Shown here piece after piece: positions 1-64,000 of a stretch of 64,000 nt of DNA. The stretch comes from a virus. The notes under the pieces were generated by a model. It did no database searches and had not been told where the DNA came from. It was given only the letters and a program-made list of their open reading frames with translations. Position 1 is the first letter of the stretch. Every line of letters starts with the position of its first letter. Location: positions 1 through 64,000 of IMG/VR virus record IMGVR_UViG_3300025132_000023; one strand, written 5' to 3'. The translations under genes were made by a program, and so were the position numbers.

Positions 1-3000
1 CAGTAGAAACTAAATCAATAGTTCCATCAGAATCTTGATAGGTAGCAGTAATATTAGTCTCGGTGTTACTTGAGAACATAGCACCTACTATATCTTGAAT
101 TTCTTCTGTGCTTAATCCAGCACCAGTTAATTGACTGGTTAAAGCAACAGTACCACTCGTATCGGGTAAAGTGATTGTTCTATCAGCCGTTGGGTCTGTA
201 ATAGTTAATGTAGTTTCATACGCATCAGCAGTAGCACCTTCAAATACTATTGCATTAGCAGCGTTCATTGTTACGGTATCAACAATGGTTTGTGTTCCTG
301 TAACCTCAAAATTACCATGAACTTTAACTAAATTGTCTGTAGCACTAATAGTTAGCATATCTGTATGTGTGCCGTTTTTCTGTACGCTTAGGGATAATTT
401 ACCATCTTCTGTACCATCTGATGCATCTTCTATTGATGCTTTAACTCTACCATATGTCTTTATTGCAGCACTAGTAGCATCATTATCTCCTTGAAAACTA
501 ATTTGCCCAATAATGTCATCATCCTCAGGAGAGGCTGAACCTCTGTAAATATTTAAATTAGGGCCGCCGTGTTGGTCATTATCTGTATCAGAAAGTAATA
601 GTGTTGGCCCTGTTCCACCATCATGTAATACAGTTAATTTTCCTTTGTTTGGAGCAGGAGAAGATGGGAAACTTTCATTTTCTTCTGCAATTAAAACTCC
701 TCCTGTACCATCTGGTCTTAGGATAATATCCCTATTACTGCTAGTAGTTTTAATTTCATATGTTTGAACATCTAAATGCCCACCTAATTGTGGTGAAGTA
801 TCTTCAACAATATTGCTAAGACCTGTTGTTGCTCCAACAAGGTCTATTGTTCCATCTGAATTTTGATAAGTTGCAGTAATGTTTGTTTCTGTATTACCAC
901 TAAACATAGCCCCGACAATATCTTGAACTGCTGAAGTAGATAATTGAGTATCTGTTGATACAAAGTTTAGTTTTGCGTTGGTATCATCATAAGTAACAGC
1001 AATATTAGTTTCCGTTCCACCATCAACCATTGCACCTACTATATCCTGTATTGCTTCTATTGACCTCCATGTGTCAGTATCAATATAATTACCAGAATGA
1101 ATATTAGTTGCGCCTTGGTTTGTTGTCCAATCTATTATTTCATTATCACTAATACCTAAATCGCTTCTTACTTGTGCAGCAGTTCTACCTTCAATAGATG
1201 TTCCATCAACCCTTAAGAAGTCATTATCTGCTACATTAGCATTAGCAACTAAAACATTTCCATCAGAAATACCAGATGCTAGTCCCTTTACAAATGCAAG
1301 ATTAGTTACTTCTGAATCCATTAATGCTCCTGCGGCAGTAACATTAGTAGTATCAGTTACATCAGCAGATGCTTCAATAGCGTTTAATTTAGTGTGGTCT
1401 GCATCTGTAAATACGTTTGAGTCAGTAGCAGATTCTACTAATGTCCTTATTTCTGCGGCTGTTTGGTCAGCAGTAGCACTTGCTTCTATCGCATTTAATT
1501 TAGTATGGTCTGCGTCTGTGAAAACATTTGAATCGCTTGCTGCTTCAACGGCTGTTCTAATTTCAGCGTTACTTTGGTCAGCAGTAGCATTTGCTTCAAT
1601 GCCATCTAATTTAGTAATTTGAGTTGCAGTTGCTAAACCAGTTTGTGAAGCAGTAGCATTTGGAATGGCTGATGTATATTGCACATTTGGTTTATTAAGA
1701 ATTTTTGCATCACCACTTGAAGCATTCCAATCTGCTTGGACGTTAACTTCTGCACCATCAGCAGGTAATGTATTAGCCCAAAGTTTTCCTGAACCTACTA
1801 CATTGCCCGAAGCAATTTCATTTAATATGTCTGTTACTTCTGCTCTTTTAAAGGTAGATGCGCTATTATCATAAACAATTAGTTTATCATTGGTAGAATC
1901 TGTTCCAGTTCCTAAATCAGTATAATCACCAATAGTAGGAGAAAGTTTAGCATTCCAAGTAGAAGCAGAAGAAACATAAGAATCAGCAACAGCAGTTCCT
2001 TGCCATGTACCTGTTGATATTGTGCCAACAGTAACTAGGCTTGTGTTACCAGCAGTAGGTGACTTCCCATCTATTTGTGTTTGAATAGCACTTGTTACCC
2101 CGTTTAGATATTGGAACTCAGTATTACTTATTGTTGCGTTTGCTATTTTTGTAGCAGAAATTCCCGCACCCGCTTTTATGTTTGCGTTTGCTAAATCAGT
2201 AATAGTATTGTTATCTGCATCAATAGTTTTATTAGTTAATGTTTGAGCAAGACTGTGTAATACAACGGTTCCTGTAGCATCAGGTAATGTAATTGTATTA
2301 TTTTGGTCGGGGTCTTCTATCGTTAATGTTGTAGTCGTTCCATCTACTGAAGCCCCCTCAAAAACAACAGCATTAGCGGCATTCATAGTAACAGTATTAA
2401 CTACTGTTTGAGTTCCTTGAACCGTTAGATTACCGCGAATGTCAACAGTAGTGTCGTTACCTGAATCTCCTATGTATAGTGTATCGCTAGAATCTAATGC
2501 TGCTAAGATTGCTTTAACGTTTGTTTCATCAGTTACATCTGCGCCGTCTTCTACGTTAATCATTGTTCTTAAGTTAGCAGGAGTTATTTCCTCTATGATT
2601 CCAGCACCAGATGAATCTCTTCCAAGTATTCTATTTGTTGCTGAAACATTTTGAATCTTAGCATAAGTAACTTGGTCATCAGCAATATGAGAGGTATCAA
2701 TAGAACCATCTACTAATTCTGAAGAATCAACAGAATTGGCTGCTAACATTGTTGCTGTAACTGTTGCAGAATCTCCTGTAGTTACAACATTACCTGTAGT
2801 CGCAGGGAAAGTAATTGTTTGTCCACCTTTAGTTATAGTTCCATCATCGTTTATTCTTAGGTCTTCTGTAAAGTTAGAACCAAAGAAAGACATTGATTGA
2901 GAAGCCTTACCAATACCAAGGAATTGCACTTTTCTATCAACTGCTTTAGCAGCACTACCTTTAGCAATCTGAATTATTGCTATAGGTATATCTCCGGGTT

Positions 3001-3421
3001 TAGGTGAAGCAGTTTTAGAAGTTGTAGTTCCTAAAGCAGTTGCTCCTCTAAATTTAATTGTGTTTGCACTTTCTCCACTTTGGCTACCGTCTGCTATAAC
3101 AATTGTTCCATACCAGTCATTTGCAGAGTTTACAGCCCAAGCAGGTTCTTGATTCGTAACTGCGCTTGCAGTAAGTAATTTACCATCTCTAAGATATTTA
3201 ATTTCAGTTATGTTAAAACGAGTATATGTAGAGCCACCATTATTTTGTGTTATATCTCCTCCGTGTATAACAAATGATAAACCTGTTCCAATGTTTAAAG
3301 CATTGATTACACCAGAATGGAGTTTATCTGTTCCATCCTGTATATGCTCGGTATCATTGTTTCCACTTGTTCCATCAATAGCATTTGACAGAGTGGTGAT
3401 AAACTTTGGATTTGTTGCCAT
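1..3421 (-). CDS. Tail fibre / long repetitive virion protein (3' end runs off the window)
   Basis: Not in the ORF track because it has no stop in the window. ATG at 3421 overlaps the stop of the upstream gene; it reads MATNPKFITTLSNAIDGTSG... Thr/Ala/Ser/Asp-rich, with internal repeats (DQTAAEIRTLVESATDSNVFTDADHTKLNAIEA x2; IQDIVGAM...TETNI..TY x3). I translated segments by eye rather than every codon. Confidence 0.8.
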   Translation of the reverse strand, partial: MATNPKFITTLSNAIDGTSGNNDTEHIQDGTDKLHSGVINALNIGTGLSFVIHGGDITQNNGGSTYTRFNITEIKYLRDGKLLTASAVTNQEPAWAVNSANDWYGTIVIADGSQSGESANTIKFRGATALGTTTSKTASPKPGDIPIAIIQIAKGSAAKAVDRKVQFLGIGKASQSMSFFGSNFTEDLRINDDGTITKGGQTITFPATTGNVVTTGDSATVTATMLAANSVDSSELVDGSIDTSHIADDQVTYAKIQNVSATNRILGRDSSGAGIIEEITPANLRTMINVEDGADVTDETNVKAILAALDSSDTLYIGDSGNDTTVDIRGNLTVQGTQTVVNTVTMNAANAVVFEGASVDGTTTTLTIEDPDQNNTITLPDATGTVVLHSLAQTLTNKTIDADNNTITDLANANIKAGAGISATKIANATISNTEFQYLNGVTSAIQTQIDGKSPTAGNTSLVTVGTISTGTWQGTAVADSYVSSASTWNAKLSPTIGDYTDLGTGTDSTNDKLIVYDNSASTFKRAEVTDILNEIASGNVVGSGKLWANTLPADGAEVNVQADWNASSGDAKILNKPNVQYTSAIPNATASQTGLATATQITKLDGIEANATADQSNAEIRTAVEAASDSNVFTDADHTKLNAIEASATADQTAAEIRTLVESATDSNVFTDADHTKLNAIEASADVTDTTNVTAAGALMDSEVTNLAFVKGLASGISDGNVLVANANVADNDFLRVDGTSIEGRTAAQVRSDLGISDNEIIDWTTNQGATNIHSGNYIDTDTWRSIEAIQDIVGAMVDGGTETNIAVTYDDTNAKLNFVSTDTQLSTSAVQDIVGAMFSGNTETNITATYQNSDGTIDLVGATTGLSNIVEDTSPQLGGHLDVQTYEIKTTSSNRDIILRPDGTGGVLIAEENESFPSSPAPNKGKLTVLHDGGTGPTLLLSDTDNDQHGGPNLNIYRGSASPEDDDIIGQISFQGDNDATSAAIKTYGRVKASIEDASDGTEDGKLSLSVQKNGTHTDMLTISATDNLVKVHGNFEVTGTQTIVDTVTMNAANAIVFEGATADAYETTLTITDPTADRTITLPDTSGTVALTSQLTGAGLSTEEIQDIVGAMFSSNTETNITATYQDSDGTIDLVST

Positions 3422-3777
3422 TAGACGACCTCCAACCTAAAAGTGAAACTAATCGTTTCGTCTGCTGCTAAGGGGCCGATGCTATTAAATGTAACCCGGC
3501 TTAACATATCACCACCAGTTGATGCATTAAAGATACCAAGTTCTGAAATAGTATTGCTACCTAATTCCGAACCTGTGAAATCTACAGAGTAAATCAATAT
3601 ATTGCCTACAAGTTCTGGAGTAGCAGACTTACGAGTTGTTAACACGCTATGGTCTAAGGTGGTTTGAGATATAGAAGAAGAATCTGAACCATCACCAGCG
3701 TCAATATAAGTGAAAGCATTGACACTTTCGCCTTTAATCATTTTACCCAAAGCAATGCGACCAGCGTTTATTATCAT
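3421..3777 (-). CDS. Tail-fibre collar / baseplate-associated small protein
   Basis: Pattern GRIALGKMI...YIDAGDG...ISELGIFNASTGGDMLSRVTF is typical of phage tail-collar (DUF3751-like) proteins; lies next to the fibre gene. Confidence 0.6.
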   Translation of the reverse strand: MIINAGRIALGKMIKGESVNAFTYIDAGDGSDSSSISQTTLDHSVLTTRKSATPELVGNILIYSVDFTGSELGSNTISELGIFNASTGGDMLSRVTFNSIGPLAADETISFTFRLEVV

Positions 3778-6700
3778 AGTTTTATCTCCTTTGTTATTAC
3801 TGTATCATTACCTGCGCCTATTGTTGAGATATGCCCTACTGATGTGTTCCATCCTACTAATGTTCCACCCGGAGTTGTTACTTGGTATTTCAATGAATTT
3901 TCTCTTAATAGAACTTCTTCAAATGAATAATGAACCTTAACAGCCTCACCGGAGTTTTTGCTGAATAATGTTCCAAAGCCTGTTTGTTGCTTTTGGCCTA
4001 GTTCAGATAGTCTCTCAGCGATAGTCTTATTAAAGGTTCCTACTGTAACAGTTGAAATTGCTGACATGACGTTTTCTATTTCAAACACCGTAAACTCTTC
4101 ATTCTTAATTCCATGACTTTCAAATGTTAAAGTGACCAAATCCCCTGCTTGCATCAGTTCTGTTCCCTTTCTTTCCATTTTCAATGTTATTTTCTTAGCA
4201 GGAGAGTTATGAGTTGCTAGAAGTCTTTCTGCTTTTATTTTTGCTTCTCCTAGATTCTTAATGTTAGGGTCTACAACTCTCATAGTTTTAGTATTTCCCT
4301 TTAGTATTGGCACAGCAACTTCTGCTTTAACACTATCTCCTATTACCACTATCTTATTTGCCTTATCGAAGAGAGTCGTATTGTTTTCTATTTCTAACAC
4401 AGTTCCTTCCTTATATGAAATATCAAACTTTCTTTTAGCATCATAGTTTTCTATTTGTTTTATTAACATTTTGTCATTAACAAATTGGTATTCTAATCCT
4501 TTCTTAGATGCTAATGAATTAACTGCACCGAAAACATCGTGTTCTGAAAACTTATTAGATAAAACTAGAGGTTTTCTATTATAGATTGTAATCTCATCAT
4601 TTGCAGTAGGTTTGTAATTTACATCTGCTCCTCCGCTATCTAACTCTGCGAGTGTAATTGTATTAGTAGAAGTTGATGCTACTTCTCCTATGAACTTTCC
4701 ATCTTGATTATATATGTCATCACCTGCTGTTAGATTAATAGCGTTGTTTTCTAATGTAATTGTTGTGCCTGTCGTGTTTTGAGAAACAATGTTTGTAGTA
4801 TAAACTAAATCTTTACCACTTATATCTACATCTATGTCATTCTCTTCTAAAATTTCTTCTATTGCTGTCTCTGCATCTGTGCCCATAATAAATGTAGTTC
4901 CTATGTATGCTTTCTTTGCTCTATTTAGTTTAGGTTTAACGTGAGTTGTGACTGTAAATATTTCACCAAAGGATACTATTCCTTTACCGCTTAGTGTTCC
5001 AGAATAATCAAACCTTAAAGAAGTAGTGCTTTCAAATACTGTAATTGTTTTAACATCTGAAGTAATTCCGTCTGTGATATTACATTCCATGCTTTGTGCA
5101 TTTGTGAATAGGGCTTTAGCATTAGTTAATGTTCTTCTATCTGCATATCCACTTCCGGTAATATTATCTACATCTAATAATAAATACATTGCAAATAGAC
5201 CTTCTTCATATATTAAATCATCATTGCTTACAGAAGCAGTAGAGCCGCCTGAATCAGAATCTCCTAAACTATTTTCGCTTGATTCTGCTTCTCCGGTTAT
5301 AAAATTCTGAGTAAGATATTCATATTTTAAACCAGTATCAAACATTTTATTTACTTCAAAAGAATCTGGAGTTTCTTCAAAAGTAGTTTCTGAGATTTTC
5401 ATTAGCCTAAATGTCTTACCGTGATTTGTGGTATTTAAAGTAGTGTCCATTACTATAGTGTGGACAACATATGTTCCTGTATCATTATATGTGTGTGAAG
5501 TAATCTTACTAATAAATGTAGGTTCTCCTGTCAATTTATTTGTTGTAGTAGTTTGGTCAAAAGCATCTTTATCTGGTAGTGTTATATTAGTTCCTACTAA
5601 TTTATCTGATACTAGATAATATCCTTTTAGGTTTGGAACATAGTCTATCCATGAATTAATACAAGAAGAATTTAAAGTAATAGTGAATGTTTTAGAATTT
5701 AAAGAGCCTGAACCAAAATCTATCTTGGGTTTAAACAATGCTTGTGCTTGGAATATATCTCCGTTTTTCTGGTCGTAATTACCAAGGCCAAGCGCACCGT
5801 TATAGGAGTGTCTATTTTCTCTATCTCCGTAGTTCGCAGCATCGCTTCTGCAACTGTCTTCTCCTAAGAAGTGCTTGCGTGTCTTTGTTCCTAATAGAGC
5901 CATGTCTGGGTCTGATAACTGATTGACTCTCAAAACCCTGCTATGTTGGTCTATATTCTCATTTCCTAAAGACCCCAGAGTTCCGAGGCTATCTGCCCAT
6001 GTGTGCTGCATAGAACCAGCATCAGCGTCAATGTCTATTACAGCACTTGTTGGAAGTGTAAATGCTTTATTAGCATCTCTTTGTTTAGTTACTTTTTTCA
6101 TATCTTTAAATATTACATTGCAGCCTTCATATAAATGTGTATTGTTGTGTGTTTTGTATTGTTCCCCATCTGAATTGCTACCAAAGGTTTGCCTTGTAAT
6201 AGCATTCACTACCCTAGAAGGATGATAATATACTTCGCTGTTATTACCTGTCCAATCTTTTGCTTGGTGAAATGCTGAAACTTGTCCTCTATCATCACTT
6301 GCACTCCAGTCGTTCCCACTTCCTAGTCCGTCTATTGATTCTCCAATTAAAGGAACCCATAAATTGTGTGCATCCATTGAATCACTACTACTATCTCCTT
6401 TTAGCAAATGATGTCTAATATAATCTCTTTTTAGGAAAGGTATAGCAAGATATACGTTTGGCATATATAAACCATTAGTAATTCCTAAGTCATTTAATCC
6501 CCATTCGCCTTCAGGTTCTGACATCATACTGAATACCTTTGGTCTAACAATGTATATCTTATCATTAGTAGCATCATTTTCATCGTCCCAAAACAATTTT
6601 ATGTCTTTAGTCGTGTCGCTATTATGTATTGTTAATGTAGAATCATTTGAGATTGTTTTATGTGCTATTCCTAGAACAGTTCCGTCTTTGCCTCTATAAA

Positions 6701-9700
6701 TAGTATCGCCTGCTATTAAAGAAATTGAGGTGTTTGTATCACCAGCATCGTTTCTAATTACTAGAGTTCCGTTATTTGCACTAACAACGGAGTCAAAATT
6801 CACAGATAGGTTATTATATAACATCTTCATTCTAGGATATTTTATGCTTTCTAAGACTGGTAATTTAGAAGTTGTAGGTAAAGTCTCATAATTTACAGGA
6901 TTGAAATGCCAATCGAAAGTGGCTTCTACCAAACGCATTACTCCGAATCTTTTCATATTTGCGGGAGTAATAGAAGCAGATTTAATTGTCATTGTATCGT
7001 AGTCTGAATCTCTTTGTCGGGTAGAAGGTGTTGAACCTGTATAGTTTGTATGGGAAATACTACCACCAGAAGTGCCTTCATCTTCTAACATTAAACCAAA
7101 AGACGTAAATTCATGAGCATCTGCGGCATAGGCTATATTATTATGTCGAAGTTTAGAATCAATGTGTATATCTCCAAGCCCTAGAATTTCATAGTTTTTA
7201 GCCCTATAGTCGATGTTTTCTAATTGTTCTACTAAGTGTCCACCTGATGTATGAATACCTACTCCTGTACCTGTGGGGTATTGAGTTGGAGGCTTTCTTG
7301 AAGTTGCCATTCCTAAAAAGCCACTTGTCCAAAAATTAGAACTTCTTGCTGGATACTGTGAGTTTGTTATATCATCAGCAGTTACAATCGCAGTAGGAGA
7401 ACCCGCATAATTTACCTTATATGCTGAACAATAGCCCTGTAGATTCTGTTTACTGGCTGCATCGTTATAAACGCTATCATATGTTTGGTTTATAGTTCCT
7501 GCCTTAAACTTGTTTAATGCAGTATATCTAAAAATACTGTCTCCAAAGTAATAATTAGTGTCTAATGTGCTAGATAGTTTATGTAAGAATCCTCCTTTAG
7601 GAATACTACTATTTACTAAATATATACCAGTTGTTCCTGTTCCTCCCCCTAATGCAGTATCAGAAGTATTTTCTTCTATACTACCTAATACTAATGGGAA
7701 CGTAGGTGCTAATGAAATTACGGAGTTAGATTCATCTTTAGTATTTATTCCTGTAATAGTATATGGACTAACGCTAGATGTTGTTTGCATGGGGTTGATA
7801 GTTCTACCTGCTTGAGTTTCATGTGCTAATTTAAAGGCAAAACAAGAATCTTTTCCTCTTGTTATTCCTTTAATGCTTGTAATGTCATATCCTAAACTTT
7901 CATCTGACGAGTAACTTCCAGTAGCAGAAGAATATAATAGGTCACTTTTAGTATTTGTTGTCCCAGAATAAAGATTCTTTATGCCTGTAACAAAATTACA
8001 TCCATTATTTCCTAAGTGTGCATAGTCTGTTGGATATACTGTATCTTGTATGTTAGACCCTAATGCTTTAGTCCCAGTAAGATAACCTTGTGTCCCTCCT
8101 AATCTATGAAACTTTAACGCCCTGCTGCCATTAGTAATTGTAGTTCTATTATTATGTGTAAAGACTATGACAGTAGTTCCAGAATTGTCTGTAACAGTAG
8201 ATACTTCACCAAGATACTTATTGTTATAGAATATTAAGTCATGTTTATTTAGTTCTTGTAATGAATCAAGAGAATCGCTTAATGTTATTCCATTTGTTTG
8301 AACTGAGTTAACAGTATAAGTAGCGTCTAATAAATCTGTAAAGTCTATTATAGGGTTTAAAGAAGAATATACAATATCATTCGTTCGTTCCAAATTTTTA
8401 TTAATACTATTATCTAATAGAGCAGAAATTTTATCCCTGCCTGTAATAGTATAAACTATATTACCATGTTCATTCCTTGAAGATATATCTTCTACACTCC
8501 CTATAAATGATGTTTCTTCCATAGAATAGTTGCCTTCCATATAATATAAGAAAGAAATATTATTAGAAGGAATATAAAACTTCTTGGTAGGGTTTCTTAA
8601 TTTAATGTGTCCATTAATAGAATCCCCATAGTCTACTGGTATGTTGTGTCCATAGAATTGCTTATTCAAAAACACTATCTTATTATCATATAGTCTAGTC
8701 TTTGTTTTTGTAACTGTTTTACCATTTATGGTAAGTCTTGCTAATGAATTAGAACTGTATACTCCTTCAGTATCTATTGGCATTGCTCCTGTTAAACCTC
8801 CATTCCAAGCACGAACAAATACATTCTTATTAGATACCGATGGTAATGTCCCAATGGCCTCCCATGTTCCTCCAATTAATGTTTTCTTTTTATCTACAGT
8901 AACGGCTTGAGTCCTTAAACTATCAGAAGGGGCCGCTACTGAGGCAACCCTATAGAATATATCATTAAATCTTATTATGTCACCAGCAGATAAGAAAGAA
9001 TCGTTTCTAGCATCAAATCCTTCTCTCACTTGTTGTAAAACAATAGTTTGACCAGAAGTAGTTTCTGTAGATGCTAAATATGGCAACTCATATTCAGACA
9101 AACTTCCTCTATGTAAAGATGTGCTAATAGTAAATTTATCATCTTCTTTCATTTTAAGGTGCTTTACACCAGACTCATCTACTGAGGTAACAGTTGCTGA
9201 TTGAGTTATTCTATTCTGAGGACTATTTAAACTGGTAGGGGATATAATATTAGTCACACCGTTGTTTCTGTTTTTAGAGTCTTTAAAGTATAAGTATCTA
9301 CTAGGCCCAGACAAGTCTCCTGTAATTAATTTATATGTTCCTGCTGGATTATAACTAGAATGTTCTGATGTTCTATCAGATGCGTTTCTAGTGTAGTTTC
9401 TAAAAGTATTTACCCACTCAGAAGGATTAATAGTATATGTAGTGTTTCTATCTATTTCATTCCCCGCTTCATCTTTAACTTCAGTATTATCAACTAAAAT
9501 ACCATGATGGTTTTTACTTCCTAAGTCTCTTACTCTAGCCCCATATTTCTTTTCTGTTTTAAACACGGCATGGTGTATCGTCCTGCCATAGTAAAGATAA
9601 TTAGAAGTTCCACTAATTGTACCGAAATTATATCTTATTTGGTCTAAGGTGACAGTATTGGCACTATTATCATAACTAGTAACTATTCCTCCATGATGAT

Positions 9701-10691
9701 ATTCTCCACCACCATATCCCCATAGGCTTTGTCCTATATCATTAATTGTAAAATCATAGTTGCCCAAAGTAGTTAGTGTTTTGTTTGTAGTCCAAGAAGC
9801 ATTTGCGTTTCCACTATTATATCCTTTTTCATTTGTATGATATTTAGTCCAATCTTTAAACCACCTGCAATTAGTTAATAGATATTTTGTTCCATAATCT
9901 AGTTGATTTTTAGTTTCTAATCTATCCTCATAAAAGTACCATGTTGGTTTTGAAACAGAACAGAAACCATCATACTTTTCTAGGGCTGTGTTAACTTCTG
10001 TATCTCCTCTAAGACCATATGAAACAGCAACAACATTTGTATTAGTTACTGCTGGCCCTTTGTAAACTTCAAAGTTAGTTCCTTCTGAAATAGAAGTAGG
10101 ATATTTTGGTTCAAATTCAAACCCATCCCCATATTCATCATAAGTTATTATTTGTTTAATCTTAGCAAAGTGAGGTCTAATACTAGGAGAAGTATCATCT
10201 GAAATTTCTGGGTTAATTAATACAAAGTAATCATAATTATCTAAGTCTAAACCCGATTCTGGTGCGCTACTGCCACCAACCTTTTGTCCGGTGGTGGCTT
10301 GTAGCCCATCATAGCATCTTAATTTATGCGATTGGGTATCTTGTTTATTAGTTACATAATTAGCCAAAGTATTAGGATTACTAGAAGGTAAAATCCTATT
10401 TACGATTCTATCATATTCATGATTAGAAATATCAGGTTCTGCTGTAGAACCTACATCGGTAGGAGCCTTTCTTATTTCAAAGAAATTAGCAGATGCACCT
10501 GCATACTTAGTGCCTAAAGAATGAGTAGTTCCTCCTCCGGGATTATAAGTGGCTGCTGGATTATGTAATGTAGGGTTAACTGATACATTTTTAAATGCAA
10601 AATCAGGCTTCCATCTATTAGCCCAAGTATAGTTAAAACTATGCGTATTTAATGTGCCAACATTCAAAGGGTAAATATAATTTGCTGGCAT
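3774..10691 (-). CDS. Giant tail-tip / hub-like virion protein (2305 aa)
   Basis: Beta-rich composition. C-terminal part resembles a tail hub (ANKIVVIG...DPNIKNLGEAKIKAERLL...AGDLVTL...FEIE). Lies downstream of the tape measure gene. Confidence 0.65.
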   Translation of the reverse strand: MPANYIYPLNVGTLNTHSFNYTWANRWKPDFAFKNVSVNPTLHNPAATYNPGGGTTHSLGTKYAGASANFFEIRKAPTDVGSTAEPDISNHEYDRIVNRILPSSNPNTLANYVTNKQDTQSHKLRCYDGLQATTGQKVGGSSAPESGLDLDNYDYFVLINPEISDDTSPSIRPHFAKIKQIITYDEYGDGFEFEPKYPTSISEGTNFEVYKGPAVTNTNVVAVSYGLRGDTEVNTALEKYDGFCSVSKPTWYFYEDRLETKNQLDYGTKYLLTNCRWFKDWTKYHTNEKGYNSGNANASWTTNKTLTTLGNYDFTINDIGQSLWGYGGGEYHHGGIVTSYDNSANTVTLDQIRYNFGTISGTSNYLYYGRTIHHAVFKTEKKYGARVRDLGSKNHHGILVDNTEVKDEAGNEIDRNTTYTINPSEWVNTFRNYTRNASDRTSEHSSYNPAGTYKLITGDLSGPSRYLYFKDSKNRNNGVTNIISPTSLNSPQNRITQSATVTSVDESGVKHLKMKEDDKFTISTSLHRGSLSEYELPYLASTETTSGQTIVLQQVREGFDARNDSFLSAGDIIRFNDIFYRVASVAAPSDSLRTQAVTVDKKKTLIGGTWEAIGTLPSVSNKNVFVRAWNGGLTGAMPIDTEGVYSSNSLARLTINGKTVTKTKTRLYDNKIVFLNKQFYGHNIPVDYGDSINGHIKLRNPTKKFYIPSNNISFLYYMEGNYSMEETSFIGSVEDISSRNEHGNIVYTITGRDKISALLDNSINKNLERTNDIVYSSLNPIIDFTDLLDATYTVNSVQTNGITLSDSLDSLQELNKHDLIFYNNKYLGEVSTVTDNSGTTVIVFTHNNRTTITNGSRALKFHRLGGTQGYLTGTKALGSNIQDTVYPTDYAHLGNNGCNFVTGIKNLYSGTTNTKSDLLYSSATGSYSSDESLGYDITSIKGITRGKDSCFAFKLAHETQAGRTINPMQTTSSVSPYTITGINTKDESNSVISLAPTFPLVLGSIEENTSDTALGGGTGTTGIYLVNSSIPKGGFLHKLSSTLDTNYYFGDSIFRYTALNKFKAGTINQTYDSVYNDAASKQNLQGYCSAYKVNYAGSPTAIVTADDITNSQYPARSSNFWTSGFLGMATSRKPPTQYPTGTGVGIHTSGGHLVEQLENIDYRAKNYEILGLGDIHIDSKLRHNNIAYAADAHEFTSFGLMLEDEGTSGGSISHTNYTGSTPSTRQRDSDYDTMTIKSASITPANMKRFGVMRLVEATFDWHFNPVNYETLPTTSKLPVLESIKYPRMKMLYNNLSVNFDSVVSANNGTLVIRNDAGDTNTSISLIAGDTIYRGKDGTVLGIAHKTISNDSTLTIHNSDTTKDIKLFWDDENDATNDKIYIVRPKVFSMMSEPEGEWGLNDLGITNGLYMPNVYLAIPFLKRDYIRHHLLKGDSSSDSMDAHNLWVPLIGESIDGLGSGNDWSASDDRGQVSAFHQAKDWTGNNSEVYYHPSRVVNAITRQTFGSNSDGEQYKTHNNTHLYEGCNVIFKDMKKVTKQRDANKAFTLPTSAVIDIDADAGSMQHTWADSLGTLGSLGNENIDQHSRVLRVNQLSDPDMALLGTKTRKHFLGEDSCRSDAANYGDRENRHSYNGALGLGNYDQKNGDIFQAQALFKPKIDFGSGSLNSKTFTITLNSSCINSWIDYVPNLKGYYLVSDKLVGTNITLPDKDAFDQTTTTNKLTGEPTFISKITSHTYNDTGTYVVHTIVMDTTLNTTNHGKTFRLMKISETTFEETPDSFEVNKMFDTGLKYEYLTQNFITGEAESSENSLGDSDSGGSTASVSNDDLIYEEGLFAMYLLLDVDNITGSGYADRRTLTNAKALFTNAQSMECNITDGITSDVKTITVFESTTSLRFDYSGTLSGKGIVSFGEIFTVTTHVKPKLNRAKKAYIGTTFIMGTDAETAIEEILEENDIDVDISGKDLVYTTNIVSQNTTGTTITLENNAINLTAGDDIYNQDGKFIGEVASTSTNTITLAELDSGGADVNYKPTANDEITIYNRKPLVLSNKFSEHDVFGAVNSLASKKGLEYQFVNDKMLIKQIENYDAKRKFDISYKEGTVLEIENNTTLFDKANKIVVIGDSVKAEVAVPILKGNTKTMRVVDPNIKNLGEAKIKAERLLATHNSPAKKITLKMERKGTELMQAGDLVTLTFESHGIKNEEFTVFEIENVMSAISTVTVGTFNKTIAERLSELGQKQQTGFGTLFSKNSGEAVKVHYSFEEVLLRENSLKYQVTTPGGTLVGWNTSVGHISTIGAGNDTVITKEIKL

Positions 10692-13459
10692 TATTCATCA
10701 AACCTATAATAGAAGATAATATCACTTAGTCCCGGAGATAAAGTAGTTGAAGTAATAGAAGGATTTATCCTGTTTGACATTGCTATTTCATACAATTCAC
10801 CATAAAACTGTGTAGTATTACTTGTGCTTTGCCCTATTTTACAATCTGAAGCATCAAATTCAAATTTATAATTGTTTGCATTAGCATCAAGTATAGATAC
10901 AGTTGCTGACTTTTGTAAAGAATTATTTAAAAATAGTTCTACTTTCCCTGTAGTATCATTATATGTCAAAGTAATTTTATACACCGAGTCTAAATATAAT
11001 GCCTCTCTAGGTTGTGATGCATATAATGTAGTAGTAACATTGCTTGGTTGAGAACTCATTGCTAATACATCACCTGTAATAGATGAAACAGTTCCTACTG
11101 TTTCGCCATTTGAATTATAAATTGTTTCACCAACACCAATATTAGCAGCCTCTCCGCTTTGTAACGTAATGTTAGCAGTATTCAGCGTTTGCCATGCTTG
11201 AGTTGTAAATGATTTCACACTACTTACTTGCGGCCATGTTCCTTGTAATGTGTTATTTTGTTGACTACCTGCTGCCCCAATAGTTAAAGTTCTTGTTTCA
11301 CTACTATTTACTGGGGTAACTGTAATAGAACCGTTATGTCCATCTGTTGCCAAAATAGCAGTTCTTAAATTATTCATTGTGGCTATTCTTCCTCCGCTTC
11401 CAGCAGTTGTAGATATTTGATAATGCACATATCCATTAGCAAGTTGACCATTTGAATAATTTAATCCGCCATTGGCAGTTAATTTACTTCCTTTGTATTT
11501 CTTTTCAAGTCCGTTATCATCATAAATAGAAATATATGAAGTAGTATAAACAATATTAGTTCCTCCTGTCATAGTGGTAAGAGTTAATCCACCTATTGTC
11601 CCGCTTTTAGTAGGAGTGCTATTATTACCCCCCGCCCCTACATTTGTGCAAGTTATTGGTCGAGATGCACCACTACCTGTTACTGCTAAATTTTGATTTG
11701 CTTCTATTACTGTTTCCCAATTAAGTAGTGTATTTGTTGCAGAGTTTCCTAATTTAACTAACTTATAATCTCCTAAAGTATCCCCATTACTTTTTACATC
11801 AGTTGATGTTAAAAACTTATATTTAGTAGTATTTGGTGTTCCGTTATTATCTGTTATTGAAACATATTGGTTGGGGTTGTATAAGTTTACACCACCACTA
11901 AAATCTGTTTTAGTTGCATGAGCAGTTCCACCAGAATTAATTATGCCTGAGGTAAATGATATTGCTAAGTTACCACCTGTTCCAGCAGTTTCTTGTCTTA
12001 AATTAATTACCCCATTAGTATATGATGTATTAGTATAAGCAATTGCTCCATTGTGACCATTTGCATGACTTAATGCTGTTCTAAAGTTTACAACTGTTTG
12101 ATGCTGGGATGTACCATTTTTATATAAAATAACGTTTACAGAACCACTATTTGTTGTAGCCTGTTCACCGTTGGTTGTGTTAGCGTGAGGACTTGCTTTG
12201 TATCTTCTAACAACATCTGCACCACTAGGATTATATGATGTAATTGTAATATAATCATTGATTTCTGTTCCGGGGTTTCCGCCTGATATGTTTGTTATGC
12301 TCCAAAAATTGGCAGTTGTTCCACTACCTAATGTAACATTTCCATTAAATGCAGAAGTAAAGAATGGAACAGTAGATAATGCTTTTGTGCTGGATACTGT
12401 AGTGCCATCGGCCAAATCTAATTGAGAGTGAGGACTAGCCCAACTTACGCTATTTATTGCGTCTGCTAAATTAGCCGCAGTTACGTATAATTCGTTATTA
12501 GTATCATTTGTTCCTTTTTGATAGCCCCAATCACCAGCACCAAAATTTGCTAAGTCACTTAAATCTTCAGAACTTCTTCCGCCGCTAATAGTGTCTCTTG
12601 GATAAAATTTATAGGTGTTTGTTCCATCTGTAATTTGAATATATACGTTATTTGAAGCCGTGGTTTGACCTGCTTCTTGTTTTACTATTTGAAAAGAACC
12701 AGTTCCTACTGCTTCATTTTGATTACATGGCATATTAATACTATCAAAATCAATTTGTCCTGTTGCTTTTACTCCTGTAACATATGCAGGTAAATCTGTA
12801 TTATCTGTAATATTTATGTTTCCTGATGAGGCTGTTGCTTTTTCATCATATGGAATATCAGTATGCCTATTACAAAGAATAGTAGCGGTTGGAGTAACAT
12901 TTGTTGCAGAAGTAGTTATTCTTCTTCTACTTGTAGATATGCCGTCATACCATGCAGTTTCATCATAGTATCCATGCAAAGTATTATGGCTCTTAATTAG
13001 TGTAGGTGTCTCAACGTATCTCGTTGCATTGCTTGCCTGTGGAAAATCTGCCACTATTTTCCATTCAGAAGGTTGATTTATGTTAGTAGTCGTTGTATTT
13101 TCTAAATATAAATGTAAGTTAGTATTATAGAATATTGACATTTTTTGATTATTTTGTGAAGTACCAAACCGCTTATTACTTTGATAGTGAGTTAAATTAC
13201 TTTCAGTTGCGCCTAACCTCGGTGAAGTCTTTTGTGAGTCTAACGTTCCTTGTCCAGTAGTATGACTACCATAGCCGTTTACATCGTAAGGGGTTAGGAT
13301 TGCTTCTAATGTAAAGGAATTTCTTGGTGACCAAACCCCTGCCCTTAAAGAAAGGTCAGTATCAGTAGGGTGCATTTCTGAATAATCTAAATTAATATAG
13401 CCATCGCATAGCATTGGAAACACTAGCGATTTAGTTTCACCAACATATACTCCCGGCAT
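10691..13459 (-). CDS. Tail protein with a split LamG/concanavalin-like domain and internal tandem domains
   Basis: N-terminal SFTLEAILTP and C-terminal ITLTYN...VELFLNN...KIGQ...FYGELYEIAMSN...YYRFDE resemble the two halves of a LamG fold; a Thr/Asn/Gly-rich repeat insert lies between them. Confidence 0.6.
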   Translation of the reverse strand: MPGVYVGETKSLVFPMLCDGYINLDYSEMHPTDTDLSLRAGVWSPRNSFTLEAILTPYDVNGYGSHTTGQGTLDSQKTSPRLGATESNLTHYQSNKRFGTSQNNQKMSIFYNTNLHLYLENTTTTNINQPSEWKIVADFPQASNATRYVETPTLIKSHNTLHGYYDETAWYDGISTSRRRITTSATNVTPTATILCNRHTDIPYDEKATASSGNINITDNTDLPAYVTGVKATGQIDFDSINMPCNQNEAVGTGSFQIVKQEAGQTTASNNVYIQITDGTNTYKFYPRDTISGGRSSEDLSDLANFGAGDWGYQKGTNDTNNELYVTAANLADAINSVSWASPHSQLDLADGTTVSSTKALSTVPFFTSAFNGNVTLGSGTTANFWSITNISGGNPGTEINDYITITSYNPSGADVVRRYKASPHANTTNGEQATTNSGSVNVILYKNGTSQHQTVVNFRTALSHANGHNGAIAYTNTSYTNGVINLRQETAGTGGNLAISFTSGIINSGGTAHATKTDFSGGVNLYNPNQYVSITDNNGTPNTTKYKFLTSTDVKSNGDTLGDYKLVKLGNSATNTLLNWETVIEANQNLAVTGSGASRPITCTNVGAGGNNSTPTKSGTIGGLTLTTMTGGTNIVYTTSYISIYDDNGLEKKYKGSKLTANGGLNYSNGQLANGYVHYQISTTAGSGGRIATMNNLRTAILATDGHNGSITVTPVNSSETRTLTIGAAGSQQNNTLQGTWPQVSSVKSFTTQAWQTLNTANITLQSGEAANIGVGETIYNSNGETVGTVSSITGDVLAMSSQPSNVTTTLYASQPREALYLDSVYKITLTYNDTTGKVELFLNNSLQKSATVSILDANANNYKFEFDASDCKIGQSTSNTTQFYGELYEIAMSNRINPSITSTTLSPGLSDIIFYYRFDE

Positions 13460-13468
13460 TCATATTCC

Positions 13469-14188
13469 TCAGAAAGTTGTATTAATAAAGTCAGAGATTG
13501 CTGTAGATGCTTGAACGAATGTCATATTAAAAGTTATAGTAGGCGTAGCGGCTCCTGATAAATCAGTTCCTACGTCAGTAATAAATCCTTCAATTCCTTT
13601 TATTTCATCGCTCATTGCTTCTATAGCATCAAATGTCCCTTTAGTTTCACCAACAGACCAATCAGGAACATCATACTTTCTATTTGCAAAACTAAATGGT
13701 ATTAAAGGTAATTCATCATGTGGGGTATTTTCATGCCCTGTTCTAATATCAAAGTTATCATCAACCCTGCTAGGCATTAATATAATTAATTTTGATGGAT
13801 TTTGGTCTTGCTGTAAGAAAGAAGAATCTACATAAGAATGTAATAGTTGTGCAATTTCATAACTTGTCATTTTTGCTCCTTTAGCATCTGCACTTCCAGA
13901 CCGCTTCCAAATAGTTTGGTCAGTAATAATGCCTCCTAAAGTAATTTGTTTTCTAGCCATTCCAGCATCCATAACCATAGTAGTTGATTCACCAGAAATT
14001 AGCCCAGAGAAAGGAACCTCAAATGGCATTGTTGTTTTTGCTGTGCTTATATTAAGGGTGTCACAATATAATCCTATTCTATTTGTATGGATTGTGGCCC
14101 CACTTTCCATAGGATTATTCTTTCTTCTAGCGAGTTCAAGCATAACATATACTGGGCCTTCTGACCTAATGTCTTTAATACTTACCAT
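13469..14188 (-). CDS. Distal-tail (Dit)-like protein
   Basis: Immediately after the tape measure gene; 239 aa; RKQITLGGII...EGFITD...TFNMTFV pattern. Call rests mainly on synteny. Confidence 0.45.
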   Translation of the reverse strand: MVSIKDIRSEGPVYVMLELARRKNNPMESGATIHTNRIGLYCDTLNISTAKTTMPFEVPFSGLISGESTTMVMDAGMARKQITLGGIITDQTIWKRSGSADAKGAKMTSYEIAQLLHSYVDSSFLQQDQNPSKLIILMPSRVDDNFDIRTGHENTPHDELPLIPFSFANRKYDVPDWSVGETKGTFDAIEAMSDEIKGIEGFITDVGTDLSGAATPTITFNMTFVQASTAISDFINTTF

Positions 14189-15618
14189 TATGTAAACCTC
14201 GTTGTTGTTGTGCCTGTTCTATTCATTCTAATATTAATCTCTCTTGCTACCTTTGTTGCCATATCTTTTACCTCTGCATCGGACGCACCTATGCGACCTT
14301 GAACATTTACTGTAATGTTTGTTGTATTACCCATCATTCTTTGAGAATCTGCATTAGTATGAACCCTAGACCCTCTTGGTAATGAAACTAATTCTGGGCC
14401 TTTTTCTCCAACAACTGTCATGTCTTCATTAACCGTTCCACCACCTGCTCTAAACTTAAATTTCATTGCCTTTGCAATTAATATTGCAATAACAGAACCT
14501 AAGGCATAGGCTAAAGCAGGTATCCACAATCCTGTTGTTATCAAAGTAACTGCGGCAGCAATTAAATATATTGCGGCATATATAGTAGCAACAAACCCTA
14601 TAAGTTTCTTTAACCCTCCCCAGAATTTATCTTTCATTGAAATTACATTCATAAATATTCCTCTAACAAGTAATTCTATTCCAGCAACAGCAATTGCAAC
14701 AACAATACCTAACATTCCCATAAGTCCTTGAAGTATCCCCATCACTACTTGCCCTAAGCCACCAAAGAATTTAGACCAATCTCCTTGTAATGCGCCAACT
14801 ACCATATTAAAAATGCCCCCTACAATCATTATAAGAGCATCAAAAATCATCTTAAAGTAAAACACTAACATTTTTCTAGTGCTTTGTAAGTAGGGCCAAA
14901 GTTCTTTAATAATAGTAACTATTACCAATATCCCAAATAAAATTACTGTTCCCCAAAGCATAGCACTTGCTATCATTTTTAACATTCCTTTTAGAACAGG
15001 GCCAATCAGTTTAGTAAATGCAGTTAATTTTTGACGTTGTTTAATAAAGAATTTATGAACCGGGTTTTTTGCCATTTCTAATTCTCTTTGATTTAATGAT
15101 TCTTGTAAAAGTCTATCTTCCGCTTCTTTAAGTTGTTTTTGTTGGGGTTCTAATATACCCGTAGTTTTTTTCCTCACATCTTCTTCATAGAAAGCGTCTG
15201 CATCATCAGCAGAAATTTCTCCTCTTCTAACTAACTCCTCTGTTAACATTTTTGATGCTTTCTCTATCGCACCGTATTCCTTAACAGTAGTAGCCGCAAT
15301 ATCTGCAAAGTCCTCAAAGGTAGTGTTTGAATCTAATAGTTTTGGATTTAATGTATCTAATGCATCTGCTAGTTGCACTTGTGCATTAATAGCAGCCATC
15401 ATTTGTTTATTGCCTTTTTCATGTCCTTCATAATACATTGCAAAGGCATCGGTAATAGCCCTAAATTTATTTTGAACTGCCCAGAAATTAGGTAAAATAC
15501 CCGATGCTGAACGACTAACTATTGTCCAAAATCTTGATTTGTTTAGCCCCATCATTACATCTTGTAGGCCTGTTGTTTGGGAGGAAAGGGCTTCAATAGA
15601 AGCGGATATTGAATACAT
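14188..15618 (-). CDS. Tape measure protein (short, 476 aa)
   Basis: Helical N-terminus, long hydrophobic/amphipathic middle, C-terminal RAGGGTV...VVGEKGPELVSLPRGSRVHTN motif typical of TMP ends; follows the tail chaperones. Confidence 0.8.
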   Translation of the reverse strand: MYSISASIEALSSQTTGLQDVMMGLNKSRFWTIVSRSASGILPNFWAVQNKFRAITDAFAMYYEGHEKGNKQMMAAINAQVQLADALDTLNPKLLDSNTTFEDFADIAATTVKEYGAIEKASKMLTEELVRRGEISADDADAFYEEDVRKKTTGILEPQQKQLKEAEDRLLQESLNQRELEMAKNPVHKFFIKQRQKLTAFTKLIGPVLKGMLKMIASAMLWGTVILFGILVIVTIIKELWPYLQSTRKMLVFYFKMIFDALIMIVGGIFNMVVGALQGDWSKFFGGLGQVVMGILQGLMGMLGIVVAIAVAGIELLVRGIFMNVISMKDKFWGGLKKLIGFVATIYAAIYLIAAAVTLITTGLWIPALAYALGSVIAILIAKAMKFKFRAGGGTVNEDMTVVGEKGPELVSLPRGSRVHTNADSQRMMGNTTNITVNVQGRIGASDAEVKDMATKVAREINIRMNRTGTTTTRFT

Positions 15619-15640
15619 CCTATCTTCTATTGAAATTTAA

Positions 15641-15862
15641 TCACCCTCTCCGATTTTTTGCTTTGTCTATTTCTTCGGCTTCTATTTCTTTAACTGCCCC
15701 ATGTATAGACATTAATTTATTTATAGTTCTTATTGGTGTGTTTTGTGCTTCTTCTGGTGTTACAGAAAATGTCCTACAATAACTATATAATAATATTTCT
15801 AATGCTGTTTCAGGTTCAGTATTGTTACCTCTCAAAGCGTTTTTGTAAATTTTTAGTTTCCC
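15641..15862 (-). CDS. Tail assembly chaperone C-terminal extension (gpT-like), read by -1 frameshift
   Basis: The -1 frame from GGGAAAC is open (KLKIYKNALRGNNTEP...) and continues into the 15641-15835 ORF. Confidence 0.8.
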   Translation of the reverse strand, partial: GKLKIYKNALRGNNTEPETALEILLYSYCRTFSVTPEEAQNTPIRTINKLMSIHGAVKEIEAEEIDKAKNRRG

Positions 15863-16212
15863 GTATCATCCCCTTCTAATCCCGTTAAAGGATTTGGTAG
15901 GATGTCCTTTAATTGTCCTCCTACATAGGGTGATAGACGCAAAAGTTCTATCTTTGTCAGAACGGGTTCTGTCTTTTCTACGAAGTTTTCAACCATGAAT
16001 TTATACATTGCATTCATGTCAATCTCCATACTTCCTGTTTTTGGGTCAAGTTTCATAACGCTTGACATCGCTTGCTCCACTTGGAGCCATGTGGGTTCTT
16101 TGACCCACACCTTCATATATTCATCTACATCAGGCGATACCTTGATGTGATGGCATTCCGTGTTAACTGCTGAAAACAGTTTATTCTTATCATTCACTAC
16201 TTGTTTTTCCAT
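15853..16212 (-). CDS. Tail assembly chaperone (gpG-like)
   Basis: 119 aa, between tail tube and TMP, ends in the slippery heptamer. Confidence 0.75.
   Translation of the reverse strand: MEKQVVNDKNKLFSAVNTECHHIKVSPDVDEYMKVWVKEPTWLQVEQAMSSVMKLDPKTGSMEIDMNAMYKFMVENFVEKTEPVLTKIELLRLSPYVGGQLKDILPNPLTGLEGDDTGN
15856..15862 (-). other. Programmed -1 frameshift slippery site G GGA AAC
   Basis: XXXYYYZ heptamer directly before the chaperone's TAA stop, as with lambda gpG/gpGT GGGAAAG. Confidence 0.8.
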
Positions 16213-16436
16213 AGTTTTTATCCACCTACAATATAACTAACAAACATACAAACGTATTGTTAGTGGAATATAAAATCTGATTGTATAATACTTATTAAAA
16301 GCCTCCGCAGAGAGTCATTTTTTGACCCCCTATTTTGCACGACACCCACCCTAGACGGGAAATGCCCTGCTAAAATTTACCTCCATCTCCTAGAAAAAGT
16401 TCTTTTTTCGTTTGAATATCTCTTAAGGGTTATCAA

Positions 16437-18059
16437 TCACAGTATAACCCAGTTTCCATTGTATAAGCAACCATTGTCTTCTAGGGTTCGTGCCGATACT
16501 GCGAGAGCGACTTCTAATGCTCCTTTATCATCTGGGAAAGGAATGTCTACAGAAGTAGTTAAATAGTTATTAAACTTAAACTTAATGTATTCTCCGTTTG
16601 ACTTTGTAAACTCTAACTCAATTAACTTATCAGTTGAGGAAGTATCTGTTGTTTCATCCTGATTCCTTAATTCATCCCAAATAGTCCTGTCTGTTATTAG
16701 CAGGTTAAGGTTTAAATCATAAGTTCTTTGTCCTGCAATATGAGCAGAAGTAATAGTTCTGTCATAGTTTCCTATGAATCTTTGAGCAGTTAAGTTATTA
16801 GCGATTGCTAAAGAACCTCCTTTTACTCTAGCCATTTGTTGACCGTATATCTTAATAGAGCCATCAGAAAACATAAAGGGAGTAATATCGTCTGTGTCTG
16901 TTCCTGCATAATTGATTAAGTTTGTAACACTTGGCACGGCCTTTCTTGGAGCATAATGAGTTTCAGCATCATGTGCTTTTCTTGACATAGCACTTATAGA
17001 TGCCAATACCTCTTGGCCTTCCTCAAAGTTTAATGTAAGGGAGTTAACTTGACAGCCAGTATAAATTCTACTAAACATACTTTCTTTATTGGCATCTACC
17101 TTCCAAGGGGTAACGTTATTCTTTTCTGCTGTAATTTCTAAAGCAAACGAAGGTAAATCACCTGAATCGTTTTCTTTAATATTATATAGAATATCTGGAT
17201 ATATGCCATCAGTAGTGTTTATTGCCTGATAGTTAGTTAATGTGGCTCCACCGGGATATGATGCTAAAGGAGGAAATAGCCTTTTTACTGTTTGGCTTCC
17301 GTTATAATCATCTAATACTCTATGGAATGAAGCATTTGCAGTATTGCTTGTAATATGTGAATAGAAGCGATTAGTTATTAATGTATCTCCTGCTTCATTG
17401 CTAGTTCCACCTAATGAAGATGTAGTGTAGGTCATATCTCCTAAAGCATAATATAACCAAGAACCATTATTCAAAGCCACATCAAAAGATGCTTCTCCTA
17501 GTGTTTCTGCGGCCTTGTATTGATACCCAAAGTTTCTTGTTCCACCCATAGCAAGATTTAGTTGTTTCATTTCTACATCTACAGAAGGTGGTGTAATTGT
17601 ATTAACTAATCCTAACCAATGGTCTGCTGCTAATACTATGTCAGTATCATTTGCAGCAGGTGCAGGTAGTGGCGCACCATACCCATGAATTACTATTTTA
17701 AATCTGTTGTTATTAGTGGTAGATATTTGTTGATTAAAAGTAATTGAGTTTTGACCGTTAGATTTAATCCTAAGAGTTTGAGCAGTTTTACCAGAAATAG
17801 CAACGCCGCCATCATCTCTTTCTGTAATTGTTGCTAGACAACCCTTATACAAATCAGTCACTAATTTTATTCTAGTGGTTGCAGAAATTTTAACTGAGTT
17901 AAAATCAGAACCTGTTATTGTTAATGAGGGCAATGGCCCACACGCAATCAACGTTCCGTTCTTTCCACTTTCATCTATTAACGCACCTAAATCAAATTCT
18001 AATTCAGGTATCATACTTGCAGACAACCCTGCACCTGTGTATACTTCATTGTTTACCAT
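16437..18059 (-). CDS. Major tail tube protein with inserted domains
   Basis: Tube-like motifs (WLYYALG; LPSFALE...RIYTGCQVNSLTLNFEEG; GGSLAIANNL). No sheath gene is nearby, so the tail is probably non-contractile. Confidence 0.75.
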   Translation of the reverse strand: MVNNEVYTGAGLSASMIPELEFDLGALIDESGKNGTLIACGPLPSLTITGSDFNSVKISATTRIKLVTDLYKGCLATITERDDGGVAISGKTAQTLRIKSNGQNSITFNQQISTTNNNRFKIVIHGYGAPLPAPAANDTDIVLAADHWLGLVNTITPPSVDVEMKQLNLAMGGTRNFGYQYKAAETLGEASFDVALNNGSWLYYALGDMTYTTSSLGGTSNEAGDTLITNRFYSHITSNTANASFHRVLDDYNGSQTVKRLFPPLASYPGGATLTNYQAINTTDGIYPDILYNIKENDSGDLPSFALEITAEKNNVTPWKVDANKESMFSRIYTGCQVNSLTLNFEEGQEVLASISAMSRKAHDAETHYAPRKAVPSVTNLINYAGTDTDDITPFMFSDGSIKIYGQQMARVKGGSLAIANNLTAQRFIGNYDRTITSAHIAGQRTYDLNLNLLITDRTIWDELRNQDETTDTSSTDKLIELEFTKSNGEYIKFKFNNYLTTSVDIPFPDDKGALEVALAVSARTLEDNGCLYNGNWVIL

Positions 18060-18070
18060 TTAATCACCCA

Positions 18071-18616
18071 CTAACTTACAATTGTTCTTCCAAACCTTTT
18101 CATATTAACAGTCAATTTATATCCCAACAACCGCTTATTTCTGTCATTGGCATCGCTTCTGCCTGTAATTTCTAATAACTCAGCACTATCACCAGAACTT
18201 ATTGTTGGTCTTAGCCCCTTCTTCTCTATGATGTAACGGACGATTTGATATAAACTTTGTAGTCGTGTGCTTGCAAATGTTAGGTCGGCTTGTCCTTTAG
18301 GTTGTAATGTTCTAATATGTAACGTAAATGTGTATTCTTCATTTCTAACAGACCAATCAATAGTAGGATGAGTAATGCTTGCTGAATCCTCATAAAACAA
18401 TATGATGTCTGTTGAATCTAAATCTACTCTTCTTCCTTGATTTGGAGTAAAATTTTTAATATCAATTAAAAGAGGCTTTGCTCTATGTGAAGATGTTCCC
18501 GGACAATTATCTCCAAAGGCATTAATTTCCCCATTGGCGGCATTACCGTCAACATCAACGGTTGCATTTGTCCAATTCTCATCAATAAGATTCATGATGA
18601 AAGAGAGTTCAGCCAT
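18071..18616 (-). CDS. Tail terminator / tail completion protein
   Basis: 181 aa, immediately upstream of the tail tube gene; alternating beta/alpha pattern. Synteny-based. Confidence 0.5.
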   Translation of the reverse strand: MAELSFIMNLIDENWTNATVDVDGNAANGEINAFGDNCPGTSSHRAKPLLIDIKNFTPNQGRRVDLDSTDIILFYEDSASITHPTIDWSVRNEEYTFTLHIRTLQPKGQADLTFASTRLQSLYQIVRYIIEKKGLRPTISSGDSAELLEITGRSDANDRNKRLLGYKLTVNMKRFGRTIVS

Positions 18617-18828
18617 TCTTTTTCCTCCTTACTTACTGCATATTCAAATTTTCTAAAGAAGTTATCTGCTGCATTATCTAATACCATGTCGTTATCTGCT
18701 GCTAAATCTTCTAAGCCCTGTAAAGCGAGTATCTCTTTTTCTATTTCTGCTCTTTCTTGTTCAATCTTTAATATCTTCTGAAACTCAAAAATAAGATTTT
18801 TCATTTCGCCCATATTATCACTAATCAA
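18592..18828 (-). CDS. Hypothetical protein (neck region)
   Basis: ORF fills the gap in the operon; the real start may be 18813. Confidence 0.5.
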   Translation of the reverse strand: MISDNMGEMKNLIFEFQKILKIEQERAEIEKEILALQGLEDLAADNDMVLDNAADNFFRKFEYAVSKEEKEWLNSLSS

Positions 18829-19957
18829 TTAAATGAAGTAACTGTTTCTTACCGTCTATTATCTGTTTGGCTTCTTCAACAAGTATATCATGCTTAGTCT
18901 TTAGGTCAATGTTAGCACCTGTTTCAGCAATTAATACTGTGTTATCATCGTGTAATAGCACTTCTGCTGCTACCATCTTTGTTGCTGCTTCGTGAATTGC
19001 CGCCGGAACCCTGCTTCCACCAATTTGATAAGTGACTTTTATTGCGTTGTTTTGAAGATAGGGCCAATTATTTCTAAAATAAATTCTGCCTTCTTCCTTA
19101 ATATCCCACCACTCTTCTCTTCTTCCGTAGGATTCTTTGTCTTCAAAAGAAATAGTGTTTATTTTTGTTAGAGTAGAACCTTGCCATTCCTCAATCGTGC
19201 ATATTGTTCCTGCGTCAGAAGGAAGTAGTGAAGAAATTTTAACCTTTGTTCCGTCATGGCTTGGGGAAGCATAAAAGAAATCGGAGATATTTTTGCCTGT
19301 ATGGTTTCCTCCACCATCTCCTGTATCGTTTTCTCCTGCAATAGTCTTAGGTTGGGTTTCCCCTGTGAATCCTGCGGTCTTTGTTGGGAACTTTTCATTG
19401 ATTGCATCGCATATTTGCAATACTGTTGTCTTTTGCCCTAAATGATTATAAAAACCATTAGCAACATTTCTGGGCACATTGAATCTTATTGTATTTGCTG
19501 CGCCCGGAGTTCCTACATAAAAGATATATTTATGGTTTTCAGTTGTAGTAGTTGGAGTTAATGTTGCCATAGCAGAAGCAATGTCTTGATATGAGTCACC
19601 TTTCCAAACTTCTAATCTAACTATTTTTCTAATGTTAGTAAATATTAATTGAATAAAACCAATATAATCTTTCCAATGTGATACAGGATACATAACATCT
19701 CTTGTTGCAATAAAATCATGGTGTTCTTTTTCTATAATTTCTGGTCTAAATGAAGTTTTAATACTATCATCTATTTTTCCTTCAACTCTTTTAATTATCT
19801 TTCCTACTTCTACATTTGTTGGGCTTGTCGCACCAGTAAATGTTTGACATTGTAACAATGCTGTTACATCTGAATGGGTAGTATAATACCCAAAACCAGT
19901 TCCATAATCTACCGCCTGTGATTGTGTGAAATCACTATCTGACTTTAATTTACTCAT
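18821..19957 (-). CDS. Head-tail adaptor protein with a central insertion
   Basis: N-terminal YTTHSDVTALL...IIKRVEGKID and C-terminal IKVTYQIG...VPAAIHEAATKMVA are typical of gp6/gp15-like adaptors. Confidence 0.65.
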   Translation of the reverse strand: MSKLKSDSDFTQSQAVDYGTGFGYYTTHSDVTALLQCQTFTGATSPTNVEVGKIIKRVEGKIDDSIKTSFRPEIIEKEHHDFIATRDVMYPVSHWKDYIGFIQLIFTNIRKIVRLEVWKGDSYQDIASAMATLTPTTTTENHKYIFYVGTPGAANTIRFNVPRNVANGFYNHLGQKTTVLQICDAINEKFPTKTAGFTGETQPKTIAGENDTGDGGGNHTGKNISDFFYASPSHDGTKVKISSLLPSDAGTICTIEEWQGSTLTKINTISFEDKESYGRREEWWDIKEEGRIYFRNNWPYLQNNAIKVTYQIGGSRVPAAIHEAATKMVAAEVLLHDDNTVLIAETGANIDLKTKHDILVEEAKQIIDGKKQLLHLID

Positions 19958-21057
19958 CTACTCATCCACCTTCTTATTTTTGACATTTGCCTTTTAATAT
20001 AAGAAACTATTGTTACGCTTTGGGTTCTATAAAAACGAGCCTGTCCACCTTCTTCTAATCCTTTACGGCTTCTCGGTTCTCCCCATTCTGGATTAATATC
20101 TTTGTGTCCACTTAGAACATATTTCTTTTGCCTCTTCCATTGTCTTGACTTCTCAGGAGAACGTTCTACCATGTTTCTGAAACGATATTCTTTTGTGACC
20201 TTAAAATCTATATCATTTAATCTATAGACACCAAGAGATTCAGCGAGGAAAGGATTGTTTTTGAGATATTTTGCGTCACCAAATTGAGCCTCCATCTCCA
20301 ATGTTAAAACACCTACCTTAGTAGGAATAATTGCGTTGTCTATTTCTGCTGCAATATCTTTTACTTTCATTAAATTATCCCAATCTAAATCTAATTTTGT
20401 ATCTCCAGCCTCTGGGGTTCTATTTCCAAAAAATCTTCTTTCTGGGTAAGGTGATTTTTTAGGAGCATGAACGATAGGCTTTGTGTTTCTAACTTTTTGA
20501 GACTCTCTTAATTTTTTTGAATGGCCTTTTTTACCAAAGGCTAATAGTATTTCTGATTCAAAAGCATTAGGCTTTTTCTTGTCACCCTCTACTTCAATGT
20601 GGTCAATAACAAATTTGGCTTCTGCTTCACTATATGGTTTAATGTCTGGGAATTTAAACTTAGGTTCGCCTGTGTCTGGGTCTAAAACTTTCTCTCCTTT
20701 ACTGTTAACTACACCATATACCATGTTTCTAACAGTAGTAATACTAATAACACCTGTTTGATAAGCGTATTCAATTATATCTAAATCTCTATCACTTAGT
20801 TCAACATCTCCTGCAAACCCGCCTTCTCTTTCTATTAGTTTATTAAGTGCTCTCTTAGTATTAACCTTAAGCCACATTTTTTCATCTTTGCCAGTAAAGT
20901 CTTTCCATCCTTTAGGATACCATGATGCAGAAATTGCAGTTACATCAGGTAGTTCTCTTTTATAATCTGGGTTTAGTGACCCATCATCAGGGTTTACAAC
21001 GTCCTTAAGTTCTTTTAATACTTGCATATTTAATCCCCCGTAAATAAACTTACCCAT
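19954..21057 (-). CDS. Hypothetical protein
   Basis: 367-aa ORF in the operon; the real start is probably 21027. Confidence 0.6.
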   Translation of the reverse strand: MGKFIYGGLNMQVLKELKDVVNPDDGSLNPDYKRELPDVTAISASWYPKGWKDFTGKDEKMWLKVNTKRALNKLIEREGGFAGDVELSDRDLDIIEYAYQTGVISITTVRNMVYGVVNSKGEKVLDPDTGEPKFKFPDIKPYSEAEAKFVIDHIEVEGDKKKPNAFESEILLAFGKKGHSKKLRESQKVRNTKPIVHAPKKSPYPERRFFGNRTPEAGDTKLDLDWDNLMKVKDIAAEIDNAIIPTKVGVLTLEMEAQFGDAKYLKNNPFLAESLGVYRLNDIDFKVTKEYRFRNMVERSPEKSRQWKRQKKYVLSGHKDINPEWGEPRSRKGLEEGGQARFYRTQSVTIVSYIKRQMSKIRRWMSR

Positions 21058-21995
21058 TCTTTATCTGTCATTTTCCTAGCCATAGTTTCTACTTGGTTGC
21101 CTGACGATACAATTCCTTCTTGATGTATACCTTGTTGTGACATTATATCTGCTATCACTTCATCAAAGTTAATTTTAATAACTACTTTCTGTTGAGTTAA
21201 TTTGCCGGTCTTTTTACTATTAGCAATCTCTTCTTCTGTTACATTAATATGCATATATTTATATATATTCTGTTCCTTAATTAATTTTTTAAGGTCTTCA
21301 TCATCTAGTAATTCTTCATCGCGGTCTTCTTGTTCCTCAGTTTCATTAAGTAAATGTTTCCAGCCCTTTCTTTTAAACTTCCTATGATGTATGGAACCTT
21401 TTATACCTGTGCTTTTTCTATCATCACCATCATCAATATCAAATAGAGTATCTACTTCCTTTAGTGCTTTCCTATACGGTAAGACATTTTCCCCTGCAAC
21501 ATATAATTCTGTTCCTTTTTTGCTTTTTACTTTGTGTGCAGATGATAACCACTCATAACCTATTTTCTCAAATACATCTTTCATCTGCATTGTTTTTGCT
21601 TTATCACTTAAATTTGTCATTAACGCAACATATGGGTCTTTATCACCTGTGCCACTTGCAAATCCTTTAGTGTATTTATAAAATTGTTCTGGAGTTAACT
21701 CTTCTATTTGTTTCCATGTGTCTTTAACAAATCTCTCATATTCAACAGCACTAAATTCCATATCGTTTTCGTCTTGAGCGTCTTCTAATAGAGTCCAATT
21801 TAAGAAATGTTTTAGGTTCTTAGTAATATTTGTAAAGTTCTTTGGTGAAAAAGGAGCGACTATATATTTAAGCATAAGCAAGGCTATGTCATTATCCAAT
21901 AAATCTCCAGAGAGGTCGGCAGAATCAATTACGATTGGTTCAGAACCAATTGTATATTCTGTTCCGTCATAACGGATTGTACCGGGAATCCTCAT
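21030..21995 (-). CDS. Hypothetical protein
   Basis: 321-aa ORF in the operon. Confidence 0.6.
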   Translation of the reverse strand: MRIPGTIRYDGTEYTIGSEPIVIDSADLSGDLLDNDIALLMLKYIVAPFSPKNFTNITKNLKHFLNWTLLEDAQDENDMEFSAVEYERFVKDTWKQIEELTPEQFYKYTKGFASGTGDKDPYVALMTNLSDKAKTMQMKDVFEKIGYEWLSSAHKVKSKKGTELYVAGENVLPYRKALKEVDTLFDIDDGDDRKSTGIKGSIHHRKFKRKGWKHLLNETEEQEDRDEELLDDEDLKKLIKEQNIYKYMHINVTEEEIANSKKTGKLTQQKVVIKINFDEVIADIMSQQGIHQEGIVSSGNQVETMARKMTDKEWVSLFTGD

Positions 21996-22004
21996 TTATA
22001 CCAC

Positions 22005-22709
22005 TTAAGCCAACCAAGCGGCCCAAGCAGCACCTTTAGAAATCATCTGCCCTAGACCTAAACCACTTCTAGGCGGAGTATAGGTCATTTGACCCGTATT
22101 AGGGTCTATCCAATAAGGGTTCCCCATTGTATCTGTGCCTTGTGGTGGAATAGGATAACCGGACGCGTTATTAAACGCTTGTTGTTGTGCATACATCTGT
22201 TGATTAATCTGAGTCGCCTGTCCACCCCCTTGAATCATTGATGGGTCTACGCCACCTTGAACAGGCATTCCGGCTACAGGAGCCATTGTTGGAGCCTGTG
22301 GTGCAGGGGCAGTAAAGCCCTGTGACTCTAAATACTGACTCTTTGCCATCTTTCTTTGATAAACCACTTCTGAATTAATAGCAGTAGCCAATAGTGTTTG
22401 TAAATCTAACTGTATATTAGCATCAGTAATCTGTTGATATTCTGCTATAACAGTAGGAGTAACTCCTAATTCTGTTCCTGTTCCAACAGTATCTAATCTT
22501 AGTTTCGCTAATTGTTGACTAACAACTCTTTCAACAACATCTTCCAATAACTTATCAAGTGCAGTTAAAAACTGTTCTCCGTGATATTGGAAAAATTCTT
22601 CTACATGATTTTCCTGTAGCGTTAGTAAGTTATTAGTGGCTTTAAATTGTGCTTGTGTGTTAGCATCCATTTGCCTTGCAAGGGTTTTATTTGATGTTCC
22701 AAATACCAT
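22005..22709 (-). CDS. Hypothetical Gln/Pro/Gly-rich protein with a C-terminal amphipathic helix
   Basis: Helical N-half, low-complexity QP-rich C-half, ends GLGQMISKGAAWAAWLA. Confidence 0.65.
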   Translation of the reverse strand: MVFGTSNKTLARQMDANTQAQFKATNNLLTLQENHVEEFFQYHGEQFLTALDKLLEDVVERVVSQQLAKLRLDTVGTGTELGVTPTVIAEYQQITDANIQLDLQTLLATAINSEVVYQRKMAKSQYLESQGFTAPAPQAPTMAPVAGMPVQGGVDPSMIQGGGQATQINQQMYAQQQAFNNASGYPIPPQGTDTMGNPYWIDPNTGQMTYTPPRSGLGLGQMISKGAAWAAWLA

Positions 22710-22710
22710 A

Positions 22711-23403
22711 TTATTGTGCCTCCGTAGTGTTTGATGTTGGAGTTGTTATTTCTTCCTTTGGAATAATTTTAGCACCCTTAGTCATTAACTCAATAACTCT
22801 TTTATTGATACCATTTTGTTCCATTGTTAAACGGAAAAGTTCGTCTTCTGCGTTTTCATTCTGCATAGCGGGAGGTCTAATAGTCCACCCCACTCCTGAC
22901 AAACTCTCAATATCGGATTGCCTTAATGAAGTTAGCGGTGCTGCTTGCAACATTTTAGGTACTTTAGGCATAGGTATGTATGATTCAAAAGAAAGGCCGT
23001 GTTCATCGGCTATTATCTGCTGCTCTAACATCTCATATTGTCTATGTAATTGTGAATGTTTCTCACAATAAGTGCCTCTCATTGGATAACCCTTTCTAAC
23101 TTTGTGAAGAGGTATTGTTGGTCGCATTGGGTCAGAAGCCTCCCAGACCTTATGCGTTCCACATACAACACATCTATCCTTAGTATTGAATTTATAACTG
23201 TAAGGTATCTTTAAAAATGACTTTCTTTCAGGCCAAAGAACCTTTAGCATTTCTTTAAGTTGTTTCTTTGGTTTAGAACTCTTATAATCATATTGCATTA
23301 TACCTCCTGCTGCCCTAGCAAACTTAATGGGCGGTAAGAAAGGGTTTGCTGCGGTAGCAGTAGAAGCATCTATTAAAGAAGGAGGGCTATATGTCATTGT
23401 CAT
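22711..23403 (-). CDS. Zinc-finger protein
   Basis: CVVC...YCEKH motif; GGTGA RBS upstream. Confidence 0.6.
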   Translation of the reverse strand: MTMTYSPPSLIDASTATAANPFLPPIKFARAAGGIMQYDYKSSKPKKQLKEMLKVLWPERKSFLKIPYSYKFNTKDRCVVCGTHKVWEASDPMRPTIPLHKVRKGYPMRGTYCEKHSQLHRQYEMLEQQIIADEHGLSFESYIPMPKVPKMLQAAPLTSLRQSDIESLSGVGWTIRPPAMQNENAEDELFRLTMEQNGINKRVIELMTKGAKIIPKEEITTPTSNTTEAQ

Positions 23404-23411
23404 TTTATCAC

Positions 23412-23627
23412 CTAGTTACTATAAATATATCCTTCTGCTACGTTTTTTAATCCTTCCATCATATTAGGCTTACCTTTATTTTCTTTAATGTATCTCATTA
23501 CTATTGAATCCAAAGTTGCTACTTCTCCTTGCCCTTCATAGCCCTGTGCTGCATCCCACAAATGTTGAAACTTTCTTTTAAAGTCGTTGTAAAGTTGTGC
23601 TTCATTTTTTAATATTATATCCCACAT
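23412..23627 (-). CDS. Small protein with N-terminal W-x-x-ILK tag
   Basis: Starts MWDIILKN. Confidence 0.6.
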   Translation of the reverse strand: MWDIILKNEAQLYNDFKRKFQHLWDAAQGYEGQGEVATLDSIVMRYIKENKGKPNMMEGLKNVAEGYIYSN

Positions 23628-24295
23628 TAGTAATCCTCAATCATTGTTGCTACGCCACGATAAACCATTTCTGAATCTGATTTTGCACTTACTATATATT
23701 TGTATGTTGGTATTCCTTTTTCATTTAGTTTATTCATTCCGTCTTTAAATGCGTCAAATATATGATGTTGTTGAATGTCTTTAAATTGATATGTATCTTT
23801 CCATAAGTCAAATTTGTTTGCCCATATTCCTACTGCTTTTGGATAATCTTTATCTGATTTTTTGTATTTCTTATTTACCATATCCCAATAAGGAGCGCAT
23901 ATTGTATCAACTAAAAATGTCCAGCACAATTGTTGTTCTATATCAAAGTGTTTTGTTAAATGTCTATCGTCAATCATAAAGATAATATATTCTACCTTTC
24001 TTTTTCTCATATCATATAGCCATTCATTCCAATATGTTGTTTCGCCTCCTATGTCTGATGTTTTGATTGTATGTTGGTCACCGTCAATTTTAATTGTTTT
24101 TCTCATTGCTCTTTCTCGACCAACGGTTCTTCTTTTAATTTCCGGCACATCTCCTCTTGTTCTTAATTGGTGGTGTAATGTTGTTTTTCCAACTTGTGTT
24201 GCGCCATATACTCCAACTGCGTGCGGATTTATTTTCTTCCAAAGTAGTCCTAACTGTTCTATACAGATGATTACGAATCCCGTCATTACCGACAT
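23627..24295 (-). CDS. Small Ras/Arf-like GTPase
   Basis: G1 GATQVGKT, G2 T (RRTVG), G3 DIGG, G4 NKFD, G5 SAK; hydrophobic N-terminal helix. Confidence 0.85.
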   Translation of the reverse strand: MSVMTGFVIICIEQLGLLWKKINPHAVGVYGATQVGKTTLHHQLRTRGDVPEIKRRTVGRERAMRKTIKIDGDQHTIKTSDIGGETTYWNEWLYDMRKRKVEYIIFMIDDRHLTKHFDIEQQLCWTFLVDTICAPYWDMVNKKYKKSDKDYPKAVGIWANKFDLWKDTYQFKDIQQHHIFDAFKDGMNKLNEKGIPTYKYIVSAKSDSEMVYRGVATMIEDY

Positions 24296-24303
24296 TCAAT
24301 CAC

Positions 24304-24522
24304 CTAGAAATGAAATATTGAAGTTAACCCTCCCCAAGCAGAACTAAAGATATTTATACCAAAGGAAGGCAATGCATGGCCTATGCAAAAACTACATACA
24401 GAAGCGATGAACCCCCAAAAATAAAATCTTGCTCTTAGAAACCAAACATCGGCTGAATGCGCTCTTTGCATATCGTATGCTAAAGCAGTTTCATCCATTC
24501 CAAATGCTATGGCTTCTAACAT
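24304..24522 (-). CDS. Small membrane protein
   Basis: Hydrophobic segment FYFWGFIASVCSFCIGHAL and an amphipathic tail. Confidence 0.6.
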   Translation of the reverse strand: MLEAIAFGMDETALAYDMQRAHSADVWFLRARFYFWGFIASVCSFCIGHALPSFGINIFSSAWGGLTSIFHF

Positions 24523-24526
24523 TTAA

Positions 24527-24928
24527 TCACTCAACCTGTGCTAAGAAAGAAGGAGATACCGTTTGTGGTTCCTCTGCCTTTTGTGCTAGGTTGTTTATAG
24601 GAACCCTGTTCCAAGAATTATTAAACTGTTGAAGACTTTGGCGAACCTTTTCTCTTTGCTGTTCATCCCTAGCCTTTCTGTTCCAATAAGCAGCAATTCT
24701 TCTATCTAATAGAGTCATCTCTATATAATCATTTAAGGCAAGGTCAAAGACCGCCTTCATTACAAGTATTCCACCAATAGTCATTAGCGAAAATACTACT
24801 GCGTGTGCATAGTGTGAAAAGGCAAGCAAATTGCCATATTCAGCATAAAAGAAAACATTTATGCCACTAATGCAACCAACGAATAATATCGTCATTACAA
24901 GTTTTGTGTCTTTTTCTAATGCGGGCAT
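24527..24928 (-). CDS. Two-TM membrane protein with a coiled-coil tail
   Basis: Two hydrophobic helices followed by a charged helical C-terminus. Confidence 0.65.
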   Translation of the reverse strand: MPALEKDTKLVMTILFVGCISGINVFFYAEYGNLLAFSHYAHAVVFSLMTIGGILVMKAVFDLALNDYIEMTLLDRRIAAYWNRKARDEQQREKVRQSLQQFNNSWNRVPINNLAQKAEEPQTVSPSFLAQVE

Positions 24929-24932
24929 CTAA

Positions 24933-25244
24933 TCATCTCGCTTGAGCAGAAACGATTAATTGACCAACGGTTCTACCTGTTGTAGCCGTTGCCTTTAAAT
25001 ACAGACCAATTCCCAACATTGCCCCATGATAGTCCAAATCCAGCGTAGTATTTGCAGCAACAACTATCGTTGCAAACAAGTTATCATCAGCATCACTTGT
25101 GTCATCATATAGATGAACAGTCTGTGCTACTGCATCTGAATTATGCAATTTAATAGACATAAGTTTACACCTATGTCCTATCAATTGTTTTACTTCATCG
25201 CCAGCACCAGCGTTCTTAAACACATAATTTAGTGAACCTGCCAT
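24933..25244 (-). CDS. Small beta-rich virion protein
   Basis: LMSIKLHN...VHLYD...GIGLY pattern common in capsid-associated phage proteins; downstream of the capsid genes. Confidence 0.5.
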   Translation of the reverse strand: MAGSLNYVFKNAGAGDEVKQLIGHRCKLMSIKLHNSDAVAQTVHLYDDTSDADDNLFATIVVAANTTLDLDYHGAMLGIGLYLKATATTGRTVGQLIVSAQAR

Positions 25245-25315
25245 AATCGCATCTCCTGTGAATGGTGTGAGGGTGTGCTTCCCTTATGAATGTTGTTGAA
25301 AAAATGTCGTGTGTA

Positions 25316-25350
25316 GTGACCTATGGCCCCGTTAAGGAGCCATAGGCCAC
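25316..25350 (-). terminator. Stem-loop after the capsid/decoration genes
   Basis: GTGACCTATGGC...GCCATAGGCCAC inverted repeat, with a T6 run about 12 nt downstream on the minus strand. Confidence 0.55.
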
Positions 25351-25364
25351 ATTTATTTACAATC

Positions 25365-25715
25365 TTAAAGATTGCCCCAAACTCTAACTAGAATGGTGGT
25401 AGCGGTCATAGACCCATTAGCCAGTTCCGCGTCATTCGCATTGGAGTTATCCAGCAGTATTATCGTAAAGGATGACCCAGAAGCATAAGCCCCTGCATCT
25501 GAACATTCAACCTGCGCTTCATAAAGAGCAGATTGGGAGTTCCCCGTTATGGTAACAGCATTTATGGTGTTTAGGCCCAAAGAAGCAGCCGTTACAACAT
25601 CCGTATTAGCGTATGTTGTCATAACTACTTTTGCATCCACATAATATTCATCACCTGATACTCTAGGTGTAGTCATACCTTTGTGGTCAGCCAAAACTGT
25701 TGCGGTTAATGCCAT
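25365..25715 (-). CDS. Capsid decoration / cement protein candidate
   Basis: 116-aa beta-rich protein directly after the MCP; AGGTGAT RBS. Confidence 0.55.
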   Translation of the reverse strand: MALTATVLADHKGMTTPRVSGDEYYVDAKVVMTTYANTDVVTAASLGLNTINAVTITGNSQSALYEAQVECSDAGAYASGSSFTIILLDNSNANDAELANGSMTATTILVRVWGNL

Positions 25716-25726
25716 ACTTAATCACC

Positions 25727-27151
25727 TCACGCACTACTTAGGTTGGTTATCTTACCTTGTCCCTTAAAGAAGGAACAACCAGTCTCTGCAATCGTGCGGT
25801 ACATAGCCTGATTGCCGAGTTTTGCAACACCGAATGGGTTGCCGTGGTCAATACCATCCTCAAAGTATTGGGTTGGCTTCATAACAGATAGCCACAGGTG
25901 GTCTGTGTCTAGTATAAGCATATCACTTAGGTCTGTTGCAGCAGCCGTCTTTGTGGTAGAAGGCATATCCTTGCAAGGTATGATGGGTATGTCGAAGTAA
26001 GTAGCGACCCTAAAGCCGACTTCTGACCCCTTTACACCTCTAACACCATTATGGGTAGGGATAATCTCCTTTCTGTCCATAAATCGCTCTTGGGACTGTA
26101 GTAAGTCACCAATGTGCTGAATGGTGTCATATCCTGTTAGGATAACCTTTGGGCTTCCTCCAGCCTCTCTAATGTTCCTTAACGCCTTGTTAAGGATTGT
26201 TAGAGTTAATGGCCTAGTAGCAGAGTAATCTCCACCATAGTCCACATAACTGTCAATAAAGCCACCATCACCAGAAACGGTGATTGCTCCATTAGCCCCA
26301 GAAGAAGTTCCGGGGTTTCTTGCAGTATTACCGTATAACGTGTAAACCTGTGGTTCTGCTCCTGTTGAAGCATCGGTCTTACCATCATGTAGCATATCCT
26401 CGTTATACATCTCACCAATCTCAGCCTTTGAAGAAACTATCTTCATTAAAGAAGTGTAGTTTAGTCCAACGTTTTGTTCTGCATAAGACTTTCCACCTAC
26501 GTCATACTGTTCAAGAGGCAATAGTAGCATTGCATTCTGAACTTCAGCATGGTGCTTACCCATGTCTTCACGGATTAGAGCGCGTATGTCTCCAACACCG
26601 TCATCAATCTTTGCCATCTCAAGAGCCAATTCTGAGAACTCAAACAAATGAGCCACAGTCTTTGGGCTGGTCTTAAGTTGTGCATAGGTTGGTGTAATCG
26701 CAGAAATGGTTCCGATTGTTGTGTCAGAATCAGCATTAATTGGCGCGTTTTCACCGTATGCTCCTAGCATATCTGCTCTTAGGCTATCTGCACCCTTTGC
26801 GACAGTATTGCTAGTATCAAACGCTCCTGAGTTGAACTTGTTGTTACCGCCACCGGCTGCTCTCTTCTCTAGCACTCTCCATCCAGAAGCCGTATATGGC
26901 CTCTTTGGAAGCATTGCCAAAGCATTACATTCTTGGTTTATCATTGACCATACTTTCTTACCGTATGCAATGTTATATAGGGCTGATACTGCCGTTGGGC
27001 CACCGCCGGTTAAACCGCCTAATGAACCATCGTGGGCTGAACCTAGTCCACCGACAACACCTGCTGCCTTAAGCAGCGAATTTCCCTGACCGCCCCTAAT
27101 TCCATAGGTTGCGGCTTCCAAATCTCTCATTGACTTAATATATCCACTCAT
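25727..27151 (-). CDS. Major capsid protein (HK97 fold)
   Basis: Follows the protease; YGKKVWSMINQE..., PKTVAHLFEFSE, PKVILTGYDT, VATYFDIPIIP, QGKITNL; elevated GC and strong RBS. Confidence 0.9.
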   Translation of the reverse strand: MSGYIKSMRDLEAATYGIRGGQGNSLLKAAGVVGGLGSAHDGSLGGLTGGGPTAVSALYNIAYGKKVWSMINQECNALAMLPKRPYTASGWRVLEKRAAGGGNNKFNSGAFDTSNTVAKGADSLRADMLGAYGENAPINADSDTTIGTISAITPTYAQLKTSPKTVAHLFEFSELALEMAKIDDGVGDIRALIREDMGKHHAEVQNAMLLLPLEQYDVGGKSYAEQNVGLNYTSLMKIVSSKAEIGEMYNEDMLHDGKTDASTGAEPQVYTLYGNTARNPGTSSGANGAITVSGDGGFIDSYVDYGGDYSATRPLTLTILNKALRNIREAGGSPKVILTGYDTIQHIGDLLQSQERFMDRKEIIPTHNGVRGVKGSEVGFRVATYFDIPIIPCKDMPSTTKTAAATDLSDMLILDTDHLWLSVMKPTQYFEDGIDHGNPFGVAKLGNQAMYRTIAETGCSFFKGQGKITNLSSA

Positions 27152-27162
27152 ATTTAATCACC

Positions 27163-28398
27163 TTAGTTTTCAAACTCCGAAATGAAGTTGTGAATCTCTC
27201 CCCAAGACATTTCAGAAACATCTGGAACATCAATGGTCTGGGTTTGAGCCTTAACAATCTCATCAGACTGAGCAGTTAAAGACTTTCTAAGAAGAGAGAA
27301 CTCTTCCTTAAGTGCTTCAACTTCATTCTTTGCATCATACTCGTTTCGGGCAACAGAAGCCTTTCTTACGTCTTGCTCCTTTACGAATCTCTCCTCAAAG
27401 CGGGACTTTAGAGAGTCATAAGCCATCTTCTCTAACTGTTCTGCTTTGAAAGCCTCGTATGCCTTCTCTACATTCTCGGTGCTAAGGTCTAGTGTTGAGA
27501 AGTCTTCGTTAGTCCACTCCTTGTATAACTGTCCCATTTGTGCGCCTTGTGGGTGTTTCTTTGCAGTTGAATCATGGTCAGGTAACCTGCCATCCTCAAC
27601 AAAGCCTTCAGGCCCCGTTTTGCCCTTAGCATAATTATCGAAGTCTGAGTGTTCTACGTCAGAATCCTCGGACTCGTCATCAAAGTCCGTTGCTTCCTTT
27701 TCACCGTCATACTCATCTTCGCTTCCTTCGGAGTATTCAACGTCCATAGATTCTTCGTCCATATTGACGTCATCTACAGGCATTTCTTCTCCTTCTTCCT
27801 TTTTGAGGTTGTTAACTTCTGCCATAAGGCCGTTAAGTTCCTCAAGTGCTTTTTCCAATCTCTCAGTCATGTCACTCTTCTCCTCCTTTAATATGTCAAA
27901 CTTTGCTTCTGGGTTTATTCCTTTCTCACAAATTGTTACTTCATGGAGTTCTAACTTATCTATTTCATTATACTGGCCCAAGTCTTCGCTTGTTTTTTGC
28001 CTCTTTGATAATGCTTGTCCACCTATACTGAATGAACGTAGGGTTCCTTTTCTAATCCCTCTTTGAATTTCTTTTGCTTTTTCTATGTCATCTCTTAGTT
28101 TAATAACAACATAAAAGCCTACATCGTCTACTTGTGTTTGGTGAAGATTTCCGTTTTTATCTCTATACTTCTCTATTACATCCCCGACTTGAACATTTGA
28201 ATGATTTGACATTACGTTTCTATATTTTGGGGTTGTCATATATTTGTTTACTGCTTCTTCTAATGCTTTCAATGTAATTAAATCATTTTGTTTATCTACT
28301 ATTTCTATTGAAGCGTATCCACCAATAACTAAATCATCTGATTTTAATATCCTAAAGTTTCCTTCTGTATCCGACTTAAGCAGTTGGGCTTCCGACAC
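27163..28398 (-). CDS. Prohead protease fused to an acidic coiled-coil scaffold
   Basis: IGGYASIEIVDKQNDLI, HSNVQVG, LRSFSIGG, LHEVTICEKGINPEA match HK97-type protease motifs; acidic helical C-half. Confidence 0.9.
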   Translation of the reverse strand: MSEAQLLKSDTEGNFRILKSDDLVIGGYASIEIVDKQNDLITLKALEEAVNKYMTTPKYRNVMSNHSNVQVGDVIEKYRDKNGNLHQTQVDDVGFYVVIKLRDDIEKAKEIQRGIRKGTLRSFSIGGQALSKRQKTSEDLGQYNEIDKLELHEVTICEKGINPEAKFDILKEEKSDMTERLEKALEELNGLMAEVNNLKKEEGEEMPVDDVNMDEESMDVEYSEGSEDEYDGEKEATDFDDESEDSDVEHSDFDNYAKGKTGPEGFVEDGRLPDHDSTAKKHPQGAQMGQLYKEWTNEDFSTLDLSTENVEKAYEAFKAEQLEKMAYDSLKSRFEERFVKEQDVRKASVARNEYDAKNEVEALKEEFSLLRKSLTAQSDEIVKAQTQTIDVPDVSEMSWGEIHNFISEFEN

Positions 28399-28440
28399 AT
28401 TACCACTTCCTTAATTTACTATATGAAGTCCACGATATTA

Positions 28441-30957
28441 CTAAACTTGCATGGTTAACTTTTTATGCCTGTCTTCAGTAATATCCCATATTCCTTCGTC
28501 TTTATCCTTATCTAGCATTTTCTGCTTAATGCCTGTCCAAACCACCCATGTATCTTTTTTCTTTACAGGAACTACTCTAAAGTGTAATCTAGTCTCAAAC
28601 TTATCACCATTTAATTTATATTCATGGTAACCATGCCTTTGCACTCCTAACTCAATCTCTCCAGAATCTAACAATTTATCTCTTGTTGTCTTCGTAGAAA
28701 CTTGTGCAGGAAACTTACCTGATTTTCCAAATAAGTTGTAAATATCTTCTGCATCTTCTATATCAATTGTCCATGCCATTTCTTTATCGGACGTTCTAAT
28801 AACCATTTCTAAGTTATCATCACTACCGTGGTATAATAAAAACTTACCGTTCTTTGGTGTCTTTTCTGCTTTTATTAATTTATCTCGGTTGGCAGTATAT
28901 TTATCCTTACTTACTTTAATAAAATCATCTTGGTCATTCATCCAATTAACCATTCTTTTAATTTCACCTGACCACAAATCTTCAACTAACTTAGGTATCT
29001 TCTCTTTACAGAAATTAAATATCTCATTTATATGTAATCCCTTCTCCTCTGTATCTATTTCTTGTAAATACGCTTTGATTGCTACTCTAGCATCTCCAGA
29101 CTTTGCCTTCATTAACTCTTCAATTTCATGCTTCCACATATCCATGTCGGCTAAAGCATTCTTTTCCATTAAAGAATCTCCGCTAAAACCATACACAGTA
29201 AACCCTTCAAAATCTGATTTCATTATTATATCTGCTTCACCGTGAACACCATCAGTTATTACAAACTTTGTTAATGCGTCTTTAACATCATACTTTAATG
29301 ATTTTCTACCTTCTTTAGATAATAGGTCTAATGTAATTAATTTCTCTGGAGCATCTACTTCTGGGATTTCTATTACCTTTGCAGTATATAGTTTATATCC
29401 ACCATTGTTCTTTCTAACTTCATCAACCTTAACTCTTACAATATCTCCAACATCTACCTTTTCTTTAGTATTTAATGCTTTACCAACTGCTAGATATTTT
29501 AGACCTTTTAATTCTGTACCCCCATGTTCTCTTGCTTCTTCTCCGCTAAGTGGCCCTGCTCCTAAAGTATAGGAATTAAGGTTAGACTTAGTAGATTTCT
29601 TATCTAATACAATTAAATCTAAATCTACAAACTTCTTTAATTTAATCCACTTGGGATTTTTCCTACTACCAATATAATAAGTAGACTCTATGTCTTTGAT
29701 AACAACGCCCTCAGAAGTTGGTAATTCCATAATGTCTTTTGAATATTTTTCTATTTCTGATAAAGAATCTGCTATTCTAGTATTCTTTTTATTAGGGAAT
29801 CCTAGTTCATCAGAAGAATGTTGTGCTAACTGATAGAATAGAATGTTTATCCGTTCTCTTAATGGAGTATCAGTTACATTCTTTCCTTCGTGATGTAGTA
29901 TGTCAAACACCCTAGCCTTTAATTTTGCTTCTGGATATTTTCCTTTGAATAGGTGTGCAATAGTATCTGCACGGTGTAATGGTTCATCACCATCATATAA
30001 TATAATTTCAGCATCAAAGATACTATCACCAAATCTTTTTTGGTCTAGTTTGTCAACAATATCTTTACATTTGGAAGTAATATCTTTTTCATTATATGAA
30101 TAGATTTTAACCTTGTCTTTTATTTTATGTAGTTGAACTCTAATGCCATCGTATTTTTCTTGAACTACCCACTCTCCACTAAATCCTTTAAGGTCTTTAA
30201 TATCATTGACTTCAAATATTCTATACATGGGCTTGTTTGGTACTATAAAATCTGTCTCTTCTTTTTCTTCTTCAGACTTTTCTTCTTTTGCTTTCTTTAG
30301 TCTAATTGCTATTAATGCTTCCCAATCTTCTTCTGTGTTGTCCACTAAGAAAACTTTCTTTAATAATTCTAACGCTGGCTTAAACTTGGGTTTAACCTTA
30401 GAAGTATCCTTATCATCTCCATAGTGTTCTATAATGTAAATAGGTATGTCATCTAATCTAAGGTCTAATCCCATAGCCCCCTCAGAAATGTTACCTATGT
30501 TCACATCGTTCTTCTCCCATGCCGCCGCAGATATACTGTGTGCGTGCGTCCGTAAGGCATAGTGTATGAACATAGCATATATAGAGGGTTCAGTTACAAA
30601 CGTTTCTATAACATTATCTCCCAATTGTTTAGCAAAGGGGTCATTAACTTCGTCAGAATTATAACGCATTCTTTTAATCTGAGCATATAAATCCCTTGCT
30701 TGACTAGACTCTGCATCAAGTGCATTCTTATCAAAAACAACGTCTTCATCTAAATATCTTTTCATTTCATTAGTAAAACTACTAAGTCCATCAAAATCAT
30801 CTCTTATCTTCTTAACAGACTTTCTCCAGTCTTTACCATATTCAGTAGGGTCTTCTCTCGCAGATAAATATCTATATCTTACATCTTCATAGAAGTCAAG
30901 GACACGCTTCGCAAGCCCTGCATTCTTTTTGCGAAAGAAGAGTCCAGACTGTGCCAA
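28441..30957 (-). CDS. lig: ATP-dependent DNA ligase with long N- and C-terminal extensions
   Basis: Motif I QEKYDGIRVQLHK, FDAE, VFDIL, EGVVIK, WIKLK, followed by an OB-fold-like region. Confidence 0.85.
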   Translation of the reverse strand: MAQSGLFFRKKNAGLAKRVLDFYEDVRYRYLSAREDPTEYGKDWRKSVKKIRDDFDGLSSFTNEMKRYLDEDVVFDKNALDAESSQARDLYAQIKRMRYNSDEVNDPFAKQLGDNVIETFVTEPSIYAMFIHYALRTHAHSISAAAWEKNDVNIGNISEGAMGLDLRLDDIPIYIIEHYGDDKDTSKVKPKFKPALELLKKVFLVDNTEEDWEALIAIRLKKAKEEKSEEEKEETDFIVPNKPMYRIFEVNDIKDLKGFSGEWVVQEKYDGIRVQLHKIKDKVKIYSYNEKDITSKCKDIVDKLDQKRFGDSIFDAEIILYDGDEPLHRADTIAHLFKGKYPEAKLKARVFDILHHEGKNVTDTPLRERINILFYQLAQHSSDELGFPNKKNTRIADSLSEIEKYSKDIMELPTSEGVVIKDIESTYYIGSRKNPKWIKLKKFVDLDLIVLDKKSTKSNLNSYTLGAGPLSGEEAREHGGTELKGLKYLAVGKALNTKEKVDVGDIVRVKVDEVRKNNGGYKLYTAKVIEIPEVDAPEKLITLDLLSKEGRKSLKYDVKDALTKFVITDGVHGEADIIMKSDFEGFTVYGFSGDSLMEKNALADMDMWKHEIEELMKAKSGDARVAIKAYLQEIDTEEKGLHINEIFNFCKEKIPKLVEDLWSGEIKRMVNWMNDQDDFIKVSKDKYTANRDKLIKAEKTPKNGKFLLYHGSDDNLEMVIRTSDKEMAWTIDIEDAEDIYNLFGKSGKFPAQVSTKTTRDKLLDSGEIELGVQRHGYHEYKLNGDKFETRLHFRVVPVKKKDTWVVWTGIKQKMLDKDKDEGIWDITEDRHKKLTMQV

Positions 30958-30959
30958 GA

Positions 30960-31196
30960 TTATCCCTCAAACTCAGTTACCTTTGTTTTTTGTTCATCCA
31001 TTCCTTTTACATCTGGAACAGACTCAGCCTTTGGTTTCTTAATCTTAACCGTTTCACCGTCTTGGTTCTCTATCTCGGTAACCTGAGAAGTATCGCCATA
31101 AGCAACAACAAGGTCTTTAGCCTTCTTTGCTACCTTAGTCATTAACTCTTCCAACTTTTCTTCTTTTGTTACCTTTACAGGAAGACCGTCATACAT
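30960..31196 (-). CDS. Hypothetical charged protein
   Basis: ORF in the operon, coupled to its neighbours. Confidence 0.55.
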   Translation of the reverse strand: MYDGLPVKVTKEEKLEELMTKVAKKAKDLVVAYGDTSQVTEIENQDGETVKIKKPKAESVPDVKGMDEQKTKVTEFEG

Positions 31197-31444
31197 TAGT
31201 TAGCACCTTCCATTCTTGATACCATTGCATTAATATCTGCCCAATCCATTTTGGCAATATCATCAACAGTCGTTACTCCCGAACCACTTGTAGGTACGGG
31301 GGTATTTGCGACAACATATCCTGATTTCATCAGTAGGTTATCTTTATTGTAAACGGCCTTTTCTAAGTCGTTTACCTTACTCACTAACTCCTTCATAAGA
31401 AGAAGCATTTCACTATCTGTGTTTTCTTCACTCATCTTTTTCAT
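31196..31444 (-). CDS. Small scaffold-like protein
   Basis: Coiled coil; C-terminal DDIAKMDWADINAMV resembles the protease/scaffold C-terminus DVSEMSWGEIHNFI. Confidence 0.55.
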   Translation of the reverse strand: MKKMSEENTDSEMLLLMKELVSKVNDLEKAVYNKDNLLMKSGYVVANTPVPTSGSGVTTVDDIAKMDWADINAMVSRMEGAN

Positions 31445-31763
31445 CTCCTAAATCACCTTTACTCTTTGGGTAGATTATTCCCTTTAGTTGGCGATATAGA
31501 ATCTCATAATCTTTTCTAAGTTCAGATGCAGCCGCGACCAAAGAAAGGTTTGTTTCTTCAATCTTCTCCATCTTCTTCTTATCTGACTTTTCTACATCAA
31601 GTGATTTTATTTCATCCAATAAATCACCTAATCGGGTAAAGTCTTGACCCATATATTCAGTTGGTTGAACAGACTGACAAAGTTTCTTAATTTTCTTCTT
31701 TTGTTTTTTGTCAATCTTTTCTAACAACGGACTGTCTTCTTTCAATATAACATTTTCCCACAT
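31428..31763 (-). CDS. Helical protein with N-terminal W-tag
   Basis: Starts MWENVILKE. Confidence 0.6.
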   Translation of the reverse strand: MWENVILKEDSPLLEKIDKKQKKKIKKLCQSVQPTEYMGQDFTRLGDLLDEIKSLDVEKSDKKKMEKIEETNLSLVAAASELRKDYEILYRQLKGIIYPKSKGDLGDEKDE

Positions 31764-31766
31764 AAT

Positions 31767-33830
31767 TTACTCCTCCCTCCAGTTTTCTAATAGTTTTTCT
31801 ACTTGAGGAATCCTTTCAAATGCTTGTATTTGTTGTTGATATTCTTTTTGTGATTCATATAATTTTTGCATTCTTGGTTGTTTATTAAACTTGTCAAACA
31901 AGTCGTCCATTTGCTTTTGGTATTTGAACCTTTTATCATAGAGGAACCTCTCAGTTTTCCTCTTACTGTAATATGGGTCACCCCTACCCGGATTAATTAA
32001 TCTTAACAGTTTACGATAATCAGGAGATTGTTTAAATTTGTCTGTTGTTCTCTGTATTTTATCTTCAATATTCTTTAAGTTAGTCTCTGCCCCTTTGAGA
32101 GAAGTTTGCGATACAGCATCCTTCATTGTTTCTAAACTAGCAGTTAATTTTTCTTTACCAAATCTTTTAACGCGAGACAAGTCTACATCTTCTGTCATAG
32201 TTTTAAACCCTTCTGGGCTTTCTTTATCTTTCACTCTTCTAGTTTCTGTAGGGAACATAGTCTTCTTCTTTCTTTCTTCTTCGGCTACAAGTTCTTGTGC
32301 CTTTTCTGCAAAGAACTCTTTTTCCCATTGTTTTTCTTCATCCGATTTTGGTTTAGAAGTTACTTCTCTATGTAATGTTTCTCTTTCTCTCTTAGCCTTT
32401 ATTTTCTCTTGGGCTTGTGATTGATATTGTTTATACTCAGTAATATTTTCTTGTGCGCCTTCATAAAAATCTAATATATTTTGCAGGTTTGGAAATTGGG
32501 TTAATGATTCATCTAAGTTTTTATCAGTATTATCATTTACTATCTGCTCTAACGCTTCTATAGCCTTTTTATGGTCTACTATCTTTTCATATTCTTCTTC
32601 TATCTCTTGAACAATATCAATTATTTTCTCTGCCCTAAAGTCATCAAAGTCTTTTCCTTTCTTTTCAGATTGAGTCATTTTATCATATTGGCTTCTAATA
32701 TCTGTATCTAATTCATCTATTCCCCAATCCTCTGTACCGTCTTTCTCTTCGATAAAATCGGAAAAAGCCTGATAAAATTTACCATCTCCACCAATAGACT
32801 GTTCAAACGATTTAACAAGTTTACTAAAATGCTTACCTGAATTTGCTTGAGAATATTTGTAACTATCATTATTTAGTTGTCTTATCAAATGTGGCACACT
32901 TGCTCTATCAGTTTTTTTCGCAGAGATTCTTTCTGCAACCCTTCTTAGTTTAGACGCACTAGGTAATCCCCTACCAAATTCCCCTTTCATAAATCTCTCA
33001 AACTTTTTGTATAAATCTGAGGGTTTTCTCTTTCCATCTTCCATAGTAATTAGGTTATCAATAATAACAGGGTGGACTGTCTTCTTGCCTCTCCACATTG
33101 ACTCATCTAATTTTAATAAAAATTTACTAGAATTAATTTTATTCTCTACCAGTTTTTTCTTATCTGCGTCTGTTAATCTTACGTTATCTTTTAATGCTGA
33201 TAGTATCTCATTTAATGTTCTCTCTTGAACACTCATGTTTCTAGTAGTTTCTTGTGTTTTAGGAGAAGTGCGTATAATTTTAGTAACTTTACTAATGACT
33301 TCCCATTCTTTTTCATCCATATAATCCTTTAAAGTAAATAAACTGTCTGCAATAAATTTAGCATCACTTACCTTTAATCCTCTAGGTTTATAGGGGCCGC
33401 CCCATGCGTCCTTTAATTGTTTTGAAGACCATGTTATTTTGGGCATTCTGTCAATTGGTTGTTTATCTGCTTCAGAATATGTTAAGAACTCTTTACTATG
33501 TTTTGGTTTTCCCTCAAACCGAGTTCCCCGTTTCTTAACTTTAGATATTACATTCTTAAGAACTTTTTGCACCTGTTGTAATGTTAAATTATTTTTTGCT
33601 AGAAGGGTTTTATATTGTTTTTTTGATAATAATCTGTAAAGTTCTGTTTCTGCTGTAGCACTTTTTCTTTCAGGCTTCTTAGGCGCATATTTTTGTTTGG
33701 CATGAGAACGGGCTTGTTCTGCTGAAAACCGTTGCTTTCCTGTTTTCTTATGTTTCAATGAAAGTAACCATTTAACATATTCTTGTTCAGTCATGTCTTC
33801 TTTCAACAAAATTTCGCCCATTGTTCTCAC
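31767..33830 (-). CDS. Large Lys/Glu-rich helical protein (possible internal head protein)
   Basis: 687-aa ORF between the portal and ligase genes. Confidence 0.6.
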   Translation of the reverse strand: MRTMGEILLKEDMTEQEYVKWLLSLKHKKTGKQRFSAEQARSHAKQKYAPKKPERKSATAETELYRLLSKKQYKTLLAKNNLTLQQVQKVLKNVISKVKKRGTRFEGKPKHSKEFLTYSEADKQPIDRMPKITWSSKQLKDAWGGPYKPRGLKVSDAKFIADSLFTLKDYMDEKEWEVISKVTKIIRTSPKTQETTRNMSVQERTLNEILSALKDNVRLTDADKKKLVENKINSSKFLLKLDESMWRGKKTVHPVIIDNLITMEDGKRKPSDLYKKFERFMKGEFGRGLPSASKLRRVAERISAKKTDRASVPHLIRQLNNDSYKYSQANSGKHFSKLVKSFEQSIGGDGKFYQAFSDFIEEKDGTEDWGIDELDTDIRSQYDKMTQSEKKGKDFDDFRAEKIIDIVQEIEEEYEKIVDHKKAIEALEQIVNDNTDKNLDESLTQFPNLQNILDFYEGAQENITEYKQYQSQAQEKIKAKRERETLHREVTSKPKSDEEKQWEKEFFAEKAQELVAEEERKKKTMFPTETRRVKDKESPEGFKTMTEDVDLSRVKRFGKEKLTASLETMKDAVSQTSLKGAETNLKNIEDKIQRTTDKFKQSPDYRKLLRLINPGRGDPYYSKRKTERFLYDKRFKYQKQMDDLFDKFNKQPRMQKLYESQKEYQQQIQAFERIPQVEKLLENWREE

Positions 33831-33832
33831 CC

Positions 33833-34042
33833 CTAATAGAAAGGAATATTTTCCTTCTTCTTGTTCTTTGCCTTTTGATGTGTAATCACATTAGGCACAT
33901 TATCTGGTTGCTTTCTTACCTTGGTGCTTGGGTCAGTTGCTACCATATCGTAACTCTTACTTTCAGTCACTCCTCTTTCATTGTGTAACTTGTTAATCTT
34001 CTTAACAAGTTCCTGCTTTGCTCTCTTTATTTCGTCTGTCAT
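33833..34042 (-). CDS. Hypothetical protein
   Basis: ORF in the operon. Confidence 0.5.
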   Translation of the reverse strand: MTDEIKRAKQELVKKINKLHNERGVTESKSYDMVATDPSTKVRKQPDNVPNVITHQKAKNKKKENIPFY

Positions 34043-34043
34043 T

Positions 34044-34799
34044 TTAACGCCTCTTTGGGTCAGGGTCTAAGTGAACCTTATTTTGAGTTTCTAAATATTT
34101 TACTGGAATTTTCTTCCCACTAGCAAGGAACTTTTGTAGTTGTCGCCATTGTTTAAAACTAGATTTTAGGAAAGTATATGGAGGAGAATTTTCTCCATCC
34201 CCTATTCCTTTAATTACCACATCAAATTCAAACCATCCTAGTTTTTCAAATATTTTATCAAATTCTCTTGTAACTCTTCTCTTAGAGTAATCTTGTAGTT
34301 CTTCCCACGTTTGCCATCTTCTATTAAATTCTTTACTAGGGTATGTCGATACTTCTCTTTTATAATATCTTTGATAACCATATCTGTTTGGGTCAGAAGT
34401 ATGTGGTTTGCGGTCATATCTTCTTACATCAAAGAATCTTTGTAAGAAGTGAAAGAACTGTGCGGGGCTGCTATATGGGTGGTCAGGTTTTGTAGGTTCA
34501 TGGCCCCAAGCCTTATTATTTCTAACTCGACTTGCTACTTGCCATAATGTTGTATAAGCGTTATCAATTTCTGGTTTTAATTCTGTCCACTTATTTTTAT
34601 ACATATCTAGTTCTCTACTAAAATCCTCATCTTTAGGGTCTATTCCTATATGTTCTTTTAATCGTCTGGTATTTTCATCTCGTTGTGCTGCAAAATCATC
34701 GCCGGGAAATGCCCCATATAAACCCGGATTTTCTTCCAAAAGGTCTTCCAACCATTCAGGAATTTTATCGTCTTTTTTAAGCACTAATAACCAATTCAT
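34044..34799 (-). CDS. Hypothetical protein with N-terminal W-tag
   Basis: Starts MNWLLVLKK. Confidence 0.6.
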   Translation of the reverse strand: MNWLLVLKKDDKIPEWLEDLLEENPGLYGAFPGDDFAAQRDENTRRLKEHIGIDPKDEDFSRELDMYKNKWTELKPEIDNAYTTLWQVASRVRNNKAWGHEPTKPDHPYSSPAQFFHFLQRFFDVRRYDRKPHTSDPNRYGYQRYYKREVSTYPSKEFNRRWQTWEELQDYSKRRVTREFDKIFEKLGWFEFDVVIKGIGDGENSPPYTFLKSSFKQWRQLQKFLASGKKIPVKYLETQNKVHLDPDPKRR

Positions 34800-36433
34800 C
34801 TTGTTCGCCTTTCTGTCCTACTATCTACGTTTGTATTTCCTGCTTCTCTAGGTAAGCCTGTATTTCTTTTATCTGGGCCTGTTTCAGATGAAGGTTTATT
34901 TCTTGTTGCTGGTGGGTTTTCTTGTGGTGTAGGTGCATTACCTTGTTCCATCATTTGTCCCATTTGACTTGCATCAATATTTGTTCCAGCATAGGGGTCA
35001 CGCTCAATTTGTCCCTCTTGACCTTTTGGTTGTTGTCCTCCTTCTGGTGGAGGTTTATGATATGAAAATCTTCCTTCATCGTCCATTTCAACTTCAAATC
35101 CTAAGTTCTTAATTGATGCAGCAATTTGAACTTCAAGTTCTCTTAGCCTTATCTTTGCTAATTCATCTTCCTCTTCTGAAGGAGGCAATCTTAATTCCCA
35201 ATCTGTAATGCCAAATTGTTGTGTAATAAATGGCAATACATAGTCATTCCAAATTGTTTGTGCCATTTCAACTGCACGGTTTGTAACAAGAATTTGCATA
35301 CCTTCATTGTTTAATCCACCACTAGCAGAATTGTCTGCCATGAAAATTTTAGATACCCCATAGAAAGCAGAAATCCTATCTCTTAGGTCTTCTTTAACAG
35401 CAATGTAATCCATCTCTTTTAGAGTGTTCATAAAATTAATCCACTCAATAGAACCCTTACCATTTTCTGCTTCTATTCCCATTACAGGGATAAAGTGCGG
35501 GTCTTGTTCCATCTTTTCTTTAACGCCTCTCCAGAAATTTTTCATTGAATCAATGTTTCTGGTTTGAACTGCAAGCAATCCTCTTGGCATTCTGCTCTTA
35601 GTATAAGAAGAATTTACATAATTTTCCATAGCAATTAAAGTAGTAATGTGATTCCAAAGAGTAAGGATTGGTGATAACCCATAAAGTCTGCTTGGATTAT
35701 ATTTGCTAAAGTGTAGAACTTCTCCTTTAATATAATACTGTTCTTCACCATGCGCTCTATTCACATAATGTATAGGATATGTTGGGCCACCACATTCTTC
35801 ACAAAGTTCTGTCGGGTCATCAGATTTAAATTCTCTATGTCTAAGACAAGTAAATCCTTCATTACCTTTTGCCCCTTTCTCATCAGAATAAATTGCCATA
35901 GTTACAGGGTCACCCCTATACATTTCTTTGATTCTATGCATCTTAATTTCACTATTCCCATCTAGGAAATATTCTTTTACAAGAATAACATATGCATCAT
36001 CCATAATGTTAAGGTCATCTTCCATTTCCTTAAGAACATCTATGAACATCTGTTCTGAACCATTAATATATCCTCCTAAGAATTTCTTAGCATATTTTAA
36101 TTGGTCTTTGTCCGGCTTCTTTAAATTTTGTGAACCACATTCTTGACAAACAGGAGTAGGAGATTTATGTTTCTTTCCACAATCAGCACACTTAACTACA
36201 AACTTCTCATCCCAATGATAGCCCCTTCTAAATATTTCATTCTTTAATTGATTAGTGCAAGTTCTAACTATTACACATTGTTGGGCAACGTGATAAATCA
36301 CAGGCCCGGTTATCATATACGAGGCATCTTTTTCTTGAATACCCGGATTGAATACTTTTCTATCCGCAGGTTTAGGAGTTCTTCTCCTAAACACATTACG
36401 AAGAGAAAATCTTCTTTGTTCTTCTTCTACCAT
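34796..36433 (-). CDS. Portal protein with zinc-ribbon insertions
   Basis: EVLHFSKYNPSRLYGLSPI, MPRGLL, EMDYIAVKEDLRDRISAFYGV match HK97-like portal motifs; CADC/CQEC and CLRH/CEEC inserts. Confidence 0.9.
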   Translation of the reverse strand: MVEEEQRRFSLRNVFRRRTPKPADRKVFNPGIQEKDASYMITGPVIYHVAQQCVIVRTCTNQLKNEIFRRGYHWDEKFVVKCADCGKKHKSPTPVCQECGSQNLKKPDKDQLKYAKKFLGGYINGSEQMFIDVLKEMEDDLNIMDDAYVILVKEYFLDGNSEIKMHRIKEMYRGDPVTMAIYSDEKGAKGNEGFTCLRHREFKSDDPTELCEECGGPTYPIHYVNRAHGEEQYYIKGEVLHFSKYNPSRLYGLSPILTLWNHITTLIAMENYVNSSYTKSRMPRGLLAVQTRNIDSMKNFWRGVKEKMEQDPHFIPVMGIEAENGKGSIEWINFMNTLKEMDYIAVKEDLRDRISAFYGVSKIFMADNSASGGLNNEGMQILVTNRAVEMAQTIWNDYVLPFITQQFGITDWELRLPPSEEEDELAKIRLRELEVQIAASIKNLGFEVEMDDEGRFSYHKPPPEGGQQPKGQEGQIERDPYAGTNIDASQMGQMMEQGNAPTPQENPPATRNKPSSETGPDKRNTGLPREAGNTNVDSRTERRTR

Positions 36434-36436
36434 CTA

Positions 36437-37747
36437 TTATACATCCATCTTTGAATTTTCTTCTAACTTACTAATTGAATCAATATCAATGTCCCATTCA
36501 TTCCAATTGAAATTAGTGTTGTCTTTGTGATTGTGATACTTCATTAACTTAAACAATTCATCTTTCCTTTGCTTATACCAATCTTCTTTCTTATTCTGCT
36601 TTTTAATTTTTATTAGTTCTAATAATACTTTTGCATTAGGCCCCTTCATTCTAAAGTGCGGCATACATTTTGTTAATAACTTTTTAATATCTGAGCCGGA
36701 ATAAAAGTTTAATCTATTTACAGGTCTAGTATCTTGAGGGGATTTTTGGTCTAAATGTAATCTTCCAATGCTTCCTAATGATTTATACATTTCAGTCATA
36801 AATGCTTTTCCTCTTTCTCCGGTTGCAATTAGTCCTACTCTAGGGTTATGATTTCTATCCATTGTAATATAGCCATCGGAGTCAATAAATGCTGCTGTAT
36901 ATGCCCATATATTCTTTTTGATTTCGTCATTAAATTTATAGTATGCTCCATTTACAGAAGTTATGTTTTCTTCCCTAGCAAGTTTTGCAATTACCGCAGA
37001 AGAAGTTTTATCGTATAAATTCTTATCTAACGAATCATGTATTTCTCTTGCAGAAATTCCGGGATTATCACAAACCGATTTAAGTATCTCGGCCTTCACT
37101 ACCGCCTTAGTGCTAGGGCTTATAGAGGTTTCCTTTAGAATTGCCTTAAATTCTCTTTTGGCTTTTGTTGCTTTCTTTAGATTCTCAGCATAACCCTTAC
37201 CATAATATTTACCTTTCATTTCTAGGTTTGCTTCCCAATTCTTACAAAGAGCATCAATAACATTTCGCCTAGTGTCTTCATCACTAATCTTACTTAACTT
37301 TAATAGGTGGGTTTCATTACAAGTCATACTTTGTAAAGGAGCCTTATACTTCTTAACCCAATATATTGAATCAATGCACTTATGTAAATAATCTGTGTAG
37401 CCATCAATCACATTATCTATAGCCTTAGTAAATTCTATCTTCTTTTCACCCTTAAGAGTTCTTCGATGCATTCTCATCTCTTTAATAACGTCAGGTATAG
37501 TATGTCCTTGAATTTTATATTGGTCTGGATAAACATCTAACATCTTTTTAGCATCTGTTAGGTTCATATTAAATTCTTGGGCATAATCCTTTGCTATCTC
37601 TTCATGGCTTCTAATAGGCTTATCTCCTAACCACGCCCTATTAAGTTGTTCAATTTCTTGTGTTAATTTAGACTTTTCATTTAGAAGTTTGGCTTGTTCT
37701 TCCAAAGTTTTTGCCTCTTCTTTCTCTGCTTCTGATTCTAATACCAT
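36437..37747 (-). CDS. LAGLIDADG endonuclease-domain protein with a long helical/wHTH N-terminus
   Basis: WAYTAAFIDSDGYI motif followed by a beta-saddle-like region; NPGISAREIHDSL resembles a wHTH. Confidence 0.75.
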   Translation of the reverse strand: MVLESEAEKEEAKTLEEQAKLLNEKSKLTQEIEQLNRAWLGDKPIRSHEEIAKDYAQEFNMNLTDAKKMLDVYPDQYKIQGHTIPDVIKEMRMHRRTLKGEKKIEFTKAIDNVIDGYTDYLHKCIDSIYWVKKYKAPLQSMTCNETHLLKLSKISDEDTRRNVIDALCKNWEANLEMKGKYYGKGYAENLKKATKAKREFKAILKETSISPSTKAVVKAEILKSVCDNPGISAREIHDSLDKNLYDKTSSAVIAKLAREENITSVNGAYYKFNDEIKKNIWAYTAAFIDSDGYITMDRNHNPRVGLIATGERGKAFMTEMYKSLGSIGRLHLDQKSPQDTRPVNRLNFYSGSDIKKLLTKCMPHFRMKGPNAKVLLELIKIKKQNKKEDWYKQRKDELFKLMKYHNHKDNTNFNWNEWDIDIDSISKLEENSKMDV

Positions 37748-37761
37748 AATTCATACCCGAC

Positions 37762-39201
37762 CTAAAAATTTAATCCTACCATGCTCGCGTTTTGCCCGTA
37801 TAGCGGCTCCTCAGGGGCTTCAAAGATTCCCATGTCATCAAGCAGCATAAACGCTTCTGTTGGAGTCTGTGAGGCCGCATTTGCTAATGCTAGTCCCATC
37901 ACTAAGTCGTCATGTGCGCCTACTCCCTCAAACTTCCCAGATTGGGTAATAGAAAACATAGATAACTCTTCTAATAAGGCTTGAGACATCTTTCTACTGT
38001 TATTATCACCATAAGGAAGGTGTAATTTATTGTTTTCAAAATTCATTTGAAGATTTAAGATGATTTCTTGTTTCTTTCTTCTAGTTGTGTCAAAATCTCG
38101 AACATTTAAGTCAGAAACTGCCCTTAGTTCTTGAGTAAAGGCTTTTGCAAACGTATTTGTTTCATATAGTATAACCTCAGGCTCAAATACTTGACCAATT
38201 AGCCTTAATTTATCAATATTCTCTCTAAACTGAACATTCTTGGCCCTATCCACATGAACAATGCTTTTATTTTTCTCATCATCAACTTCTAAAACCATAA
38301 TTACGTTATAATCGCCATCTGTAGAGATAGCAGGGTCAACACCAACATAATATTTGTATCCTTTATCCTTTCTGTGACCCAATTTAAGAATTAAGTCTTT
38401 ATTTTTAGCATTTTCCAAGTGTTCTTGTCCGAAAAGTGCCGTGCCTGTTGAAACAGGAATACATAAATACTCTCTTGTAAACTTTAATGAACCAATCTCT
38501 GCTTTTCTTTGCATTAGAGCATCATAGTCCCATCTTTCAGGCCATAGTGGTTCATTCATAGAATCTAAACACGGATACTTTCTAACTGTATAAGCAGCAT
38601 TCTCTTCTAACTGTGAGAAAATATCAGTATATGTGAAAGGGGTTCCTATCATTCTTAAATTAGCAGTATGATGCAGAGTTGGTATCATATCTCCGAAGAA
38701 CCAATCAGTAACTCTTTGAATACCTGTTAAACTAAACTCTTTCAAAGGGTCGTCAATAATAATTTCTTGAGGGTGAAGACCACGAATCTGTGAACCTACT
38801 GACCTTTCAAGAATAGAGTTTCCATTTGTTAATGTAATGTTTCCAATAGCCCAACCTCTTGAAGGTCTAAACTTTTTTAGTTGTGGTAGATTAAAATACC
38901 TATCAATTTCTCTCATGTGAACTAGGGTCTGCTTTTGGTTAGAGGAAATGTAAAGCATTTGGAATGGGGGTTCTTTGAATACTAAATTCCACACTACCCA
39001 AGAATGCATAAAGACAGACTTTCCGTGGTCACGACTACAAACAATAACACTTCTATCTGTGTCTTGCATAGTTTGAAGCCACTCTTGCATATATTCAGGA
39101 TACATCATTCCTAGAACATTTTGAAAGAAATATGGAAATGAATCCTTAGACATTTCCATGTCCATTCTGTGGGCAAAATTTAATTCTTCTAATTCTACCA
39201 T
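37762..39201 (-). CDS. terL: Terminase large subunit
   Basis: Walker A SRDHGKS, Walker B IIIDD, IGTP coupling motif, nuclease GVDPA...HDDLVMGLALA. Confidence 0.95.
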   Translation of the reverse strand: MVELEELNFAHRMDMEMSKDSFPYFFQNVLGMMYPEYMQEWLQTMQDTDRSVIVCSRDHGKSVFMHSWVVWNLVFKEPPFQMLYISSNQKQTLVHMREIDRYFNLPQLKKFRPSRGWAIGNITLTNGNSILERSVGSQIRGLHPQEIIIDDPLKEFSLTGIQRVTDWFFGDMIPTLHHTANLRMIGTPFTYTDIFSQLEENAAYTVRKYPCLDSMNEPLWPERWDYDALMQRKAEIGSLKFTREYLCIPVSTGTALFGQEHLENAKNKDLILKLGHRKDKGYKYYVGVDPAISTDGDYNVIMVLEVDDEKNKSIVHVDRAKNVQFRENIDKLRLIGQVFEPEVILYETNTFAKAFTQELRAVSDLNVRDFDTTRRKKQEIILNLQMNFENNKLHLPYGDNNSRKMSQALLEELSMFSITQSGKFEGVGAHDDLVMGLALANAASQTPTEAFMLLDDMGIFEAPEEPLYGQNASMVGLNF

Positions 39202-39782
39202 TATCTTTCACCTTCTGCTTCATTCCATTCTTGTGCCATTGCTGTTGGAATATAAATTACCAAATCATTATTTCTTTCTTCTGCTCTTGCTACATGGAAG
39301 TCTACAACTTTCTTTGGAATGTGTTCATAATATTTTGTTATATCTGTAGGATTAACATCAAAGAATTTTCTTCCAAAAGAATCTGCCCAATTCTTTCCTC
39401 CCAAAGACTTGTTATTTAATAAACCTATAGCGGCTTTGTGGCCCATCTTAGACATTTTCATTTTCTGTAGTTTTGCGCCAATATTTGTAAATCCTTTCTT
39501 TCCACCGTTTGCATAGTCTGGATGAACTCTTGCTCCTGCTAAGGCCCACCATTTACCGTGGTCTTCAAACCCAGAATAACCTATGATTCTATTATTATCC
39601 CAAGCAGTAAAATAGTCACCATCAAAAGTAAATGGGTTTAAACCTACAGGATTAGTTCTTCTTGCGGGTCTTGGATTATCTGGATTTGATTCAGTCCAAA
39701 CTTCAACTATTTCATCTTCTGAAAATAATCTTGCTGGAAATGTAATTCCTTTGTATGCTTTTACAATCTCAAACCAATCCAA
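39201..39782 (-). CDS. GNAT-like acetyltransferase with N-terminal W-tag
   Basis: AWDNNRIIGYSG...LAGARVHPDY...IGAKL resembles GNAT motif A; starts MDWFEIVKA. Confidence 0.55.
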   Translation of the reverse strand: MDWFEIVKAYKGITFPARLFSEDEIVEVWTESNPDNPRPARRTNPVGLNPFTFDGDYFTAWDNNRIIGYSGFEDHGKWWALAGARVHPDYANGGKKGFTNIGAKLQKMKMSKMGHKAAIGLLNNKSLGGKNWADSFGRKFFDVNPTDITKYYEHIPKKVVDFHVARAEERNNDLVIYIPTAMAQEWNEAEGER

Positions 39783-39842
39783 ATTCCCACCACCTAAATC
39801 TATTTAATTTAATTTTGCGTAAAGGCAAATTCTTTTTTCCCA

Positions 39843-40127
39843 TTAATATCCCATTTCAAATTTACTTGGACTTGTTAGTTCTCTTGCTTTTTGACAACAG
39901 AATCTAATTTTTTGAGTGGATTGTAGGAACCAAAAAGTATCTTTTTCAAGCCTAAATTGTTCTTCTAAATAATTACACAACTCTCTCCTAGTCATGGCTT
40001 CAATATCAGAATCAATTTTTAACTTAAGAATTGGCCCGGTTTCTGGTGGTAGCCTTGCATCTAACACAACATATATGTGACCCATCCAATCAATGAGTTT
40101 ACTAATTATTCTGTGTCTAAGTTTCAT
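39843..40127 (-). CDS. Hypothetical protein
   Basis: 94-aa ORF with ATGA coupling to the upstream ORF. Confidence 0.55.
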   Translation of the reverse strand: MKLRHRIISKLIDWMGHIYVVLDARLPPETGPILKLKIDSDIEAMTRRELCNYLEEQFRLEKDTFWFLQSTQKIRFCCQKARELTSPSKFEMGY

Positions 40128-40282
40128 TTCTTATCAACTACCTTATGTTCAAATAAATAATCTGAAGCATCATCAACAGATGACCAATCGTGTTCATCCA
40201 AATCATATTTATCTGCGACTTCCTCTAAATCATCTATTGCCTCATCAACAGGCTTTTTCTTTACGATGTTAAACCAGTTCAT
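40124..40282 (-). CDS. 52-aa acidic protein with W-tag (below the track cutoff)
   Basis: MNWFNIVRKKPVDEAIDDLEE...; ATGA overlaps at both ends. Confidence 0.65.
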   Translation of the reverse strand: MNWFNIVKKKPVDEAIDDLEEVADKYDLDEHDWSSVDDASDYLFEHKVVDKK

Positions 40283-42846
40283 CGGAACACCGCCTTTACA
40301 TGATAAACGACATCTTCATTAACACCAAATTTCTTTGCGATAGTGTTCATATTATCAAACTCACTAACAATACCAACAATGTCAGTTGCAGTAATTTCTA
40401 CGTTATATCGCTTCTTCACAAAGTCTATTGTATCGTTAACATTGTCAAAATCGCTGGTGTCTCCAAAGCCTAGATAAGTAGGCTTGTTTAACATCTTTCT
40501 AATTTCATCATGGGCAACTAATATAGAACGCTCTGGTATAGATAGTTTAATTTTATCTCCTCTTTCAGTATGAAGAGACATGAACTTTTCAACTTGTGCT
40601 TTCTTTGATAAATCCTTTTTAAACAATTTAGACTTAGAGGCAATAAATATTATTAAATATTTATACATTGGTGTAGGCTTACCTGCTTTCTCATATTCTC
40701 TTGCAAGTCTTTCTACACTTTGTCCTTCAATCTTTAAATCATCTAAGGAAACATTATCATTTTCTTTTGCAATCCTTTCCAATATGTGTCCAAAATACTG
40801 ATATTCTAGGGACATATTTTCAGTAAATTCTTCAAGAATAGTTAGAACGTTTTGAACAGAGGTTTCAAGATTTTGCTTAGAAGGAGAAGTAGTAGTCAAT
40901 GCTGTTCTGTATTGGTTTATCTGAAGCAAATCATTATTATCAATCAACCCAATTCCATATTCTAAGAATATAGTAAATAGATGAGAAATTAATCTGTCAG
41001 GTGCGCCTCGCGCCATAAATCGCGCTAACTCGCCCTTTCGTAAAAATTTAGGAACGTCCTTAAAAGGTTGCATTTCTCCTTGTGAAGGTTCTACATAATA
41101 GTCTTGTATTGCTTCTAATACATTTTGCATAGACTCTTCAAACTCTCCTAAATCTTCTCTAAGTGAACCTAAATGTCCTAATCTAAATCTTGAGAAAACG
41201 TTATATAATTCTCTTTGTGACGCATCTTCTTTCTCTTCTCTTCCAGCAATTCCTCCTGATGGCATATCTACTGCATCCCAAATCTCCGGCATAGAAGTTC
41301 TATCTAATGGGTCTTCTAAGAGATTACCTATTGCTTCTAATAAGTCTAAATGAAATTGTTCTAACTCATCAAAAGAAGGCAAATCCTGTTCTCCTAAATA
41401 GTCTGCATTAAATTCAAATGCAGAGCCTCTATGTCTTAGAAACTCATTAACTTCTTGTGTATAAGGAATATAATAAAATTCTCTTTTTGCATCAGAAATC
41501 ATTTCTTTTCTATTTTTATGTTCATCTAATAGTTCTTGTAAGTCCTCTGCTATACCAGCATCCATTTCGTTTTCTTCTTTAATTTCTTGTTCTAGTACCT
41601 CCAAGAATTTCTCCCATGACTTCTTATCAAAGGGGTCTTCTACAATTCCTTTCTGAGCAGCAATTGCGTAAAGAGGGTCAACATCTGTTATTCTAGTTTT
41701 ACGACCTGTTTGCTTTTTAAAGTTCTCAGCCGTTTCTTCAACTGTGCCACCACCTGTGCCAAACTCGCTGGTTGCGCCAGTATTTCCTGTAACATCTTCT
41801 TCGTTTACACCATAAAGGTCTATCATTTCTTCTTCTTCATCTATAGCGAAATCATCATCTTCTTCTTCACCAGAACGGTCATCACCTGCCTCATCAAACA
41901 ACTCTTGTATTTTTGTCATTATTGCATTGTGAACATTATCTAAAGTATCTAATTCGTCATCACTTGCAACAGGATAATGCACAGTTCTACTTTTAATAAC
42001 ATAATTCATACTATCCATTTTTTCATATAGTTTGTGTAATACCTCTAATTCCTTGTCTAAGGTATGGAAGAAAGTCTCTGATTCTTTTCTATTAGTAATT
42101 GTTGTCTTCTCACCAACCACTTCGCCCTCTTCATTTAGAAGTTCTTCGACTTCTTTTTCAAGTCCTTCCCAATTAAGTAACAATTCTTTAATTGCATTTT
42201 GCAAGACTTCATATTCATCATACACACCAGACCAGAAGTCATAGAATTTCTCTCTTGATTTAATATATTTAGGGTCAATCACTCCTATTAATTCTGAGTC
42301 ATCAAATCTTTCAATTTTTAGTTTTCTTTTCCTGTCTGTTGTTTCAAGAGCATCTGATAAAGAAGAAAGTCCTAATGCATAGTGTGACATAAACTCTTTA
42401 CCTTTTAGGGTATCCAACATATCATCTAAAAATTTCCTAGTATCTTTGTCTTTGTTTACTAAAGTAATATCATCAATGTTAAGAGCAGATTTGAGTTGGT
42501 TGGGTCTTAGTTTTCTATTGCGATATTTGAAATTAATTAATATTTCCTTTAATGATGTTTTACTTAACTTACCTGTATCGGTTCCTTTAGTAAGAAACTC
42601 AATATAGTCTTCAATATATTTATCAGAAAATCCTCTATCTTGTAGTTCTTCTGTAACATCCTTGATACTTGCATCTCTATCTTGAGATTGAGTAACTTCT
42701 ATAACATCACTTCTAGGAACATGGTCTTCTTGGAACTCTAATGTTTCTGCTTCATCCATCATATCAGCATATACCATCATGTCTTTAATATCATACTTAT
42801 CCATGTAGGCGTGTCTTGTCAAACCAATATAATCTTTAATCTCCAT
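40279..42846 (-). CDS. Large acidic protein with a C-terminal HTH-like segment
   Basis: 855 aa, very Asp/Glu-rich; ends MNTIAKKFGVNEDVVYHVK. Confidence 0.65.
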   Translation of the reverse strand: MEIKDYIGLTRHAYMDKYDIKDMMVYADMMDEAETLEFQEDHVPRSDVIEVTQSQDRDASIKDVTEELQDRGFSDKYIEDYIEFLTKGTDTGKLSKTSLKEILINFKYRNRKLRPNQLKSALNIDDITLVNKDKDTRKFLDDMLDTLKGKEFMSHYALGLSSLSDALETTDRKRKLKIERFDDSELIGVIDPKYIKSREKFYDFWSGVYDEYEVLQNAIKELLLNWEGLEKEVEELLNEEGEVVGEKTTITNRKESETFFHTLDKELEVLHKLYEKMDSMNYVIKSRTVHYPVASDDELDTLDNVHNAIMTKIQELFDEAGDDRSGEEEDDDFAIDEEEEMIDLYGVNEEDVTGNTGATSEFGTGGGTVEETAENFKKQTGRKTRITDVDPLYAIAAQKGIVEDPFDKKSWEKFLEVLEQEIKEENEMDAGIAEDLQELLDEHKNRKEMISDAKREFYYIPYTQEVNEFLRHRGSAFEFNADYLGEQDLPSFDELEQFHLDLLEAIGNLLEDPLDRTSMPEIWDAVDMPSGGIAGREEKEDASQRELYNVFSRFRLGHLGSLREDLGEFEESMQNVLEAIQDYYVEPSQGEMQPFKDVPKFLRKGELARFMARGAPDRLISHLFTIFLEYGIGLIDNNDLLQINQYRTALTTTSPSKQNLETSVQNVLTILEEFTENMSLEYQYFGHILERIAKENDNVSLDDLKIEGQSVERLAREYEKAGKPTPMYKYLIIFIASKSKLFKKDLSKKAQVEKFMSLHTERGDKIKLSIPERSILVAHDEIRKMLNKPTYLGFGDTSDFDNVNDTIDFVKKRYNVEITATDIVGIVSEFDNMNTIAKKFGVNEDVVYHVKAVFR

Positions 42847-44935
42847 CTTGTGTTACCTCCACTAAATCCTTCTTTTCAAGCCGTCCCATAAGTGTATACA
42901 TCTGGTCTTGAATAACTTCCCCTTTCTTTTCATATTCTAATAACTCTATATATACAGATGAATTATCTATAATATGTTGAACCTTTTCTTTAACTGCATC
43001 TACTAAACCTTGAACAATATCATCTTGATTTTTCTCCGCTAGTTTAATTAATTCTTTTAACATATCTAATTGTTTCTTTTCAACATCTTCATCCAATATG
43101 CGATTCTTCATGCCATTTAATTTCCTACTTCCATAATAATAATCTAACTTGATAATAGTATGCAGGATACTTGAAGGAGTAACATCGTGTAGATTTTCAT
43201 CATATTCTTCAAACTCATCTAATAGTGTATTTAATGTATTGGTTTTTGTCATTGATATGTCTATTCCATCATCAGCATCTCTAAAGTTTTTCAGTTGGCT
43301 AACAAATATTTTAGCCTTTTCCATAGACACTCCAAGATGATTAAATTTATACATATCTTTAACAGGTTTAAACATTGGCTCATCTGTTTTTCTACCTTCT
43401 AAAAGAGAAACTATTGAAATCGCCATTCTATTATTGCCTTTTCCGTAAAATTCTTTTAACTCATTATTAACAGCAGCAACATCATTTCTTGCTGTTTTAA
43501 TAATTTCAGGTAGTTTTTCAAATAAATCTACTTCTTCCTTGGTGAATAAATTTGTTCCCTGTTGTTCACCTTGGTAATATTTTTCTAAAGTTTGTAAATC
43601 ATCTACTACTGCTCTTGCTTCGTCAGAACTAGAGTTCATAACATATGTATAAAACTTAGGAAATTCTTCTCCTCTCTTTCTATAAATATTTCTTAATTCT
43701 TTAATTTTCTCAGGAGCAACACCGGAGGGGTGAGTTTTAACATAACTATCTCTTTTACCGCCTTCTCCCCTATCATAAGATTCTGCTCTATCATCTCTAG
43801 TGTAATACTCTGATTGTTTATCTTTAGCCTTTTCAAACAATGCTACCAACTGTGAAGAAACTTTTCTTTTTGTTTTTACTTCTTCTCCTGTTTCCACAAC
43901 GTTTCTTAAATTTAAAGTCCCGGATGTTAATATCGTTTCTAACGTTGCAGAAACTCCAACTTTCCCCTTAATCATTAATAACGATTGTCTTGCATTTTCA
44001 ATAGCCTTTTTGCTTTTTGTTTTAGGCGTAGGCATAAATTCTATTTTCTTTCTCCAGCCTTTGCTTCCTAATAACTTTAAGTAGTTTAATGCATCTTCTT
44101 CGCCTTCTACCTTATTAGTATAACTATTTGCATCTATGCTTTCTTTTTCTCTTTGCACCCTATCAGAAACATCTGCCTTTCCTAATAGTTTCAATAGAAC
44201 AGATTTACTAGCACCACCAGTTCTAGTAAATTTAATTTGGTTCCCTGTGCTTCTTTGTTCAAACTTATTGATAATATCTTTTACTTGCTCTAAATGGTTA
44301 GGAGTAATTACTAATGGGCCATTTTCTATTTTGGCTTTCCCTAAAGTAATCACAATTTCAGAACCTGTTTTTTCAACAGTAACATTATAGTCTTTAAAAG
44401 CCTCTTGTATTTCTTTCATTGCGCCTACTTGCTTAGTTCTATATTCTTTGTCTGTTATGTAATACAATAGTTCATCATCATCTTCATCTATCAACTCTAA
44501 TAGTTCAGCCTTGTGCCTTGATAATACATCCATCTTACGTTGTCTATTTTTACCAGCCCAACTTCTAAACCCCTTACCTACAAACTTCTGTAGGGGTTTC
44601 TTGTCACCTTCTTTAAGGGACTCTAATATCTCATCAAATTTAAATTCTGATGTAGACTTTTCTTGACGCTTTTTACTTTCTGCTGTAAGTATCTTATTTA
44701 GTCCTTCAACCACTTTCAATGCTTCTGCGGCAATAGTATCTTCTTGTTCTTTAAATTCACTAGGGATTTGTTTCTTTTGAGAAAGAGCAGTAACTTTATT
44801 TTTAACACGAATAATGTTTGTCTTATCTTCTTTCTCTGCTTCACCTAAGATATAATCTGCACCTTTATCTGTAGTTAAAAAACCCGCAACATTTGCAGGT
44901 TTTGGCAAAGCCTTTAACAAATTTTCCCAAGCCAC
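42836..44935 (-). CDS. Large helical protein with W-tag
   Basis: 699 aa; starts MAWENLLKA. Confidence 0.65.
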   Translation of the reverse strand: MAWENLLKALPKPANVAGFLTTDKGADYILGEAEKEDKTNIIRVKNKVTALSQKKQIPSEFKEQEDTIAAEALKVVEGLNKILTAESKKRQEKSTSEFKFDEILESLKEGDKKPLQKFVGKGFRSWAGKNRQRKMDVLSRHKAELLELIDEDDDELLYYITDKEYRTKQVGAMKEIQEAFKDYNVTVEKTGSEIVITLGKAKIENGPLVITPNHLEQVKDIINKFEQRSTGNQIKFTRTGGASKSVLLKLLGKADVSDRVQREKESIDANSYTNKVEGEEDALNYLKLLGSKGWRKKIEFMPTPKTKSKKAIENARQSLLMIKGKVGVSATLETILTSGTLNLRNVVETGEEVKTKRKVSSQLVALFEKAKDKQSEYYTRDDRAESYDRGEGGKRDSYVKTHPSGVAPEKIKELRNIYRKRGEEFPKFYTYVMNSSSDEARAVVDDLQTLEKYYQGEQQGTNLFTKEEVDLFEKLPEIIKTARNDVAAVNNELKEFYGKGNNRMAISIVSLLEGRKTDEPMFKPVKDMYKFNHLGVSMEKAKIFVSQLKNFRDADDGIDISMTKTNTLNTLLDEFEEYDENLHDVTPSSILHTIIKLDYYYGSRKLNGMKNRILDEDVEKKQLDMLKELIKLAEKNQDDIVQGLVDAVKEKVQHIIDNSSVYIELLEYEKKGEVIQDQMYTLMGRLEKKDLVEVTQDGD

Positions 44936-44939
44936 TCAA

Positions 44940-45797
44940 TCACGCCGTAAACCAATCATCTTCTTTTATTCCTTCTGGTATAAACAAGAAGGATTTATTT
45001 GGATTCTTTCTGACTTCTTCTTTAAAGCCAGTTACAAAATCCGGTTTGTCCATGTTTGGTGCAACGCTTCGACCCCTATTTGTTACCTCAGGGAATCCTT
45101 TTAAGTTGTCATCTTTGAGCCTTTGTCTATTTAATCGGAAAAGACCCTTCTCAACCAAACTCATTATTATTGGATTTTCCCCATGCTTTAGATTTACTAG
45201 TTTACCCAAACCAAACTGTTCCATCATGGCTCTTTGTTTTTTAAGGGCACTCTTACTATTATCATCATACCATGTTCTAATGTATAGAACTGCTGCTTCT
45301 GCATTTGTTAAAGGAACATCGTCAGGCATAAACACCATGTCAGTATCGTGTGGTAAATCTATAGTAACGCTATGGTAAGGTCTTTTAGTATCTTCCTTAA
45401 TAGTAAGCCCTATCTCATTTGATGCCAAAGACCAAACTTGTCTACCATGTGATGCTTCTCGCTCTAATGGAACCATACTTTGTCTATCCATCTTCCCCCA
45501 CTTAGCCTCATTAAACTCTACGTCCCAATCGCGTAATTCCCAAGAGTCAATGTTTACTTTACCATATATTCCTCTTTGGGAATTACTCATTAATCTTGGC
45601 CTAAATTCGTTATTCTTTCTTTTAATCCACTTAGTCATAGTTCTTTCTTGATTGAACTTATCCATCCATGTTCCTGTAGTATCAAAGACTAATGTTTTTA
45701 ATTCTGGAAACTTATCCAGAAAGAAGAAACCTTCTTTTTCTCCACCCATTGTAGTGCCCATTTTAAGCACCTTTTCCCATATCTCTCTCTTATCCAT
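44940..45797 (-). CDS. Hypothetical protein with W-tag
   Basis: Starts MDKREIWEKVLK; GGTGA RBS. Confidence 0.6.
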   Translation of the reverse strand: MDKREIWEKVLKMGTTMGGEKEGFFFLDKFPELKTLVFDTTGTWMDKFNQERTMTKWIKRKNNEFRPRLMSNSQRGIYGKVNIDSWELRDWDVEFNEAKWGKMDRQSMVPLEREASHGRQVWSLASNEIGLTIKEDTKRPYHSVTIDLPHDTDMVFMPDDVPLTNAEAAVLYIRTWYDDNSKSALKKQRAMMEQFGLGKLVNLKHGENPIIMSLVEKGLFRLNRQRLKDDNLKGFPEVTNRGRSVAPNMDKPDFVTGFKEEVRKNPNKSFLFIPEGIKEDDWFTA

Positions 45798-45805
45798 TTT
45801 ATCAC

Positions 45806-46207
45806 CTAATCTTGAACTTCATCCCTACTTCTTTTTGTTTCTCCTGACTTACAATCCCAAGGGCGAAATGCATGAACATCTTTTGCTCTTTGTCCGTTTG
45901 TTGGAGAACTAAAAGATTCTAATATTTCTTTATGTATATCACAAGATTGATGTCCACAGTTTCCGCATTTCCATGTTGCTCTCATATTACATAATGGGTT
46001 TCTGCAAACGCATTCATCTTTTGTTTGTGGTGCAACATCTGTTTCAACTTTATCATCAGGTTTAGTTAAATCTGAAGTTTTAAACTTTGTTTTACTTTTA
46101 CTCCTAGTCCTCTCAACATGGGGAGATGGTTCGCGGGTTAAAGGTTGTGGGCCGACAGGCCGAGGGCGATTGATTAGTTTGAGTATATTCGTCCATTCAT
46201 TCGCCAT
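45806..46207 (-). CDS. Zinc-finger (B-box-like) protein with W-tag
   Basis: MANEWTNILK; CVCRNPLC...CGNC...CDIH. Confidence 0.6.
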   Translation of the reverse strand: MANEWTNILKLINRPRPVGPQPLTREPSPHVERTRSKSKTKFKTSDLTKPDDKVETDVAPQTKDECVCRNPLCNMRATWKCGNCGHQSCDIHKEILESFSSPTNGQRAKDVHAFRPWDCKSGETKRSRDEVQD

Positions 46208-46376
46208 ATGAAAACCTCTCATTTAATTTCTTCTTTCTCTCATCGCAACCGCAGCCTTTGCCTCTTACTTCATTGATTGCGTAAACTGCTTTCTTAATAC
46301 CTGTAGCAGTTGTGATTCTTTCTATGGTGTCACCCAAGCCTTTGTCTTCTTTAAGTAATGCTTTCTTCCAACTCAT
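46197..46376 (-). CDS. 59-aa protein with W-tag and CGC motif (below the track cutoff)
   Basis: MSWKKALLKEDKGLGDTIERITTATGIKKAV...GCGCDERKKKLN. Confidence 0.7.
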   Translation of the reverse strand: MSWKKALLKEDKGLGDTIERITTATGIKKAVYAINEVRGKGCGCDERKKKLNERFSYGE

Positions 46377-46378
46377 AA

Positions 46379-46720
46379 TTACATATCTCCATATTGGAAT
46401 AGGGTAGGAGAACTATCTGGTTTTACTGTTCTAGTTTGTACTAATGGTCTTTTTGCATCCATCTCTTGTTGCATATTAGAATGCAATAACTCTCTTACTT
46501 CAACAAACCATTCGTCTATCTGTTTAGCGATTTCTCCTAACCTCTTATCTTCAATTTGTTTAGCAGCCTGTTGAATGTTTTTACCACCTATTGATTGTCC
46601 TTTTACCATCTTTATTTGTCTTAAGATGTTATCCACCTTATTTAAATTAAAACGAATCCTTTTGGTGTCACCTGTGGCGTGAACCATTAAGTCCTGTTTA
46701 AGTATATCTTCCCATTTCAT
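46379..46720 (-). CDS. Hypothetical protein with W-tag
   Basis: Starts MKWEDILKQ. Confidence 0.6.
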   Translation of the reverse strand: MKWEDILKQDLMVHATGDTKRIRFNLNKVDNILRQIKMVKGQSIGGKNIQQAAKQIEDKRLGEIAKQIDEWFVEVRELLHSNMQQEMDAKRPLVQTRTVKPDSSPTLFQYGDM

Positions 46721-47889
46721 ACTTCATTCCTCCTTGCGTCTAATGTTTCTTGTGTTACATCTGTTAAGTTATCCAAAGACTCTTTATGATTTTCTAATGC
46801 TTGAATCTCTTTTTGTTTATCTGCTACTGCTCCCGGCGATAATTGAATCTCTTTACTTCTTTGCCCCAACCTTTCGCTTATATCCTGAGTCCTCAATTTT
46901 TCGTCTTCTCTTTTTGTCTTGGCATTTTGAAGTTCTTGAATTAATTTATTTGTTGTGGGGTCTGATTTTGGGTCTTTCTTTAATCTTTCAAGCAAGGCAT
47001 CATTTCTTTCATTTTCTTGTTGTTTTGTTTGTTCACGCCTAACTAATCCTGCTCTTGGTGTCCATTGTGGGGTATCTGTGCCAACAGGTGGTTTATTTCC
47101 ACCATATGTTGTTTTAAGGTTCTTTCTCCAATTATCTCTTTTAGCCCTACTAAGTGGATTTAATATGTGAGACATTGTGCTTTGGCCTGTTTTACCTGAA
47201 CCCGATAACATTGATAGTCTTTCACCCATGTTAGTTTTACCATCTGGGTTACGAAGTGCTTCTTCTCTTTCTGCATCGCTTAAGTGCGTGGTTTCTCCTA
47301 TAACTTCCTCTCTTGTCTTACCACGAAGGTCGGATATTTTGTCTGCTGCTCCTGTTACTGCTTGTCCAAACTTTTTACCTGCTGCTCTCAATGGTGCAGT
47401 AAATGGGCTTTCAGTAGCATAACTTACTGCTGCATCACCTGTGCCCCTTAATGCACTTTCTGCAAGGTCTTTTGTTTTATCTTTAGCGCGAGATGCAGTA
47501 TCTTTAATCTTTTTATTTCTTTCTGTTCTTTTGGCTTCTGCTTCCTTAACTTTTTGAGAATGTTCTTTATCTGCTTGTTCTTTTGCCTTTCTTCTTGCAG
47601 CGTCTTTCTTTTTCTTTGCTTCCATTTTTTCATTGTGTCTTTTCATTCTATCAGATACAACGGGAAATTCTTCTAGTTGAGTAGTTTCTGGTGCGGTTGC
47701 TCTTTCTTGTCTTCTAGCAACTTTAGATTGAATCTCTTTTTTCTCTTTTCTTGAAACGCCTGTTTGAGTAACGGGTCTATCTTTTCTTGAACTCCTTAAA
47801 CTTTCTTCTGCTAATCCTGCTCTTGCAGGGCTATCTTTTGGCGGGGTCGCCACCTTAGCGACTTCAAACCAAGCAGCAGTTGCATTCAT
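46717..47889 (-). CDS. Basic, probably disordered protein
   Basis: 390 aa, K/R/E-rich; AAWFEVAK near the start. Confidence 0.6.
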   Translation of the reverse strand: MNATAAWFEVAKVATPPKDSPARAGLAEESLRSSRKDRPVTQTGVSRKEKKEIQSKVARRQERATAPETTQLEEFPVVSDRMKRHNEKMEAKKKKDAARRKAKEQADKEHSQKVKEAEAKRTERNKKIKDTASRAKDKTKDLAESALRGTGDAAVSYATESPFTAPLRAAGKKFGQAVTGAADKISDLRGKTREEVIGETTHLSDAEREEALRNPDGKTNMGERLSMLSGSGKTGQSTMSHILNPLSRAKRDNWRKNLKTTYGGNKPPVGTDTPQWTPRAGLVRREQTKQQENERNDALLERLKKDPKSDPTTNKLIQELQNAKTKREDEKLRTQDISERLGQRSKEIQLSPGAVADKQKEIQALENHKESLDNLTDVTQETLDARRNEV

Positions 47890-47897
47890 TAAATCAC

Positions 47898-48239
47898 CTA
47901 ATAATATGTTTCTGCTTGTCTTCTACCTTTGCGCGGCTGTGAACAAGCGGGGGCAGTTTTACTTCCTTTTTCTTCTACACAAATAGACCAAGATTGTTGA
48001 TTCCATTCTTGATATTCTTTAATATTTTGTCCACGCCTTCCTATGATTAACCCTGCTGCGCCGGGTTTTGTTATTATTCTTATCTTTTTCATCATTCTAT
48101 CTACAGTTATGCTAATTAGGTGTTTTGCCATCTTCTTTCTCTCAAAGAAACTCCACAAATTACTCCTAATCCTTTTATCTCCTGAAGGCCTATTTGACCT
48201 TGGACTTCTTGTTTTTAATAATTCAAACCATTCTTCCAT
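47898..48239 (-). CDS. KH-domain RNA-binding protein with W-tag
   Basis: IRIITKPGAAGLIIGRRGQNIKE carries the KH GxxG loop; starts MEEWFELLKT. Confidence 0.7.
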   Translation of the reverse strand: MEEWFELLKTRSPRSNRPSGDKRIRSNLWSFFERKKMAKHLISITVDRMMKKIRIITKPGAAGLIIGRRGQNIKEYQEWNQQSWSICVEEKGSKTAPACSQPRKGRRQAETYY

Positions 48240-48243
48240 TAAA

Positions 48244-48540
48244 TCACCTCTCCTCTTGTCTTAACTTATGTTGCCATGAGGAATCAAAAAATTGAGCATC
48301 TGTATCGCTCTTAGGGTCACTAACAAAACTTGGCTTTTTCATTTTAGGTAATTTATCTTGAACCATTTTAAGTCTATACAATACTACAAATCTATTACAC
48401 TCATCACAAACTCTGCCATCACATAAAGGCTTACCATTGTTCCCAAATCCCTCATAGGGTTTACCACATAAAGCACAAATCTTTTCATCTTCCATATCTT
48501 CTGGTTGTCTAACCGTCTTAAGTGCTTTATCCCAACTCAT
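48244..48540 (-). CDS. Zinc-finger protein with W-tag
   Basis: CALC...GFGNN...CDEC; starts MSWDKALKT. Confidence 0.65.
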   Translation of the reverse strand: MSWDKALKTVRQPEDMEDEKICALCGKPYEGFGNNGKPLCDGRVCDECNRFVVLYRLKMVQDKLPKMKKPSFVSDPKSDTDAQFFDSSWQHKLRQEER

Positions 48541-48541
48541 A

Positions 48542-49312
48542 TTATTCTTCCTCTAAAATGTCTCTTAATATAACTTCTGTATCTAATAGAAATTTACTGT
48601 CTTTTGGCCCAACTAATGTGCTGGCTGTAATAAAAGCAAGACCTCTAAGAACAGTATCTATATGATATTTCATTTTATCTGTTACTTTGGCATCAGCAGG
48701 TAATTTCTTTCTAGGAACCCTTGCCCATTCTTTACCGTCTTTCCTTTTATTCGCCTCTTGTTCTTTTATATATTCTGGTGTTCCCCACCTATGCTCATCA
48801 GGATGATAAAAGTATGCCATTTCATCTTCTTTGGCTAATATCTCTTCCATTGATTTCATTACTGCACCACCACGAAGTTTCTTCTGTTTAATGCGCCTAG
48901 TATCTCCTTCTTCATTTTTAACATAATCACAAATTGTATTATCATTTGTTAACTTAACCCACATTTCTGGAAAACTATCCATTTGAGTTCCATGATTTCT
49001 TAACCATACTTCTTTACAACTATCGCAAACATTCACATTTTTAGTTGCGTGCCTCCAAGAAGCAGGATGAACCTCCATGCCTTCTCTTTCTAATGCCTCT
49101 CTAGTAACTTTAGGCGCACATTCTCTACATACTCTTGGAGTTGGTTGTCCTTCTAATCCTAAGTTTTTCCACTCCCTAGCAATTTGTTGTCTTCTTTTGT
49201 ATGGGATGTTATAGATATATTCACCATTAACTTTAGGAACTTCTGCACCTACTCCTCTATATTGTCGCTTGCATTTTACGCAAGTGGCTTTTAATATGTT
49301 TTCCCAACTCAT
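48542..49312 (-). CDS. Multi-zinc-finger protein with W-tag
   Basis: Start moved to MSWENILKA (ATGA overlap); CVKC, CREC, CDSC. Confidence 0.6.
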   Translation of the reverse strand: MSWENILKATCVKCKRQYRGVGAEVPKVNGEYIYNIPYKRRQQIAREWKNLGLEGQPTPRVCRECAPKVTREALEREGMEVHPASWRHATKNVNVCDSCKEVWLRNHGTQMDSFPEMWVKLTNDNTICDYVKNEEGDTRRIKQKKLRGGAVMKSMEEILAKEDEMAYFYHPDEHRWGTPEYIKEQEANKRKDGKEWARVPRKKLPADAKVTDKMKYHIDTVLRGLAFITASTLVGPKDSKFLLDTEVILRDILEEE

Positions 49313-49965
49313 TGCATCTTCTCCTCCATCTTTTGTTTTACATCTAACCAAACTTGTGGATGATTCTGTGCTAATACTTCTTGAACAATCTGCATTTGCG
49401 CTACTATGATTGTATCCTGTCTCTTGTGAACTAACTTGCCCTTGAACTCCATTAGATACCGTAGGCTTTCCCTAATTTCTTTTGCCAACTTGGTCAAACT
49501 ATCAATATATTTTGGATGCAATTCGTCCTCTTCAAAGAGAACATCAATCTTTTGCTCCAAACGGGTTATGTTCTTCGATAGACTGTCTATCTCGTCTACC
49601 TCTTTCACGGCTATAATACTTGCCGCCGCCTTCTGAACCAATGGCTGAAGATGTTTCCTCATGTGCCTCTTTACCTGTTCTTCTGAACATTTCAAAAGCA
49701 TAGACACGCCTTTGGGTGTAACAGCACCACTATGTAATTGCTGTTCTAATTCACCCCTTAACTCATGTATGCAGAAACTACACCGAGGATTAGAAGCATC
49801 TACATAATCCCCCATATGATTTCTATGATGCCTTGCAGTTGTTCCGCTAGGCCAATCCATTCTGTTATCTAAATCATCGGCAGTAATTGCCATTGTCTCT
49901 AATTGTGCTTCTAAGTCATCACGTTCTTCGTGATTACATAATTTACATCTTCTTCGCTTTACCAT
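49309..49965 (-). CDS. Terminase small subunit candidate / duplicated Zn-HTH DNA-binding protein
   Basis: Two repeats of CxxC..H--HTH--RHxRxH followed by a coiled coil. Confidence 0.45.
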   Translation of the reverse strand: MVKRRRCKLCNHEERDDLEAQLETMAITADDLDNRMDWPSGTTARHHRNHMGDYVDASNPRCSFCIHELRGELEQQLHSGAVTPKGVSMLLKCSEEQVKRHMRKHLQPLVQKAAASIIAVKEVDEIDSLSKNITRLEQKIDVLFEEDELHPKYIDSLTKLAKEIRESLRYLMEFKGKLVHKRQDTIIVAQMQIVQEVLAQNHPQVWLDVKQKMEEKMQ

Positions 49966-51146
49966 GCTAATACACTCTCCCAACTTTTCTTTACCTTAGT
50001 GTTCTTTTTCTTAGGTGCAGACTTTTTCTTTGGAACTTCCTTTTTCTCTACCAGACCCGGCATAAATACTGTTTCTTTTCCGGGGGTTCTCTTACAATGC
50101 CCAGATAGAATCGCAAGATTTTTCATCTGCCTTCTTGTAATATTAAGTGAAATACCCTTTACCTCACCAATGAATTTATCATAGTCTGCTATTCTCTTAA
50201 CAGTCTTACTGTCCTTTAAACCTATGTCAATAAAAGTAAATGCTTTTAATCTGCCATGTGCATGAGAATCCCTAAACATACCTGTTGTTTTATTCATTCC
50301 CCAACCGGGATTATTTTTATCTCCAATCATTTCAGCAACATAGTCTTTAACTGCGTCTATTTGCATTAGTTCTGCCGCAGTAGTTCCTTTACCTGTATCT
50401 ACAATCTTAAGTTTAAGATGTTCAAAACTAACATCTTCTTCTAGTGCTTTGACTACTTCACTTAAAACATGAAGCAATCCGTTTTGGATTAACACCTTCT
50501 TGCGAATAAGCATCTTTTTAACTTCATACAAATCTCCACTACCTGCAAAGAACGCTTGCCACATTGGAGGCTCTGCTTGGTTTTCAGCAGTATTATACCA
50601 ATCTGAAGAAACTGCTTTTATAGGCTCCTCTTTACCGCCAAATATTTTAGCCTTTAGATTTCTATATTTAACATAGTCATCTGTTCTGTAATGTCCATAG
50701 ACTTCAACAACATCTTCTTCCTCATCATAGTCTGCATTACTTCTATTGACTTCAGCCCAATTAGGAATAGTAAATATAATGTTTCTAGGGTCATCTTTTG
50801 TGTCTCGCATATTTTTTAATTTTACATATACTTTAGTGACTTCCTTTTTATCTTGTTCTGTTATAGCCTCATTCATCTCTAACATATCATCTAGTAATTT
50901 AATTATGTTATGTCCACCGTCAGGTATTTCGTTTTCCTTATTCCTAGATACTTCCAACTCACCATGACTTGCAACTAAATCGAGTAATGTTTTATCAGAA
51001 GTTATACCTAAAGCATCTCCTTTCGCAGACTCACATTCAGTCTTCCAACCTTCATATGCATCTTTAAACTTAGAAGAATCAAATGTTTGGGTTCCTTGAG
51101 AGCCATCAATATTAACTACTGTTGAGGACTTCTTCTCTTTAACCAT
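49959..51146 (-). CDS. Hypothetical protein
   Basis: ~395-aa ORF with GGAGG RBS before ATG 51146; Lys-rich tail. Confidence 0.6.
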   Translation of the reverse strand: MVKEKKSSTVVNIDGSQGTQTFDSSKFKDAYEGWKTECESAKGDALGITSDKTLLDLVASHGELEVSRNKENEIPDGGHNIIKLLDDMLEMNEAITEQDKKEVTKVYVKLKNMRDTKDDPRNIIFTIPNWAEVNRSNADYDEEEDVVEVYGHYRTDDYVKYRNLKAKIFGGKEEPIKAVSSDWYNTAENQAEPPMWQAFFAGSGDLYEVKKMLIRKKVLIQNGLLHVLSEVVKALEEDVSFEHLKLKIVDTGKGTTAAELMQIDAVKDYVAEMIGDKNNPGWGMNKTTGMFRDSHAHGRLKAFTFIDIGLKDSKTVKRIADYDKFIGEVKGISLNITRRQMKNLAILSGHCKRTPGKETVFMPGLVEKKEVPKKKSAPKKKNTKVKKSWESVLAW

Positions 51147-51147
51147 A

Positions 51148-51369
51148 TTATTCCTCCTTACGATTATCCTCATGTGTTGACATTAAACCTGCCGTCCCTG
51201 CCACAGCAGCACCCGCCAACGGTATTACCTTTTCCATATCGCATTTACAATCTCCGCCGCAACTACAATCTTTCTTTTTTCCACCATAGGATATATTGAA
51301 TAAAGCATCAGTTCCTCCACCTGATGATAATATTGCTCCACCTTCTTTAATTATATTCCACCACTTCAT
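51148..51369 (-). CDS. Small protein with W-tag and Cys cluster
   Basis: MKWWNIIKE; CSCGGDCKC. Confidence 0.55.
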   Translation of the reverse strand: MKWWNIIKEGGAILSSGGGTDALFNISYGGKKKDCSCGGDCKCDMEKVIPLAGAAVAGTAGLMSTHEDNRKEE

Positions 51370-51581
51370 AATCTGTTCACTTCCGTTATTAAATCTTCAT
51401 AGTATTCGCTATCTGGATTGTGTAGTATCCAAACTTCTTTTTCCTTTTCTTTAATTAGAACTCCTAGCGGGTCGGTTCTTTGAAACCCGAATGTATTTAC
51501 AAAGTCTGTAGGAATATCGAAGTTTTTAGTAAGAGTCTGCGAGCGAATTTTATAGTCGCTTTTGAATAAATTAAACCACAT
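51366..51581 (-). CDS. Small protein with W-tag
   Basis: MWFNLFKS. Confidence 0.55.
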   Translation of the reverse strand: MWFNLFKSDYKIRSQTLTKNFDIPTDFVNTFGFQRTDPLGVLIKEKEKEVWILHNPDSEYYEDLITEVNRL

Positions 51582-51582
51582 A

Positions 51583-52242
51583 TTAATTATACTCCTTTAT
51601 TGCTGTTTTAATTTTAGAATATAATGGGTGCTTTGTATAAAAATTAATTTTATATTTATCTCCTTCTACTTCTGGGGGAATGGGTTTAAAAACGTTTTCA
51701 GGATTATCACTCTTTATTTCAATAATCATCACATTAGTAGGTTCTTGTTTTACTTCTTCTTTAAAGCCCATAGCCTCATGGTATGTTTTTATATGTTCAT
51801 CATTAAAAAATTCAAATCCATCTTTTCCTACAAAAGGTATTTTTGGCGCACCCATCCATTCTAAGTTTCTATTCATTCTTTCAACTGCATCATCCGTCAT
51901 GTCACCTCTAACCCATTGATTCATAATTCCTTCTCCCGCAGATTTACCGTGCTTTCCATGTGTCTCTAGGAAAAAAGGAATGACTTTTGGTTTGAAAAAA
52001 TCTGCCTTTATTTCTTTAGGAGAAACATCATCTTTAGTTCGTTGTAACATTTTGTCTGATAAAGTGTCAAATTTAATCCAATTAAAAAGAACCCCTCCTG
52101 CCTTCTTATCTTCCTTACTTACTGCTACAATAAATTTAGTTAAATCCCCCCAACGATTCGGCTTCCCATGTCCTCCACTAAGAAACTTATTAATTTGTTT
52201 TTTTGTGAACTCCTGTTTTTCAATTAACTCAAACCAATTCAT
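51583..52242 (-). CDS. Hypothetical protein with W-tag
   Basis: MNWFELIEKQ. Confidence 0.6.
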   Translation of the reverse strand: MNWFELIEKQEFTKKQINKFLSGGHGKPNRWGDLTKFIVAVSKEDKKAGGVLFNWIKFDTLSDKMLQRTKDDVSPKEIKADFFKPKVIPFFLETHGKHGKSAGEGIMNQWVRGDMTDDAVERMNRNLEWMGAPKIPFVGKDGFEFFNDEHIKTYHEAMGFKEEVKQEPTNVMIIEIKSDNPENVFKPIPPEVEGDKYKINFYTKHPLYSKIKTAIKEYN

Positions 52243-52959
52243 TCAATCCCATCCCCTTTTTGCTGGCTTTCTTCTGGGTATCTTTTTTCTTGGACTTACA
52301 ACAGCATCTTTCCAATCTCTATGTTCTTCCCTATACCTTTCAGAAGGTTTCATCTCTCCTTCAGTTATATGTCCTACTCCTACCTGATGTGGTTTAAGGT
52401 CGTTAGTGTCCTTTAGTGGAGAATAAAGGTCTACACAATCTTGCCATTGGTCTATAATGTCATCCATACTTAGCCTGCCACTTTCATCTTTTTGTGTCAT
52501 CGCATATAAATCAACACCGAAAAGTTTTGCACTCTTTTCTTCAAGATTTTCGCTTTCAAACAAATTACTAATGGTTACACAGTTCATGTTTCTAATAGTG
52601 TTGGTAATTTTCTTTATGTTAGCAGCAGTATTGTCAGCCATAGTAGACTCTAATACATACTCTGTTAACATTTCTTTAACCTGCTCACAACAAAACTCAT
52701 CATTTTCTGCTACCATAACATCTTCTTCCATTGTTACAGGATACACTTGGCTTATCTCGTCTTCAGCCATTCCTCCTTCTTTGGTGTATGGCTGGTCTTC
52801 ATCGTCTTCTGGTGCTGAAGGCTGACCTCCTCTATTTGGGCCACCACCGCCACCGCCTCCTCCGCGCCTATTATCTAGTTCGGTGTCCCTTTCAACCTTA
52901 GTCTTCCATTTACCATCAGGCCCCTTAGTTCTGACCTTTATTATATCTTCCCACTTCAT
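52243..52959 (-). CDS. W-tag protein with a CCE..C..W..C domain
   Basis: MKWEDIIKV; poly-Gly linker; CCEQVKE...MNC...IIDQWQDC. Confidence 0.6.
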   Translation of the reverse strand: MKWEDIIKVRTKGPDGKWKTKVERDTELDNRRGGGGGGGGPNRGGQPSAPEDDEDQPYTKEGGMAEDEISQVYPVTMEEDVMVAENDEFCCEQVKEMLTEYVLESTMADNTAANIKKITNTIRNMNCVTISNLFESENLEEKSAKLFGVDLYAMTQKDESGRLSMDDIIDQWQDCVDLYSPLKDTNDLKPHQVGVGHITEGEMKPSERYREEHRDWKDAVVSPRKKIPRRKPAKRGWD

Positions 52960-53267
52960 CTTAAATCCTCCATTCCGGTACAGTTCTCATAAATAAACAT
53001 TGTCTCATTTACAATTTTTGATAGTGAATCTAAATAAATTCTTCTGTAATTGTTTGCTTTTGGTTCTGGATTTGCGTGATTAAGTGCTTCTTGCAACTTT
53101 GAAAAGTATTTAACAAAATCTCCATCTCTTGCTTGCACATAATCAAAAACTTCTTTCTCTCTTCTAAATTCAGTATATTTTTGAAACAACGGGCCTACCT
53201 GTTTATTGAAATAATCCATTGCTGGTTTAACACATCTATCTGATTTAAGTATTGTTTCCCAGTTCAT
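52956..53267 (-). CDS. Small protein with W-tag
   Basis: MNWETILKS. Confidence 0.6.
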   Translation of the reverse strand: MNWETILKSDRCVKPAMDYFNKQVGPLFQKYTEFRREKEVFDYVQARDGDFVKYFSKLQEALNHANPEPKANNYRRIYLDSLSKIVNETMFIYENCTGMEDLR

Positions 53268-53280
53268 GTCATTTCCTCTT

Positions 53281-53520
53281 TTAGTATTTGTTGTATTCCT
53301 GTTCCTCTCTTAATATTTGTCTTATTGTTTTCTTAAACCTGTCAGACTTTACTCCACCAACTTCTAAATATGCGCTCATTAATCCCCGAATTAAATCCTT
53401 TGTTTTTGGTGAATCCTTCTCTAAATAAAACTTATAATAAAAGCGTTCTTTGTTATTAAACAATTCTGTTACTAATTTTTCTTCTACTTGTGCTGTAAGA
53501 TTTCTAAACTGTCTTGCCAT
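53281..53520 (-). CDS. Hypothetical protein
   Basis: 79-aa ORF in the operon. Confidence 0.5.
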   Translation of the reverse strand: MARQFRNLTAQVEEKLVTELFNNKERFYYKFYLEKDSPKTKDLIRGLMSAYLEVGGVKSDRFKKTIRQILREEQEYNKY

Positions 53521-53882
53521 TATATCACCCGATAAAATGTCTTTTTTCCGTTCCTCCCAACACCGCGTTCCTGCTTAGTTGTAATATCCATACTCTCTAA
53601 TCTCTTTCTAAGGAAAGAAGTTAAGTTTTCATCACTATCTTTTAGACCCGGATTCTGTTCCCTTAATGATTTAACAATGTCATCAATTGATGACCACCCT
53701 TCTGCAATGCTGAAATAACTAGTAATTTGTTTTTCTAAAGAATCGTAAAATTCATTGCTTCTCTTTCCATGTTTCTTCCTAAGATAATCTAAGTGTTTCA
53801 TATCGTTAGGCTGTGCATACTTTTCAGCAAGCATTTCAAACTCCTTCATTTCTGAAGACTTAACTAATTCAAACCAAGTCAT
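53520..53882 (-). CDS. Winged-helix-like protein with W-tag
   Basis: Start moved to MTWFELVKS; SIDDIVKSL...LRKRLESMDI...KTFYRV resembles a wHTH. Confidence 0.55.
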   Translation of the reverse strand: MTWFELVKSSEMKEFEMLAEKYAQPNDMKHLDYLRKKHGKRSNEFYDSLEKQITSYFSIAEGWSSIDDIVKSLREQNPGLKDSDENLTSFLRKRLESMDITTKQERGVGRNGKKTFYRVI

Positions 53883-54364
53883 GTTTTCTGCATCCTTTCT
53901 GCACACTCTCGACAAAACGTCAAATCAATTTGCTTACCCTTAGCACTCTTACCATAGTCAATAGTGAATCTATTACGCGCACCCAACATTCTACCACACA
54001 TAGCACATTTATTCTTAGGCATAGTTTTAGTGGCCTTTGGTTTAATCGCTTCCATTGCTCCTCCTCCACCACCCTCTAACTTTACTTCTCCTTCTTTAGC
54101 CTTTCTTGAACCTAATCTTGTTTGCATTTCAGGTGTAAAGTCTTTCTGCCTTTGAAGAACTTCTTTATGTCTGTCTGCAATTGGAGTATTTGCTCTTACT
54201 GCGTCCATCCAATTTCCTTCTTCATCTTGCATTATTCCTCTACCCATTACTCGCGTTTTTTTGTTTGGGTCAACTTCTTCTCGCTTCTCACCAGAGAATA
54301 CATTAGGAGGTTGAATCTTCTTTTTCTTCCTTGGACGATTCTTATCAATATTATACCAGTTCAT
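53879..54364 (-). CDS. Zinc-finger protein with W-tag
   Basis: Start moved to MNWYNIDK; CAMC...CREC. Confidence 0.55.
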   Translation of the reverse strand: MNWYNIDKNRPRKKKKIQPPNVFSGEKREEVDPNKKTRVMGRGIMQDEEGNWMDAVRANTPIADRHKEVLQRQKDFTPEMQTRLGSRKAKEGEVKLEGGGGGAMEAIKPKATKTMPKNKCAMCGRMLGARNRFTIDYGKSAKGKQIDLTFCRECAERMQKT

Positions 54365-54668
54365 TTGCACCACCCATTTCTGCACATTTATCCCATGCAT
54401 CTACTATTTGTTGCATTCCGGGCATTCCCATGTCAGCAAACATTTCTAGTTCTTGTCTTAAATTACTACAATTATAGTTCTTCCATTCAGAACTTTGTAA
54501 TACTCCTCTTCCAATTTCTCCATATTCTCTTAATTGGTTTTCTGCTGCTTCTCTAGCGTGTTCACAACAAAGGTCATTGTTCTCATGTGGATTATTCTTA
54601 GGTGGCCCATCTAAAATCATTCGTGCTGCTTGAGCATTATCAAGTTTTAATATTTGAATCCAAGTCAC
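54351..54668 (-). CDS. W-tag protein with a CCE..C..W..C domain
   Basis: MTWIQILKL; CCEHARE...YNC...IVDAWDKC. Confidence 0.6.
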   Translation of the reverse strand: MTWIQILKLDNAQAARMILDGPPKNNPHENNDLCCEHAREAAENQLREYGEIGRGVLQSSEWKNYNCSNLRQELEMFADMGMPGMQQIVDAWDKCAEMGGANELV

Positions 54669-55036
54669 TTCTCATCACCTTTCTTTTTTTGTTCCTCATC
54701 CCACTTTCTCTTATCTGACCTATCTAATCGCTTGCCCTTTTTACTTGGGTCTTTACCAATATACACTTGATTAGTATGTCCATCCATTCCGCTAAATCTA
54801 TGGTCATCACACCATTGTGCGCCACAAGTAACACACGCCCACTCTGCTAAATTATGACATCCTCTTCCCATAGGTTGCCAAGAAGAACAAGCGTCTTTTG
54901 GGAAACTAGAAATATCAAAATCTTTCATGGTATCTTTAGCATCTTTCTTAGAAGTAAAACCTTTAAACTTCTTTTTCTTTGGCCCATCGCCTTCTTTCTT
55001 AGGTATATTAAATTTAACTATATTTTGCCATGACAT
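54665..55036 (-). CDS. B-box-like zinc-finger protein with W-tag
   Basis: Start moved to MSWQNIVKF (GGAGG RBS); C...CHNLAEWACVTCGAQWCDDH. Confidence 0.6.
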   Translation of the reverse strand: MSWQNIVKFNIPKKEGDGPKKKKFKGFTSKKDAKDTMKDFDISSFPKDACSSWQPMGRGCHNLAEWACVTCGAQWCDDHRFSGMDGHTNQVYIGKDPSKKGKRLDRSDKRKWDEEQKKKGDEK

Positions 55037-55040
55037 AATA

Positions 55041-56102
55041 TTACCTCCAATCTGCTTCTTTATCAAACGCACTTTTTTGTGATGCTGTAAGTGTTACTCC
55101 AGTATTAATAACATAGCCAATCTTGTATATTATTTTATCCCCTTTTCTAATGTTTAGAGTATTAACATACATATGATGTTTATCATTACGAGAAGTTCTC
55201 CAAGCATAATATCTAACAATATGATACTTTTCATCAGTTGAAGATTTTGCACCTACGAACCTTTGCCTGCTTGTGCCTGTCTTTTTCTTCTTTCTTTCAT
55301 AGTCGTCTTTAATATCTCTAAGAATTTCTGCTTCCCTCTCTCTAACTAGACCTATTAATTTGTTATAATCATTATCTGCCCATCTAAATCCTTCTTTGAA
55401 ATCAAAAGGAGGTACTCCGCTCTGCCATAAAGAACGTCTTTTCCACCTGCTTTCTACAAACTTCGTAAAATCAGGGTCAGCAGAACTTGTTTCTGATACT
55501 ACGTCTTCTGCGGGCTTTAATGACCTACCCATTTCATCATCAAAAGGAGAAGGTTTAGCAGAGTCTGCTTTCCAAGGATTACCGTTTTTATCCAATGGGC
55601 CTAAAACTTCCTTTTTACCCATAGGAGTTACCTTAATCTTCCTTAATGCCATACAAGCAATCTCCTCTGGTATACTATCTGTATAAGTTCTATTAGTCAT
55701 ATACTTATTAAAGTTTGGAATATTGCTAATATTATGTTCTCTTCGCATCTCATGAAGCACTTCAGATTCTAAACTCTTTGTTTTAGTGTTTACCTTATCA
55801 AGCAAGTTCTTTAATTCGTCCCTACAAGAATCGTCCGTGTAAACATCTAATTTGTCATCAATCATAGTTTCGTCCATAACATCTCGTTGAACTTCATCAC
55901 TATCATCTAAAACATCATATTCGTGAAGTCTAGTTTTACCCCTGCCCCTGTTAACATCACTTTGATACGCAGAAGCCCTTCTATCTTCCCAACCTATACC
56001 GTGTTCTCTAGCATAGGCTTCTGTAGCGTCTTCGCGCTCCTTTCTTTGACGCGCTTCTTCAGGCGTGAGTTTACGAGCCTTTAGGATGTCTCCCCAACTC
56101 AT
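55041..56102 (-). CDS. Hypothetical protein with W-tag
   Basis: MSWGDILKA. Confidence 0.65.
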   Translation of the reverse strand: MSWGDILKARKLTPEEARQRKEREDATEAYAREHGIGWEDRRASAYQSDVNRGRGKTRLHEYDVLDDSDEVQRDVMDETMIDDKLDVYTDDSCRDELKNLLDKVNTKTKSLESEVLHEMRREHNISNIPNFNKYMTNRTYTDSIPEEIACMALRKIKVTPMGKKEVLGPLDKNGNPWKADSAKPSPFDDEMGRSLKPAEDVVSETSSADPDFTKFVESRWKRRSLWQSGVPPFDFKEGFRWADNDYNKLIGLVREREAEILRDIKDDYERKKKKTGTSRQRFVGAKSSTDEKYHIVRYYAWRTSRNDKHHMYVNTLNIRKGDKIIYKIGYVINTGVTLTASQKSAFDKEADWR

Positions 56103-56176
56103 TCTTCTGCCTCGATTAATGTCTTCATAAAGTCCTTGAAAAATTTACATTCTCCGTTTGGATGTCTTGCTGCCAT
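56099..56176 (-). CDS. 25-aa leader micro-protein, first gene of the long operon
   Basis: GGAGGAG RBS; MAARHPNGECKFFKDFMKTLIEAEE; ATGA overlap with the next gene; TTAAATAA TATA-like box near 56207-56215. Confidence 0.55.
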   Translation of the reverse strand: MAARHPNGECKFFKDFMKTLIEAEE

Positions 56177-56679
56177 AATACTCCTCCTAATTGTCGCCCG
56201 GTTTAACTTATTTAACCATTAAAACTGAAAATTTGGCCCGTCATTTATTTGCCACTTGCGATTTTTCTTTTGCTCTTTTTATCCTATTCCCAGAATAAAA
56301 ATAGTTTATTGTTTATTTAACTAGATAAAAACGTATTAATCTCTTGTATCTCTTTACGCGACCCGCGATTTATTAATAGTTAATTATGCACCTTTACCTT
56401 TAGTGCGCTCTCTCTATATGACCCATGTGCGCCTACTATTTAGAATGTGACTTGACACAATTAACATTTTAAGCCTGTTATAACTAAACAAATCATTAGA
56501 ATATTAAAAGAAAAAAATCGACCCAAAGCATATGGTCATGTAAAATACATAGACCCGTCAGGAACTTCTTCCAACAACGATAGTCGTATTCAGCGTTCAA
56601 TGGAGCATAATAGTGATAGCACTTATTATTGGCCTCATTCTCTGAATACTCATCGTTTGTTTACATCGTTCCATATGGT

Positions 56680-57616
56680 TGTCTATTAGGACGTATTACG
56701 GTATTACAAGGAGTAAACGCCAGCACTTGCGCGGTGTTAATAGAACTCTATTCATAAATAGAGCCTAAGCGGTAGTTCGTAGTTAACACAGCGGCAGGGT
56801 GCTTGGTCGTTTACTTCCTTGTAATACCCAAATGTCCATATAAGACATTGCCCGATAAATGGGGATATATGCCGTTACACTAACATGAAATGTATTCACT
56901 CCGTTGCATTGGAGAGCAAGAGTAAATTCCGGGACGTTTAGACTCTTGCTTTAGCAATCCCTGCACATTACTCTGCTCTCCAATCCTCTACGTTTACATA
57001 CATTTCATTACACTACCATATGGTTACTTAGTCATGGAGTAAGGCAAGAATGTGCGTATTCAGTCAGGCTCCTAAGAGTCTGAGTCTAAATGTGGTGAAT
57101 ACCGCATTCTTGCCTTACTCCGAGCAAGATAATCCCATATCGGGTTCTTTTGATTTATGGTCTGTCTCAAACAGTTCAGATGCTAATCATAAACTTTTAG
57201 CAGAGACAGTACCGCTTAGGCTGAGTCTTACGACTCCCTTATGCACGCTAACTACCTCCGGCTGTTATCGTACCGCTAAAAGATTATGTTAACATCATCA
57301 CAACTCACCAGACCTTTTCTTTTTTAATTAACAACCATATGGTTTAGTAAGTGGTTGGTTTAAGGCGGGAACCTATGTAGAATGTTAAACACGGCTGTTC
57401 TTAAGAACGAGCCTAAGCGGTAGTGTTGGAAATTCTACCGGGTTCCTCGCCTTAAGCACAACCCTACATAACCAGACATCGGGTAACATTCGGTTAATCC
57501 CAACATTCACTCCGTAGTATCTCCTGAACGGAACCTGTATTGACATTTAGATTAACGCTTAAGCGTTCATACTTGGTTCCCTTCAGGTTATCTCACTTCG
57601 TTCATTTAACCTCACT
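56680..57616. repeat. Three double-hairpin non-coding units (U1-U3)
   Basis: Long imperfect stems, e.g. GGTATTACAAGG 56700/CCTTGTAATACC 56817 and GGAGTAAGGCAAGAATG/CATTCTTGCCTTACTCC at about 57036-57121, each with the conserved loop motif. Confidence 0.85.
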
Positions 57617-57664
57617 ACCATATGGTAGGCTGTGCTTTGCTAACAGAATGCCCGATAACGGGAC

Positions 57665-57907
57665 TTACTTCATTGTTACGATTTTACAGCAATTACCCAT
57701 TTTTACTCTTAAATCGCCTAATTCCATTCCGCAGTTATTACATATCTCAATCATTATTTTTACATCCATTAAACCAGCACCAATAGAACGAGGAATCACA
57801 TTCTTTACAATCAGGAGGGAGAGTATCTCTCATTCCTCTCCCCCCTTTTTACCAATAGCATATATTCTACAAAACTCTGCATGAGCCTTTAACAAGTTCC
57901 AACTCAT
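57665..57907 (-). CDS. Three coupled micro-ORFs (57830-57907, 25 aa; 57747-57833, 28 aa; 57665-57754, 29 aa)
   Basis: MSWNLLKAHAEFCRIYAIGKKGGEE; MRDTLPPDCKECDSSFYWCWFNGCKNND; MIEICNNCGMELGDLRVKMGNCCKIVTMK; each start overlaps the previous stop. Confidence 0.55.
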
Positions 57908-58626
57908 TCTTCTTCCCCCATTACAAGTTTAGTTGTTTCTGGGGAGCATTGATATGAAGCCTCACTAATTATCTTCGTTTCGCAATCAACAGTATGTGTT
58001 ACTTCACAAGCACTTAATTCTGTAAGGGTACTTTCTACTGCCTTGCGTATTCTTAGCATCTCTGCCAATGGGACTTGAACAACTCTATCTTCTACTGCCT
58101 TTCTATCTGTTATTGACTCCACTTCATAAGTAATCCAAAAGGTTAGAGTGTAGGTATGACCGTAATTATCAAGTCTTGTTAACAAAGTTACGTTATCGTC
58201 ATATTTCAGCATGGCTCTACCATAAAAGGACTGTGTGCCATTAGTAGGCCCAAAGTAAATACCTAGATATGGGCCTCTTACGCGCATCCACTTATCCATA
58301 GTCTTTGTAGTCTGAACTACGGCTACATCAGTATTAATACCATAGTCTGTCAATCCCTTCTGTGCTAGTCTTGCTTGACTACTGTAATCTAACTCCATAA
58401 GGACTTGACCGTTTTCATCAGTTACTGCATAAGTAGTGGTTGTATCGTCCGTTGATTGAAAGCCGTATAATCTAGCATCATCCTCAGGATTATCATAGTT
58501 ATAGTTACTAGTCTGTGCTATGCCTCTATCATACAACATACTCTGCACCTTATTAGGGTGAAAGTTGACTTCTGACATATCTGTATCAAAGACTATTTCC
58601 ATTTTTCTCTCATAGATAGTCATCAT
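57904..58626 (-). CDS. Hypothetical protein (cassette 1)
   Basis: 240-aa ORF; AGGTGA RBS; ATGA overlap with the upstream gene. Confidence 0.7.
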   Translation of the reverse strand: MMTIYERKMEIVFDTDMSEVNFHPNKVQSMLYDRGIAQTSNYNYDNPEDDARLYGFQSTDDTTTTYAVTDENGQVLMELDYSSQARLAQKGLTDYGINTDVAVVQTTKTMDKWMRVRGPYLGIYFGPTNGTQSFYGRAMLKYDDNVTLLTRLDNYGHTYTLTFWITYEVESITDRKAVEDRVVQVPLAEMLRIRKAVESTLTELSACEVTHTVDCETKIISEASYQCSPETTKLVMGEEE

Positions 58627-58826
58627 TCATCACCTATCGCTTCAACGTAGTCTGATAGTGCAGATTGCATATCAGCCATTACTTCCTTTAGGTTATCACC
58701 AGATACTCGTAGTTTGCTAATACATAGAACAAGGGCAGACCCCGATTTCATATGCTTAACTTCTAGCACGTATTTTGGCTCAGTTATTGGTATTGTTTCA
58801 TTATTCTCGTTCATCATTTGAATCAT
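58623..58826 (-). CDS. Small hypothetical protein, probably leaderless (cassette 1)
   Basis: The track start (58880) lies inside the palindrome; ATG 58826 is about 25 nt downstream of the TGATATAT box. Confidence 0.55.
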   Translation of the reverse strand: MIQMMNENNETIPITEPKYVLEVKHMKSGSALVLCISKLRVSGDNLKEVMADMQSALSDYVEAIGDE

Positions 58827-58885
58827 TCTTATGTTGGGAGATGAATATATCAGGTGAGTGTTAGCAAAGCACACTACCATATGGT
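58824..58885 (-). promoter_or_regulatory. Cassette promoter: ACCATATGGT-n-CTTTG-n-CACCTGATATATTCA-n-CATAAGAATG
   Basis: Nearly the same element recurs at about 59979-60041; variants at about 59540-59586 (-) and 61173-61212 (+). Confidence 0.6.
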
Positions 58886-58931
58886 TTGCTTTGCGTTAAA
58901 CCGGAGAGGTGGAGAGGGGCGCAAAACCCAC

Positions 58932-59471
58932 CTATTCCTCCTCATCGCCTCCGATGAAGGATACCACAGGATAACCGTTCTCATCATAAGAACCATCCCA
59001 ATGGTATTTCTTTGACATATCTCCGTTTGCGTGTGCATTGAATGCCGCATTAAGGAACAATCGCTCCTTCTTCACGCCATCCTTAGCAAAGACAGTTTCA
59101 CCGTCTGTTAGGGTGTTGTAAAGAACTCCACCCGACTTACCGTGGGTTCTTGCCGTAGCATAAACCGCAGGATAAACCACATCGCGTAGGCTGATGTAAA
59201 GCGTATCATTAAGGTAAAGGTCGAAGGAAGACTTCGTTGCCGTATCCATAAGGGACTTTCGGCCCTGTCCAATGGGCGAATTTGCCACATCGGTGAATAC
59301 ACCTACAATGCTGTTCCAATATCTCTTACGAGTGCTTGGGTTAGCATCACCGAGAGCGAACATTGAACGCACAATCATTGCCAAATCGCTTTGGTCTGGA
59401 TTAACTGCGAACCACTCTTCAAGGTCAGTTTTCTTTGTTTCCCACTTGCTGTCATCTATTTCATTACTCAT
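58932..59471 (-). CDS. HGKS-motif protein, paralog A (cassette 2)
   Basis: 179 aa; aligns by eye with 61278-61787 (W..K, GD.N.STR...NSI, R.HGKS.G, WDGS). Confidence 0.75.
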   Translation of the reverse strand: MSNEIDDSKWETKKTDLEEWFAVNPDQSDLAMIVRSMFALGDANPSTRKRYWNSIVGVFTDVANSPIGQGRKSLMDTATKSSFDLYLNDTLYISLRDVVYPAVYATARTHGKSGGVLYNTLTDGETVFAKDGVKKERLFLNAAFNAHANGDMSKKYHWDGSYDENGYPVVSFIGGDEEE

Positions 59472-59601
59472 GTTATCAATCTCCGAAAAGGTTTGATAGG
59501 TTTGCGCCCCTAAAATTCCTCTCCATTATTATAATTCGGTATGAACATATGAGGTGTGTTTAATACAAAGTAACACACCATATGGTTTTACTTTGTGTCA
59601 A

Positions 59602-59981
59602 AAACCAGACGGGAGAATTGCTCAGATTTAAACATGGGCTAAACTACCGTGATTCCATGTCTGAGGCTTACGATTCTCCGCTAAGAGTCTGAATGGGTTT
59701 TGTTTCGTGCTTTCCTAAGGCACTCTCAGACCCGACTGAGCAAATGAAGTGGATATTGGACTCTCTTTCGATTACCAATAAAGACGCATGGGCGTTAGTT
59801 CTACATATCTTTGAGTATACAGTTCTAACCCGCGCTTACCCCGTATTACCCCGCTAAGGGTGTTGTCCTGCCTTTCCTTTGTAAGAACGACTCGGTGGCC
59901 CGCTAAGGCCCAATACGGTTGCTTTACACCCTAACGATGGTGTTATTCAGCCAATCCGTGGTGACTCGCGAAGGTCACCAT
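59602..59981 (-). ncRNA. Putative ~380-nt structured non-coding RNA (cassette 3)
   Basis: Lies behind the same promoter as cassette 1; only a 12-codon ORF follows the ATG; many GC-rich hairpins, three capped by an identical UUAGCG loop. Confidence 0.55.
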
Positions 59982-60041
59982 TCTTATGATTAAGGGTGAA
60001 TATATCAGGTGCAATTGACACAAAGTATCACACCATATGGT

Positions 60042-60950
60042 TTAGTAAGTATGCAAGTTAAACTTGCAAAGGGAGGGAGTTAAACTCAGGTGTAAGGGCC
60101 AAAGGCCTAATCTAAATGTTGCCTGAGTGGACTCCTCAGTTTGCAAGTTTAACGCCAGCATCTACATAACCAGATTTGAAAATCTGGTACTGGGTTATCT
60201 TGCATCGGCTAAAGGTAGACTATGAGCAGCACGAACACTAAGGCTCGTATTCTTAGGAACACGCCTTGCTGCTACTATTCTACCTTTAGACGCTGACTAA
60301 GTAACCTTAATACCATATGGTAGTAGAAAGGTCTTTTTAGTATATTGGTGCTATAAGAATAATATATATGTGAGTTCAAACTCAAGCCTAAGCGTTCATA
60401 TAAATTATTGTAGTTGCGTGCAACTGCCCTCTTATAGTGCGAATCTAATAAAAAGCATATAGAAGTCATCTTTTTACGCAGTAAAACGGGGCTTATTTTT
60501 GTAGGCTTTCAAGACCCCAATTTTCTCTGGTATGGTTATCTTGCTCCGAAGTGTATTCTGTTACTTGCAGCAACCACACTCAGGCTCGTAATCTTAGGAC
60601 TACGACTTGCTGCAATTAACAGCATACACTCCGTTGACTAAGTAACCTAATACCATATGGTTTGATAAAGTGGTTTGCGTTTAGACGCTAGTTTACAGAC
60701 GCAAAATCTACGGTCTGGTTTAGTAACAAGAGGTCACCAAAGTGACAATCTAAATGTCTCGCCAGTTAATCAACCAGAGCGTAGAGTTTGGGGCTTAAAG
60801 TAGCGTCTAAACGCATAACCCATATCATTCCCGATAAATAGGGTATGTATTCCACATAGCGAAAGCCGAAGGAGATAAACCTATGAACACTTAGGTTCTT
60901 GTTATGACAAGCCCTATGTTCACCTCCTTCAACCTCGCAGTTCCATCATT
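60042..60950. repeat. Three double-hairpin non-coding units (U4-U6)
   Basis: e.g. GTTAAACTTGCAAA/TTTGCAAGTTTAAC, TGCGTTTAGACGCTA/TAGCGTCTAAACGCA, GGTTATCTTGC...TGACTAAGTAACC (twice), with the same loop motif. Confidence 0.85.
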
Positions 60951-61277
60951 ACCATATGGTAGTATAATTAGAATTAGATGGGTTAATCGTATCTGTTAAA
61001 GTGTAGGATTCGGAACCCGTCCCTTGTGAATCGAATTAGCGGTCACCCGTGACCCCTGACCATTTTTCTTATTTCTCGTTTTTCCAAAACGCGATAATAA
61101 CCTTAACATCCTCGCAGAAAACGGCTTGTTTTTCCTTCTCGGCCTTTCAGACCCCTGAAAAACGCTATCATTACCATATGGTTCTGCTTTGCACGGAACC
61201 TCTTATATATCCGATGACTGTCCCAAGAATGCCCCCGAAACTTGGGCGCGAAAGAAAATACACATAGGTGATAAAAG

Positions 61278-61787
61278 ATGGAAGATATTGAGTGGGATTC
61301 AGTAAAGATAAAAGTAAGCACTATGCTTGAAGGTAACGCGGAAGTTGGAGACATTCCAGAAGACGTTGTTACTCTAGCACAGATGCTAATAACGACTGGT
61401 GACAATAACGCTTCAACGCGTGATTCGTTGACCAACAGCATTAAGGATATGCTAAAGCCCTACGCGGGTTATCCTTGGAAGAGAGGCAATCAGGGCATTC
61501 TACCTGCCGCAGCACGCGCAGTAGTGGATTCAGCAACTGATAACATCCGAGAGGCAGCAAGAGAGTTCTTTAACTCTACTTCGCAGTATTCTCAGCCCCT
61601 TCTACGAAAGCACGGAAAGAGCAAGGGTTCCCCTGTTTACTCCGATGCTGACGAGTATGCAAACGAACTTGCTTCAAAGGCTCGTAAGGCTGCAACACAA
61701 CTCTTCAAGGATGGAGAGTGGGATGGTTCGCTATCCGGTCTTGCTGCTTGTGCGGCTTATGACGACATAACCACGGAGGATGAGTAA
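61278..61787 (+). CDS. HGKS-motif protein, paralog B (cassette 4)
   Basis: 169 aa; AGGTGAT RBS; TTATATAT box near 61203. Confidence 0.8.
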   Translation: MEDIEWDSVKIKVSTMLEGNAEVGDIPEDVVTLAQMLITTGDNNASTRDSLTNSIKDMLKPYAGYPWKRGNQGILPAAARAVVDSATDNIREAAREFFNSTSQYSQPLLRKHGKSKGSPVYSDADEYANELASKARKAATQLFKDGEWDGSLSGLAACAAYDDITTEDE

Positions 61788-62124
61788 TTCTTCCTTCGTT
61801 AACCTAAGTTTCGGGGTGCAACTACCGGAGGGGGGAATAGGGCTTAAAGGCCTTATTTCCCTCTCCACTTCTTTCAGGTTTTTGCTGGAAGCAAAGCCCA
61901 GATAAAACCATATGGTAGTGTTTGGCTTCTTAACGGAGGGGGGCCGCGAGGGGTTCCGCACCGTTTATATGTTCTCACGAAAGGGTATGATTGCTTTCGG
62001 CATTAGCGTTCTATTAACGCAGAAAGAACCTAATCTGATAATTCCAGTATATGAAAGGACTCAGATTTATGGTGTAAAAAGTTACTGCCGTTAAAGAGTG
62101 GGGAAATTAATAGTGGACAATGAG

Positions 62125-62400
62125 GCTTATATGTATAATATATCCATTATGTATATACATATCCATATGCCATATCCTATATGATATGATAAGGGAGTCA
62201 ATTTCTACAACTCATCCCCCCAAAAGTAGGCATGATATGTCATGTTTCTATTATTCTAGTGGGGGTAGAATAATGAAGTGGACATGATGTGTTAGGATAT
62301 AAGTAATAAGTTAATATATTATATATTATTATATTATTATTATTATTATTATACTCTCTTACTACTCCTCCTCCTCCTCCTCCTTTCGGGGTAGGGGGGT
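62125..62400. repeat. AT-rich / simple-repeat tract
   Basis: CATAT-type repeats at about 62128-62190, (ATT)n at about 62315-62352, (CCT)n followed by a G-run at about 62364-62400. Confidence 0.7.
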
Positions 62401-62475
62401 GGAAAAACGATAAAAATAGAAAGATGCTAGAAGTGGGCATATAGTATTATCTTTACGGGAATTTGTGATGATATT

Positions 62476-63147
62476 ATGTTTCTATCGAAGGTGGAAAGAT
62501 GGGAGAAAGATGACGAGAGCAAAGTTTTAACAGGTGACAAAATGAGAACAAGTTGGACAAAAGCAGACATTAAGAAGTTGGTTCGGTTATGGAATAAAGG
62601 AACCAAGATAAAGGATATTCATAAAGAGTTTCCTAATAGAACCACAGGTTCAGTAACTAATAAGATTTATTCGTTACAACGAAGTGGTGAATTGGAGAGC
62701 CGTCATAAAGATGGCAAGAATCCACCAAAGAAAACAAAGGCTACTATTGGAGGAAGACCTTTGGATGACAAACATTACCCGTGGGAAGAAAAGGTTCCTT
62801 ATGGGAAATACCCTAAAGGATGGAAGAATCCTTGGGGTAAAACCACAGAGAATTTACAGAAGATGGCACAGGATTCAAAAAAGTGGGGCGAATCTGGGAC
62901 AGCAATCGTATCCATGATTGAAGAAATCAAGGAATTTTTGCTAACCAAGAATACGCAGTATGGAGATAGTGCGCTAAATCCAATACGAATTTTCTCAAAG
63001 GCGGATAAATCAGAACAACTTAAAGTCAGAATAGACGATAAGTTAAATAGACTCATGCAAGGTAACGCATCACTAGAGTCTGATGAAGACGTTATTAAGG
63101 ATTTAATAGGATATTTAATTCTATTACTAATCCATTTACGAGAATAA
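62476..63147 (+). CDS. Myb/GcrA-like HTH fused to an Nmad1/DUF1599-like helical nucleotide-pyrophosphatase domain
   Basis: WTKADIKKLVRLW...NRTTGSVTNKIYSL; KNTQYGDS...RIDDKLNRL...DLIGYLIL. The real start may be MRTSW at 62542. Confidence 0.65.
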   Translation: MFLSKVERWEKDDESKVLTGDKMRTSWTKADIKKLVRLWNKGTKIKDIHKEFPNRTTGSVTNKIYSLQRSGELESRHKDGKNPPKKTKATIGGRPLDDKHYPWEEKVPYGKYPKGWKNPWGKTTENLQKMAQDSKKWGESGTAIVSMIEEIKEFLLTKNTQYGDSALNPIRIFSKADKSEQLKVRIDDKLNRLMQGNASLESDEDVIKDLIGYLILLLIHLRE

Positions 63148-63720
63148 AACTACCTCTGAACCAATAGGTCAGAAGATATTTAGTAGGTTTGCAAAGTAAT
63201 AACCATGAAGTTTTTACCTCCATAAAAGCATAGTATAGTTCGTTTACTAATGGTTTCCCTACACAACAAATTCCAAGGCATGAGAATATTAAGAATGGTA
63301 TATGCCCCGTTGATTGAAACAGTATTCTAAGAGAGAGTATTTTGAACTTGAAGATTTACTGGACTGAAGCAAGCCACTTAATAAAACCTGCCGAGACTAG
63401 GGGCAAAACAGTTTCAAGACTGTAAGCGGATTATACCGCACAAACAAATAAATAAAGGAACTCAATTCTCGCGAGTTGTTTTAGTGGTTTTACTACAAGT
63501 AATAAAAGAAGAACAAAAGTCCATGCTGGGACGTTTCATTGATTCGGTGTAGTTGTTCGTTACTTCTTTTTTCCACGACCCTTTTTAGATTCCTTTTCGG
63601 AATAAGGTTTGATAAATAAAAAGAACAAACTCTGCTAGATAACATCATGGTTATTGCGATTAACCTGTTCTTCCTTACTCCGTTAGTTTCAAACTCTAGG
63701 AGTATTTAAACTCCGTAAAA

Positions 63721-63807
63721 TGCGGGATTCCCAAGTATGGTCAAAGGGGCCGGACTTAAGATTCGGTGCGTAGTGCTTCGGGGGTTCAAATCCCCCTCCC
63801 GCAACCA
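63721..63807 (+). tRNA. tRNA-Leu(TAA) with encoded CCA
   Basis: Acceptor TGCGGGA/TCCCGCA, D-arm with GG, anticodon loop CTTAAGA, long variable arm, T-arm GGGGG-TTCAAAT-CCCCC, ACCA end. Confidence 0.9.
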
Positions 63808-63825
63808 AAATTAAAAGTGATTATT

Positions 63826-64000
63826 ATGAATATATTTATATTAGATAAAGACCCAAAGATGAGTGCAAAGATGATGGTAGATAAACACATAGTTAAGATG
63901 CCATTAGAAAGTATGCAAATGATTTCAACTTGCCTACGATTACGAGGTTTTGATGCCCCGTATCGTAGTGCTTTTATGTATCATCCTTGCACTATATGGG
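63826..64000 (+). CDS. Pyrimidine-dimer DNA glycosylase (DenV-like family), partial
   Basis: MNIFILDKDP..SA....DKHIVKMPLESMQMIST...HPCTIW signature. Confidence 0.8.
   Translation, partial: MNIFILDKDPKMSAKMMVDKHIVKMPLESMQMISTCLRLRGFDAPYRSAFMYHPCTIW

Follow-up and report, generated by a model that had tools for sequence, protein, structure and literature searches.

The window analysed here, a 64,000-nucleotide stretch from the complete, 96-kb genome of a magrovirus, a tailed virus of marine archaea whose genome shows group-B traits, contains on its minus strand a cassette of five genes (22005-24928) that encode TM133, TM72, a small GTPase, Zn230 and QP234 (Table 1). Successive cassette genes are spaced by 1-9 nt or overlap, and they share their strand with the capsid and tail genes; in this clade (clade 1) the cassette is located directly downstream of the capsid gene, between the head and neck genes. 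The ORF check bears out an earlier note, made from the sequence alone, that had placed two membrane proteins before the GTPase and a zinc-finger and a Q/P-rich protein after it. All five genes are under purifying selection (dN/dS 0.07-0.28 against a 96%-identical relative), and four of the five proteins contain membrane elements, namely TM133, TM72, the N-terminal helix of the GTPase and the C-terminus of QP234. No cassette protein matches a PADLOC defence family. An antisense ORF of 131 aa (22676-23071, plus strand) was rejected as a gene, given the conservation of the overlapped minus-strand genes and the purifying selection that acts on them. Magroviruses have been described as ranking with the most abundant archaeal viruses in surface ocean waters (PMC5434244, PMC11706807), and no published description of the five-gene cassette was found in the literature.

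Table 1. Cassette genes and neighbouring features, in coordinates of the 64,000-nucleotide window.
Feature	Position	Strand	Description	Basis
Hairpin and T-run	25295..25345	-	just after capsid-adjacent gene g116, upstream of g103 and the cassette	read from sequence
TM133	24527..24928	-	133 aa, first gene of the cassette	ORF and hydropathy
TM72	24304..24522	-	72 aa	ORF and family hydropathy
Small GTPase	23627..24295	-	222 aa	motifs and fold model
Accessory ORF	23412..23627	-	71 aa, between GTPase and Zn230, strain-specific insert	
Zn230	22711..23403	-	230 aa, soluble, long helices, zinc site	
QP234	22005..22709	-	234 aa	ORF and family alignment

The proteins that surround the GTPase are largely devoid of recognizable relatives. 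TM133 has two predicted transmembrane (TM) helices, at approximately residues 10-28 and 41-60, followed by a charged C-terminal tail (66 sequences), a topology that by hydropathy resembles that of class II holins, with putative pore formation. In 79 of 80 related loci it is found at this same place (dN/dS 0.14), and it has no Pfam match, its PHROG matches being weak and restricted to function-unknown families. TM72, encoded directly upstream of the GTPase in all 80 loci (dN/dS 0.13), joins a highly conserved soluble N-terminal segment (DE..LAYD.QRAHSAD.WF) to a single TM helix. In Zn230, the alignment reveals an invariant C2CH zinc site (C78-x2-C81 ... C113-x2-H116). No known fold was recovered from the predicted model of this protein (pLDDT 68) or from its sequence, with PDB sequence search and Foldseek blank, a best VIA-wide Z of 3.9 and Atlas scores of at most 0.80, and there was no match in Pfam, DUF2072 included. 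QP234, which is found in every related locus that extends that far, consists of a conserved helical N-terminal region, a low-complexity middle rich in Q, P, M and G, the aromatic, conserved motif GNPYWIDP.TG and, at the C-terminus, a hydrophobic helix that is conserved and ends in WAAWLA.

Two further features adjoin these genes. The accessory ORF lies outside the conserved cassette: none of 80 related loci contains a match to it, the same slot is filled by an unrelated 71-aa ORF in the 96%-identical relative (L003), and the DNA of a related strain (run X2) yields a contig that joins position 23385 to 23624, bypassing the ORF. The hairpin with its T-run is, as read from the sequence, a possible transcription attenuator ahead of g103 and the cassette, and one RNA contig (run X22), which covers 25377-26089 and stops short of the hairpin, provides a weak hint in this regard. 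Over the interval 21000-28400, for which one DNA run was also compared, the contigs of three metatranscriptome runs matched only the g116, capsid and protease genes (90-95% identity), with none on the cassette.

The earlier note had recognized in the GTPase all of the G1-G5 motifs and a hydrophobic N-terminal helix, and both are confirmed by the conservation of the motifs among homologues and by the G-domain fold of the model. The G1 motif reads GATQVGKTT in this virus, with G31, G36, K37 and T38 invariant in 35 homologues, and the P-loop pattern GxxxxGK[ST] is present in all 59 GTPases of clade 1 and all 55 of a second magrovirus clade (clade 2). Residues T57, G83, G84, N160, K161, D163, S203, A204 and K205 are also invariant among the 35 homologues, and D81 is kept in 90% or more of them. 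G5 is SAK in 59/59 clade-1 sequences and ATK or SAQ in clade 2. The residue that follows DxGG is Glu in 45 of the 59 clade-1 GTPases and Gln in 14 of them, as well as in 35 of 55 clade-2 sequences, and the interswitch Trp at position D+11 is invariant (59/59 and 49/49 GTPases). The N-terminal helix spans residues 2-22 in the AF2 model, with an invariant E13 and a mean Eisenberg hydrophobicity of 0.48; its uncharged run in clade 1, just 12 residues long, falls short of the length of a standard TM helix. A polybasic insert is located between helix 3 and strand 5, before G4. The AF2 model (pLDDT 65, pTM 0.65) arranges six strands and five helices in G-domain order and is matched by Foldseek to Ras, Arf and G-alpha structures with a probability of 1.00, and VIA yields Z scores of up to 11.4 over ~155 residues. 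Taken together, motifs and model identify this protein as a genuine, if very divergent, small GTPase that looks functional.

The divergence of the GTPase is evident from its scores below the curated Pfam or NCBIfam cut-offs of Ras (18.2 vs. 21.6 bits), MMR_HSR1 (19.6 vs. 21.9) and TIGR00231 (25.1 vs. 42.5), and a few of its homologues have precomputed PF00071 or PF08477 assignments. Pfam matches among 35 members of the family include MMR_HSR1 (31), SRPRB (30) and Arf (15), and its best PDB profile match is Rab33B, at 24.8 bits. Neither 38,880 PHROG families nor 50,697 GenBank phage records contain a match to the family, and within cellular genomes it is restricted to four contigs of two MAGs that are probably mis-binned or virus-derived; the family appears to be virus-only. 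Within the region, the GTPase is the most constrained gene, with the highest median identity across relatives (69%, against 59% for the capsid protein) and a dN/dS of 0.07.

The conservation of the cassette was assessed by synteny in IMG/VR loci, with relatives selected through the capsid gene only; the relatives listed by the capsid homologue search are all close (at least 59% identity). The GTPase is present in 48/48 loci of this capsid-selected sample, and all five genes occur in the same order in 39/39, which answers the call of the earlier note for a synteny check with strict co-conservation. In clade 2, the GTPase is ~32% identical and present in 10/10 records, within a cassette of the same architecture and gene order that is located ~21 kb upstream of the capsid gene. 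The description of the cassette as lying within the morphogenesis operon hence holds for the clade of this virus, but not for clade 2. The gene directly after the clade-2 GTPase encodes a Zn230 homologue (hhalign probability 97%, E 1.3e-10), and the positional homologue of QP234 is recovered with a probability of 88% (E 3e-6). TM133 and TM72 share no detectable sequence similarity between clades (hhalign probability 2%), and the TM proteins of the two clades are equivalent by position only. The finding of the same cassette at a shifted place shows that it moves as a unit. In the related halovirus HVTV-1, which has protease, capsid and adaptor genes homologous to those of the magrovirus, there is no such cassette between the capsid and adaptor genes; the cassette is therefore dispensable for the building of an HK97-type virion as such and, in the light of its position in clade 2, can be regarded as an independent module, rather than as a core virion-building part.

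The earlier note had reported no recognizable holin or endolysin in the window. This remains the case, and it extends to the complete genome, where no holin, endolysin, amidase or glycosidase family was found among the matches listed for 128 ORFs (25 of the 34 matched families in the Pfam scan, last batch). For the Adrikavirales, by comparison, a pair made up of a holin and a LytA-like protein is reported (PMC11706807). The same note would have abandoned its membrane-remodelling reading if the genes were not co-conserved, or if a canonical lysis system existed elsewhere and the GTPase were sporadic; since co-conservation holds, the GTPase occurs throughout the sampled relatives and no canonical lysis system came to light, neither ground for doing so has arisen. 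The egress of archaeal tailed viruses has been described as completely uncharacterised (PMC10791045), which, together with the lack of a lysis family among those matches, argues for a role of the cassette in egress. Furthermore, vesicle formation in Haloferax is driven by ArvABC, a system built around a small GTPase that has an N-terminal helix and a partner with a zinc ribbon (PMC10927574), which establishes that GTPase-based membrane logic exists in archaea.

On these grounds, we tentatively propose, with a probability of about 0.4, that the cassette is a GTPase switch that acts late at the host membrane, in a remodelling process that ends in virion release. In this model, TM133, TM72 and the hydrophobic N-terminal helix of the GTPase would hold a complex at the host cytoplasmic membrane, where the GTPase would cycle between GTP and GDP states, while Zn230 and the C-terminally anchored QP234 would act as soluble or peripheral partners, as regulator and scaffold. 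The output would be a remodelling of the membrane leading to the release of tailed virions, either through a rupture that is timed or through vesiculation on a massive scale, and the cassette would thereby fill the role of the holin-endolysin pair of bacteriophages. The egress reading draws on protein topology, late-operon position and analogy; it is from operon position that late transcription is presumed, and we infer protein-protein binding within the cassette, GTP hydrolysis and the egress role itself. A complex predicted for the GTPase (residues 20-222) and Zn230 (20-212) with GTP and Mg scored 0.00, with the fold of Zn230 uncertain in the model, and carries no weight for or against an interaction. 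The prevalence of Glu at the catalytic position of clade-1 GTPases suggests that intrinsic hydrolysis may be slow or absent. Bacteriophage lysis genes are usually fast-evolving and swapped, and the status of the GTPase as the most conserved gene of the region argues in this respect against egress. Haloviruses, moreover, lyse their hosts without the cassette, which hence does not constitute a general egress route of archaeal tailed viruses.

In both clades the cassette is part of the structural arm and shares its strand with the morphogenesis genes, which, together with its universal presence in the capsid-selected sample, is also compatible with a cassette that anchors procapsid assembly, DNA packaging or head-tail joining to the membrane, or sets the timing of these steps, and has no role in release. 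The conservation of the GTPase above that of the capsid protein is what would be expected of a part that contacts several conserved partners. Such an assembly or packaging factor nonetheless seems unlikely, given that HVTV-1 lacks the cassette despite its homologous protease, capsid and adaptor genes, that the place of the cassette relative to the capsid gene varies from directly downstream to ~21 kb upstream, and that no PHROG structural family is matched; tailed viruses are, moreover, not known to have assembly factors anchored in the membrane, which also counts against this role. Very unlikely, in our view, is a virion-borne entry function, in which virions would carry the membrane proteins and the GTPase and eject them, so as to form or gate a channel for DNA in the membrane of the next host. 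The ejection proteins of podoviruses, membrane-active products of genes within the structural operon, offer a precedent, and the cassette lies between head and neck genes in this clade, but the virus has a tape-measure protein with TM segments, which normally serves that role, and a GTP-dependent enzyme would presumably have no nucleotide supply inside the capsid.

Manipulation of the host membrane apart from release, through ArvA-like vesicles (serving as decoys or in receptor removal), superinfection exclusion or an internal replication compartment, finds its precedent in ArvABC, and the polybasic insert and N-terminal helix of the GTPase fit peripheral membrane binding. A MAG (G001) contains a related virus contig, and ArvB (Pfam OapB) is found in 0/121 genomes of its order, putatively the Poseidoniales, against 110/251 in its phylum, suggesting that the presumed host lineage may lack a vesiculation GTPase system of its own. 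Takeover and exclusion genes, however, are usually early and variable, unlike this invariant cassette of the late arm. The cassette is, in addition, not homologous to ArvABC: 11 ArvA sequences, each taken from an OapB-adjacent locus, reach 9.5-16 bits with the GTPase family HMM, under the 24.8 bits of Rab33B at the same database size, the 96-kb genome contains no match to ArvB/OapB (PF09846, DUF2073), for which Haloferax and Methanosarcina controls do match, and Zn230 gives no match to the DUF2072 family of ArvC. A role of this kind is therefore distinctly unlikely.

Within the egress reading, it is conceivable, if rather doubtful, that the five genes form a self-contained, GTP-timed, coat-like machine, in which a membrane-inserting GTPase, two membrane receptors, a zinc regulator and a self-associating Q/P-rich scaffold rupture or vesiculate the archaeal membrane for virion release. 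If true, archaeal tailed viruses would have their first known egress system, and the deformation of membranes by Arf/Sar would have a virus-borne counterpart outside eukaryotes. A small GTPase that is universal among the sampled relatives, apparently virus-only and tied to membrane proteins constitutes a concrete and clonable candidate for archaeal tailed virus egress, and would extend to prokaryotic viruses a form of GTPase-controlled membrane work that has been documented for Arf/Sar in eukaryotes and, more recently, for ArvA in archaea. It is unusual for a lineage of tailed viruses to have a small GTPase among its core genes, even should the role of this one lie in assembly or in manipulating the host.

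Several known systems invite comparison. With the phage lysis cassettes located between head and tail genes, as in P2, and with class II holins, the cassette would share a small protein with two TM helices and a charged cytoplasmic tail in a late operon, and no other lysis gene was found among the matches listed for the magrovirus genome. On the other hand, its proteins match no holin or endolysin family in Pfam or PHROG, its conservation is much above that of typical holins, and we know of no lysis cassette that includes a GTPase.

Of the Arf/Ras-like character that the earlier note attributed to the GTPase, Arf-like traits are supported by structure and by some of the motifs. The top VIA rows are Arl3, Arl1, SRbeta, Arf1 and Arf6 (Z 11.4-11.2), with G-alpha and Rag chains within 1 Z unit of the Arl/Arf/SRbeta rows, so that the sub-family is not separated; the Asgard ArfR GerdArfR1 (PDB 8OUM/8OUN) follows at Z 10.7 and gives the best Foldseek TM-score (0.52/0.63). 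As in the Arf branch, a membrane-type N-terminal helix directly precedes strand 1, and the xT[V/I]G switch-I and the Trp 11 residues past the G3 Asp are present, whereas G3 itself reads DxGG[Q/E]. Unlike in that branch, G5 is SAK, of the Ras/Rab type, instead of CAT/CS; the N-terminus is MS, not MG, and thus lacks the Gly2 for myristoylation; Glu predominates at the catalytic Gln position in clade 1 (45/59); a polybasic insert precedes G4; sequence similarity is sub-threshold and confined to the N-terminal half; and the gene is carried by a tailed virus. The features of the GTPase are Arf/Sar/SRbeta-like, yet it lacks the defining features of both Arf and ArvA.

The resemblance to ArvABC (OapABC) of the Euryarchaeota is one of organization, in that a small GTPase with an N-terminal membrane helix is encoded beside a zinc-binding protein. 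The P-loop surroundings (IG[IV]YGP..[AV]GKTTL) are shared by the clade-2 GTPase and ArvA (hhalign 95% over 39 columns), and the GTPase family as a whole aligns to ArvA at 90%, over 62 columns only; membership in the ArvA family was rejected, as homology does not extend beyond the generic P-loop to G3 region. The viral cassette, which would act on the archaeal membrane as ArvABC does, has in addition two integral membrane proteins and one rich in Q and P. Minimal COPII and COPI coats comprise Sar1 or Arf1, a TM or peripheral GEF, a zinc-finger GAP (Sec23 or ArfGAP) and the proline-rich Sec31. Although no sequence or fold similarity to these components was found for any cassette partner, and the comparison is one of analogy only, both systems would seem to bring together a membrane-inserting GTPase, a membrane partner, a zinc-containing regulator and a low-complexity, Pro/Gln-rich scaffold.

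The full IMG/VR record, of which the window is the initial 64 kb, comprises 96,167 bp with a completeness rating of 100%, and in the window almost every gene is carried by the minus strand as far as ~57 kb. Beyond the window, the record encodes a family B DNA polymerase, a second ligase, a ribonucleotide reductase, nucleases and AAA ATPases. The ribonucleotide reductase, the tRNA-Leu and the ligase pair, one member of which lies in the structural module, match traits described for magrovirus group B (Philosof et al.; PMC5434244). Relatives of the capsid protein in GenBank phage records are confined to haloarchaeal tailed viruses and one Methanofastidiosa virus. All six ORFs of the GTPase locus, among them those that an earlier note had described, are present, separated by 1–9 nt or overlapping, and the cassette (TM133, TM72, GTPase, Zn230 and QP234) is a tight operon within the late arm.

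Coordinates of the cassette and other features (window positions, unless marked as genome)
Feature	Position	Strand	Family match
Tape-measure protein	14188-15618		
Tail tube protein	16437-18059	-	
g378, head-tail adaptor-like protein	18821-19957		
Slot between QP234 and g378	19954-21995	-	
QP234	22005-22709	-	
Zn230	22711-23403	-	
71-aa ORF	23412-23627	-	
GTPase	23627-24295	-	
TM72	24304-24522	-	
TM133	24527-24928	-	
Hairpin	25295-25345	-	
RNA contig	25377-26089		
Major capsid protein, SU10-type	25727-27151	-	
Prohead protease, S78	27163-28398	-	
ATP-dependent ligase domain, within structural arm	28441-30957	-	
Portal	34796-36433	-	
tRNA-Leu	63721		
Small 2-TM ORF, replication arm	65024-65443 (genome)		none informative
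Small 2-TM ORF, replication arm	66467-66793 (genome)		none informative
Small 2-TM ORF, replication arm	83140-83412 (genome)		only sub-threshold EF-hand and one function-unknown PHROG

In clade 1 (the window virus and its near relatives), 80 IMG/VR loci picked via the GTPase, and judged only as far as each contig extends, have in common the order protease, capsid, g116, (g103), TM133, TM72, GTPase, Zn230, QP234, variable large protein and g378. Because this sample was GTPase-selected, a second was drawn by the capsid protein alone. The GTPase is present in 48/48 of these loci having at least 3.6 kb downstream, and all five cassette genes occur together in the 39 of 39 having at least 5.5 kb, so the lack of co-conservation that would have counted against the proposed membrane module was not seen. 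Relative to the window, the GTPase has the highest median identity (69%), followed by Zn230 (62%), the capsid protein and QP234 (59% each), TM72 (58%) and TM133 (49%). Compared with a 96%-identical relative, dN/dS comes to 0.07 in the GTPase and to 0.13–0.28 in the remaining four cassette genes.

When 1.84 billion representative proteins were searched with a GTPase profile, only 86 matched at E ≤ 1e-3. The 50%-identity neighbourhood of the GTPase amounts to one representative, besides which there is a handful of full-length relatives at ~30% identity, one of which (P0131) led to 80 more viral contigs, the longest of 118 kb (clade 2). Their order is a 1-2-TM protein, a ~80-aa TM protein, the GTPase, a ~300-aa protein, a ~200-aa Q-rich protein with an MGLFG-like start and an additional small 2-TM protein. 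By hhalign, the GTPases of the two clades align with a probability of 100% (E 7e-44), Zn230 aligns with the clade-2 protein downstream of the GTPase (97%, E 1.3e-10; MRGTYC..H motif in common) and QP234 with the protein after it (88%, E 3e-6); the two TM proteins show no similarity by this method (2%). Four near-complete genomes of clade 2 have their capsid gene, 45–48% identical to that of the window, on the same strand as the cassette and 20–24 kb downstream of it. The GTPase is likewise present in 10/10 capsid-selected clade-2 records with enough upstream sequence, one of them a 106.9-kb genome with terminal repeats, and, wherever the distance was computed, precedes the capsid gene by ~21 kb. 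Since the clade-2 cassette is far from the capsid gene with its architecture kept, it has been relocated as a block inside the late arm. The cassette is hence universal in the two deeply diverged magrovirus clades that these counts cover, and mobile as a unit. Among clade-2 loci such as L084, L086 and L167, several contigs carry directly upstream of it a gene for a thermosome-like chaperonin, which is a feature of magrovirus groups A and D (PMC5434244); others have a ~2000-aa protein as the neighbour. Single in-frame TGA codons in two clade-2 GTPase genes (G330:C1:24365-25078 and G334:C1:44485-45192) could be sequencing errors, pseudogenization or recoding.

Judged by its sequence, the 222-aa GTPase looks functional: all five motifs (G1–G5) with which it had been credited are there, invariant across 35 homologues of 58–96% identity, as is the hydrophobic N-terminal helix (residues 2–22). 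Pfam, NCBIfam and PDB profile searches gave only sub-threshold matches (Ras, MMR_HSR1, Roc, SRPRB, TIGR00231, Rab33B), confined to the N-terminal half. The AlphaFold model (pLDDT 65) has the canonical order of strands and helices; Foldseek matched it to small GTPases with probability 1.00, the top TM-score being that of the Asgard GerdArfR1, and VIA-align placed Arl3, Arl1, SRbeta, Arf1 and Arf6 at Z 11.4–11.2, with G-alpha and Rag at most 1 Z unit away. The protein resembles Arf in its hydrophobic helix, in part in a DxGG followed by Gln or Glu, and in a Trp 11 residues past the G3 Asp that is invariant (59/59 and 49/49), but differs in its SAK G5, the absence of Gly2, a Glu in place of the catalytic Gln in 45/59 clade-1 GTPases and a polybasic insert ahead of G4. 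Membership in the Arf family was set aside on these differences, and given this mixture of traits we class the protein as a divergent GTPase of the Ras superfamily that has affinities to Arf, Sar and SRbeta. A distant homologue of 264 aa (P0137) has a Cys-rich insert (CYKC...GGGCGC) past G4, which is a zinc knuckle within the G domain; in clade 1 the zinc site is on a separate protein.

Membrane elements are predicted on four of the five cassette proteins. TM133 combines a charged tail with two hydrophobic helices; its residue 12 is an invariant Met, following a charged 11-residue leader and immediately ahead of the first TM helix, and may be an additional translation start like that of holin/antiholin genes. 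TM72 has one TM helix and a strongly conserved soluble N-terminal segment. In Zn230, C78, C81, C113 and H116 are invariant, and PDB sequence, Foldseek and VIA searches detected no known fold. The middle of QP234 is a low-complexity Q/P/M/G stretch; the N-terminal region and an aromatic motif are conserved, and the C-terminus is hydrophobic. In the C-terminal third of the protein, the conserved motif GNPYWIDPNTGQMTYTPP fits by eye the WW domain core pattern G..Y[YW].[ND]..T..T.[WY]..P, the Pfam WW model being unmatched. For none of these four proteins did Pfam, NCBIfam or PADLOC return a match, or PHROG an informative one.

The 71-aa ORF between GTPase and Zn230, with the N-terminus MWDIILK, is unconserved in related loci, and a related strain (DNA run X2) skips it; small genes with MWDIILK-type N-terminal tags therefore seem to be gained and lost between conserved genes. 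A hairpin (GGCCTATGGC ... GCCATAGGTC) with a trailing TTTTTT lies between g116 and g103, directly past the stop of g116, and looks like an attenuator between the highly expressed capsid-g116 pair and the downstream genes. One RNA contig stops short of this hairpin, and none of the metatranscriptome contigs covers the cassette. In the slot between QP234 and g378, relatives (L004-L080) encode a highly variable protein of 467–1326 aa and the window two ORFs of 321 and 367 aa with a 28-nt overlap, representing either a split gene or a hypervariable host-interaction protein.

The earlier observation that no holin or endolysin is recognisable extends to the complete genome, where a Pfam scan of 128 ORFs returned replication, repair, ubiquitin-like activation and structural families and no holin, endolysin, amidase, glycosidase or non-prohead peptidase (for the last batch, among the matches listed, 25 of 34 families). 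The three 2-TM ORFs of the replication arm stay alternative holin-like candidates because they have no informative family match. The cassette proteins may assemble as a complex on the cytoplasmic membrane, where the GTPase cycle would control a membrane event late in infection. We rank egress or membrane rupture first, with a probability of about 0.4, because there is no other lysis candidate of a known family and the way archaeal tailed viruses leave their hosts is described as uncharacterised (PMC10791045). A role in assembly or packaging comes second and is unlikely; the homologous morphogenesis module of the halovirus HVTV-1, whose protease, capsid and adaptor genes match those of the window, dispenses with the cassette, its capsid-adaptor interval holding only small genes and no P-loop protein. 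Some other manipulation of host membranes is slightly less probable still, and entry proteins carried in the virion are improbable. Such exceptional conservation, together with a Glu at the catalytic position, speaks against a simple holin-like reading and fits a regulated switch in need of partners. In full-text searches of the articles proper, no mention of a GTPase in magroviruses came up.

The GTPase family appears virus-specific. Among 185,579 prokaryote species (one genome each), relatives occur on only four contigs, three from one Maricaulis-labelled MAG and one from an archaeal MAG, and the cellular-MAG contigs inspected (L165-L167) have viral gene order; GenBank phage records contain no member, and no PHROG family matches. 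For comparison, Haloferax ArvA, a small GTPase whose N-terminal helix is amphipathic, drives extracellular vesicle formation and is co-encoded with ArvB (DUF2073/OapB) and with ArvC, a zinc-ribbon protein (PMC10927574). In the order to which the archaeal MAG with a related virus contig belongs, OapB is found in 0/121 genomes, versus 110/251 in its phylum, which offers a lead, and only that, towards a host lineage devoid of ArvABC. Descent of the viral GTPase from a common stock with ArvA was rejected: 11 ArvA genes from loci adjoining OapB score 9.5–16 bits against the viral family profile, under the 24.8 bits of Rab33B, their hhalign alignment is limited to the P-loop–G3 stretch, and the virus genome has no OapB. 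The resemblance between ArvABC and the viral cassette is therefore one of design, not of descent.

What the first reader, a model, noticed from the sequence alone, without database searches (positions are those of the whole stretch)
23412..57907. About 25 unrelated proteins share an N-terminal M-x-W-x-x-(I/L)-(L/V/I)-K tag: a probable capsid-targeting signal
Seen in sequence: MSWGDILKA, MSWQNIVKF, MTWIQILKL, MTWFELVKS, MNWETILKS, MKWEDIIKV, MKWWNIIKE, MSWENILKA, MSWDKALKT, MEEWFELLKT, MKWEDILKQ, MAWENLLKA, MDWFEIVKA, MNWLLVLKK, MWDIILKN and others. The bodies differ (zinc fingers, KH, GNAT, wHTH, large helical proteins). The protease/scaffold ends in MSWGEIHNFI and the 31196 protein in MDWADINAMV, the same amphipathic pattern. 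LK-S/A/E also recurs in the protease (LLKSD, ILKSD, ILKEE) and near the MCP N-terminus (LLKAA). Established knowledge: T4 internal proteins use a ~10-aa N-terminal capsid-targeting sequence removed by the prohead protease, and the HK97 protease cleaves after Lys. Inference: a portable tag that mimics the scaffold's coat-binding helix, loads many effectors into the head, and is clipped after LK.
Basis: partly seen in the sequence, partly recalled or inferred. Interest (0 to 1): 0.85.

Follow-up and report, generated by a model that had tools for sequence, protein, structure and literature searches.

The report
Portable peptide tag on magrovirus proteins
An abundant ocean virus of archaea puts the same eight-residue peptide on about 25 otherwise unrelated proteins, and the peptide copies the conserved tail of the capsid scaffold, so it is probably a label for loading proteins into the virus head, though nothing has been measured.

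Summary
The window is the first 64 kb of a complete 96-kb magrovirus, a tailed virus of marine archaea (group B by its split PolB).

About 24 minus-strand genes between 56102 and 23412 start with M-[STNK]-W-x-[DNE]-[IVL]-[LIV]-K:
- 17 strict tags among 126 genes, against 0.06 in shuffles.
- None among 46 replication genes.
- Codons vary, the protein bodies are unrelated, and the tagged genes turn over fast while keeping the tag.
- Eight other genomes of this lineage carry 8-25 tags each.

New here:
- A conserved ~400-aa protein (49959-51146) carries the tag at its C-terminus, and two orthologues also carry it at the N-terminus. The tag therefore works at either end.
- A 6-position profile of tags from other genomes ranks two head-protein C-terminal motifs first and second of 29,199 internal peptides. 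These are the protease-scaffold and an 82-aa head protein.

Capsid targeting by mimicking the scaffold tail is the leading reading (about 0.4) but is unproven. Clipping after L-K is not supported.

A second lineage has a different tag but the same scaffold tail. This weakens strict mimicry.

The scan noted this tag before on other magrovirus DNA (e1-3288946, e1-3288954, e1-5769680, e1-5908241). The magrovirus papers I read do not mention it.

The parts
55041..56102 (-). tagged gene, 353 aa, starts MSWGDILK
   Evidence: no Pfam or PHROG family above cut-off
54665..55036 (-). tagged gene, 123 aa, starts MSWQNIVK
54351..54668 (-). tagged gene, 105 aa, GTG start, TWIQILK
53879..54364 (-). probable tagged gene, 161 aa, starts MNWYNIDK (near variant)
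53520..53882 (-). tagged gene, 120 aa, starts MTWFELVK; orthologues in 3 other genomes keep the tag
52956..53267 (-). tagged gene, 103 aa, starts MNWETILK
52243..52959 (-). tagged gene, 238 aa, starts MKWEDIIK
51583..52242 (-). near-variant tag, 219 aa, starts MNWFELIEK
51366..51581 (-). tagged gene, 71 aa, starts MWFNLFK
51148..51369 (-). tagged gene, 73 aa, starts MKWWNIIK
49959..51146 (-). conserved 395-aa protein with the tag at its C-terminus (ends KKSWESVLAW)
   Evidence: W389 is invariant and L393 nearly invariant in 24 homologues. Two orthologues also carry an N-terminal tag. AlphaFold2 pLDDT 81; the tail is disordered with a short helix.
48542..49312 (-). tagged gene, 256 aa, starts MSWENILK, three CxxC
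48244..48540 (-). tagged gene, 98 aa, starts MSWDKALK
47898..48239 (-). tagged gene, 113 aa, starts MEEWFELLK, KH domain
46717..47889 (-). loose tag, 390 aa, MNATAAWFEVAK
46379..46720 (-). tagged gene, 113 aa, starts MKWEDILK
46197..46376 (-). near-variant tag, 59 aa, MSWKKALLK
45806..46207 (-). tagged gene, 133 aa, MANEWTNILK
44940..45797 (-). tagged gene, 285 aa, MDKREIWEKVLK
42836..44935 (-). tagged gene, 699 aa, GTG start, AWENLLK; the tag is kept in orthologues of 24-27% identity
40124..40282 (-). tagged gene, 52 aa, MNWFNIVK
39201..39782 (-). tagged gene, 193 aa, TTG start, DWFEIVK
34044..34799 (-). tagged gene inside the head module, 251 aa, MNWLLVLK
31767..33821 (-). Lys-rich 684-aa head-module protein with a tag lacking W (MGEILLK); orthologues start M-x-F-L-D-x-L-L
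31428..31763 (-). conserved 111-aa head-module protein, tag MWENVILK; most full-length orthologues are tagged
31196..31444 (-). 82-aa coiled-coil head protein with the C-terminal motif K-M-D-W-x-[DE]-I
   Evidence: conserved in 36 distinct orthologues and in lineage 2; profile rank 2
27163..28398 (-). S78 prohead protease fused to a scaffold; C-terminal motif E-M-S-W-G-E-I-H-N-F (residues 396-405); N-terminus MSEAQLLK
   Evidence: Pfam Peptidase_S78 E = 2.2e-10. Motif kept in 56 orthologues and in relatives of 30-55% identity. AlphaFold2 gives a terminal helix at 399-410. Profile rank 1.
25727..27151 (-). major capsid protein (HK97 type); conserved N-terminal 28 residues ending L-L-K, then a variable Gly-rich linker. 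Candidate receptor.
   Evidence: Pfam SU10_MCP
23412..23627 (-). tagged gene downstream of the MCP, 71 aa, MWDIILK

Best explanation
The peptide M-[STNK]-W-x-[DNE]-[IVL]-[LIV]-K is a portable docking tag, a short linear motif joined to the body by a flexible linker. This magrovirus lineage places it at one end of 8-25 small, fast-changing accessory proteins per genome and of several conserved head-module proteins.

Shown here:
- It is selected as a peptide.
- It is modular and works at either terminus.
- It is confined to the transcription unit that also holds the head genes.
- Its first six positions equal the conserved C-terminal tryptophan helix of the prohead protease-scaffold and of a second small coiled-coil head protein.

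Inferred: the tag binds the site inside the assembling procapsid that the scaffold tail uses, most likely on the HK97-type major capsid protein. Tagged proteins would then be enclosed in the head and delivered with the DNA.

Removal of the tag by the protease after Lys is possible for N-terminal copies. Nothing tested here requires or supports it.
For: - Enrichment and placement.
- Synonymous and class-conserving codon variety: position 6 uses 12 or more codons, position 7 uses 12 or more, and Lys is AAA 101 / AAG 34.
- Unrelated bodies.
- Fast gene turnover with the tag kept, down to 24% body identity.
- The same tag in eight other genomes of the lineage.
- A C-terminal copy conserved in 24 homologues, with N-terminal copies in two orthologues.
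- A profile built from 121 tags of other genomes scores the scaffold and 82-aa-protein motifs at 10.7 and 10.3. After a probable true start, the next internal peptide scores 3.9, among 29,199.
- The scaffold motif is kept down to 30% identity in a 1.8-billion-protein library and forms a terminal helix.
- Three consecutive head-module genes are tagged.
- The gene array from 56102 to 25365 has no gap over 60 bp, and the first hairpin plus T-run lies after the capsid genes.
- Precedents: T4 capsid-targeting sequence (PMC3012670). 80alpha scaffold and SaPI1 CpmB share a C-terminal helix-and-hook that binds a cleft of the capsid protein (PMC5644958).
Against: - No data on virion content or binding.
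- A second magrovirus lineage has the same scaffold tail (N-M-S-W-[ED]-E-V-H) but a different, longer tag (x-x-F-D-x-A-W-x-V-L-K). Tag and scaffold tail therefore do not co-vary.
- Positions 7-8 differ: L-K in tags, H-N in scaffolds.
- The tagged block lies next to the divergent control region, where early genes usually sit.
- The bodies (zinc fingers, KH) would also suit cytoplasmic take-over factors.
Confidence: 0.42

Rival explanations
1. The tag docks its proteins to another hub, not to the capsid. Candidates are a host or viral protein such as the sliding clamp, a chaperonin, the proteasome/Cdc48 system or the portal. The likeness to the scaffold tail would then be partial convergence, or would arise because the scaffold uses that hub too.
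For: - Tag and scaffold tail evolve independently between lineages.
- The tag works at either terminus, as clamp-binding and similar peptides do.
- The tagged block sits next to the control region.
- An earlier scan note, not tested here, reports a similar W-x-x-[VI]-L-K core at C-termini in a clade of probable DPANN viruses (e1-831089).
- Magroviruses encode a clamp and a clamp loader (PMC5434244; RFC-like AAA protein).
Against: - No replication protein carries the tag (0 of 46).
- The consensus is not a PIP box: no Gln, no aromatic pair.
- The only internal copies in the proteome are in two head proteins.
- Three consecutive head-module genes are tagged.
Confidence: 0.3
2. The near-invariant Lys is an acceptor for ubiquitin-like conjugation by the virus-encoded E1/JAB set, marking the proteins for turnover or relocation.
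For: - Lys is kept at position 8 or 9 in 138 of 148 N-terminal tags, and Arg never replaces it alone.
- This genome encodes a ThiF-type E1 (Pfam E = 7.6e-16) and a weak JAB match. G002 and G003 do too.
- Several tags read hydrophobic-K-x-[DE].
Against: - Four genomes of the second lineage, one of them 100% complete, carry tags but no ThiF gene.
- Asp or Glu at +2 occurs in only 31 of 135 tags.
- C-terminal copies often have Ala, Val or Gly in place of Lys.
Confidence: 0.06
3. The tag is chiefly a propeptide removed by the S78 prohead protease after hydrophobic-hydrophobic-Lys and has no targeting role.
For: - Near-invariant Lys and a sharp end of conservation at position 8.
- Invariant L-L-K followed by a variable Gly-rich linker in the MCP of this lineage.
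- N-L-L-M-K-S-G in the 82-aa protein.
Against: - The I-L-K segments of the protease are family features. The start segment recurs in many far relatives, and the Lys at the domain end is not kept in several far relatives.
- The MCP L-L-K is M-G-Y in lineage 2.
- C-terminal tags leave nothing to release.
Confidence: 0.06
4. The tag is a nucleotide-level start-site signal, a recombination joint between gene cassettes, a membrane-binding amphipathic helix, or a remnant of paralogy.
For: - All copies lie at gene starts in a tightly packed array.
- The peptide is amphipathic.
Against: - Codons vary freely while residue classes stay.
- The tag also occurs at C-termini and inside scaffold tails.
- The bodies are unrelated.
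- Eight residues with two acidic positions are too short and too specific for a membrane anchor.
Confidence: 0.04

Closest known systems
Capsid-targeting sequence of phage T4 internal proteins (IPI-III); PMC3012670
   Same: A short N-terminal peptide of about 8-10 residues shared by diverse, fast-evolving proteins. The genes lie beside the head genes. Proposed role: loading proteins into the procapsid.
   Different: - No sequence likeness.
- A different protease family (S78 here).
- Used on 8-25 proteins, not about four.
- Also works at C-termini.
- Resembles the scaffold tail.
- Cleavage is not supported.
- Archaeal virus.
- Nothing has been shown experimentally.
Staphylococcus phage 80alpha scaffolding protein and SaPI1 CpmB: shared C-terminal helix-and-hook (RIIK) binding the capsid protein; PMC5644958
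   Same: A short terminal motif shared by the scaffold and an unrelated protein. There it is shown to bind one cleft of an HK97-fold capsid protein. Here the scaffold, an 82-aa protein, a 395-aa protein and the N-terminal tags share a tryptophan motif.
   Different: - A different motif.
- Here mostly N-terminal, and on many cargo-like proteins rather than one size-redirecting competitor.
- Binding has not been tested.
C-terminal targeting part of the HK97 maturation protease gp4 (Duda, Oh and Hendrix 2013, J Mol Biol 425:2765; cited in PMC12749128; content from my own knowledge, paper not held)
   Same: A protease of the same Pfam family is brought into the procapsid by its C-terminal part, which can carry foreign proteins in.
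   Different: HK97 has no separate cargo set using that signal. In the magrovirus the protease is fused to a long coiled-coil scaffold.
Encapsulin cargo-loading peptides (own knowledge, not tested here)
   Same: A short terminal peptide on unrelated cargo proteins binds the inner face of an HK97-fold shell. It can sit at either end, behind a flexible linker.
   Different: Different consensus, a cellular nanocompartment rather than a virus, and few cargo types per system.
PIP-box and other clamp-binding terminal peptides
   Same: A terminal short motif shared by many unrelated clients of one hub, at either end.
   Different: The consensus Q-x-x-[LIM]-x-x-[FY]-[FY] is not met, and the replication proteins of this virus lack the tag.

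Membership tests
T4-type capsid-targeting sequence | Short N-terminal peptide shared by otherwise unrelated proteins encoded near the head genes | tested here: met
T4-type capsid-targeting sequence | Peptide removed by the prohead protease at a consensus site at its end | tested here: inconclusive
   Lys is near-invariant in N-terminal tags. Candidate sites in the protease and MCP are not conserved across relatives, and C-terminal tags exist.
T4-type capsid-targeting sequence | Tag sufficient for encapsidation; tagged proteins present in virions | not testable with these tools
   No virion proteome and no multimer prediction were available.
T4-type capsid-targeting sequence | Sequence relation to the T4 tag | tested here: not met
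   By eye the tag logo shares no positions with the T4 tag sequence quoted in earlier scan notes. The head protease here is Pfam Peptidase_S78.
Scaffold-tail mimic (80alpha SP / SaPI1 CpmB type) | Same short motif at the scaffold C-terminus and on other proteins | tested here: met
   Profile ranks 1 and 2 of 29,199
Scaffold-tail mimic (80alpha SP / SaPI1 CpmB type) | Motif and scaffold tail change together between lineages | tested here: not met
   Lineage 2 has the same scaffold tail but a different tag.
Scaffold-tail mimic (80alpha SP / SaPI1 CpmB type) | Motif binds a cleft of the HK97-fold capsid protein | not testable with these tools
   Only single-chain prediction is offered.
PIP-box clamp-binding peptide | Q-x-x-[LIM]-x-x-[FYW]-[FYW] consensus; present on replication enzymes | tested here: not met
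   Logo; 0 of 46 replication-block genes are tagged.
Ubiquitin-like acceptor motif (hydrophobic-K-x-[DE]) | Acidic residue at +2 and co-occurrence with the conjugation enzymes | tested here: not met
   31 of 135 tags have D/E at +2. No ThiF gene in four tagged lineage-2 genomes.
Magrovirus (tailed viruses assigned to Marine Group II archaea), group B | Genome of about 100 kb; halovirus-like head module; own replication module; a ligase inside the head module; split PolB | tested here: met
   96,167 bp. MCP 23% identical to HVTV-1/HCTV-5. PolB, RFC-like ATPase and ligase. Ligase at 28441-30957. Two PolB pieces match one 814-aa PolB. Description in PMC5434244.
Magrovirus (tailed viruses assigned to Marine Group II archaea), group B | Host is a Poseidoniales archaeon | not testable with these tools
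   The genome-contig scan found only two contigs in a MAG labelled Maricaulis, probably mis-binned. The host rests on the literature.

The most novel reading that the evidence does not exclude
The dominant archaeal viruses of the surface ocean use a peptide address code that is independent of which terminus it sits on. Two lineage-specific dialects share a W-x(1-2)-hydrophobic-L-K core. The code would load up to a fifth of their gene products, a fast-changing effector set, into the capsid for co-injection. This would be the first capsid-targeting code in an archaeal virus, and it would allow injected effectors to be read directly from metagenomes.
Probability: 0.35. Interest if true: 0.8.

Novelty: new variant of a known kind. 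Interest (0 to 1): 0.62.

Why it matters
Magroviruses are among the most abundant archaeal viruses in the sea. They have no cultured host, and most of their genes have no known function. A shared tag sorts 8-25 of these unknown genes per genome into one functional class and links them to head assembly.

If the tag is a packaging signal, three things follow:
- It predicts the injected protein set of an uncultivable virus from sequence alone.
- It extends capsid-targeting signals from T4-like phages to archaeal viruses.
- It gives a short, transferable peptide for loading foreign proteins into HK97-type shells.

If it addresses another hub, it points to an unknown central partner in the infected cell.

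Tried and rejected
- **Nucleotide-level start bias:** rejected by codon variety.
- **Paralogy:** rejected by all-against-all blastp.
- **Function of tagged proteins:** Pfam, PHROGs and the protein atlas gave only a KH domain. Only 7 homologues of the 699-aa protein were found.
- **395-aa C-tagged protein:** the AlphaFold2 model is good (pLDDT 81), but Foldseek found nothing at E <= 0.001 and VIA-align gave Z <= 6.6, the level of helical noise.
- **PDB by sequence:** nothing for the protease-scaffold or the putative clamp.
- **Expression:** no RNA holder listed; read laying was not used.
Scans with P0067, P0024 and P0019 gave a short contig or nothing.
- **Other archaeal tailed viruses:** no comparable tag in the annotated genes listed for the Methanofastidiosa virus BK063666. 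In halovirus HVTV-1 only the ends of 11 head-region proteins were examined and none was seen. The HVTV-1 protease tail keeps at most K-S-W-E.
- **Host:** the genome-contig scan found only a MAG labelled Maricaulis.
- **Ubiquitin-like acceptor idea:** tested and made unlikely.
- **Cleavage after L-K:** not supported.

Full report
**What the window is**

All long ORFs from 1 to 56102 lie on the minus strand. Pfam finds the following:
- an HK97-type major capsid protein (25727-27151, SU10_MCP);
- an S78 prohead protease (27163-28398);
- a portal (34796-36433);
- a terminase nuclease domain (37762-39201);
- a tail tube protein (16437-18059);
- an ATP-dependent DNA ligase inside the head module (28441-30957).

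The capsid protein's only named relatives are haloarchaeal siphoviruses (23% identity) and a Methanofastidiosa virus.

The window is the first 64 kb of a 96,167-bp IMG/VR record rated 100% complete. The remainder is a plus-strand replication block with PolB, an RFC-like ATPase, a second ligase and an RNR-like protein. At least 597 IMG/VR contigs encode a capsid protein related to this one, and the best 80 are 58-80% identical. The stretch occurs in many marine metagenomes.

The host assignment to Marine Group II archaea rests on that paper. My one scan of cellular genomes found only two probably mis-binned contigs.

**The observation**

My count in the window:
- 19 strict tags;
- 5 near variants;
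- 2 forms without Trp;
- 3 C-terminal copies.

Statistics and distribution:
- In a non-overlapping set of 126 genes, 17 have a strict tag, against a mean of 0.06 and a maximum of 2 in 2000 shuffles.
- The core occurs only four times internally in 29,955 residues.
- Tags mark 15 of 25 genes at 39.2-56.1 kb, 2 of 33 head/tail genes and none of 46 replication genes.

Features of the tag:
- A logo from 135 distinct tags reads M-[STNK]-W-[EFKQ]-[DNE]-[IVL]-[LIV]-K, with nothing conserved after position 8.
- Codons vary widely at positions 2 and 4-8 while residue classes are kept. Selection is therefore on the peptide.
- Lys sits at position 8 or 9 in 138 of 148 cases, and Arg never stands in for it alone.
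- The bodies are unrelated by blastp. Apart from one KH domain they have no Pfam or PHROG family above threshold.
- The GNAT and wHTH labels were not reproduced.

**Spread and evolution**

Eight other genomes or large fragments of the same lineage carry 8-25 tags each, always upstream of and co-oriented with the head genes. Their capsid proteins are 62-74% identical to this one, or their terminases about 70% identical.

Most tagged genes have no detectable orthologue between genomes at about 63% capsid-protein identity. Where an orthologue remains at 24-27% identity, the tag is still intact. This is a fast-changing accessory gene pool with a fixed label.

A second magrovirus lineage has protease 35-41% and terminase 37% identical, an unsplit PolB and genomes of 95-107 kb. 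It has 10-14 proteins per genome with a different, longer tag, x-x-[FM]-[DEQ]-x-A-W-x-[VIL]-L-K, once at a C-terminus.

**Link to head assembly**

- The protease is fused to a scaffold. AlphaFold2 (pLDDT 75) gives a protease fold at 24-171, an acidic disordered linker, long helices at 307-385 and a terminal helix at 399-410.
- That helix begins with E-M-S-W-G-E-I-H-N-F. The motif is kept in 56 distinct orthologues and, as M-[SD]-W-x-[ED]-[IVL]-[HNE], in protease-scaffold proteins down to 30% identity.
- An 82-aa coiled-coil protein in the head module (31196-31444) ends in K-M-D-W-x-[DE]-I. The motif is conserved in 36 orthologues and in lineage 2.
- A six-position profile from 121 tags of other genomes, run over all 29,199 internal hexapeptides of this proteome, puts these two motifs first and second (10.7 and 10.3). 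The third is a probable true start, and the next scores 3.9.
- Three consecutive head-module genes carry N-terminal tags: 34044-34799, 31767-33821 and 31428-31763.
- The gene array from 56102 to 25365 has no gap above 60 bp. The first hairpin with a T-run follows the capsid genes, so co-transcription is plausible but inferred.

The conserved 395-aa protein at 49959-51146 has no N-terminal tag. It ends, after a Lys-rich disordered linker, in K-K-S-W-E-S-V-L-A-W. In 24 homologues the Trp is invariant and the Leu nearly so. Tails read, for example, K-M-D-W-R-T-V-L-K-G-N. In two genomes the orthologue also has an N-terminal tag. The initiator Met is therefore not needed, and at the C-terminus Lys is often Ala, Val or Gly.

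A portable docking tag is well supported. That the partner is the procapsid is the best-supported single reading, for three reasons: the tag's likeness to the scaffold tail, the tagged head-module genes, and two precedents. The precedents are the T4 capsid-targeting sequence (PMC3012670) and the 80alpha scaffold / SaPI1 CpmB pair, whose shared C-terminal motif binds a cleft of an HK97-fold capsid protein (PMC5644958).

The reading is weakened because lineage 2 keeps the same scaffold tail yet has a different tag. Earlier scan note e1-5769680 reports the same. It is also weakened because positions 7-8 differ between tags and scaffold tails.

Clipping after L-K is not supported:
- The I-L-K segment before the protease fold recurs in many far relatives.
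- The F-D-I-L-K segment is the last strand of the fold, and its Lys is not kept in several far relatives.
- The invariant L-L-K of the capsid protein aligns with M-G-Y in lineage 2.
- C-terminal tags leave nothing to release.

**Rivals**

- **Another hub (clamp, chaperone, portal).** Remains possible. However, the tag is not a PIP box and no replication protein carries it.
- **Ubiquitin-like acceptor.** The lead was the near-invariant Lys together with earlier notes on a magrovirus ubiquitin-like conjugation set. This genome does encode a ThiF-type E1 and a weak JAB match. Four tagged lineage-2 genomes have no ThiF, and only 23% of tags have an acidic residue at +2. This reading is unlikely.

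**Novelty**

The two magrovirus papers I searched for N-terminal and motif terms do not mention the tag, and a full-text search for capsid targeting in archaeal viruses found nothing relevant. The scan itself noted the same tag, the shared C-terminal tails and the lineage-2 tag on other magrovirus DNA. Those are unchecked AI notes and not independent evidence.

This report adds:
- the C-terminal copy on a conserved protein;
- the profile ranking;
- the Lys/Arg count;
- the family-wide view of the protease segments;
- the ThiF co-occurrence test.

Noticed in passing
L100:9981-10565 (genome 73981-74565, outside the window) and L100:11243-11737: A ThiF-family E1-like gene (Pfam E = 7.6e-16) and a weak Prok-JAB match lie in the replication block. 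Homologues are present in G002 and G003. The E1 is absent from four lineage-2 genomes, and no JAB homologue was found by tblastn in the two that were checked (G007, G008).
   Followed up: partly
window 28441-30957 (-): An 838-aa protein with an ATP-dependent DNA ligase domain sits between the head genes. A canonical 509-aa ligase lies in the replication block (L100:13740-15269). In lineage 2 the same position holds giant proteins of 1857-2143 aa, partly homologous (29% over 315 aa).
   Followed up: partly
window 25245-25364: A 120-bp gap after the capsid gene cluster holds a GC-rich hairpin followed by a T-run. It is the first terminator-like site downstream of 56102.
   Followed up: no
window 23627-24295 (-): A 222-aa protein has weak small-GTPase Pfam matches (Ras, Roc, MMR_HSR1, E about 1e-3). 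It is conserved at 30% identity in lineage 2 (G008 104289-105014).
   Followed up: no
L101:6702-8363 and L101:8866-9777 (genome 86702-89777): The PolB gene is in two pieces that both match one 814-aa PolB of lineage 2. The first piece has F-S-W-A-D-I about 30 residues from its end.
   Followed up: no
P0169 (homologue of 49959-51146): In one homologue the C-terminal tag is followed by 76 more residues, as if the gene read on into the next gene. In G003 a tag with a GTG-type start lies inside a 700-aa open frame (near 52776). Both suggest that tags move by small changes at gene borders.
   Followed up: no
L280, L281 (NZMJ01000101.1, NZMJ01000024.1): A MAG labelled Maricaulis sp. holds two contigs with magrovirus capsid genes (65% and 55% identity). 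This is probably a binning error.
   Followed up: no
window 49309-49965 (-): An untagged 218-aa protein with a Cys-rich N-terminus is the only gene of the tagged block that has a detectable homologue in lineage 2 (32% identity, G008 101204-101983).
   Followed up: no

Follow-up and report, generated by a model that had tools for sequence, protein, structure and literature searches.

A 10-bp palindrome divides one region of a magrovirus-like tailed virus of marine archaea into small units, and among related viruses these units are gained, lost, moved and flipped at the palindrome. We rate the chance as somewhat better than even (about 0.55) that this array is the archaeal-virus counterpart of the promoter-early stem-loops (PeSLs), the "mobile regulatory cassettes" of T4-type phages (Arbiol et al. 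2010, PMC2839356; Comeau et al. 2014, PMC4122927), with a palindrome that would be read by a protein; under this explanation as a whole, the region would be a hyperplastic accessory block made of self-contained mini transcription units. The window, a stretch of 64,000 nucleotides, belongs to a complete genome of 96,167 bp. The closest relatives of the capsid protein are those of haloarchaeal tailed viruses, PolB shows the split of group B magroviruses (PMC5434244), and the promoters belong to the BRE/TATA type, all of which bears out the original assignment to an archaeal virus. The array (Table 1) lies where two arms diverge, the structural one on the minus strand and the replication one on the plus strand.

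Table 1. Features of the palindrome array and its right flank, in window coordinates (L029, L031 and L040 are related loci)
Feature	Position	Strand	Remarks
Degenerate palindrome AGCATATGGT	56527..56536		core broken; left array edge
One-mismatch palindrome TCCATATGGT	56670..56679		core CCATATGG intact; L029 homology stops exactly here
Hairpin M1-L	56695..56833	+	apex mini-hairpin and CCUAAGCGGUAG
Hairpin M1-R	56885..57008	-	apex GUCUAAACGU
Palindrome ACCATATGGT	57015..57024
Hairpin M2-L	57026..57161	+	main stem 57036-57121
Hairpin M2-R	57188..57288	-	apex AGCCUAAGCGGUA
Palindrome	57334..57343
Hairpin M3-L	57347..57467	+	two compensatory pairs relative to L031
Hairpin M3-R	57523..57587	-	apex AAUCUAAAUGU
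Palindrome	57617..57626
Two-gene cassette	57904..58826	-	67-aa ORF and P0004
P0004	57904-58626	-	240 aa; acidic tail at end; no known family
67-aa ORF	58623-58826	-	probably leaderless; acidic tail at end; no known family
Stem-loop (CTTTG loop) and ACC/TATA promoter	58840..58875	-	serves two-gene cassette
Palindrome	58876..58885		CAAAG/CTTTG flanking both sides
P0003	58932..59471	-	cassette gene, 179 aa; weak paralog of P0001
Stem-loop and ACC/TATA promoter	59540..59576	-	serves P0003
Palindrome	59577..59586
manA-like structured RNA (RF01745)	59746..59981	-	own transcription unit; 46.4 bits, E 1e-9; full model length, under gathering score 55.2
Stem-loop and ACC/TATA promoter	59995..60031	-	serves manA-like RNA
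Palindrome	60032..60041
Hairpin M7-L	60045..60165	+	apex AAUCUAAAUGU
Hairpin M7-R	60193..60306	-
Palindrome	60312..60321
Hairpin M8-L	60331..60456	+	four compensatory pairs relative to L031
Hairpin M8-R	60547..60646	-
Palindrome	60652..60661
Hairpin M9-L	60676..60815	+
Hairpin M9-R	60859..60938	-
Palindrome	60951..60960
222-bp non-coding module	60961..61172		T-runs; kept in L029 and L040
Palindrome	61173..61182
Stem-loop (GGTTC..CTTTG..GAACC) and TATA promoter	61183..61215	+	serves P0001
P0001	61278..61787	+	cassette gene, 169 aa; all-helical; most widely conserved cargo
Last palindrome	61907..61916		~57 nt downstream: hairpin and TATA-like box TTTATATG
P0002	62476..63147	+	223 aa; GcrA/Myb-like three-helix HTH and C-terminal four-helix bundle

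Exact copies of ACCATATGGT number 11, against 0.06 expected, and none of 100 shuffles reached that count. Two further copies carry one mismatch, and of these only the one at 56670 retains the 8-bp core CCATATGG. A recount agreed with the original prediction on these numbers, on the spacings between non-coding units (345, 319, 283, 280, 340 and 299 bp) and on the presence of two kinds of module (double-hairpin units; promoter-plus-cargo cassettes) in both orientations. All 12 cores lie at 56671-61915; composition predicts about one core, and neither the exact palindrome nor the core occurs outside the array in the whole 96,167-bp genome. The sites are thus packed into 5.3 kb of 96 kb, and the notion that the palindrome is equally frequent across the genome fails. 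With this confinement it is also very unlikely that the array consists of tandemly inserted MITE-like elements, non-autonomous transposons whose ATGGT...ACCAT ends would make the palindrome wherever two of them abut. Half-palindrome ends, both orientations and a position differing among relatives would suit such elements, but a transposon would be expected to scatter; moreover, no transposase and no target-site duplications were found, and the unit contents (protein genes, a manA-like RNA, hairpins) are unrelated.

At least three exact copies each (3-14) were found in 60 related viral loci, at the corresponding strand-switch region and upstream of a P0002 homolog, even where P0002 identity was 41-57%. 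The arrays of 26 loci held 210 exact copies, and 45 of their 51 one-mismatch copies deviated solely at the outermost base, so that the core itself was almost never degenerate. The palindrome was the sole sequence identical at all unit boundaries, and in the relatives, too, it coincided with module boundaries.

The palindrome forms the base of a small stem-loop that covaries, carries CTTTG as its loop and is fused to an archaeal-type ACC/TATA/initiator promoter. The outer GGT of the palindrome pairs with an ACC 20-25 nt off, and the TATA box and initiator come directly after the stem-loop. CTTTG was present within 16 nt of the palindrome in 165 of 377 flanks (background 1.4%), continuing into ACC-TATA in 88 of the 165, with an A/T-rich initiator 22-26 nt further. 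At least five Watson-Crick pairs closed GGTn..CTTTG..nACC in 49 of 155 flanks, whereas permuted partners gave 8 on average and 18 at most. Four composites occur in this genome (0.66 expected), each at a palindrome and nowhere else, and they serve three protein cassettes and the manA-like RNA. The repeated element of ~55 bp (palindrome, stem-loop and promoter) would thus be both upstream control site and promoter, and the stem-loop would probably also act as an insulator or terminator. On the outward strand the small stem has 14 G.T and no A.C mispairs even though it lies upstream of the TATA box, for which a simple promoter model has no explanation.

Alignment of relatives confirmed the proposed cassette organisation: module order, orientation and content switch at palindromes. 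Within arrays, 66 of 116 homology-block ends lay no more than 6 bp from a core site, where 7.1 were expected (p = 7e-49). In the pair L034/L037, which is 92-95% identical outside the array and has flanks collinear for more than 8.5 kb, the module order was permuted and modules were inverted, with 48 of 64 block ends within 6 bp of a core; in a second lineage, L019/L024, 8 of 20 ends were at core sites. The M2 unit occupies another array position in L029, where the match stops at the palindromes, and the M7-R half-unit (60174-60303) has been swapped out in L031, a 96%-identical relative. The shuffling is not constitutive, because L038/L039 are collinear, and L012/L093 as well as L031 and the virus described here are nearly so.

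This pattern resembles gene shuffling in T4-type phages, each accessory unit being self-contained. PeSLs are likewise composites of promoter and stem-loop, repeated at the borders of small genes whose function is unknown and which cluster in a hyperplastic region, and the repeat bounds insertions, deletions and replacements between close relatives. In both systems changes are bounded by the repeat, so a shuffled gene brings its own expression signals. No published description of a palindrome-cassette system was found in the literature; with so close a functional analogue (PMC2839356), however, the design was overstated when first called undescribed. The array differs in its BRE/TATA/initiator promoter, where PeSLs have a sigma-70 early promoter, in its invariant, perfectly palindromic 8-10-bp core, where they have ~100 bp of looser similarity, in its structured RNA cargo (manA-like RNA and long hairpins), and in the frequent inversions of one lineage. 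Promoter activity, terminator activity and mini-circles are features of PeSLs; in the array the promoters are predicted from sequence, and the timing of expression is likewise inferred. By analogy, recombination between palindrome copies would delete, insert, move or invert whole units with their own promoters kept, and since the site is palindromic, joining would be possible in either orientation. As proposed for PeSLs, we take the process to be general or microhomology-driven recombination under the filter of selection, with no dedicated recombinase at work. The genome encodes an AAA_24 (Sak4/RecA-like) protein and a PD-(D/E)XK/Cas4-like nuclease.

Several features nevertheless weigh against a PeSL-like exchange. 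An identity of 8-10 bp is very short for general homologous recombination, which is inefficient with 10 bp, compared with the ~100 bp of PeSLs; the many reorderings and inversions between L034 and L037 at 5-8% divergence, with collinear flanks, look like an active process; and a core of almost absolute conservation would be uncommon in an operator and fits a nuclease or recombinase target better. Break points are also sharp (0-6 bp from the core), and those in the middle of double-hairpin units fall on core-bearing sites as well (ACCATATGGA, CCCATATGGG). The palindrome could then be the crossover core of a dedicated, active, shufflon-like system, a reading that we hold to be doubtful but worth serious attention. 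The pairing and cutting of CCATATGG sites would fall to a viral enzyme that has escaped recognition, the self-complementary centre of the site would permit either orientation, the promoter linkage would be secondary, and cassettes would be inverted, excised and reinserted during infection. Candidates are the P0001/P0003 family, P0002 with a partner, or any of the many unassigned ORFs; P0001-family genes are the constant cargo (40 of the 60 multi-site loci), with invariant RGNQG and RKHGKS motifs, and P0001 matched no known family or fold. The original prediction had suggested looking for a recombinase or HUH nuclease, but searches for tyrosine and serine recombinases, Y1 HUH transposases and TnpB detected none, which leaves a dedicated site-specific system hypothetical. 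The collinear close pairs also speak against it, the palindrome is much shorter than known recombinase core sites, the fixed promoter spacing suffices to explain site conservation, and selection for intact units alone would put surviving breaks at boundaries.

Shufflons and DNA invertases (R64 Rci/sfx; Hin, Gin and Cin) also use several short repeats to delimit segments of varying order and orientation, but they depend on a tyrosine or serine recombinase of their own, work at longer, asymmetric sites, and rearrange parts of one gene, not independent promoter-bearing units. Integron cassettes (attC/IntI) share unrelated small cargo, each bounded by a palindromic element foldable as a single strand. 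However, attC sites are imperfect palindromes of 57-141 bp, not perfect ones of 10 bp, the cassettes are promoterless and in one common orientation, while the units here have their own promoters and both orientations, and no IntI-type integrase was found.

The long hairpins come as convergent pairs, and each folds on the strand read outward from its palindrome. In every one of the 12 half-units that strand was favoured by 5-13 kcal/mol, and its stems held 79 G.U against 2 A.C pairs (27 against 21 on the complement), the latter count carrying some bias, as hairpins were picked by outward-strand folding energy, which leaves the 12/12 result unaffected. Compensatory changes numbered 27, against 7 in a shifted control. 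In the middle stem of M2-L both arms have been replaced in L031 and L029 with pairing preserved, and in M9-L of L029 the stem is heavily altered with apex and base retained. Most simply, the hairpins would be RNAs read outward from the palindromes. It is improbable that the palindromes are processing or termination signals on long array-crossing transcripts, freeing the hairpin RNAs, the manA-like RNA and mRNAs. Stems that start in the palindrome GGT do carry G.U/G.T pairs on the outward strand only, so some single strand includes the 3' half of the palindrome, and no TATA box can be recognised in the hairpin-type flanks themselves, which also counts against the PeSL-like reading. Yet folding polarity flips at each palindrome, and one long precursor therefore cannot hold all hairpins in the stable sense; four units have a complete promoter of their own, a lone 10-nt self-complementary RNA would fold weakly, and an invariant sequence without covariation argues for protein recognition, most simply of double-stranded DNA. 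Of the three roles first proposed for the palindrome, recombination or inversion core and dimeric-protein operator gained support, the palindrome lying upstream of promoters of a special class at an almost constant distance; for RNA processing no positive evidence was found.

The cumulative GC skew minimum coincides with the array, at the strand switch and beside the replication arm, which would be in keeping with a replication origin whose palindromes are initiator-binding iterons and whose hairpins are single-strand initiation signals; a strict protein-binding site in many copies and strand-specific folding would also fit. An origin is unlikely to tolerate a copy number of 3 to 23 among relatives with order and orientation shuffled, however. 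The hairpins, moreover, change polarity at each palindrome rather than once, promoters keep a set distance from the sites, and the change in gene orientation explains the skew switch equally well. We consider an origin quite improbable.

In the PeSL-like reading, the core is conserved far beyond the needs of base-pairing, and we therefore infer that a dimeric protein reads the palindrome. The candidate reader is P0002, whose homologs in relatives lie just past the array end. Its N-terminal domain superposes on the DNA-binding domain of GcrA, a Caulobacter cell-cycle regulator (5yiu; probability 0.99, rmsd 0.9 A, 30% identity over 43 residues), and PF07750 is present in some family members, P0002 itself being sub-threshold (E 0.094). 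The likeness is confined to this three-helix domain, as the C-terminal bundle of P0002 differs, and the genome yielded no DNA methyltransferase. A homodimer was predicted for the C-terminal domain (score 0.57, against 0.00 for the best of three controls), with contacts agreeing in at least 96% between runs and partner pLDDT of at least 71. Of proteins solved as pairs of one chain, 20 of 30 scored as high, as did 1 of 23 solved as single chains; these counts are only approximate, since the alignment for P0002 was our own.

The cargo totals four small proteins without known families, one manA-like RNA and twelve hairpins of ~80-140 nt. The manA RNA motif (Rfam RF01745; Weinberg et al. 2010, PMC2864571) occurs in cyanophages or gamma-proteobacteria as the 5' leader of a gene, whereas the unit at 59746-59981 (-) belongs to an archaeal virus, stands alone and is ended by the next palindrome. 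It has the conserved CUGAAUAA and GUAA elements, agrees in marine origin, and its match begins at the start site expected from its promoter. The corresponding cassettes in five relatives also match the whole model; scores run from 32 to 54.3 bits, all under the gathering score of 55.2, and the sequences suggest a diverged, stand-alone form. The 222-bp module may possibly be another small RNA.

A cassette array bounded by a 10-bp palindrome, ACCATATGGT, is a real and conserved feature of this viral genome. Eleven exact copies, confined to 57015-61916, are present in the window against 0.06 expected, and none of 100 shuffled sequences reached that number; two more copies, with one mismatch each, lie at 56527 and 56670. 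Counting thus confirmed the number of sites given in the original prediction, and its description of the module spacings (mostly 280-345 bp where no cargo gene intervenes) and of two module types, non-coding double-hairpin units and promoter-plus-cargo cassettes, was also correct. A genome-wide count had been suggested as a check, and it found the palindrome in the array only, with no further exact copy in the complete 96,167-bp viral record. The 8-bp core, CCATATGG, serves as the working unit; the genome has 12 copies of it, all within 56671-61915, against about one expected from composition. Every palindrome site falls within 5.3 kb, at the strand switch, with the array lying between the diverging minus-strand structural arm and plus-strand replication arm, and the minimum of the cumulative GC skew coincides with it.

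Other marine viral contigs, 65-99 kb long, contained 26 stretches with palindrome pairs spaced by about 300 bp, and at least three exact palindromes were present in 60 fetched loci, some of which share a contig. Homologs of P0002, the gene beyond the array, had 3-14 exact palindromes directly upstream even at only 41-57% identity, and a scan for the palindrome together with the motif CTTTG recovered many additional contigs with several copies. The arrays of 26 loci contained 210 exact 10-mers, and 45 of their 51 one-mismatch copies deviated at the outermost base alone; palindromes with an inner mismatch were no more frequent than background. Since the core is invariant and shows no covariation, these sequence comparisons point to recognition of each palindrome by a sequence-specific protein. 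Among the matches listed for cellular genomes, the palindrome plus CTTTG occurred as single copies in unrelated taxa, at chance level, which is uninformative on use by the host. The GenBank phage collection gave no DNA match to the array region, the palindrome string appeared in the literature as a primer or cloning sequence only, and the literature search found no paper describing a palindrome-bounded cassette system. Decayed palindrome-like sequences (CCCATATCGGG, TCCATATAAG, CCCATATCA) were seen in the centres of some double-hairpin units, beside a CCCGATAAnGGG mini-hairpin, and may be former boundary sites.

The virus has a capsid protein of the SU10/HK97 type, which shares about 23% identity with its nearest annotated relatives, from tailed viruses of haloarchaea and from a Methanofastidiosa virus. 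The right arm specifies a family B DNA polymerase in two ORFs, an RFC-like ATPase and an ATP-dependent ligase, as well as an AAA_24 (Sak4/RecA-like) protein, a PD-(D/E)XK/Cas4-like nuclease, ThiF and ribonucleotide reductase. A split family B polymerase is a trait of group B magroviruses, according to Philosof et al. (PMC5434244). With a tailed-virus genome of 96,167 bp, in the range of about 90-100 kb, an archaeal-type replication set and the split polymerase, the virus can be placed, on gene content, among the group B-like magroviruses. Magroviruses rank among the most abundant viruses in surface seawater; to our knowledge, both the viruses and their hosts have so far escaped cultivation, and we are aware of almost nothing on their gene control or genome change. 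The magrovirus papers searched did not mention repeats, promoters or the array region, and no MG-II promoter motif was given in a Red Sea mdRNA-Seq paper. The genome carries two ATP-dependent DNA ligase domains, one in each arm.

Alignment of both flanks of 377 palindrome sites from 25 genomes revealed a composite element linked to the palindrome. CTTTG lay within 16 nt of the palindrome in 165 flanks (background 1.4%), and 88 of these ran on to ACC, a gap of 1-4 nt and a TATA-like box, with an A/T-rich initiator-like box (e.g., AAGAATG or TATAATG) 22-26 nt beyond, leading in some flanks directly to an ATG. The element has the BRE/TATA/initiator architecture of archaeal promoters, with the centre of the palindrome about 55-60 nt upstream of the expected transcription start. 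Four copies of the composite are present in this genome, compared with 0.66 expected, every one of them at a palindrome. Between palindrome and TATA box there is a short stem, in which GGT(n) of the palindrome pairs with (n)ACC and CTTTG occupies the loop; of 155 distinct flanks, 49 had five or more Watson-Crick pairs in a row, and when the partners were permuted the mean number was 8 and the maximum 18. Palindrome, GGT..CTTTG..ACC stem and TATA/initiator thus make up a single repeat of about 55 bp that is palindrome, stem-loop and promoter in one. The GGT(n)/(n)ACC stem is also present at the 3' ends of cassettes, without a TATA box, and no TATA box was recognizable in the hairpin-type flanks. 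Conservation relative to the related loci L029 and L040 is about 89-90% in the non-coding stretch that separates the palindrome at 57617 from the 240-aa gene's 3' end, and lower (about 75%) in the coding sequence beside it; the non-coding stretch has a CTTTG box at its start, together with a CCCGATAACGGG hairpin, and lacks a TATA box.

Positions of the features of the virus and its relatives (window coordinates unless a locus is named; L042 and L043 are parts of the window's own complete genome, G000 gives coordinates in the whole record)
Feature	Position	Strand	Remark
Capsid protein	25727-27151	-	
Ligase domain 1	28441-30957	-	within 838-aa structural-arm protein
Decayed palindrome-like sequences	57120-57146; 56830-56880; 60815-60850		
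M2 double-hairpin unit	56998-57344		
Conserved non-coding stretch	57626-57900		
Cassette proteins	57904-58826; 58932-59471; 61278-61787		
Putative promoter	58876	-	drives 67-aa and 240-aa genes
Putative promoter	59577	-	drives 179-aa gene (P0003)
Putative promoter	60032	-	drives non-coding RNA (manA-like)
Putative promoter	61173	+	drives 169-aa gene (P0001)
manA-like RNA	59746-59981	-	
manA-like RNA in relatives	L029:5856-6087; L033:6416-6644; L040:7610-7848; L034:4483-4706; L026:6765-6998		
Low-complexity stretch	62100-62420		between last palindrome and P0002
P0002	62476-63147	+	directly beyond array
tRNA-Leu(UAA)	63721-63807	+	
Ligase domain 2	L042:14740-16269 (G000 77740-79269)		canonical three-domain ligase, replication arm
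Split family B DNA polymerase	L043:7702-9363 and L043:9866-10777 (G000 86702-88363, 88866-89777)		ORFs about 500 bp apart

None of the four proteins carried by the cassettes belongs to a Pfam or PHROG family, and all four end in an acidic C-terminal tail (...MGEEE, ...IGDE, ...GGDEEE and ...TTEDE). P0001 and P0003 are weak paralogs. The P0001 family, which was found in marine metagenomes only, is the most constant cargo, being present in 40 of 60 multi-site loci. Its predicted structure is helical (pLDDT 79.5); a Foldseek search of the PDB returned no fold match, a wide VIA-align search gave generic three-helix matches only (Z ≤7.5), and the protein atlas provided no usable match.

The cassette served by the promoter at 60032 encodes an RNA that matches the full Rfam manA model (RF01745) with 46.4 bits and an E value of 1e-9, short of the 55.2 bits set as gathering score, and the match begins at the expected start site of that promoter. 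Full-length manA-like cassettes were identified in five relatives (32-54.3 bits, also under the gathering score), each directly following a palindrome-CTTTG-TATA promoter, and in the six genomes model positions 1-192 were matched with E values of 1e-4 to 4e-11. Weinberg et al. described manA as a probable leader element of marine metagenomes, cyanophages and gamma-proteobacteria (PMC2864571). The viral RNA shares the full consensus structure but, besides its lower score, differs in not being situated in the 5' leader of a gene: its own promoter stands before it, and the next palindrome and promoter after it. As each manA-like RNA is directly preceded by its own promoter, it is a stand-alone unit in these viruses, and part of the metagenomic manA set may derive from archaeal viruses. 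A motif regarded hitherto as a bacterial and cyanophage leader element, and encountered for the most part in marine metagenomes, is here an independent gene of an archaeal virus, which bears on the role of the motif. Apart from the manA-like match and a tRNA-Leu, the Rfam scan yielded nothing, weak miRNA-type matches on the hairpins being judged to be due to chance. The sequence CUUAGCG, present in three hairpin loops of the manA-like RNA, resembles the YCUAAGCG motif at the apex of the long hairpins.

Six non-coding units of about 300 bp (M1-M3 and M7-M9) each contain two long hairpins that face each other. In 12 of 12 half-units the strand running outward from the adjacent palindrome folded better than its complement, by 5-13 kcal/mol. 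The stems of 25 hairpins from five genomes held 79 G.U and 2 A.C pairs on the outward strand, compared with 27 and 21 on the complement (p 3e-21), a count that is somewhat biased because these hairpins were chosen by outward-strand energy; compensatory changes among orthologs numbered 27 versus 7 in a shifted control. The base of the hairpins is conserved, the middle stem highly variable yet paired, and the apex nearly invariant, and in the left hairpin of M2, genomes with 96% identity differ by replacement of both middle-stem arms. At the apex, a mini-hairpin is followed by single-stranded YCUAARYG, and every unit couples one AAUCUAAAUGU-type apex to one AGCCUAAGYG-type apex. This motif occurred 29 times downstream and 5 times upstream of a palindrome, concentrated in the clade of the window, L029 and L040, while the hairpins of loci L034 and L037 are of another subtype, with GCAUUAAGC loops invariably in that sense on the outward strand. 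The simplest reading of these patterns is that the hairpins represent clade-specific RNAs of about 80-140 nt, transcribed away from the palindromes, and this would provide a set of strand-specific long hairpins, conserved at the tips and variable in the stems, as RNA candidates.

Several hairpin stems have their start 11-22 nt away from the palindrome's first base, one of them using the palindrome's GGT, and the small CTTTG stem upstream of the TATA box shows 14 G.T against no A.C on the outward strand. Some outward single strand must therefore include the 3' half of the palindrome; this may be extruded DNA, an RNA initiated within the palindrome, or read-through RNA. That the palindrome is the TATA box of the hairpin RNAs was rejected, as stems begin closer to it than the transcription start, expected about 26 nt downstream. 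A guide or antisense function of the variable stems on targets in the virus's own genome was rejected, with four matches of at least 15 nt outside the array and four for shuffled queries, and a likeness of the apical motif to a tRNA D-arm gained no support from the virus's own tRNA-Leu.

It had also been proposed in the original prediction that related contigs be aligned to see whether modules change at the palindromes, and this they do. Across five genome pairs, 66 of 116 ends of homology blocks in the arrays lay within 6 bp of a core (expected 7.1; p 7e-49). Outside the array, L034 and L037 run collinear for more than 8.5 kb at 92-95% identity; inside it their modules differ in order and orientation, and 48 of 64 block ends come as close as this to a core. 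Modules 6 and 7 of L034, and the second half of its module 10, are inverted in L037, their ends falling at core sites. Where break points between these two occur at double-hairpin centres, they are sites that keep the core and have altered outer bases (ACCATATGGA, CCCATATGGG). A second lineage, represented by L019 and L024, had 8 of 20 block ends at the core, and other close pairs were collinear. Between the window and L029, homology stops exactly at the degenerate site 56670-56679; units M1-M3 are absent at the corresponding place in L029, which has 315 bp instead of 924 bp, and M2 follows the manA cassette there, the match ending 17 and 1 bp from palindromes. In L031, 96% identical to the window, one half-unit (60174-60303) has been replaced. 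Misassembly is an improbable cause of these differences, since assemblers normally work with words longer than a 10-bp repeat.

The known system that most resembles the array is that of the promoter-early stem-loops (PeSLs) of T4-type phages, repeats of promoter plus stem-loop that flank ORFans in hyperplastic regions, and between which recombination shuffles genes along with their signals (PMC2839356). Common to both are a repeated composite of promoter and stem-loop (here palindrome-GGTn..CTTTG..nACC-TATA-initiator), a hyperplastic region with small genes of no known family, and gain, loss or replacement between close relatives that is bounded by the motif. For PeSLs, promoter and terminator activity and excised mini-circles have been demonstrated. 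PeSLs carry a sigma-70 early promoter in a T4-like bacterial phage, whereas the promoter here is of the archaeal TATA/initiator type, and the array is a functional analogue of PeSLs rather than a member. Given the match in design and behaviour, a PeSL-like exchange between regulatory repeats is favoured, in which selection for intact units would filter the products; the virus encodes candidates for general recombination, the AAA_24 protein and the Cas4-like nuclease. The array makes accessory-gene turnover visible, and extends the principle of a mobile regulatory cassette from T4-type bacterial phages to archaeal viruses.

A less probable explanation, and one we consider doubtful, is an active cassette shufflon, in which an unrecognised viral enzyme, unlike known recombinases, would cut and rejoin the core and continually shuffle the cassettes, so that self-expressing protein and RNA cassettes would be reordered, flipped, excised and exchanged within and between co-infecting viruses. 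A dedicated site-specific system would be in keeping with the very short identity common to the sites, the very strict conservation of the core and the burst of inversions that separates L034 and L037, and shufflons and DNA invertases likewise invert segments between short repeated sites. These, however, employ a dedicated Rci or Hin/Gin recombinase. The search for a recombinase or HUH nuclease, another check that had been suggested, was run on the complete genome, where the models for tyrosine (PF00589) and serine (PF00239) recombinases had no match at E ≤1 and those for Y1 HUH (PF01797) and TnpB (PF07282) had none either, with control genomes positive, although a novel enzyme may exist. Were the shufflon to exist, it would add a new class to the site-specific recombination systems, and genes would have a new path by which to spread among the archaeal viruses most abundant in the ocean; the convergent hairpin RNA pairs it carries, with stems that are variable but paired, would be a new viral RNA family. 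Exchange between PeSL-like repeats is preferred to this, and other known systems fit poorly. Integrons rely on an IntI integrase and consist of promoterless cassettes in one orientation, with attC sites of 57-141 bp; here there is no integrase match, the site is a 10-bp perfect palindrome, and the cassettes have their own promoters and both orientations. CRISPR was rejected, as it had been in the original prediction, given the 10-bp repeat and the long, structured spacers. IS200/IS605-type or MITE-like elements were rejected on the lack of PF01797 and PF07282 matches and the absence of sites outside the array.

P0002 is encoded directly beyond the array, in the window as in all 23 loci that reach that far, and its family has 680 members, from marine metagenomes. 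It comprises a GcrA/Myb-like HTH and a very strongly conserved C-terminal helical domain (KNxQYGDS...RIDDKLNRL...DLIGYLILL). The confidently predicted three-helix domain has the GcrA DNA-binding domain, 5yiu, as its best structural match (probability 0.99; rmsd 0.9 Å over 43 residues, 30% identity); its own match to PF07750 is at E 0.094 (13.5 bits, cut-off 26.9), and several homologs carry that domain. For the C-terminal bundle, a symmetric homodimer is predicted with a score of 0.57, the best of three controls scoring 0.00; the mark was reached by 20 of 30 proteins with structures solved as same-chain pairs and by 1 of 23 solved as single chains, a rough calibration since an alignment made for this analysis was used. 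Agreement between runs was at least 96% of contacts, with a partner pLDDT of at least 71. From its position, GcrA-like domain and predicted dimer, we infer no more than that P0002 is a reasonable candidate for the reader of the palindrome. No DNA methyltransferase (PF01555, PF02086, PF00145) was matched in the genome. A strictly conserved palindromic control site, together with a candidate reader protein, provides a concrete promoter class for these viruses. The stretch between the last palindrome and P0002 is A/T-rich and of low complexity; it contains short ORFs as well as runs of (ATT)n and (CCT)n. Beyond P0002, the tRNA-Leu(UAA) has the anticodon loop CUUAAGA, similar to the CUAAGA or UUAAGA loops of the mini-hairpins at the hairpin tips, a likeness that may be coincidence; a tRNA is found near the array in three relatives too.

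Follow-up and report, generated by a model that had tools for sequence, protein, structure and literature searches.

Polar hairpin arms with a constant double-loop tip, candidate small RNAs of a marine archaeal virus

Introduction

What role is served by twelve long hairpins, set in convergent pairs between copies of one palindrome, in the genome of an ocean archaeal virus? The source genome is 96 kb long and rated 100% complete, and it is that of an archaeal tailed virus, which probably belongs to the magroviruses. These count among the surface ocean's most abundant viruses, and how they control infection is almost unexplored; in the literature that we searched there is no mention of repeats, hairpins or promoters in magroviruses. 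The analysis below concerns the first 64,000 nucleotides of the IMG/VR record (the window), together with related contigs. It follows an earlier note, made from the letters alone, in which six two-armed units were described and compared with REPIN doublets and single-strand origins.

Results

Palindromes bound six two-armed units

The locus is framed by a perfect palindrome, CCATATGG (PAL), whose 12 copies in the 96-kb genome all lie within 56671-61915; ACCATATGGT occurs 11 times against 0.06 expected. The six units coincide exactly with CCATATGG-to-CCATATGG intervals, each holding two convergent long hairpins (arms), and all 12 arms are confined to 56.7-60.9 kb. A palindrome search places PALs at the left edge of unit 1 (56671-56678), between units 1/2 (57016-57023) and 2/3 (57335-57342), at the right edge of unit 3 (57618-57625), between units 4/5 (60313-60320) and 5/6 (60653-60660) and at the right edge of unit 6 (60952-60959). 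The PAL at the left edge of unit 4 (60033-60040) has the putative promoter of a manA-like RNA on its opposite side. Direct reading of the sequence finds small hairpins at the unit centres: CCCGATAAATGGGG in unit 1 (56851-56864), which is palindromic and a degenerate PAL-like joint, CCCATATCGGG in unit 2 (57134-57144), followed by a T-run on the + strand, CCAGATTTGAAAATCTGG in unit 4 (60170-60187) and CCCGATAAATAGGG in unit 6 (60830-60843). The arm blocks flank small-gene cassettes on either side, separating them from two large gene arms, and the number of PALs per genome ranges from 12 to 23.

Arms keep their fold while their stems diverge

The folding energy of each arm, named by unit and by left or right position, was compared with 200 dinucleotide shuffles. 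On the + strand lie U1L (56700-56828; z -8.4; P2 stem CTCTATT/AATAGAG; 11-mer AGCCTAAGCGG at 56762-56772), U2L (57036-57121; z -8.8; AGTCTAAATGT at 57083-57093), U3L (57347-57467; z -7.9; AGCCTAAGCGG at 57410-57420), U4L (60048-60163; z -6.8; AATCTAAATGT at 60109-60119), U5L (60331-60456; z -2.6, weak; AGCCTAAGCGT at 60385-60395) and U6L (60676-60815; z -9.0; AATCTAAATGT at 60747-60757). On the - strand lie U1R (56885-57008; z -6.7; AGTCTAAACGT at 56934-56944), U2R (57165-57312; z -2.5, weak; AGCCTAAGCGG at 57212-57222), U3R (57516-57593; z -4.7; AATCTAAATGT at 57543-57553), U4R (60193-60306; z -6.0; AGCCTTAGTGT at 60235-60245), U5R (60534-60647; z -7.8; AGCCTGAGTGT at 60576-60586) and U6R (60859-60938; z -5.1; AACCTAAGTGT at 60887-60897). 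The expectation that the arms fold better than shuffled controls holds for 10 of the 12, at z of -4.7 or below, and fails to hold as firmly for U2R and U5L, at only about -2.5.

The earlier note had described two long stems per unit, unrelated in sequence, a structure conserved in place of sequence and a motif that the folded single strand presents at its tip. The folds bear this picture out: the stems have diverged while folding is kept, and the top matches listed between arms are the shared motif itself. The stems, 12 in tandem, measure 40-60 bp and are almost purely Watson-Crick, G-U making up 5.5% of Watson-Crick plus G-U pairs in the long stems, a share that is low for a selected RNA and equally fits DNA inverted repeats or arm-to-arm conversion. 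Tip-to-PAL distance ranges from 50 to 100 nt across arms. The stems of U4R, U5R and U1R start 5-6 nt from PAL and, read directly, can pair into the PAL half-site.

The tip combines two adjacent small hairpins

All 12 copies of the 11-mer claimed by the earlier note exist, at the positions and on the strands given above. For the pattern ARYCTNARYGK the window has 17 matches where 4.0 are expected, 13 of the 17 falling inside 56.7-60.9 kb. In every one of the 12 arms a variable hairpin of 4-7 bp (P2), with a stem sequence that varies from arm to arm, is followed immediately by A-R-Y-C-U-N-A-R-Y-G-K, in agreement with the small variable stem-loop first reported beside the motif. A scan for hairpin plus 11-mer plus long stem returned 18 unique matches in real sequence and none in reversed controls (679 kb).

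The 11-mer is itself a mini hairpin (P3). Across 26 arms its positions 2:9 (AU 10, GC 10, GU 6) and 3:8 (CG 16, UA 10) covary and pair in 52/52 cells, a level reached by 0/500 shuffles; the initial description as a loop motif was thus right as to its place at the tip and wrong in so far as the 11-mer is not simply unpaired. The tip pairs accept G-U on the motif strand only (6/26 at 2:9). The P3 loop is C-U-N-A in 26/26 arms, which is partly a product of how arms were selected, and the P2 loop is CUAA or UUAA in 12/26. As far as their letters tell, CUNA in P3 and YUAA in P2 both match Y-U-N-R, the form typical of U-turn loops.

Two further ideas about the motif found no support. That five of six units combine one C-type and one U-type motif is at chance level (192/792 arrangements, P ~0.24). 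A loop-loop contact between the two motifs of a unit, likewise not beyond chance, would need the two arms to share a strand, contrary to the polarity described below, and the complementarity of the motifs is trivial because CUAAG is nearly palindromic. The CTTAATG pentaloops at the arm tips of other magroviruses were considered as versions of the 11-mer (heptamer CUNARYG) and rejected; the favoured strand there is the complement, C-AUUAA-G, so these loops match P2 and not the 11-mer. Small ORF-less units of three loci (L008, L015 and L059) bear AC-UAAGC-GU hairpins 8-45 nt from a PAL.

Polarity runs from PAL to the unit centre

The regular strand alternation noticed at the outset, left arms carrying the 11-mer on + and right arms on -, extends to the folding itself. 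In all 12 window arms the motif strand is more stable than its complement, by 2.5-13 kcal/mol, and a count of G-U against A-C appositions on the motif strand, of the kind proposed for inferring the strand, gave 66 versus 24 in the long stems (29 versus 10 in the window alone). The same polarity appears when the 11-mer is ignored. We compared the two strands in 30 PAL-to-PAL units with strong folds, drawn from many related contigs: + is the more stable strand of the left half in 28/30, and - that of the right half in 27/30; arm polarity therefore runs from PAL to the unit centre. With reversals every ~150 bp and an outward direction at each PAL, this polarity is as expected of divergent transcription units and is at odds with replication forks. 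Strand-biased C-to-T mutation could be an alternative source of the G-U excess, arising without selection on RNA, although such an origin would nonetheless indicate strand-specific exposure.

Single arms are exchanged between strains

Where the background is 97-100% identical, U4R gives way to an unrelated arm, and identity drops to 79% in U2L and to 90% in U5L and U6R. One strain has a different 147 nt where U4R stands, and another is without unit 6. What is swapped is the single arm, entire, from PAL to the centre hairpin.

Neighbouring cassettes are PAL-linked transcription units

The neighbouring cassettes share one layout, in which PAL is followed by ~25 nt, a TATA-like box, ~22 nt and then either the ATG (two ORFs) or base 1 of the manA-like RNA. 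In one metatranscriptome, contigs cover the manA-like RNA and ORF 61278-61787, and the cassettes are genuine units of transcription linked to PAL. Arms are absent from these contigs, an absence of nil evidential weight either way, since the contigs record presence only and assemblers break at long inverted repeats. In most left arms the stem begins 8-16 nt past PAL, ~24 nt from an A/T-rich box beyond PAL; in our reading this equals the TATA-to-start distance of the neighbouring cassettes. A clear TATA box of the CACCTGATATATTCA type, as found upstream of the ORF and manA-like cassettes, is seen at none of the 12 arms. Oligo-T is the usual archaeal terminator, termination in archaea relying on oligo-T and not on hairpins, and oligo-T runs follow the arm in a few units only. 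Three hairpins on the sense strand of the manA-like RNA are capped by CUUAGCG, which resembles CUAAGCG in the arms. The cassette proteins ORF169, ORF179 and ORF240 fall in no family by Pfam, PHROGs and PDB sequence searches.

The arms match no known RNA or cellular element

Rfam 15, searched at gathering and relaxed thresholds over the window and 12 related loci, returned nothing but tRNAs and, away from the arms, a manA match below threshold. In the window the gathering threshold is reached by a tRNA-Leu only, and at relaxed E-value the arms match only microRNA precursor models, by chance (E 0.06-9). Lacking any Rfam family match, the arms are not a known RNA. Agreeing with this, comparison with pistol, hammerhead, k-turn, T-loop, SRP Alu domain and bulge-helix-bulge found their defining cores absent. 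GenBank phage DNA holds no match to the region. A search of cellular genomes for the PAL-pair pattern gave 15 matches, in unrelated bacteria and one Cenarchaeum MAG and none in Poseidoniales, where ~17 are expected by chance.

A KH-like protein (ORF 47898-48239, IIGRRGQNI) was considered as a partner of the arms and set aside as only a lead, its KH_1 score of 18.6 bits lying below cut-off. Homologs are present in two arm-bearing contigs and missing from an arm-bearing contig that is 90% complete, and contigs in which such arms were not found also give weak matches, so the protein does not co-occur with the arms.

Discussion

The likeliest identity of the arms is small, structured RNAs that constitute a new family. 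In the fuller model, to which we give an even chance, promoters linked to PAL drive divergent transcription of the arms into non-coding hairpin RNAs whose tip is a docking site, and strains exchange the arms as modules. Host RNA polymerase would initiate a few bases beyond each PAL in both directions, the A/T-rich box that abuts PAL on its far side taking the role of a TATA box, and each start would yield a hairpin RNA of ~80-150 nt ending near the unit's central palindromic hairpin. Pairing is all that the long stem would need to keep, its sequence being free to drift, and the unlikeness of the 12 copies would prevent recombination among arms. The constant part would be the tip, in which P2 (4-7 bp) and P3 (the 11-mer, with 2 bp closing the CUNA loop) lie adjacent and may form a docking platform for one common partner, either a protein or another RNA. 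In early infection the arms, being multi-copy, might then work as a sponge or a scaffold.

The stability of the motif strand, the polarity of the 30 units, the PAL-linked transcription of the neighbours, the spacing of the predicted starts, the CUUAGCG loops and the strand-limited G-U pairs all argue for these RNAs. The want of a clear TATA box, the scarcity of oligo-T runs and the near-pure Watson-Crick stems count against them, and the 5-6 nt between stem and PAL in U4R, U5R and U1R means that transcription there would have to start inside or before PAL. Among known RNAs, the antisense regulators CopA, RNA I and Sok likewise have Y-U-N-R loops, which expose the bases that follow to rapid pairing or binding. 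The signature is a short one; unlike these regulators, the arms have no complementary target among the matches listed in a blastn-short search against the whole viral genome, which besides the motif reach at most 18 nt (E 0.03). The phi29 packaging RNA and the adenovirus VA RNA are also viral RNAs of ~120-170 nt with an end-to-end long helix and a branched tip bearing functional loops, although they are encoded by one or two genes per genome and have known partners, whereas here there are 12 diverged copies.

The main alternative, possible though rather unlikely, is that the arms act as folded single-strand DNA, either as recognition sites for cassette exchange at PAL, where hairpins extruded on one strand would be recognised by an exchange machinery as in integron attC sites, or as sites of lagging-strand priming, for which the paired ssiA/ssiB sites of plasmid RSF1010 are a model. 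Whole-module exchange bounded by PAL and centre hairpin would suit such DNA sites, as would near-perfect Watson-Crick stems, arm bases that can pair into the PAL half-site and the want of a clear promoter or terminator; by geometric reasoning, the favoured strand is also the one that would template the lagging strand if a bubble opened at PAL. However, Y1 transposase, tyrosine integrase and serine resolvase are all absent from the viral genome, 12 to 23 PALs per genome are far more than origins would number, and resection from a double-strand break at PAL would, we reason, expose the non-favoured strand. A related loop sequence in the transcribed manA-like RNA and a tip-PAL spacing that varies from 50 to 100 nt, unlike that of a composite recombination site, also tell against DNA sites.

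As in integron attC sites, the arms are diverse imperfect inverted repeats of conserved structure that fold strand-specifically within a cassette array, but they alternate in orientation, carry no gene and have a conserved tip, whereas attC sites face one way, one per gene cassette, and vary at the tip; no IntI-type tyrosine recombinase (PF00589) is found in the viral genome. Nor does the viral genome hold a resolvase/invertase (PF00239), as serine-recombinase inversion or resolution sites would demand. The proposed kinship with REPINs, which likewise form hairpins in inverted pairs and share a short conserved motif, found no support: REPINs are many near-identical copies spread genome-wide, whereas the arms are not copies of one sequence and occupy a single locus, and the 96-kb genome has no match to the Y1 (HUH) RAYT transposase (PF01797). 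That the arms are single-strand DNA sites of a recombination system outside known recombinase families, moving cassettes at PAL, strikes us as doubtful.

It is improbable, to a like degree, that the arms belong as passive stem-loops, without function in trans, to regulatory cassettes that are empty and insulate neighbours from two-way PAL promoters. The position of the arm blocks between small-gene cassettes and large gene arms and a polarity directed away from PAL would agree with insulation. Yet a double-loop tip conserved through covarying pairs would be superfluous in a terminator, archaea terminate at oligo-T, the gene cassettes of the window do not end in such arms, and 12 tandem stems of 40-60 bp exceed by far what insulation needs. 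Passive arms would resemble the stem-loop half of the PeSL elements of T4-type phages, whose cassettes of a promoter and a stem-loop bring transcription to an end and mediate the shuffling of modules (Arbiol et al. 2010, PMC2839356). PeSLs are short regulatory modules that join a repeated promoter-linked signal to a stem-loop, lie between small accessory genes and are exchanged at the repeated signal; the arms may be comparable modules, single arms being exchanged here at PAL and centre hairpin. The present units differ in their archaeal host, in a signal that is an exact 8-10 bp palindrome, in stem-loops of 80-150 nt and in gene-free convergent pairs with a conserved double-loop tip.

Double-strand DNA or cruciforms, in which a dimeric protein would read the CTNAG core or a four-way junction, for example in partition or in control of PAL promoters, are very unlikely: the 11-mer core is nearly palindromic and PAL is a perfect palindrome in 12 copies, but the strand asymmetry (28/30 and 27/30), and the tolerance of G-U on one strand only would be left unexplained, and the P2 stems are unlike between arms.

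The new observation is a polarity of 30 units, independent of the motif, in which arms are directed from PAL to the unit centre. Conserved, multi-copy, strand-polar hairpins beside expressed small-gene cassettes offer a concrete target in existing marine RNA data. If the arms act as DNA, they would bear on how these viruses shuffle accessory genes, and recombination at PAL, if true, would mean that abundant archaeal viruses of the ocean have integron-like machinery for shuffling genes, with P2 and P3 as its structure-specific handle. If the arms are RNAs, they would to our knowledge be the first structured non-coding RNA family defined in marine archaeal viruses, and their constant tip would be a ready bait with which to find the partner.

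Results

The viral record comprises 96,167 bp, is rated complete and contributes its first 64 kb to the window. Within the GenBank phage set, relatives of its major capsid protein are found only in archaeal tailed viruses (the haloviruses HVTV-1 and HCTV-5 and one Methanofastidiosa virus), and the genome codes for a family B DNA polymerase, an archaeal-type ATP-dependent ligase and a ribonucleotide reductase. These features agree with an archaeal tailed virus, whose host can be assigned only putatively. Gene orientation is - as far as ~59.5 kb and + beyond ~61.2 kb, and the hairpin-unit locus sits at this switch. A tRNA-Leu(UAA) (63721-63807, +) is located a few kb at most from the array of PAL, the repeated palindrome that bounds cassettes, as it is in five related loci (L021, L022, L024, L026 and L030); L030 additionally carries tRNA-Met, tRNA-Arg and a 174-nt tRNA match to Rfam, perhaps with an intron.

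PAL (CCATATGG) occurs 12 times genome-wide, always inside 56671-61915, and ACCATATGGT is present in 11 copies where 0.06 are expected. PAL-to-PAL intervals comprise the six units (280-345 bp; blocks 56671-57625 and 60033-60959), two cassettes with small genes (1251 and 693 bp), one with a manA-like RNA (447 bp), the cassette of ORF 61278-61787 and an ORF-less unit (60960-61173, 214 bp). Each of the six units holds two long hairpins, its left and right arms (U1L to U6R), and one small palindromic hairpin at its centre. Since the centre hairpins CCCGATAAATGGGG, CCCATATCGGG, CCAGATTTGAAAATCTGG and CCCGATAAATAGGG resemble degenerate PALs, each arm can be regarded as its own cassette. The ORF-less unit is 100% identical in the related contig L014, contains a GGTCACCCGTGACC hairpin and has a stretch, AAAACGGCTTGTTTTTCC...CAGACCCCTGAAAAACG, similar to the unit 5 centre (60470-60530). 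The spacer after ORF240 (57626-57903) has no ORF, a strong - strand hairpin (GGGGGAGAGG...CTCTCCCTCC) and a PAL-like GCCCGATAACGGGAC.

All 12 arms fold better than 200 dinucleotide shuffles each (z ≤ -4.7 in 10; U2R and U5L weak, z about -2.5), so the folding proposed in the earlier note for six two-armed units is borne out and exceeds that of shuffled sequence. The stems have no common sequence; among the matches listed between arms, the strongest is the shared motif. Every tip has the same order: the upper end of the long stem, 0-5 unpaired bases, a small hairpin (P2, 4-7 bp), directly the 11-mer (consensus A-R-Y-C-U-N-A-R-Y-G-K) and the returning strand. P2 differs in sequence in each arm, with CUAA or UUAA as its commonest loops. 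Within the 11-mer, positions 2:9 (AU 10, GC 10, GU 6) and 3:8 (CG 16, UA 10) covary, and these pairs, left unforced by the pattern used for selection, form in 52 of 52 cells (shuffles 81%; 0 of 500 equal the observed). The 11-mer is therefore itself a hairpin (P3), in which 2 bp close a CUNA loop, and two small hairpins make up the tip. Pairing fails in two of four chance 11-mer matches elsewhere in the window. A structural scan of 679 kb for P2, 11-mer and long stem together returned 18 unique cases and none in reversed controls, restricted to the window virus and four related contigs (L014, L029, L022 and L005/L023).

The locus is mostly 97-100% identical to the L014/L033 contig, with divergent segments at U2L (79%), U5L and U6R (90%) and ORF179 (89%), and U4R is swapped there for an unrelated arm. 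In DNA runs, unit 6 is missing from one strain, and a different strain has 147 other letters where U4R would stand. Among orthologous arms, both partners were altered with pairing kept at 46 pairs, and a single partner at 26. This covariation arises via exchange of diverged alleles, not local mutation alone.

In all window arms the motif strand folds 2.5-13 kcal/mol better than its complement, and G-U appositions outnumber A-C on that strand in the long stems (66 vs 24 overall, 29 vs 10 in the window alone). A motif-blind test covered 30 PAL-to-PAL units with strong folds, drawn from many contigs; some are orthologs, so independent cases are fewer, but several distinct lineages are concordant. 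The stabler strand was + for 28 left halves and - for 27 right halves (mean gap ~7 kcal/mol). Each arm therefore has its favoured strand oriented with the 5' end on the PAL side and the 3' end towards the unit centre. CTTAATG tip loops of other magroviruses were rejected as the same motif; their asymmetry is reversed (G-U 1 vs A-C 14 outside the clade), so the complement is the favoured strand there, and it reads C-AUUAA-G, matching P2 and not the 11-mer. Elsewhere (L008 4586-7148, L015, L026-L028 and L059), arrays of ORF-less PAL-to-PAL units of 90-200 bp carry in each unit an AC-UAAGC-GU or GGC-UUAAU-GCC hairpin 8-45 nt from PAL (35 cases, none following an ORF of at least 90 aa); a CACTTCGTT box recurs in these arrays as well.

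A common layout is seen in two ORF cassettes and in that of the manA-like RNA: PAL, ~25 nt, a TATA-like box CACCTGATATATTCA (variants GATATATT, CATATGTT and TTATATAT) and, ~22 nt further on, the ATG or the first base of the Rfam manA match. The cassette transcripts look leaderless. The putative promoter repeats, with ACTTTG/GCTTTG in the ~25 nt after PAL, lie at 58829-58884, 59530-59585 and 59980-60040 (-) and at 61174-61240 (+), upstream of ORF 61278-61787. The manA-like RNA (59600-59980, -; RF01745, 46.4 bits, E 9e-10, below the gathering score of 55.2) has its own predicted PAL-linked promoter. On its sense strand CUUAGCG, close to the CUAAGCG of arms, caps three hairpins (59897-59910, 59848-59861 and 59676-59687). 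One metatranscriptome holds contigs of this RNA (59742-59960) and of ORF 61278-61787.

That ORF, ORF169 (+), is a distant paralog of ORF179 (58932-59471, -; 22% identity, E 2e-6); Pfam, PHROG and PDB searches returned no relative of either. All four cassette proteins have acidic C-terminal tails (EDE, DEEE, GEEE and GDE). Further away, ORF 47898-48239 (-; 113 aa, N-terminus MEEWFELLK) has a KH-type GXXG loop, IIGRRGQNI (KH_1 18.6 bits, below cut-off).

Discussion

The arm family, its tip and its polarity rule are absent from the magrovirus paper searched and from Rfam. Polarity that diverges at each PAL and flips every ~150 bp is expected from divergent transcription, and we therefore favour, with about even confidence, small RNAs that fold as hairpins and have a constant tip for docking. 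Replication forks would not yield such flips, and if a break at PAL were resected, the opposite strand would be exposed. Against small hairpin RNAs, the arms have no clear promoter or terminator, their stems are almost pure Watson-Crick and some are able to pair into PAL. The TATA-like cassette box is absent from the 12 window arms. An A/T-rich box adjoins PAL on its far side and most left arms begin 8-16 nt past PAL; on our reading of the sequence, the left-arm stem would start ~24 nt from that box.

The main alternative, which we consider rather unlikely, is that the arms act as folded single-strand DNA in cassette exchange or priming; the viral genome encodes no Y1 transposase, integrase or resolvase that was found. 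That they are passive PeSL-like stem-loops (PMC2839356) is improbable and leaves the conserved tip unexplained.
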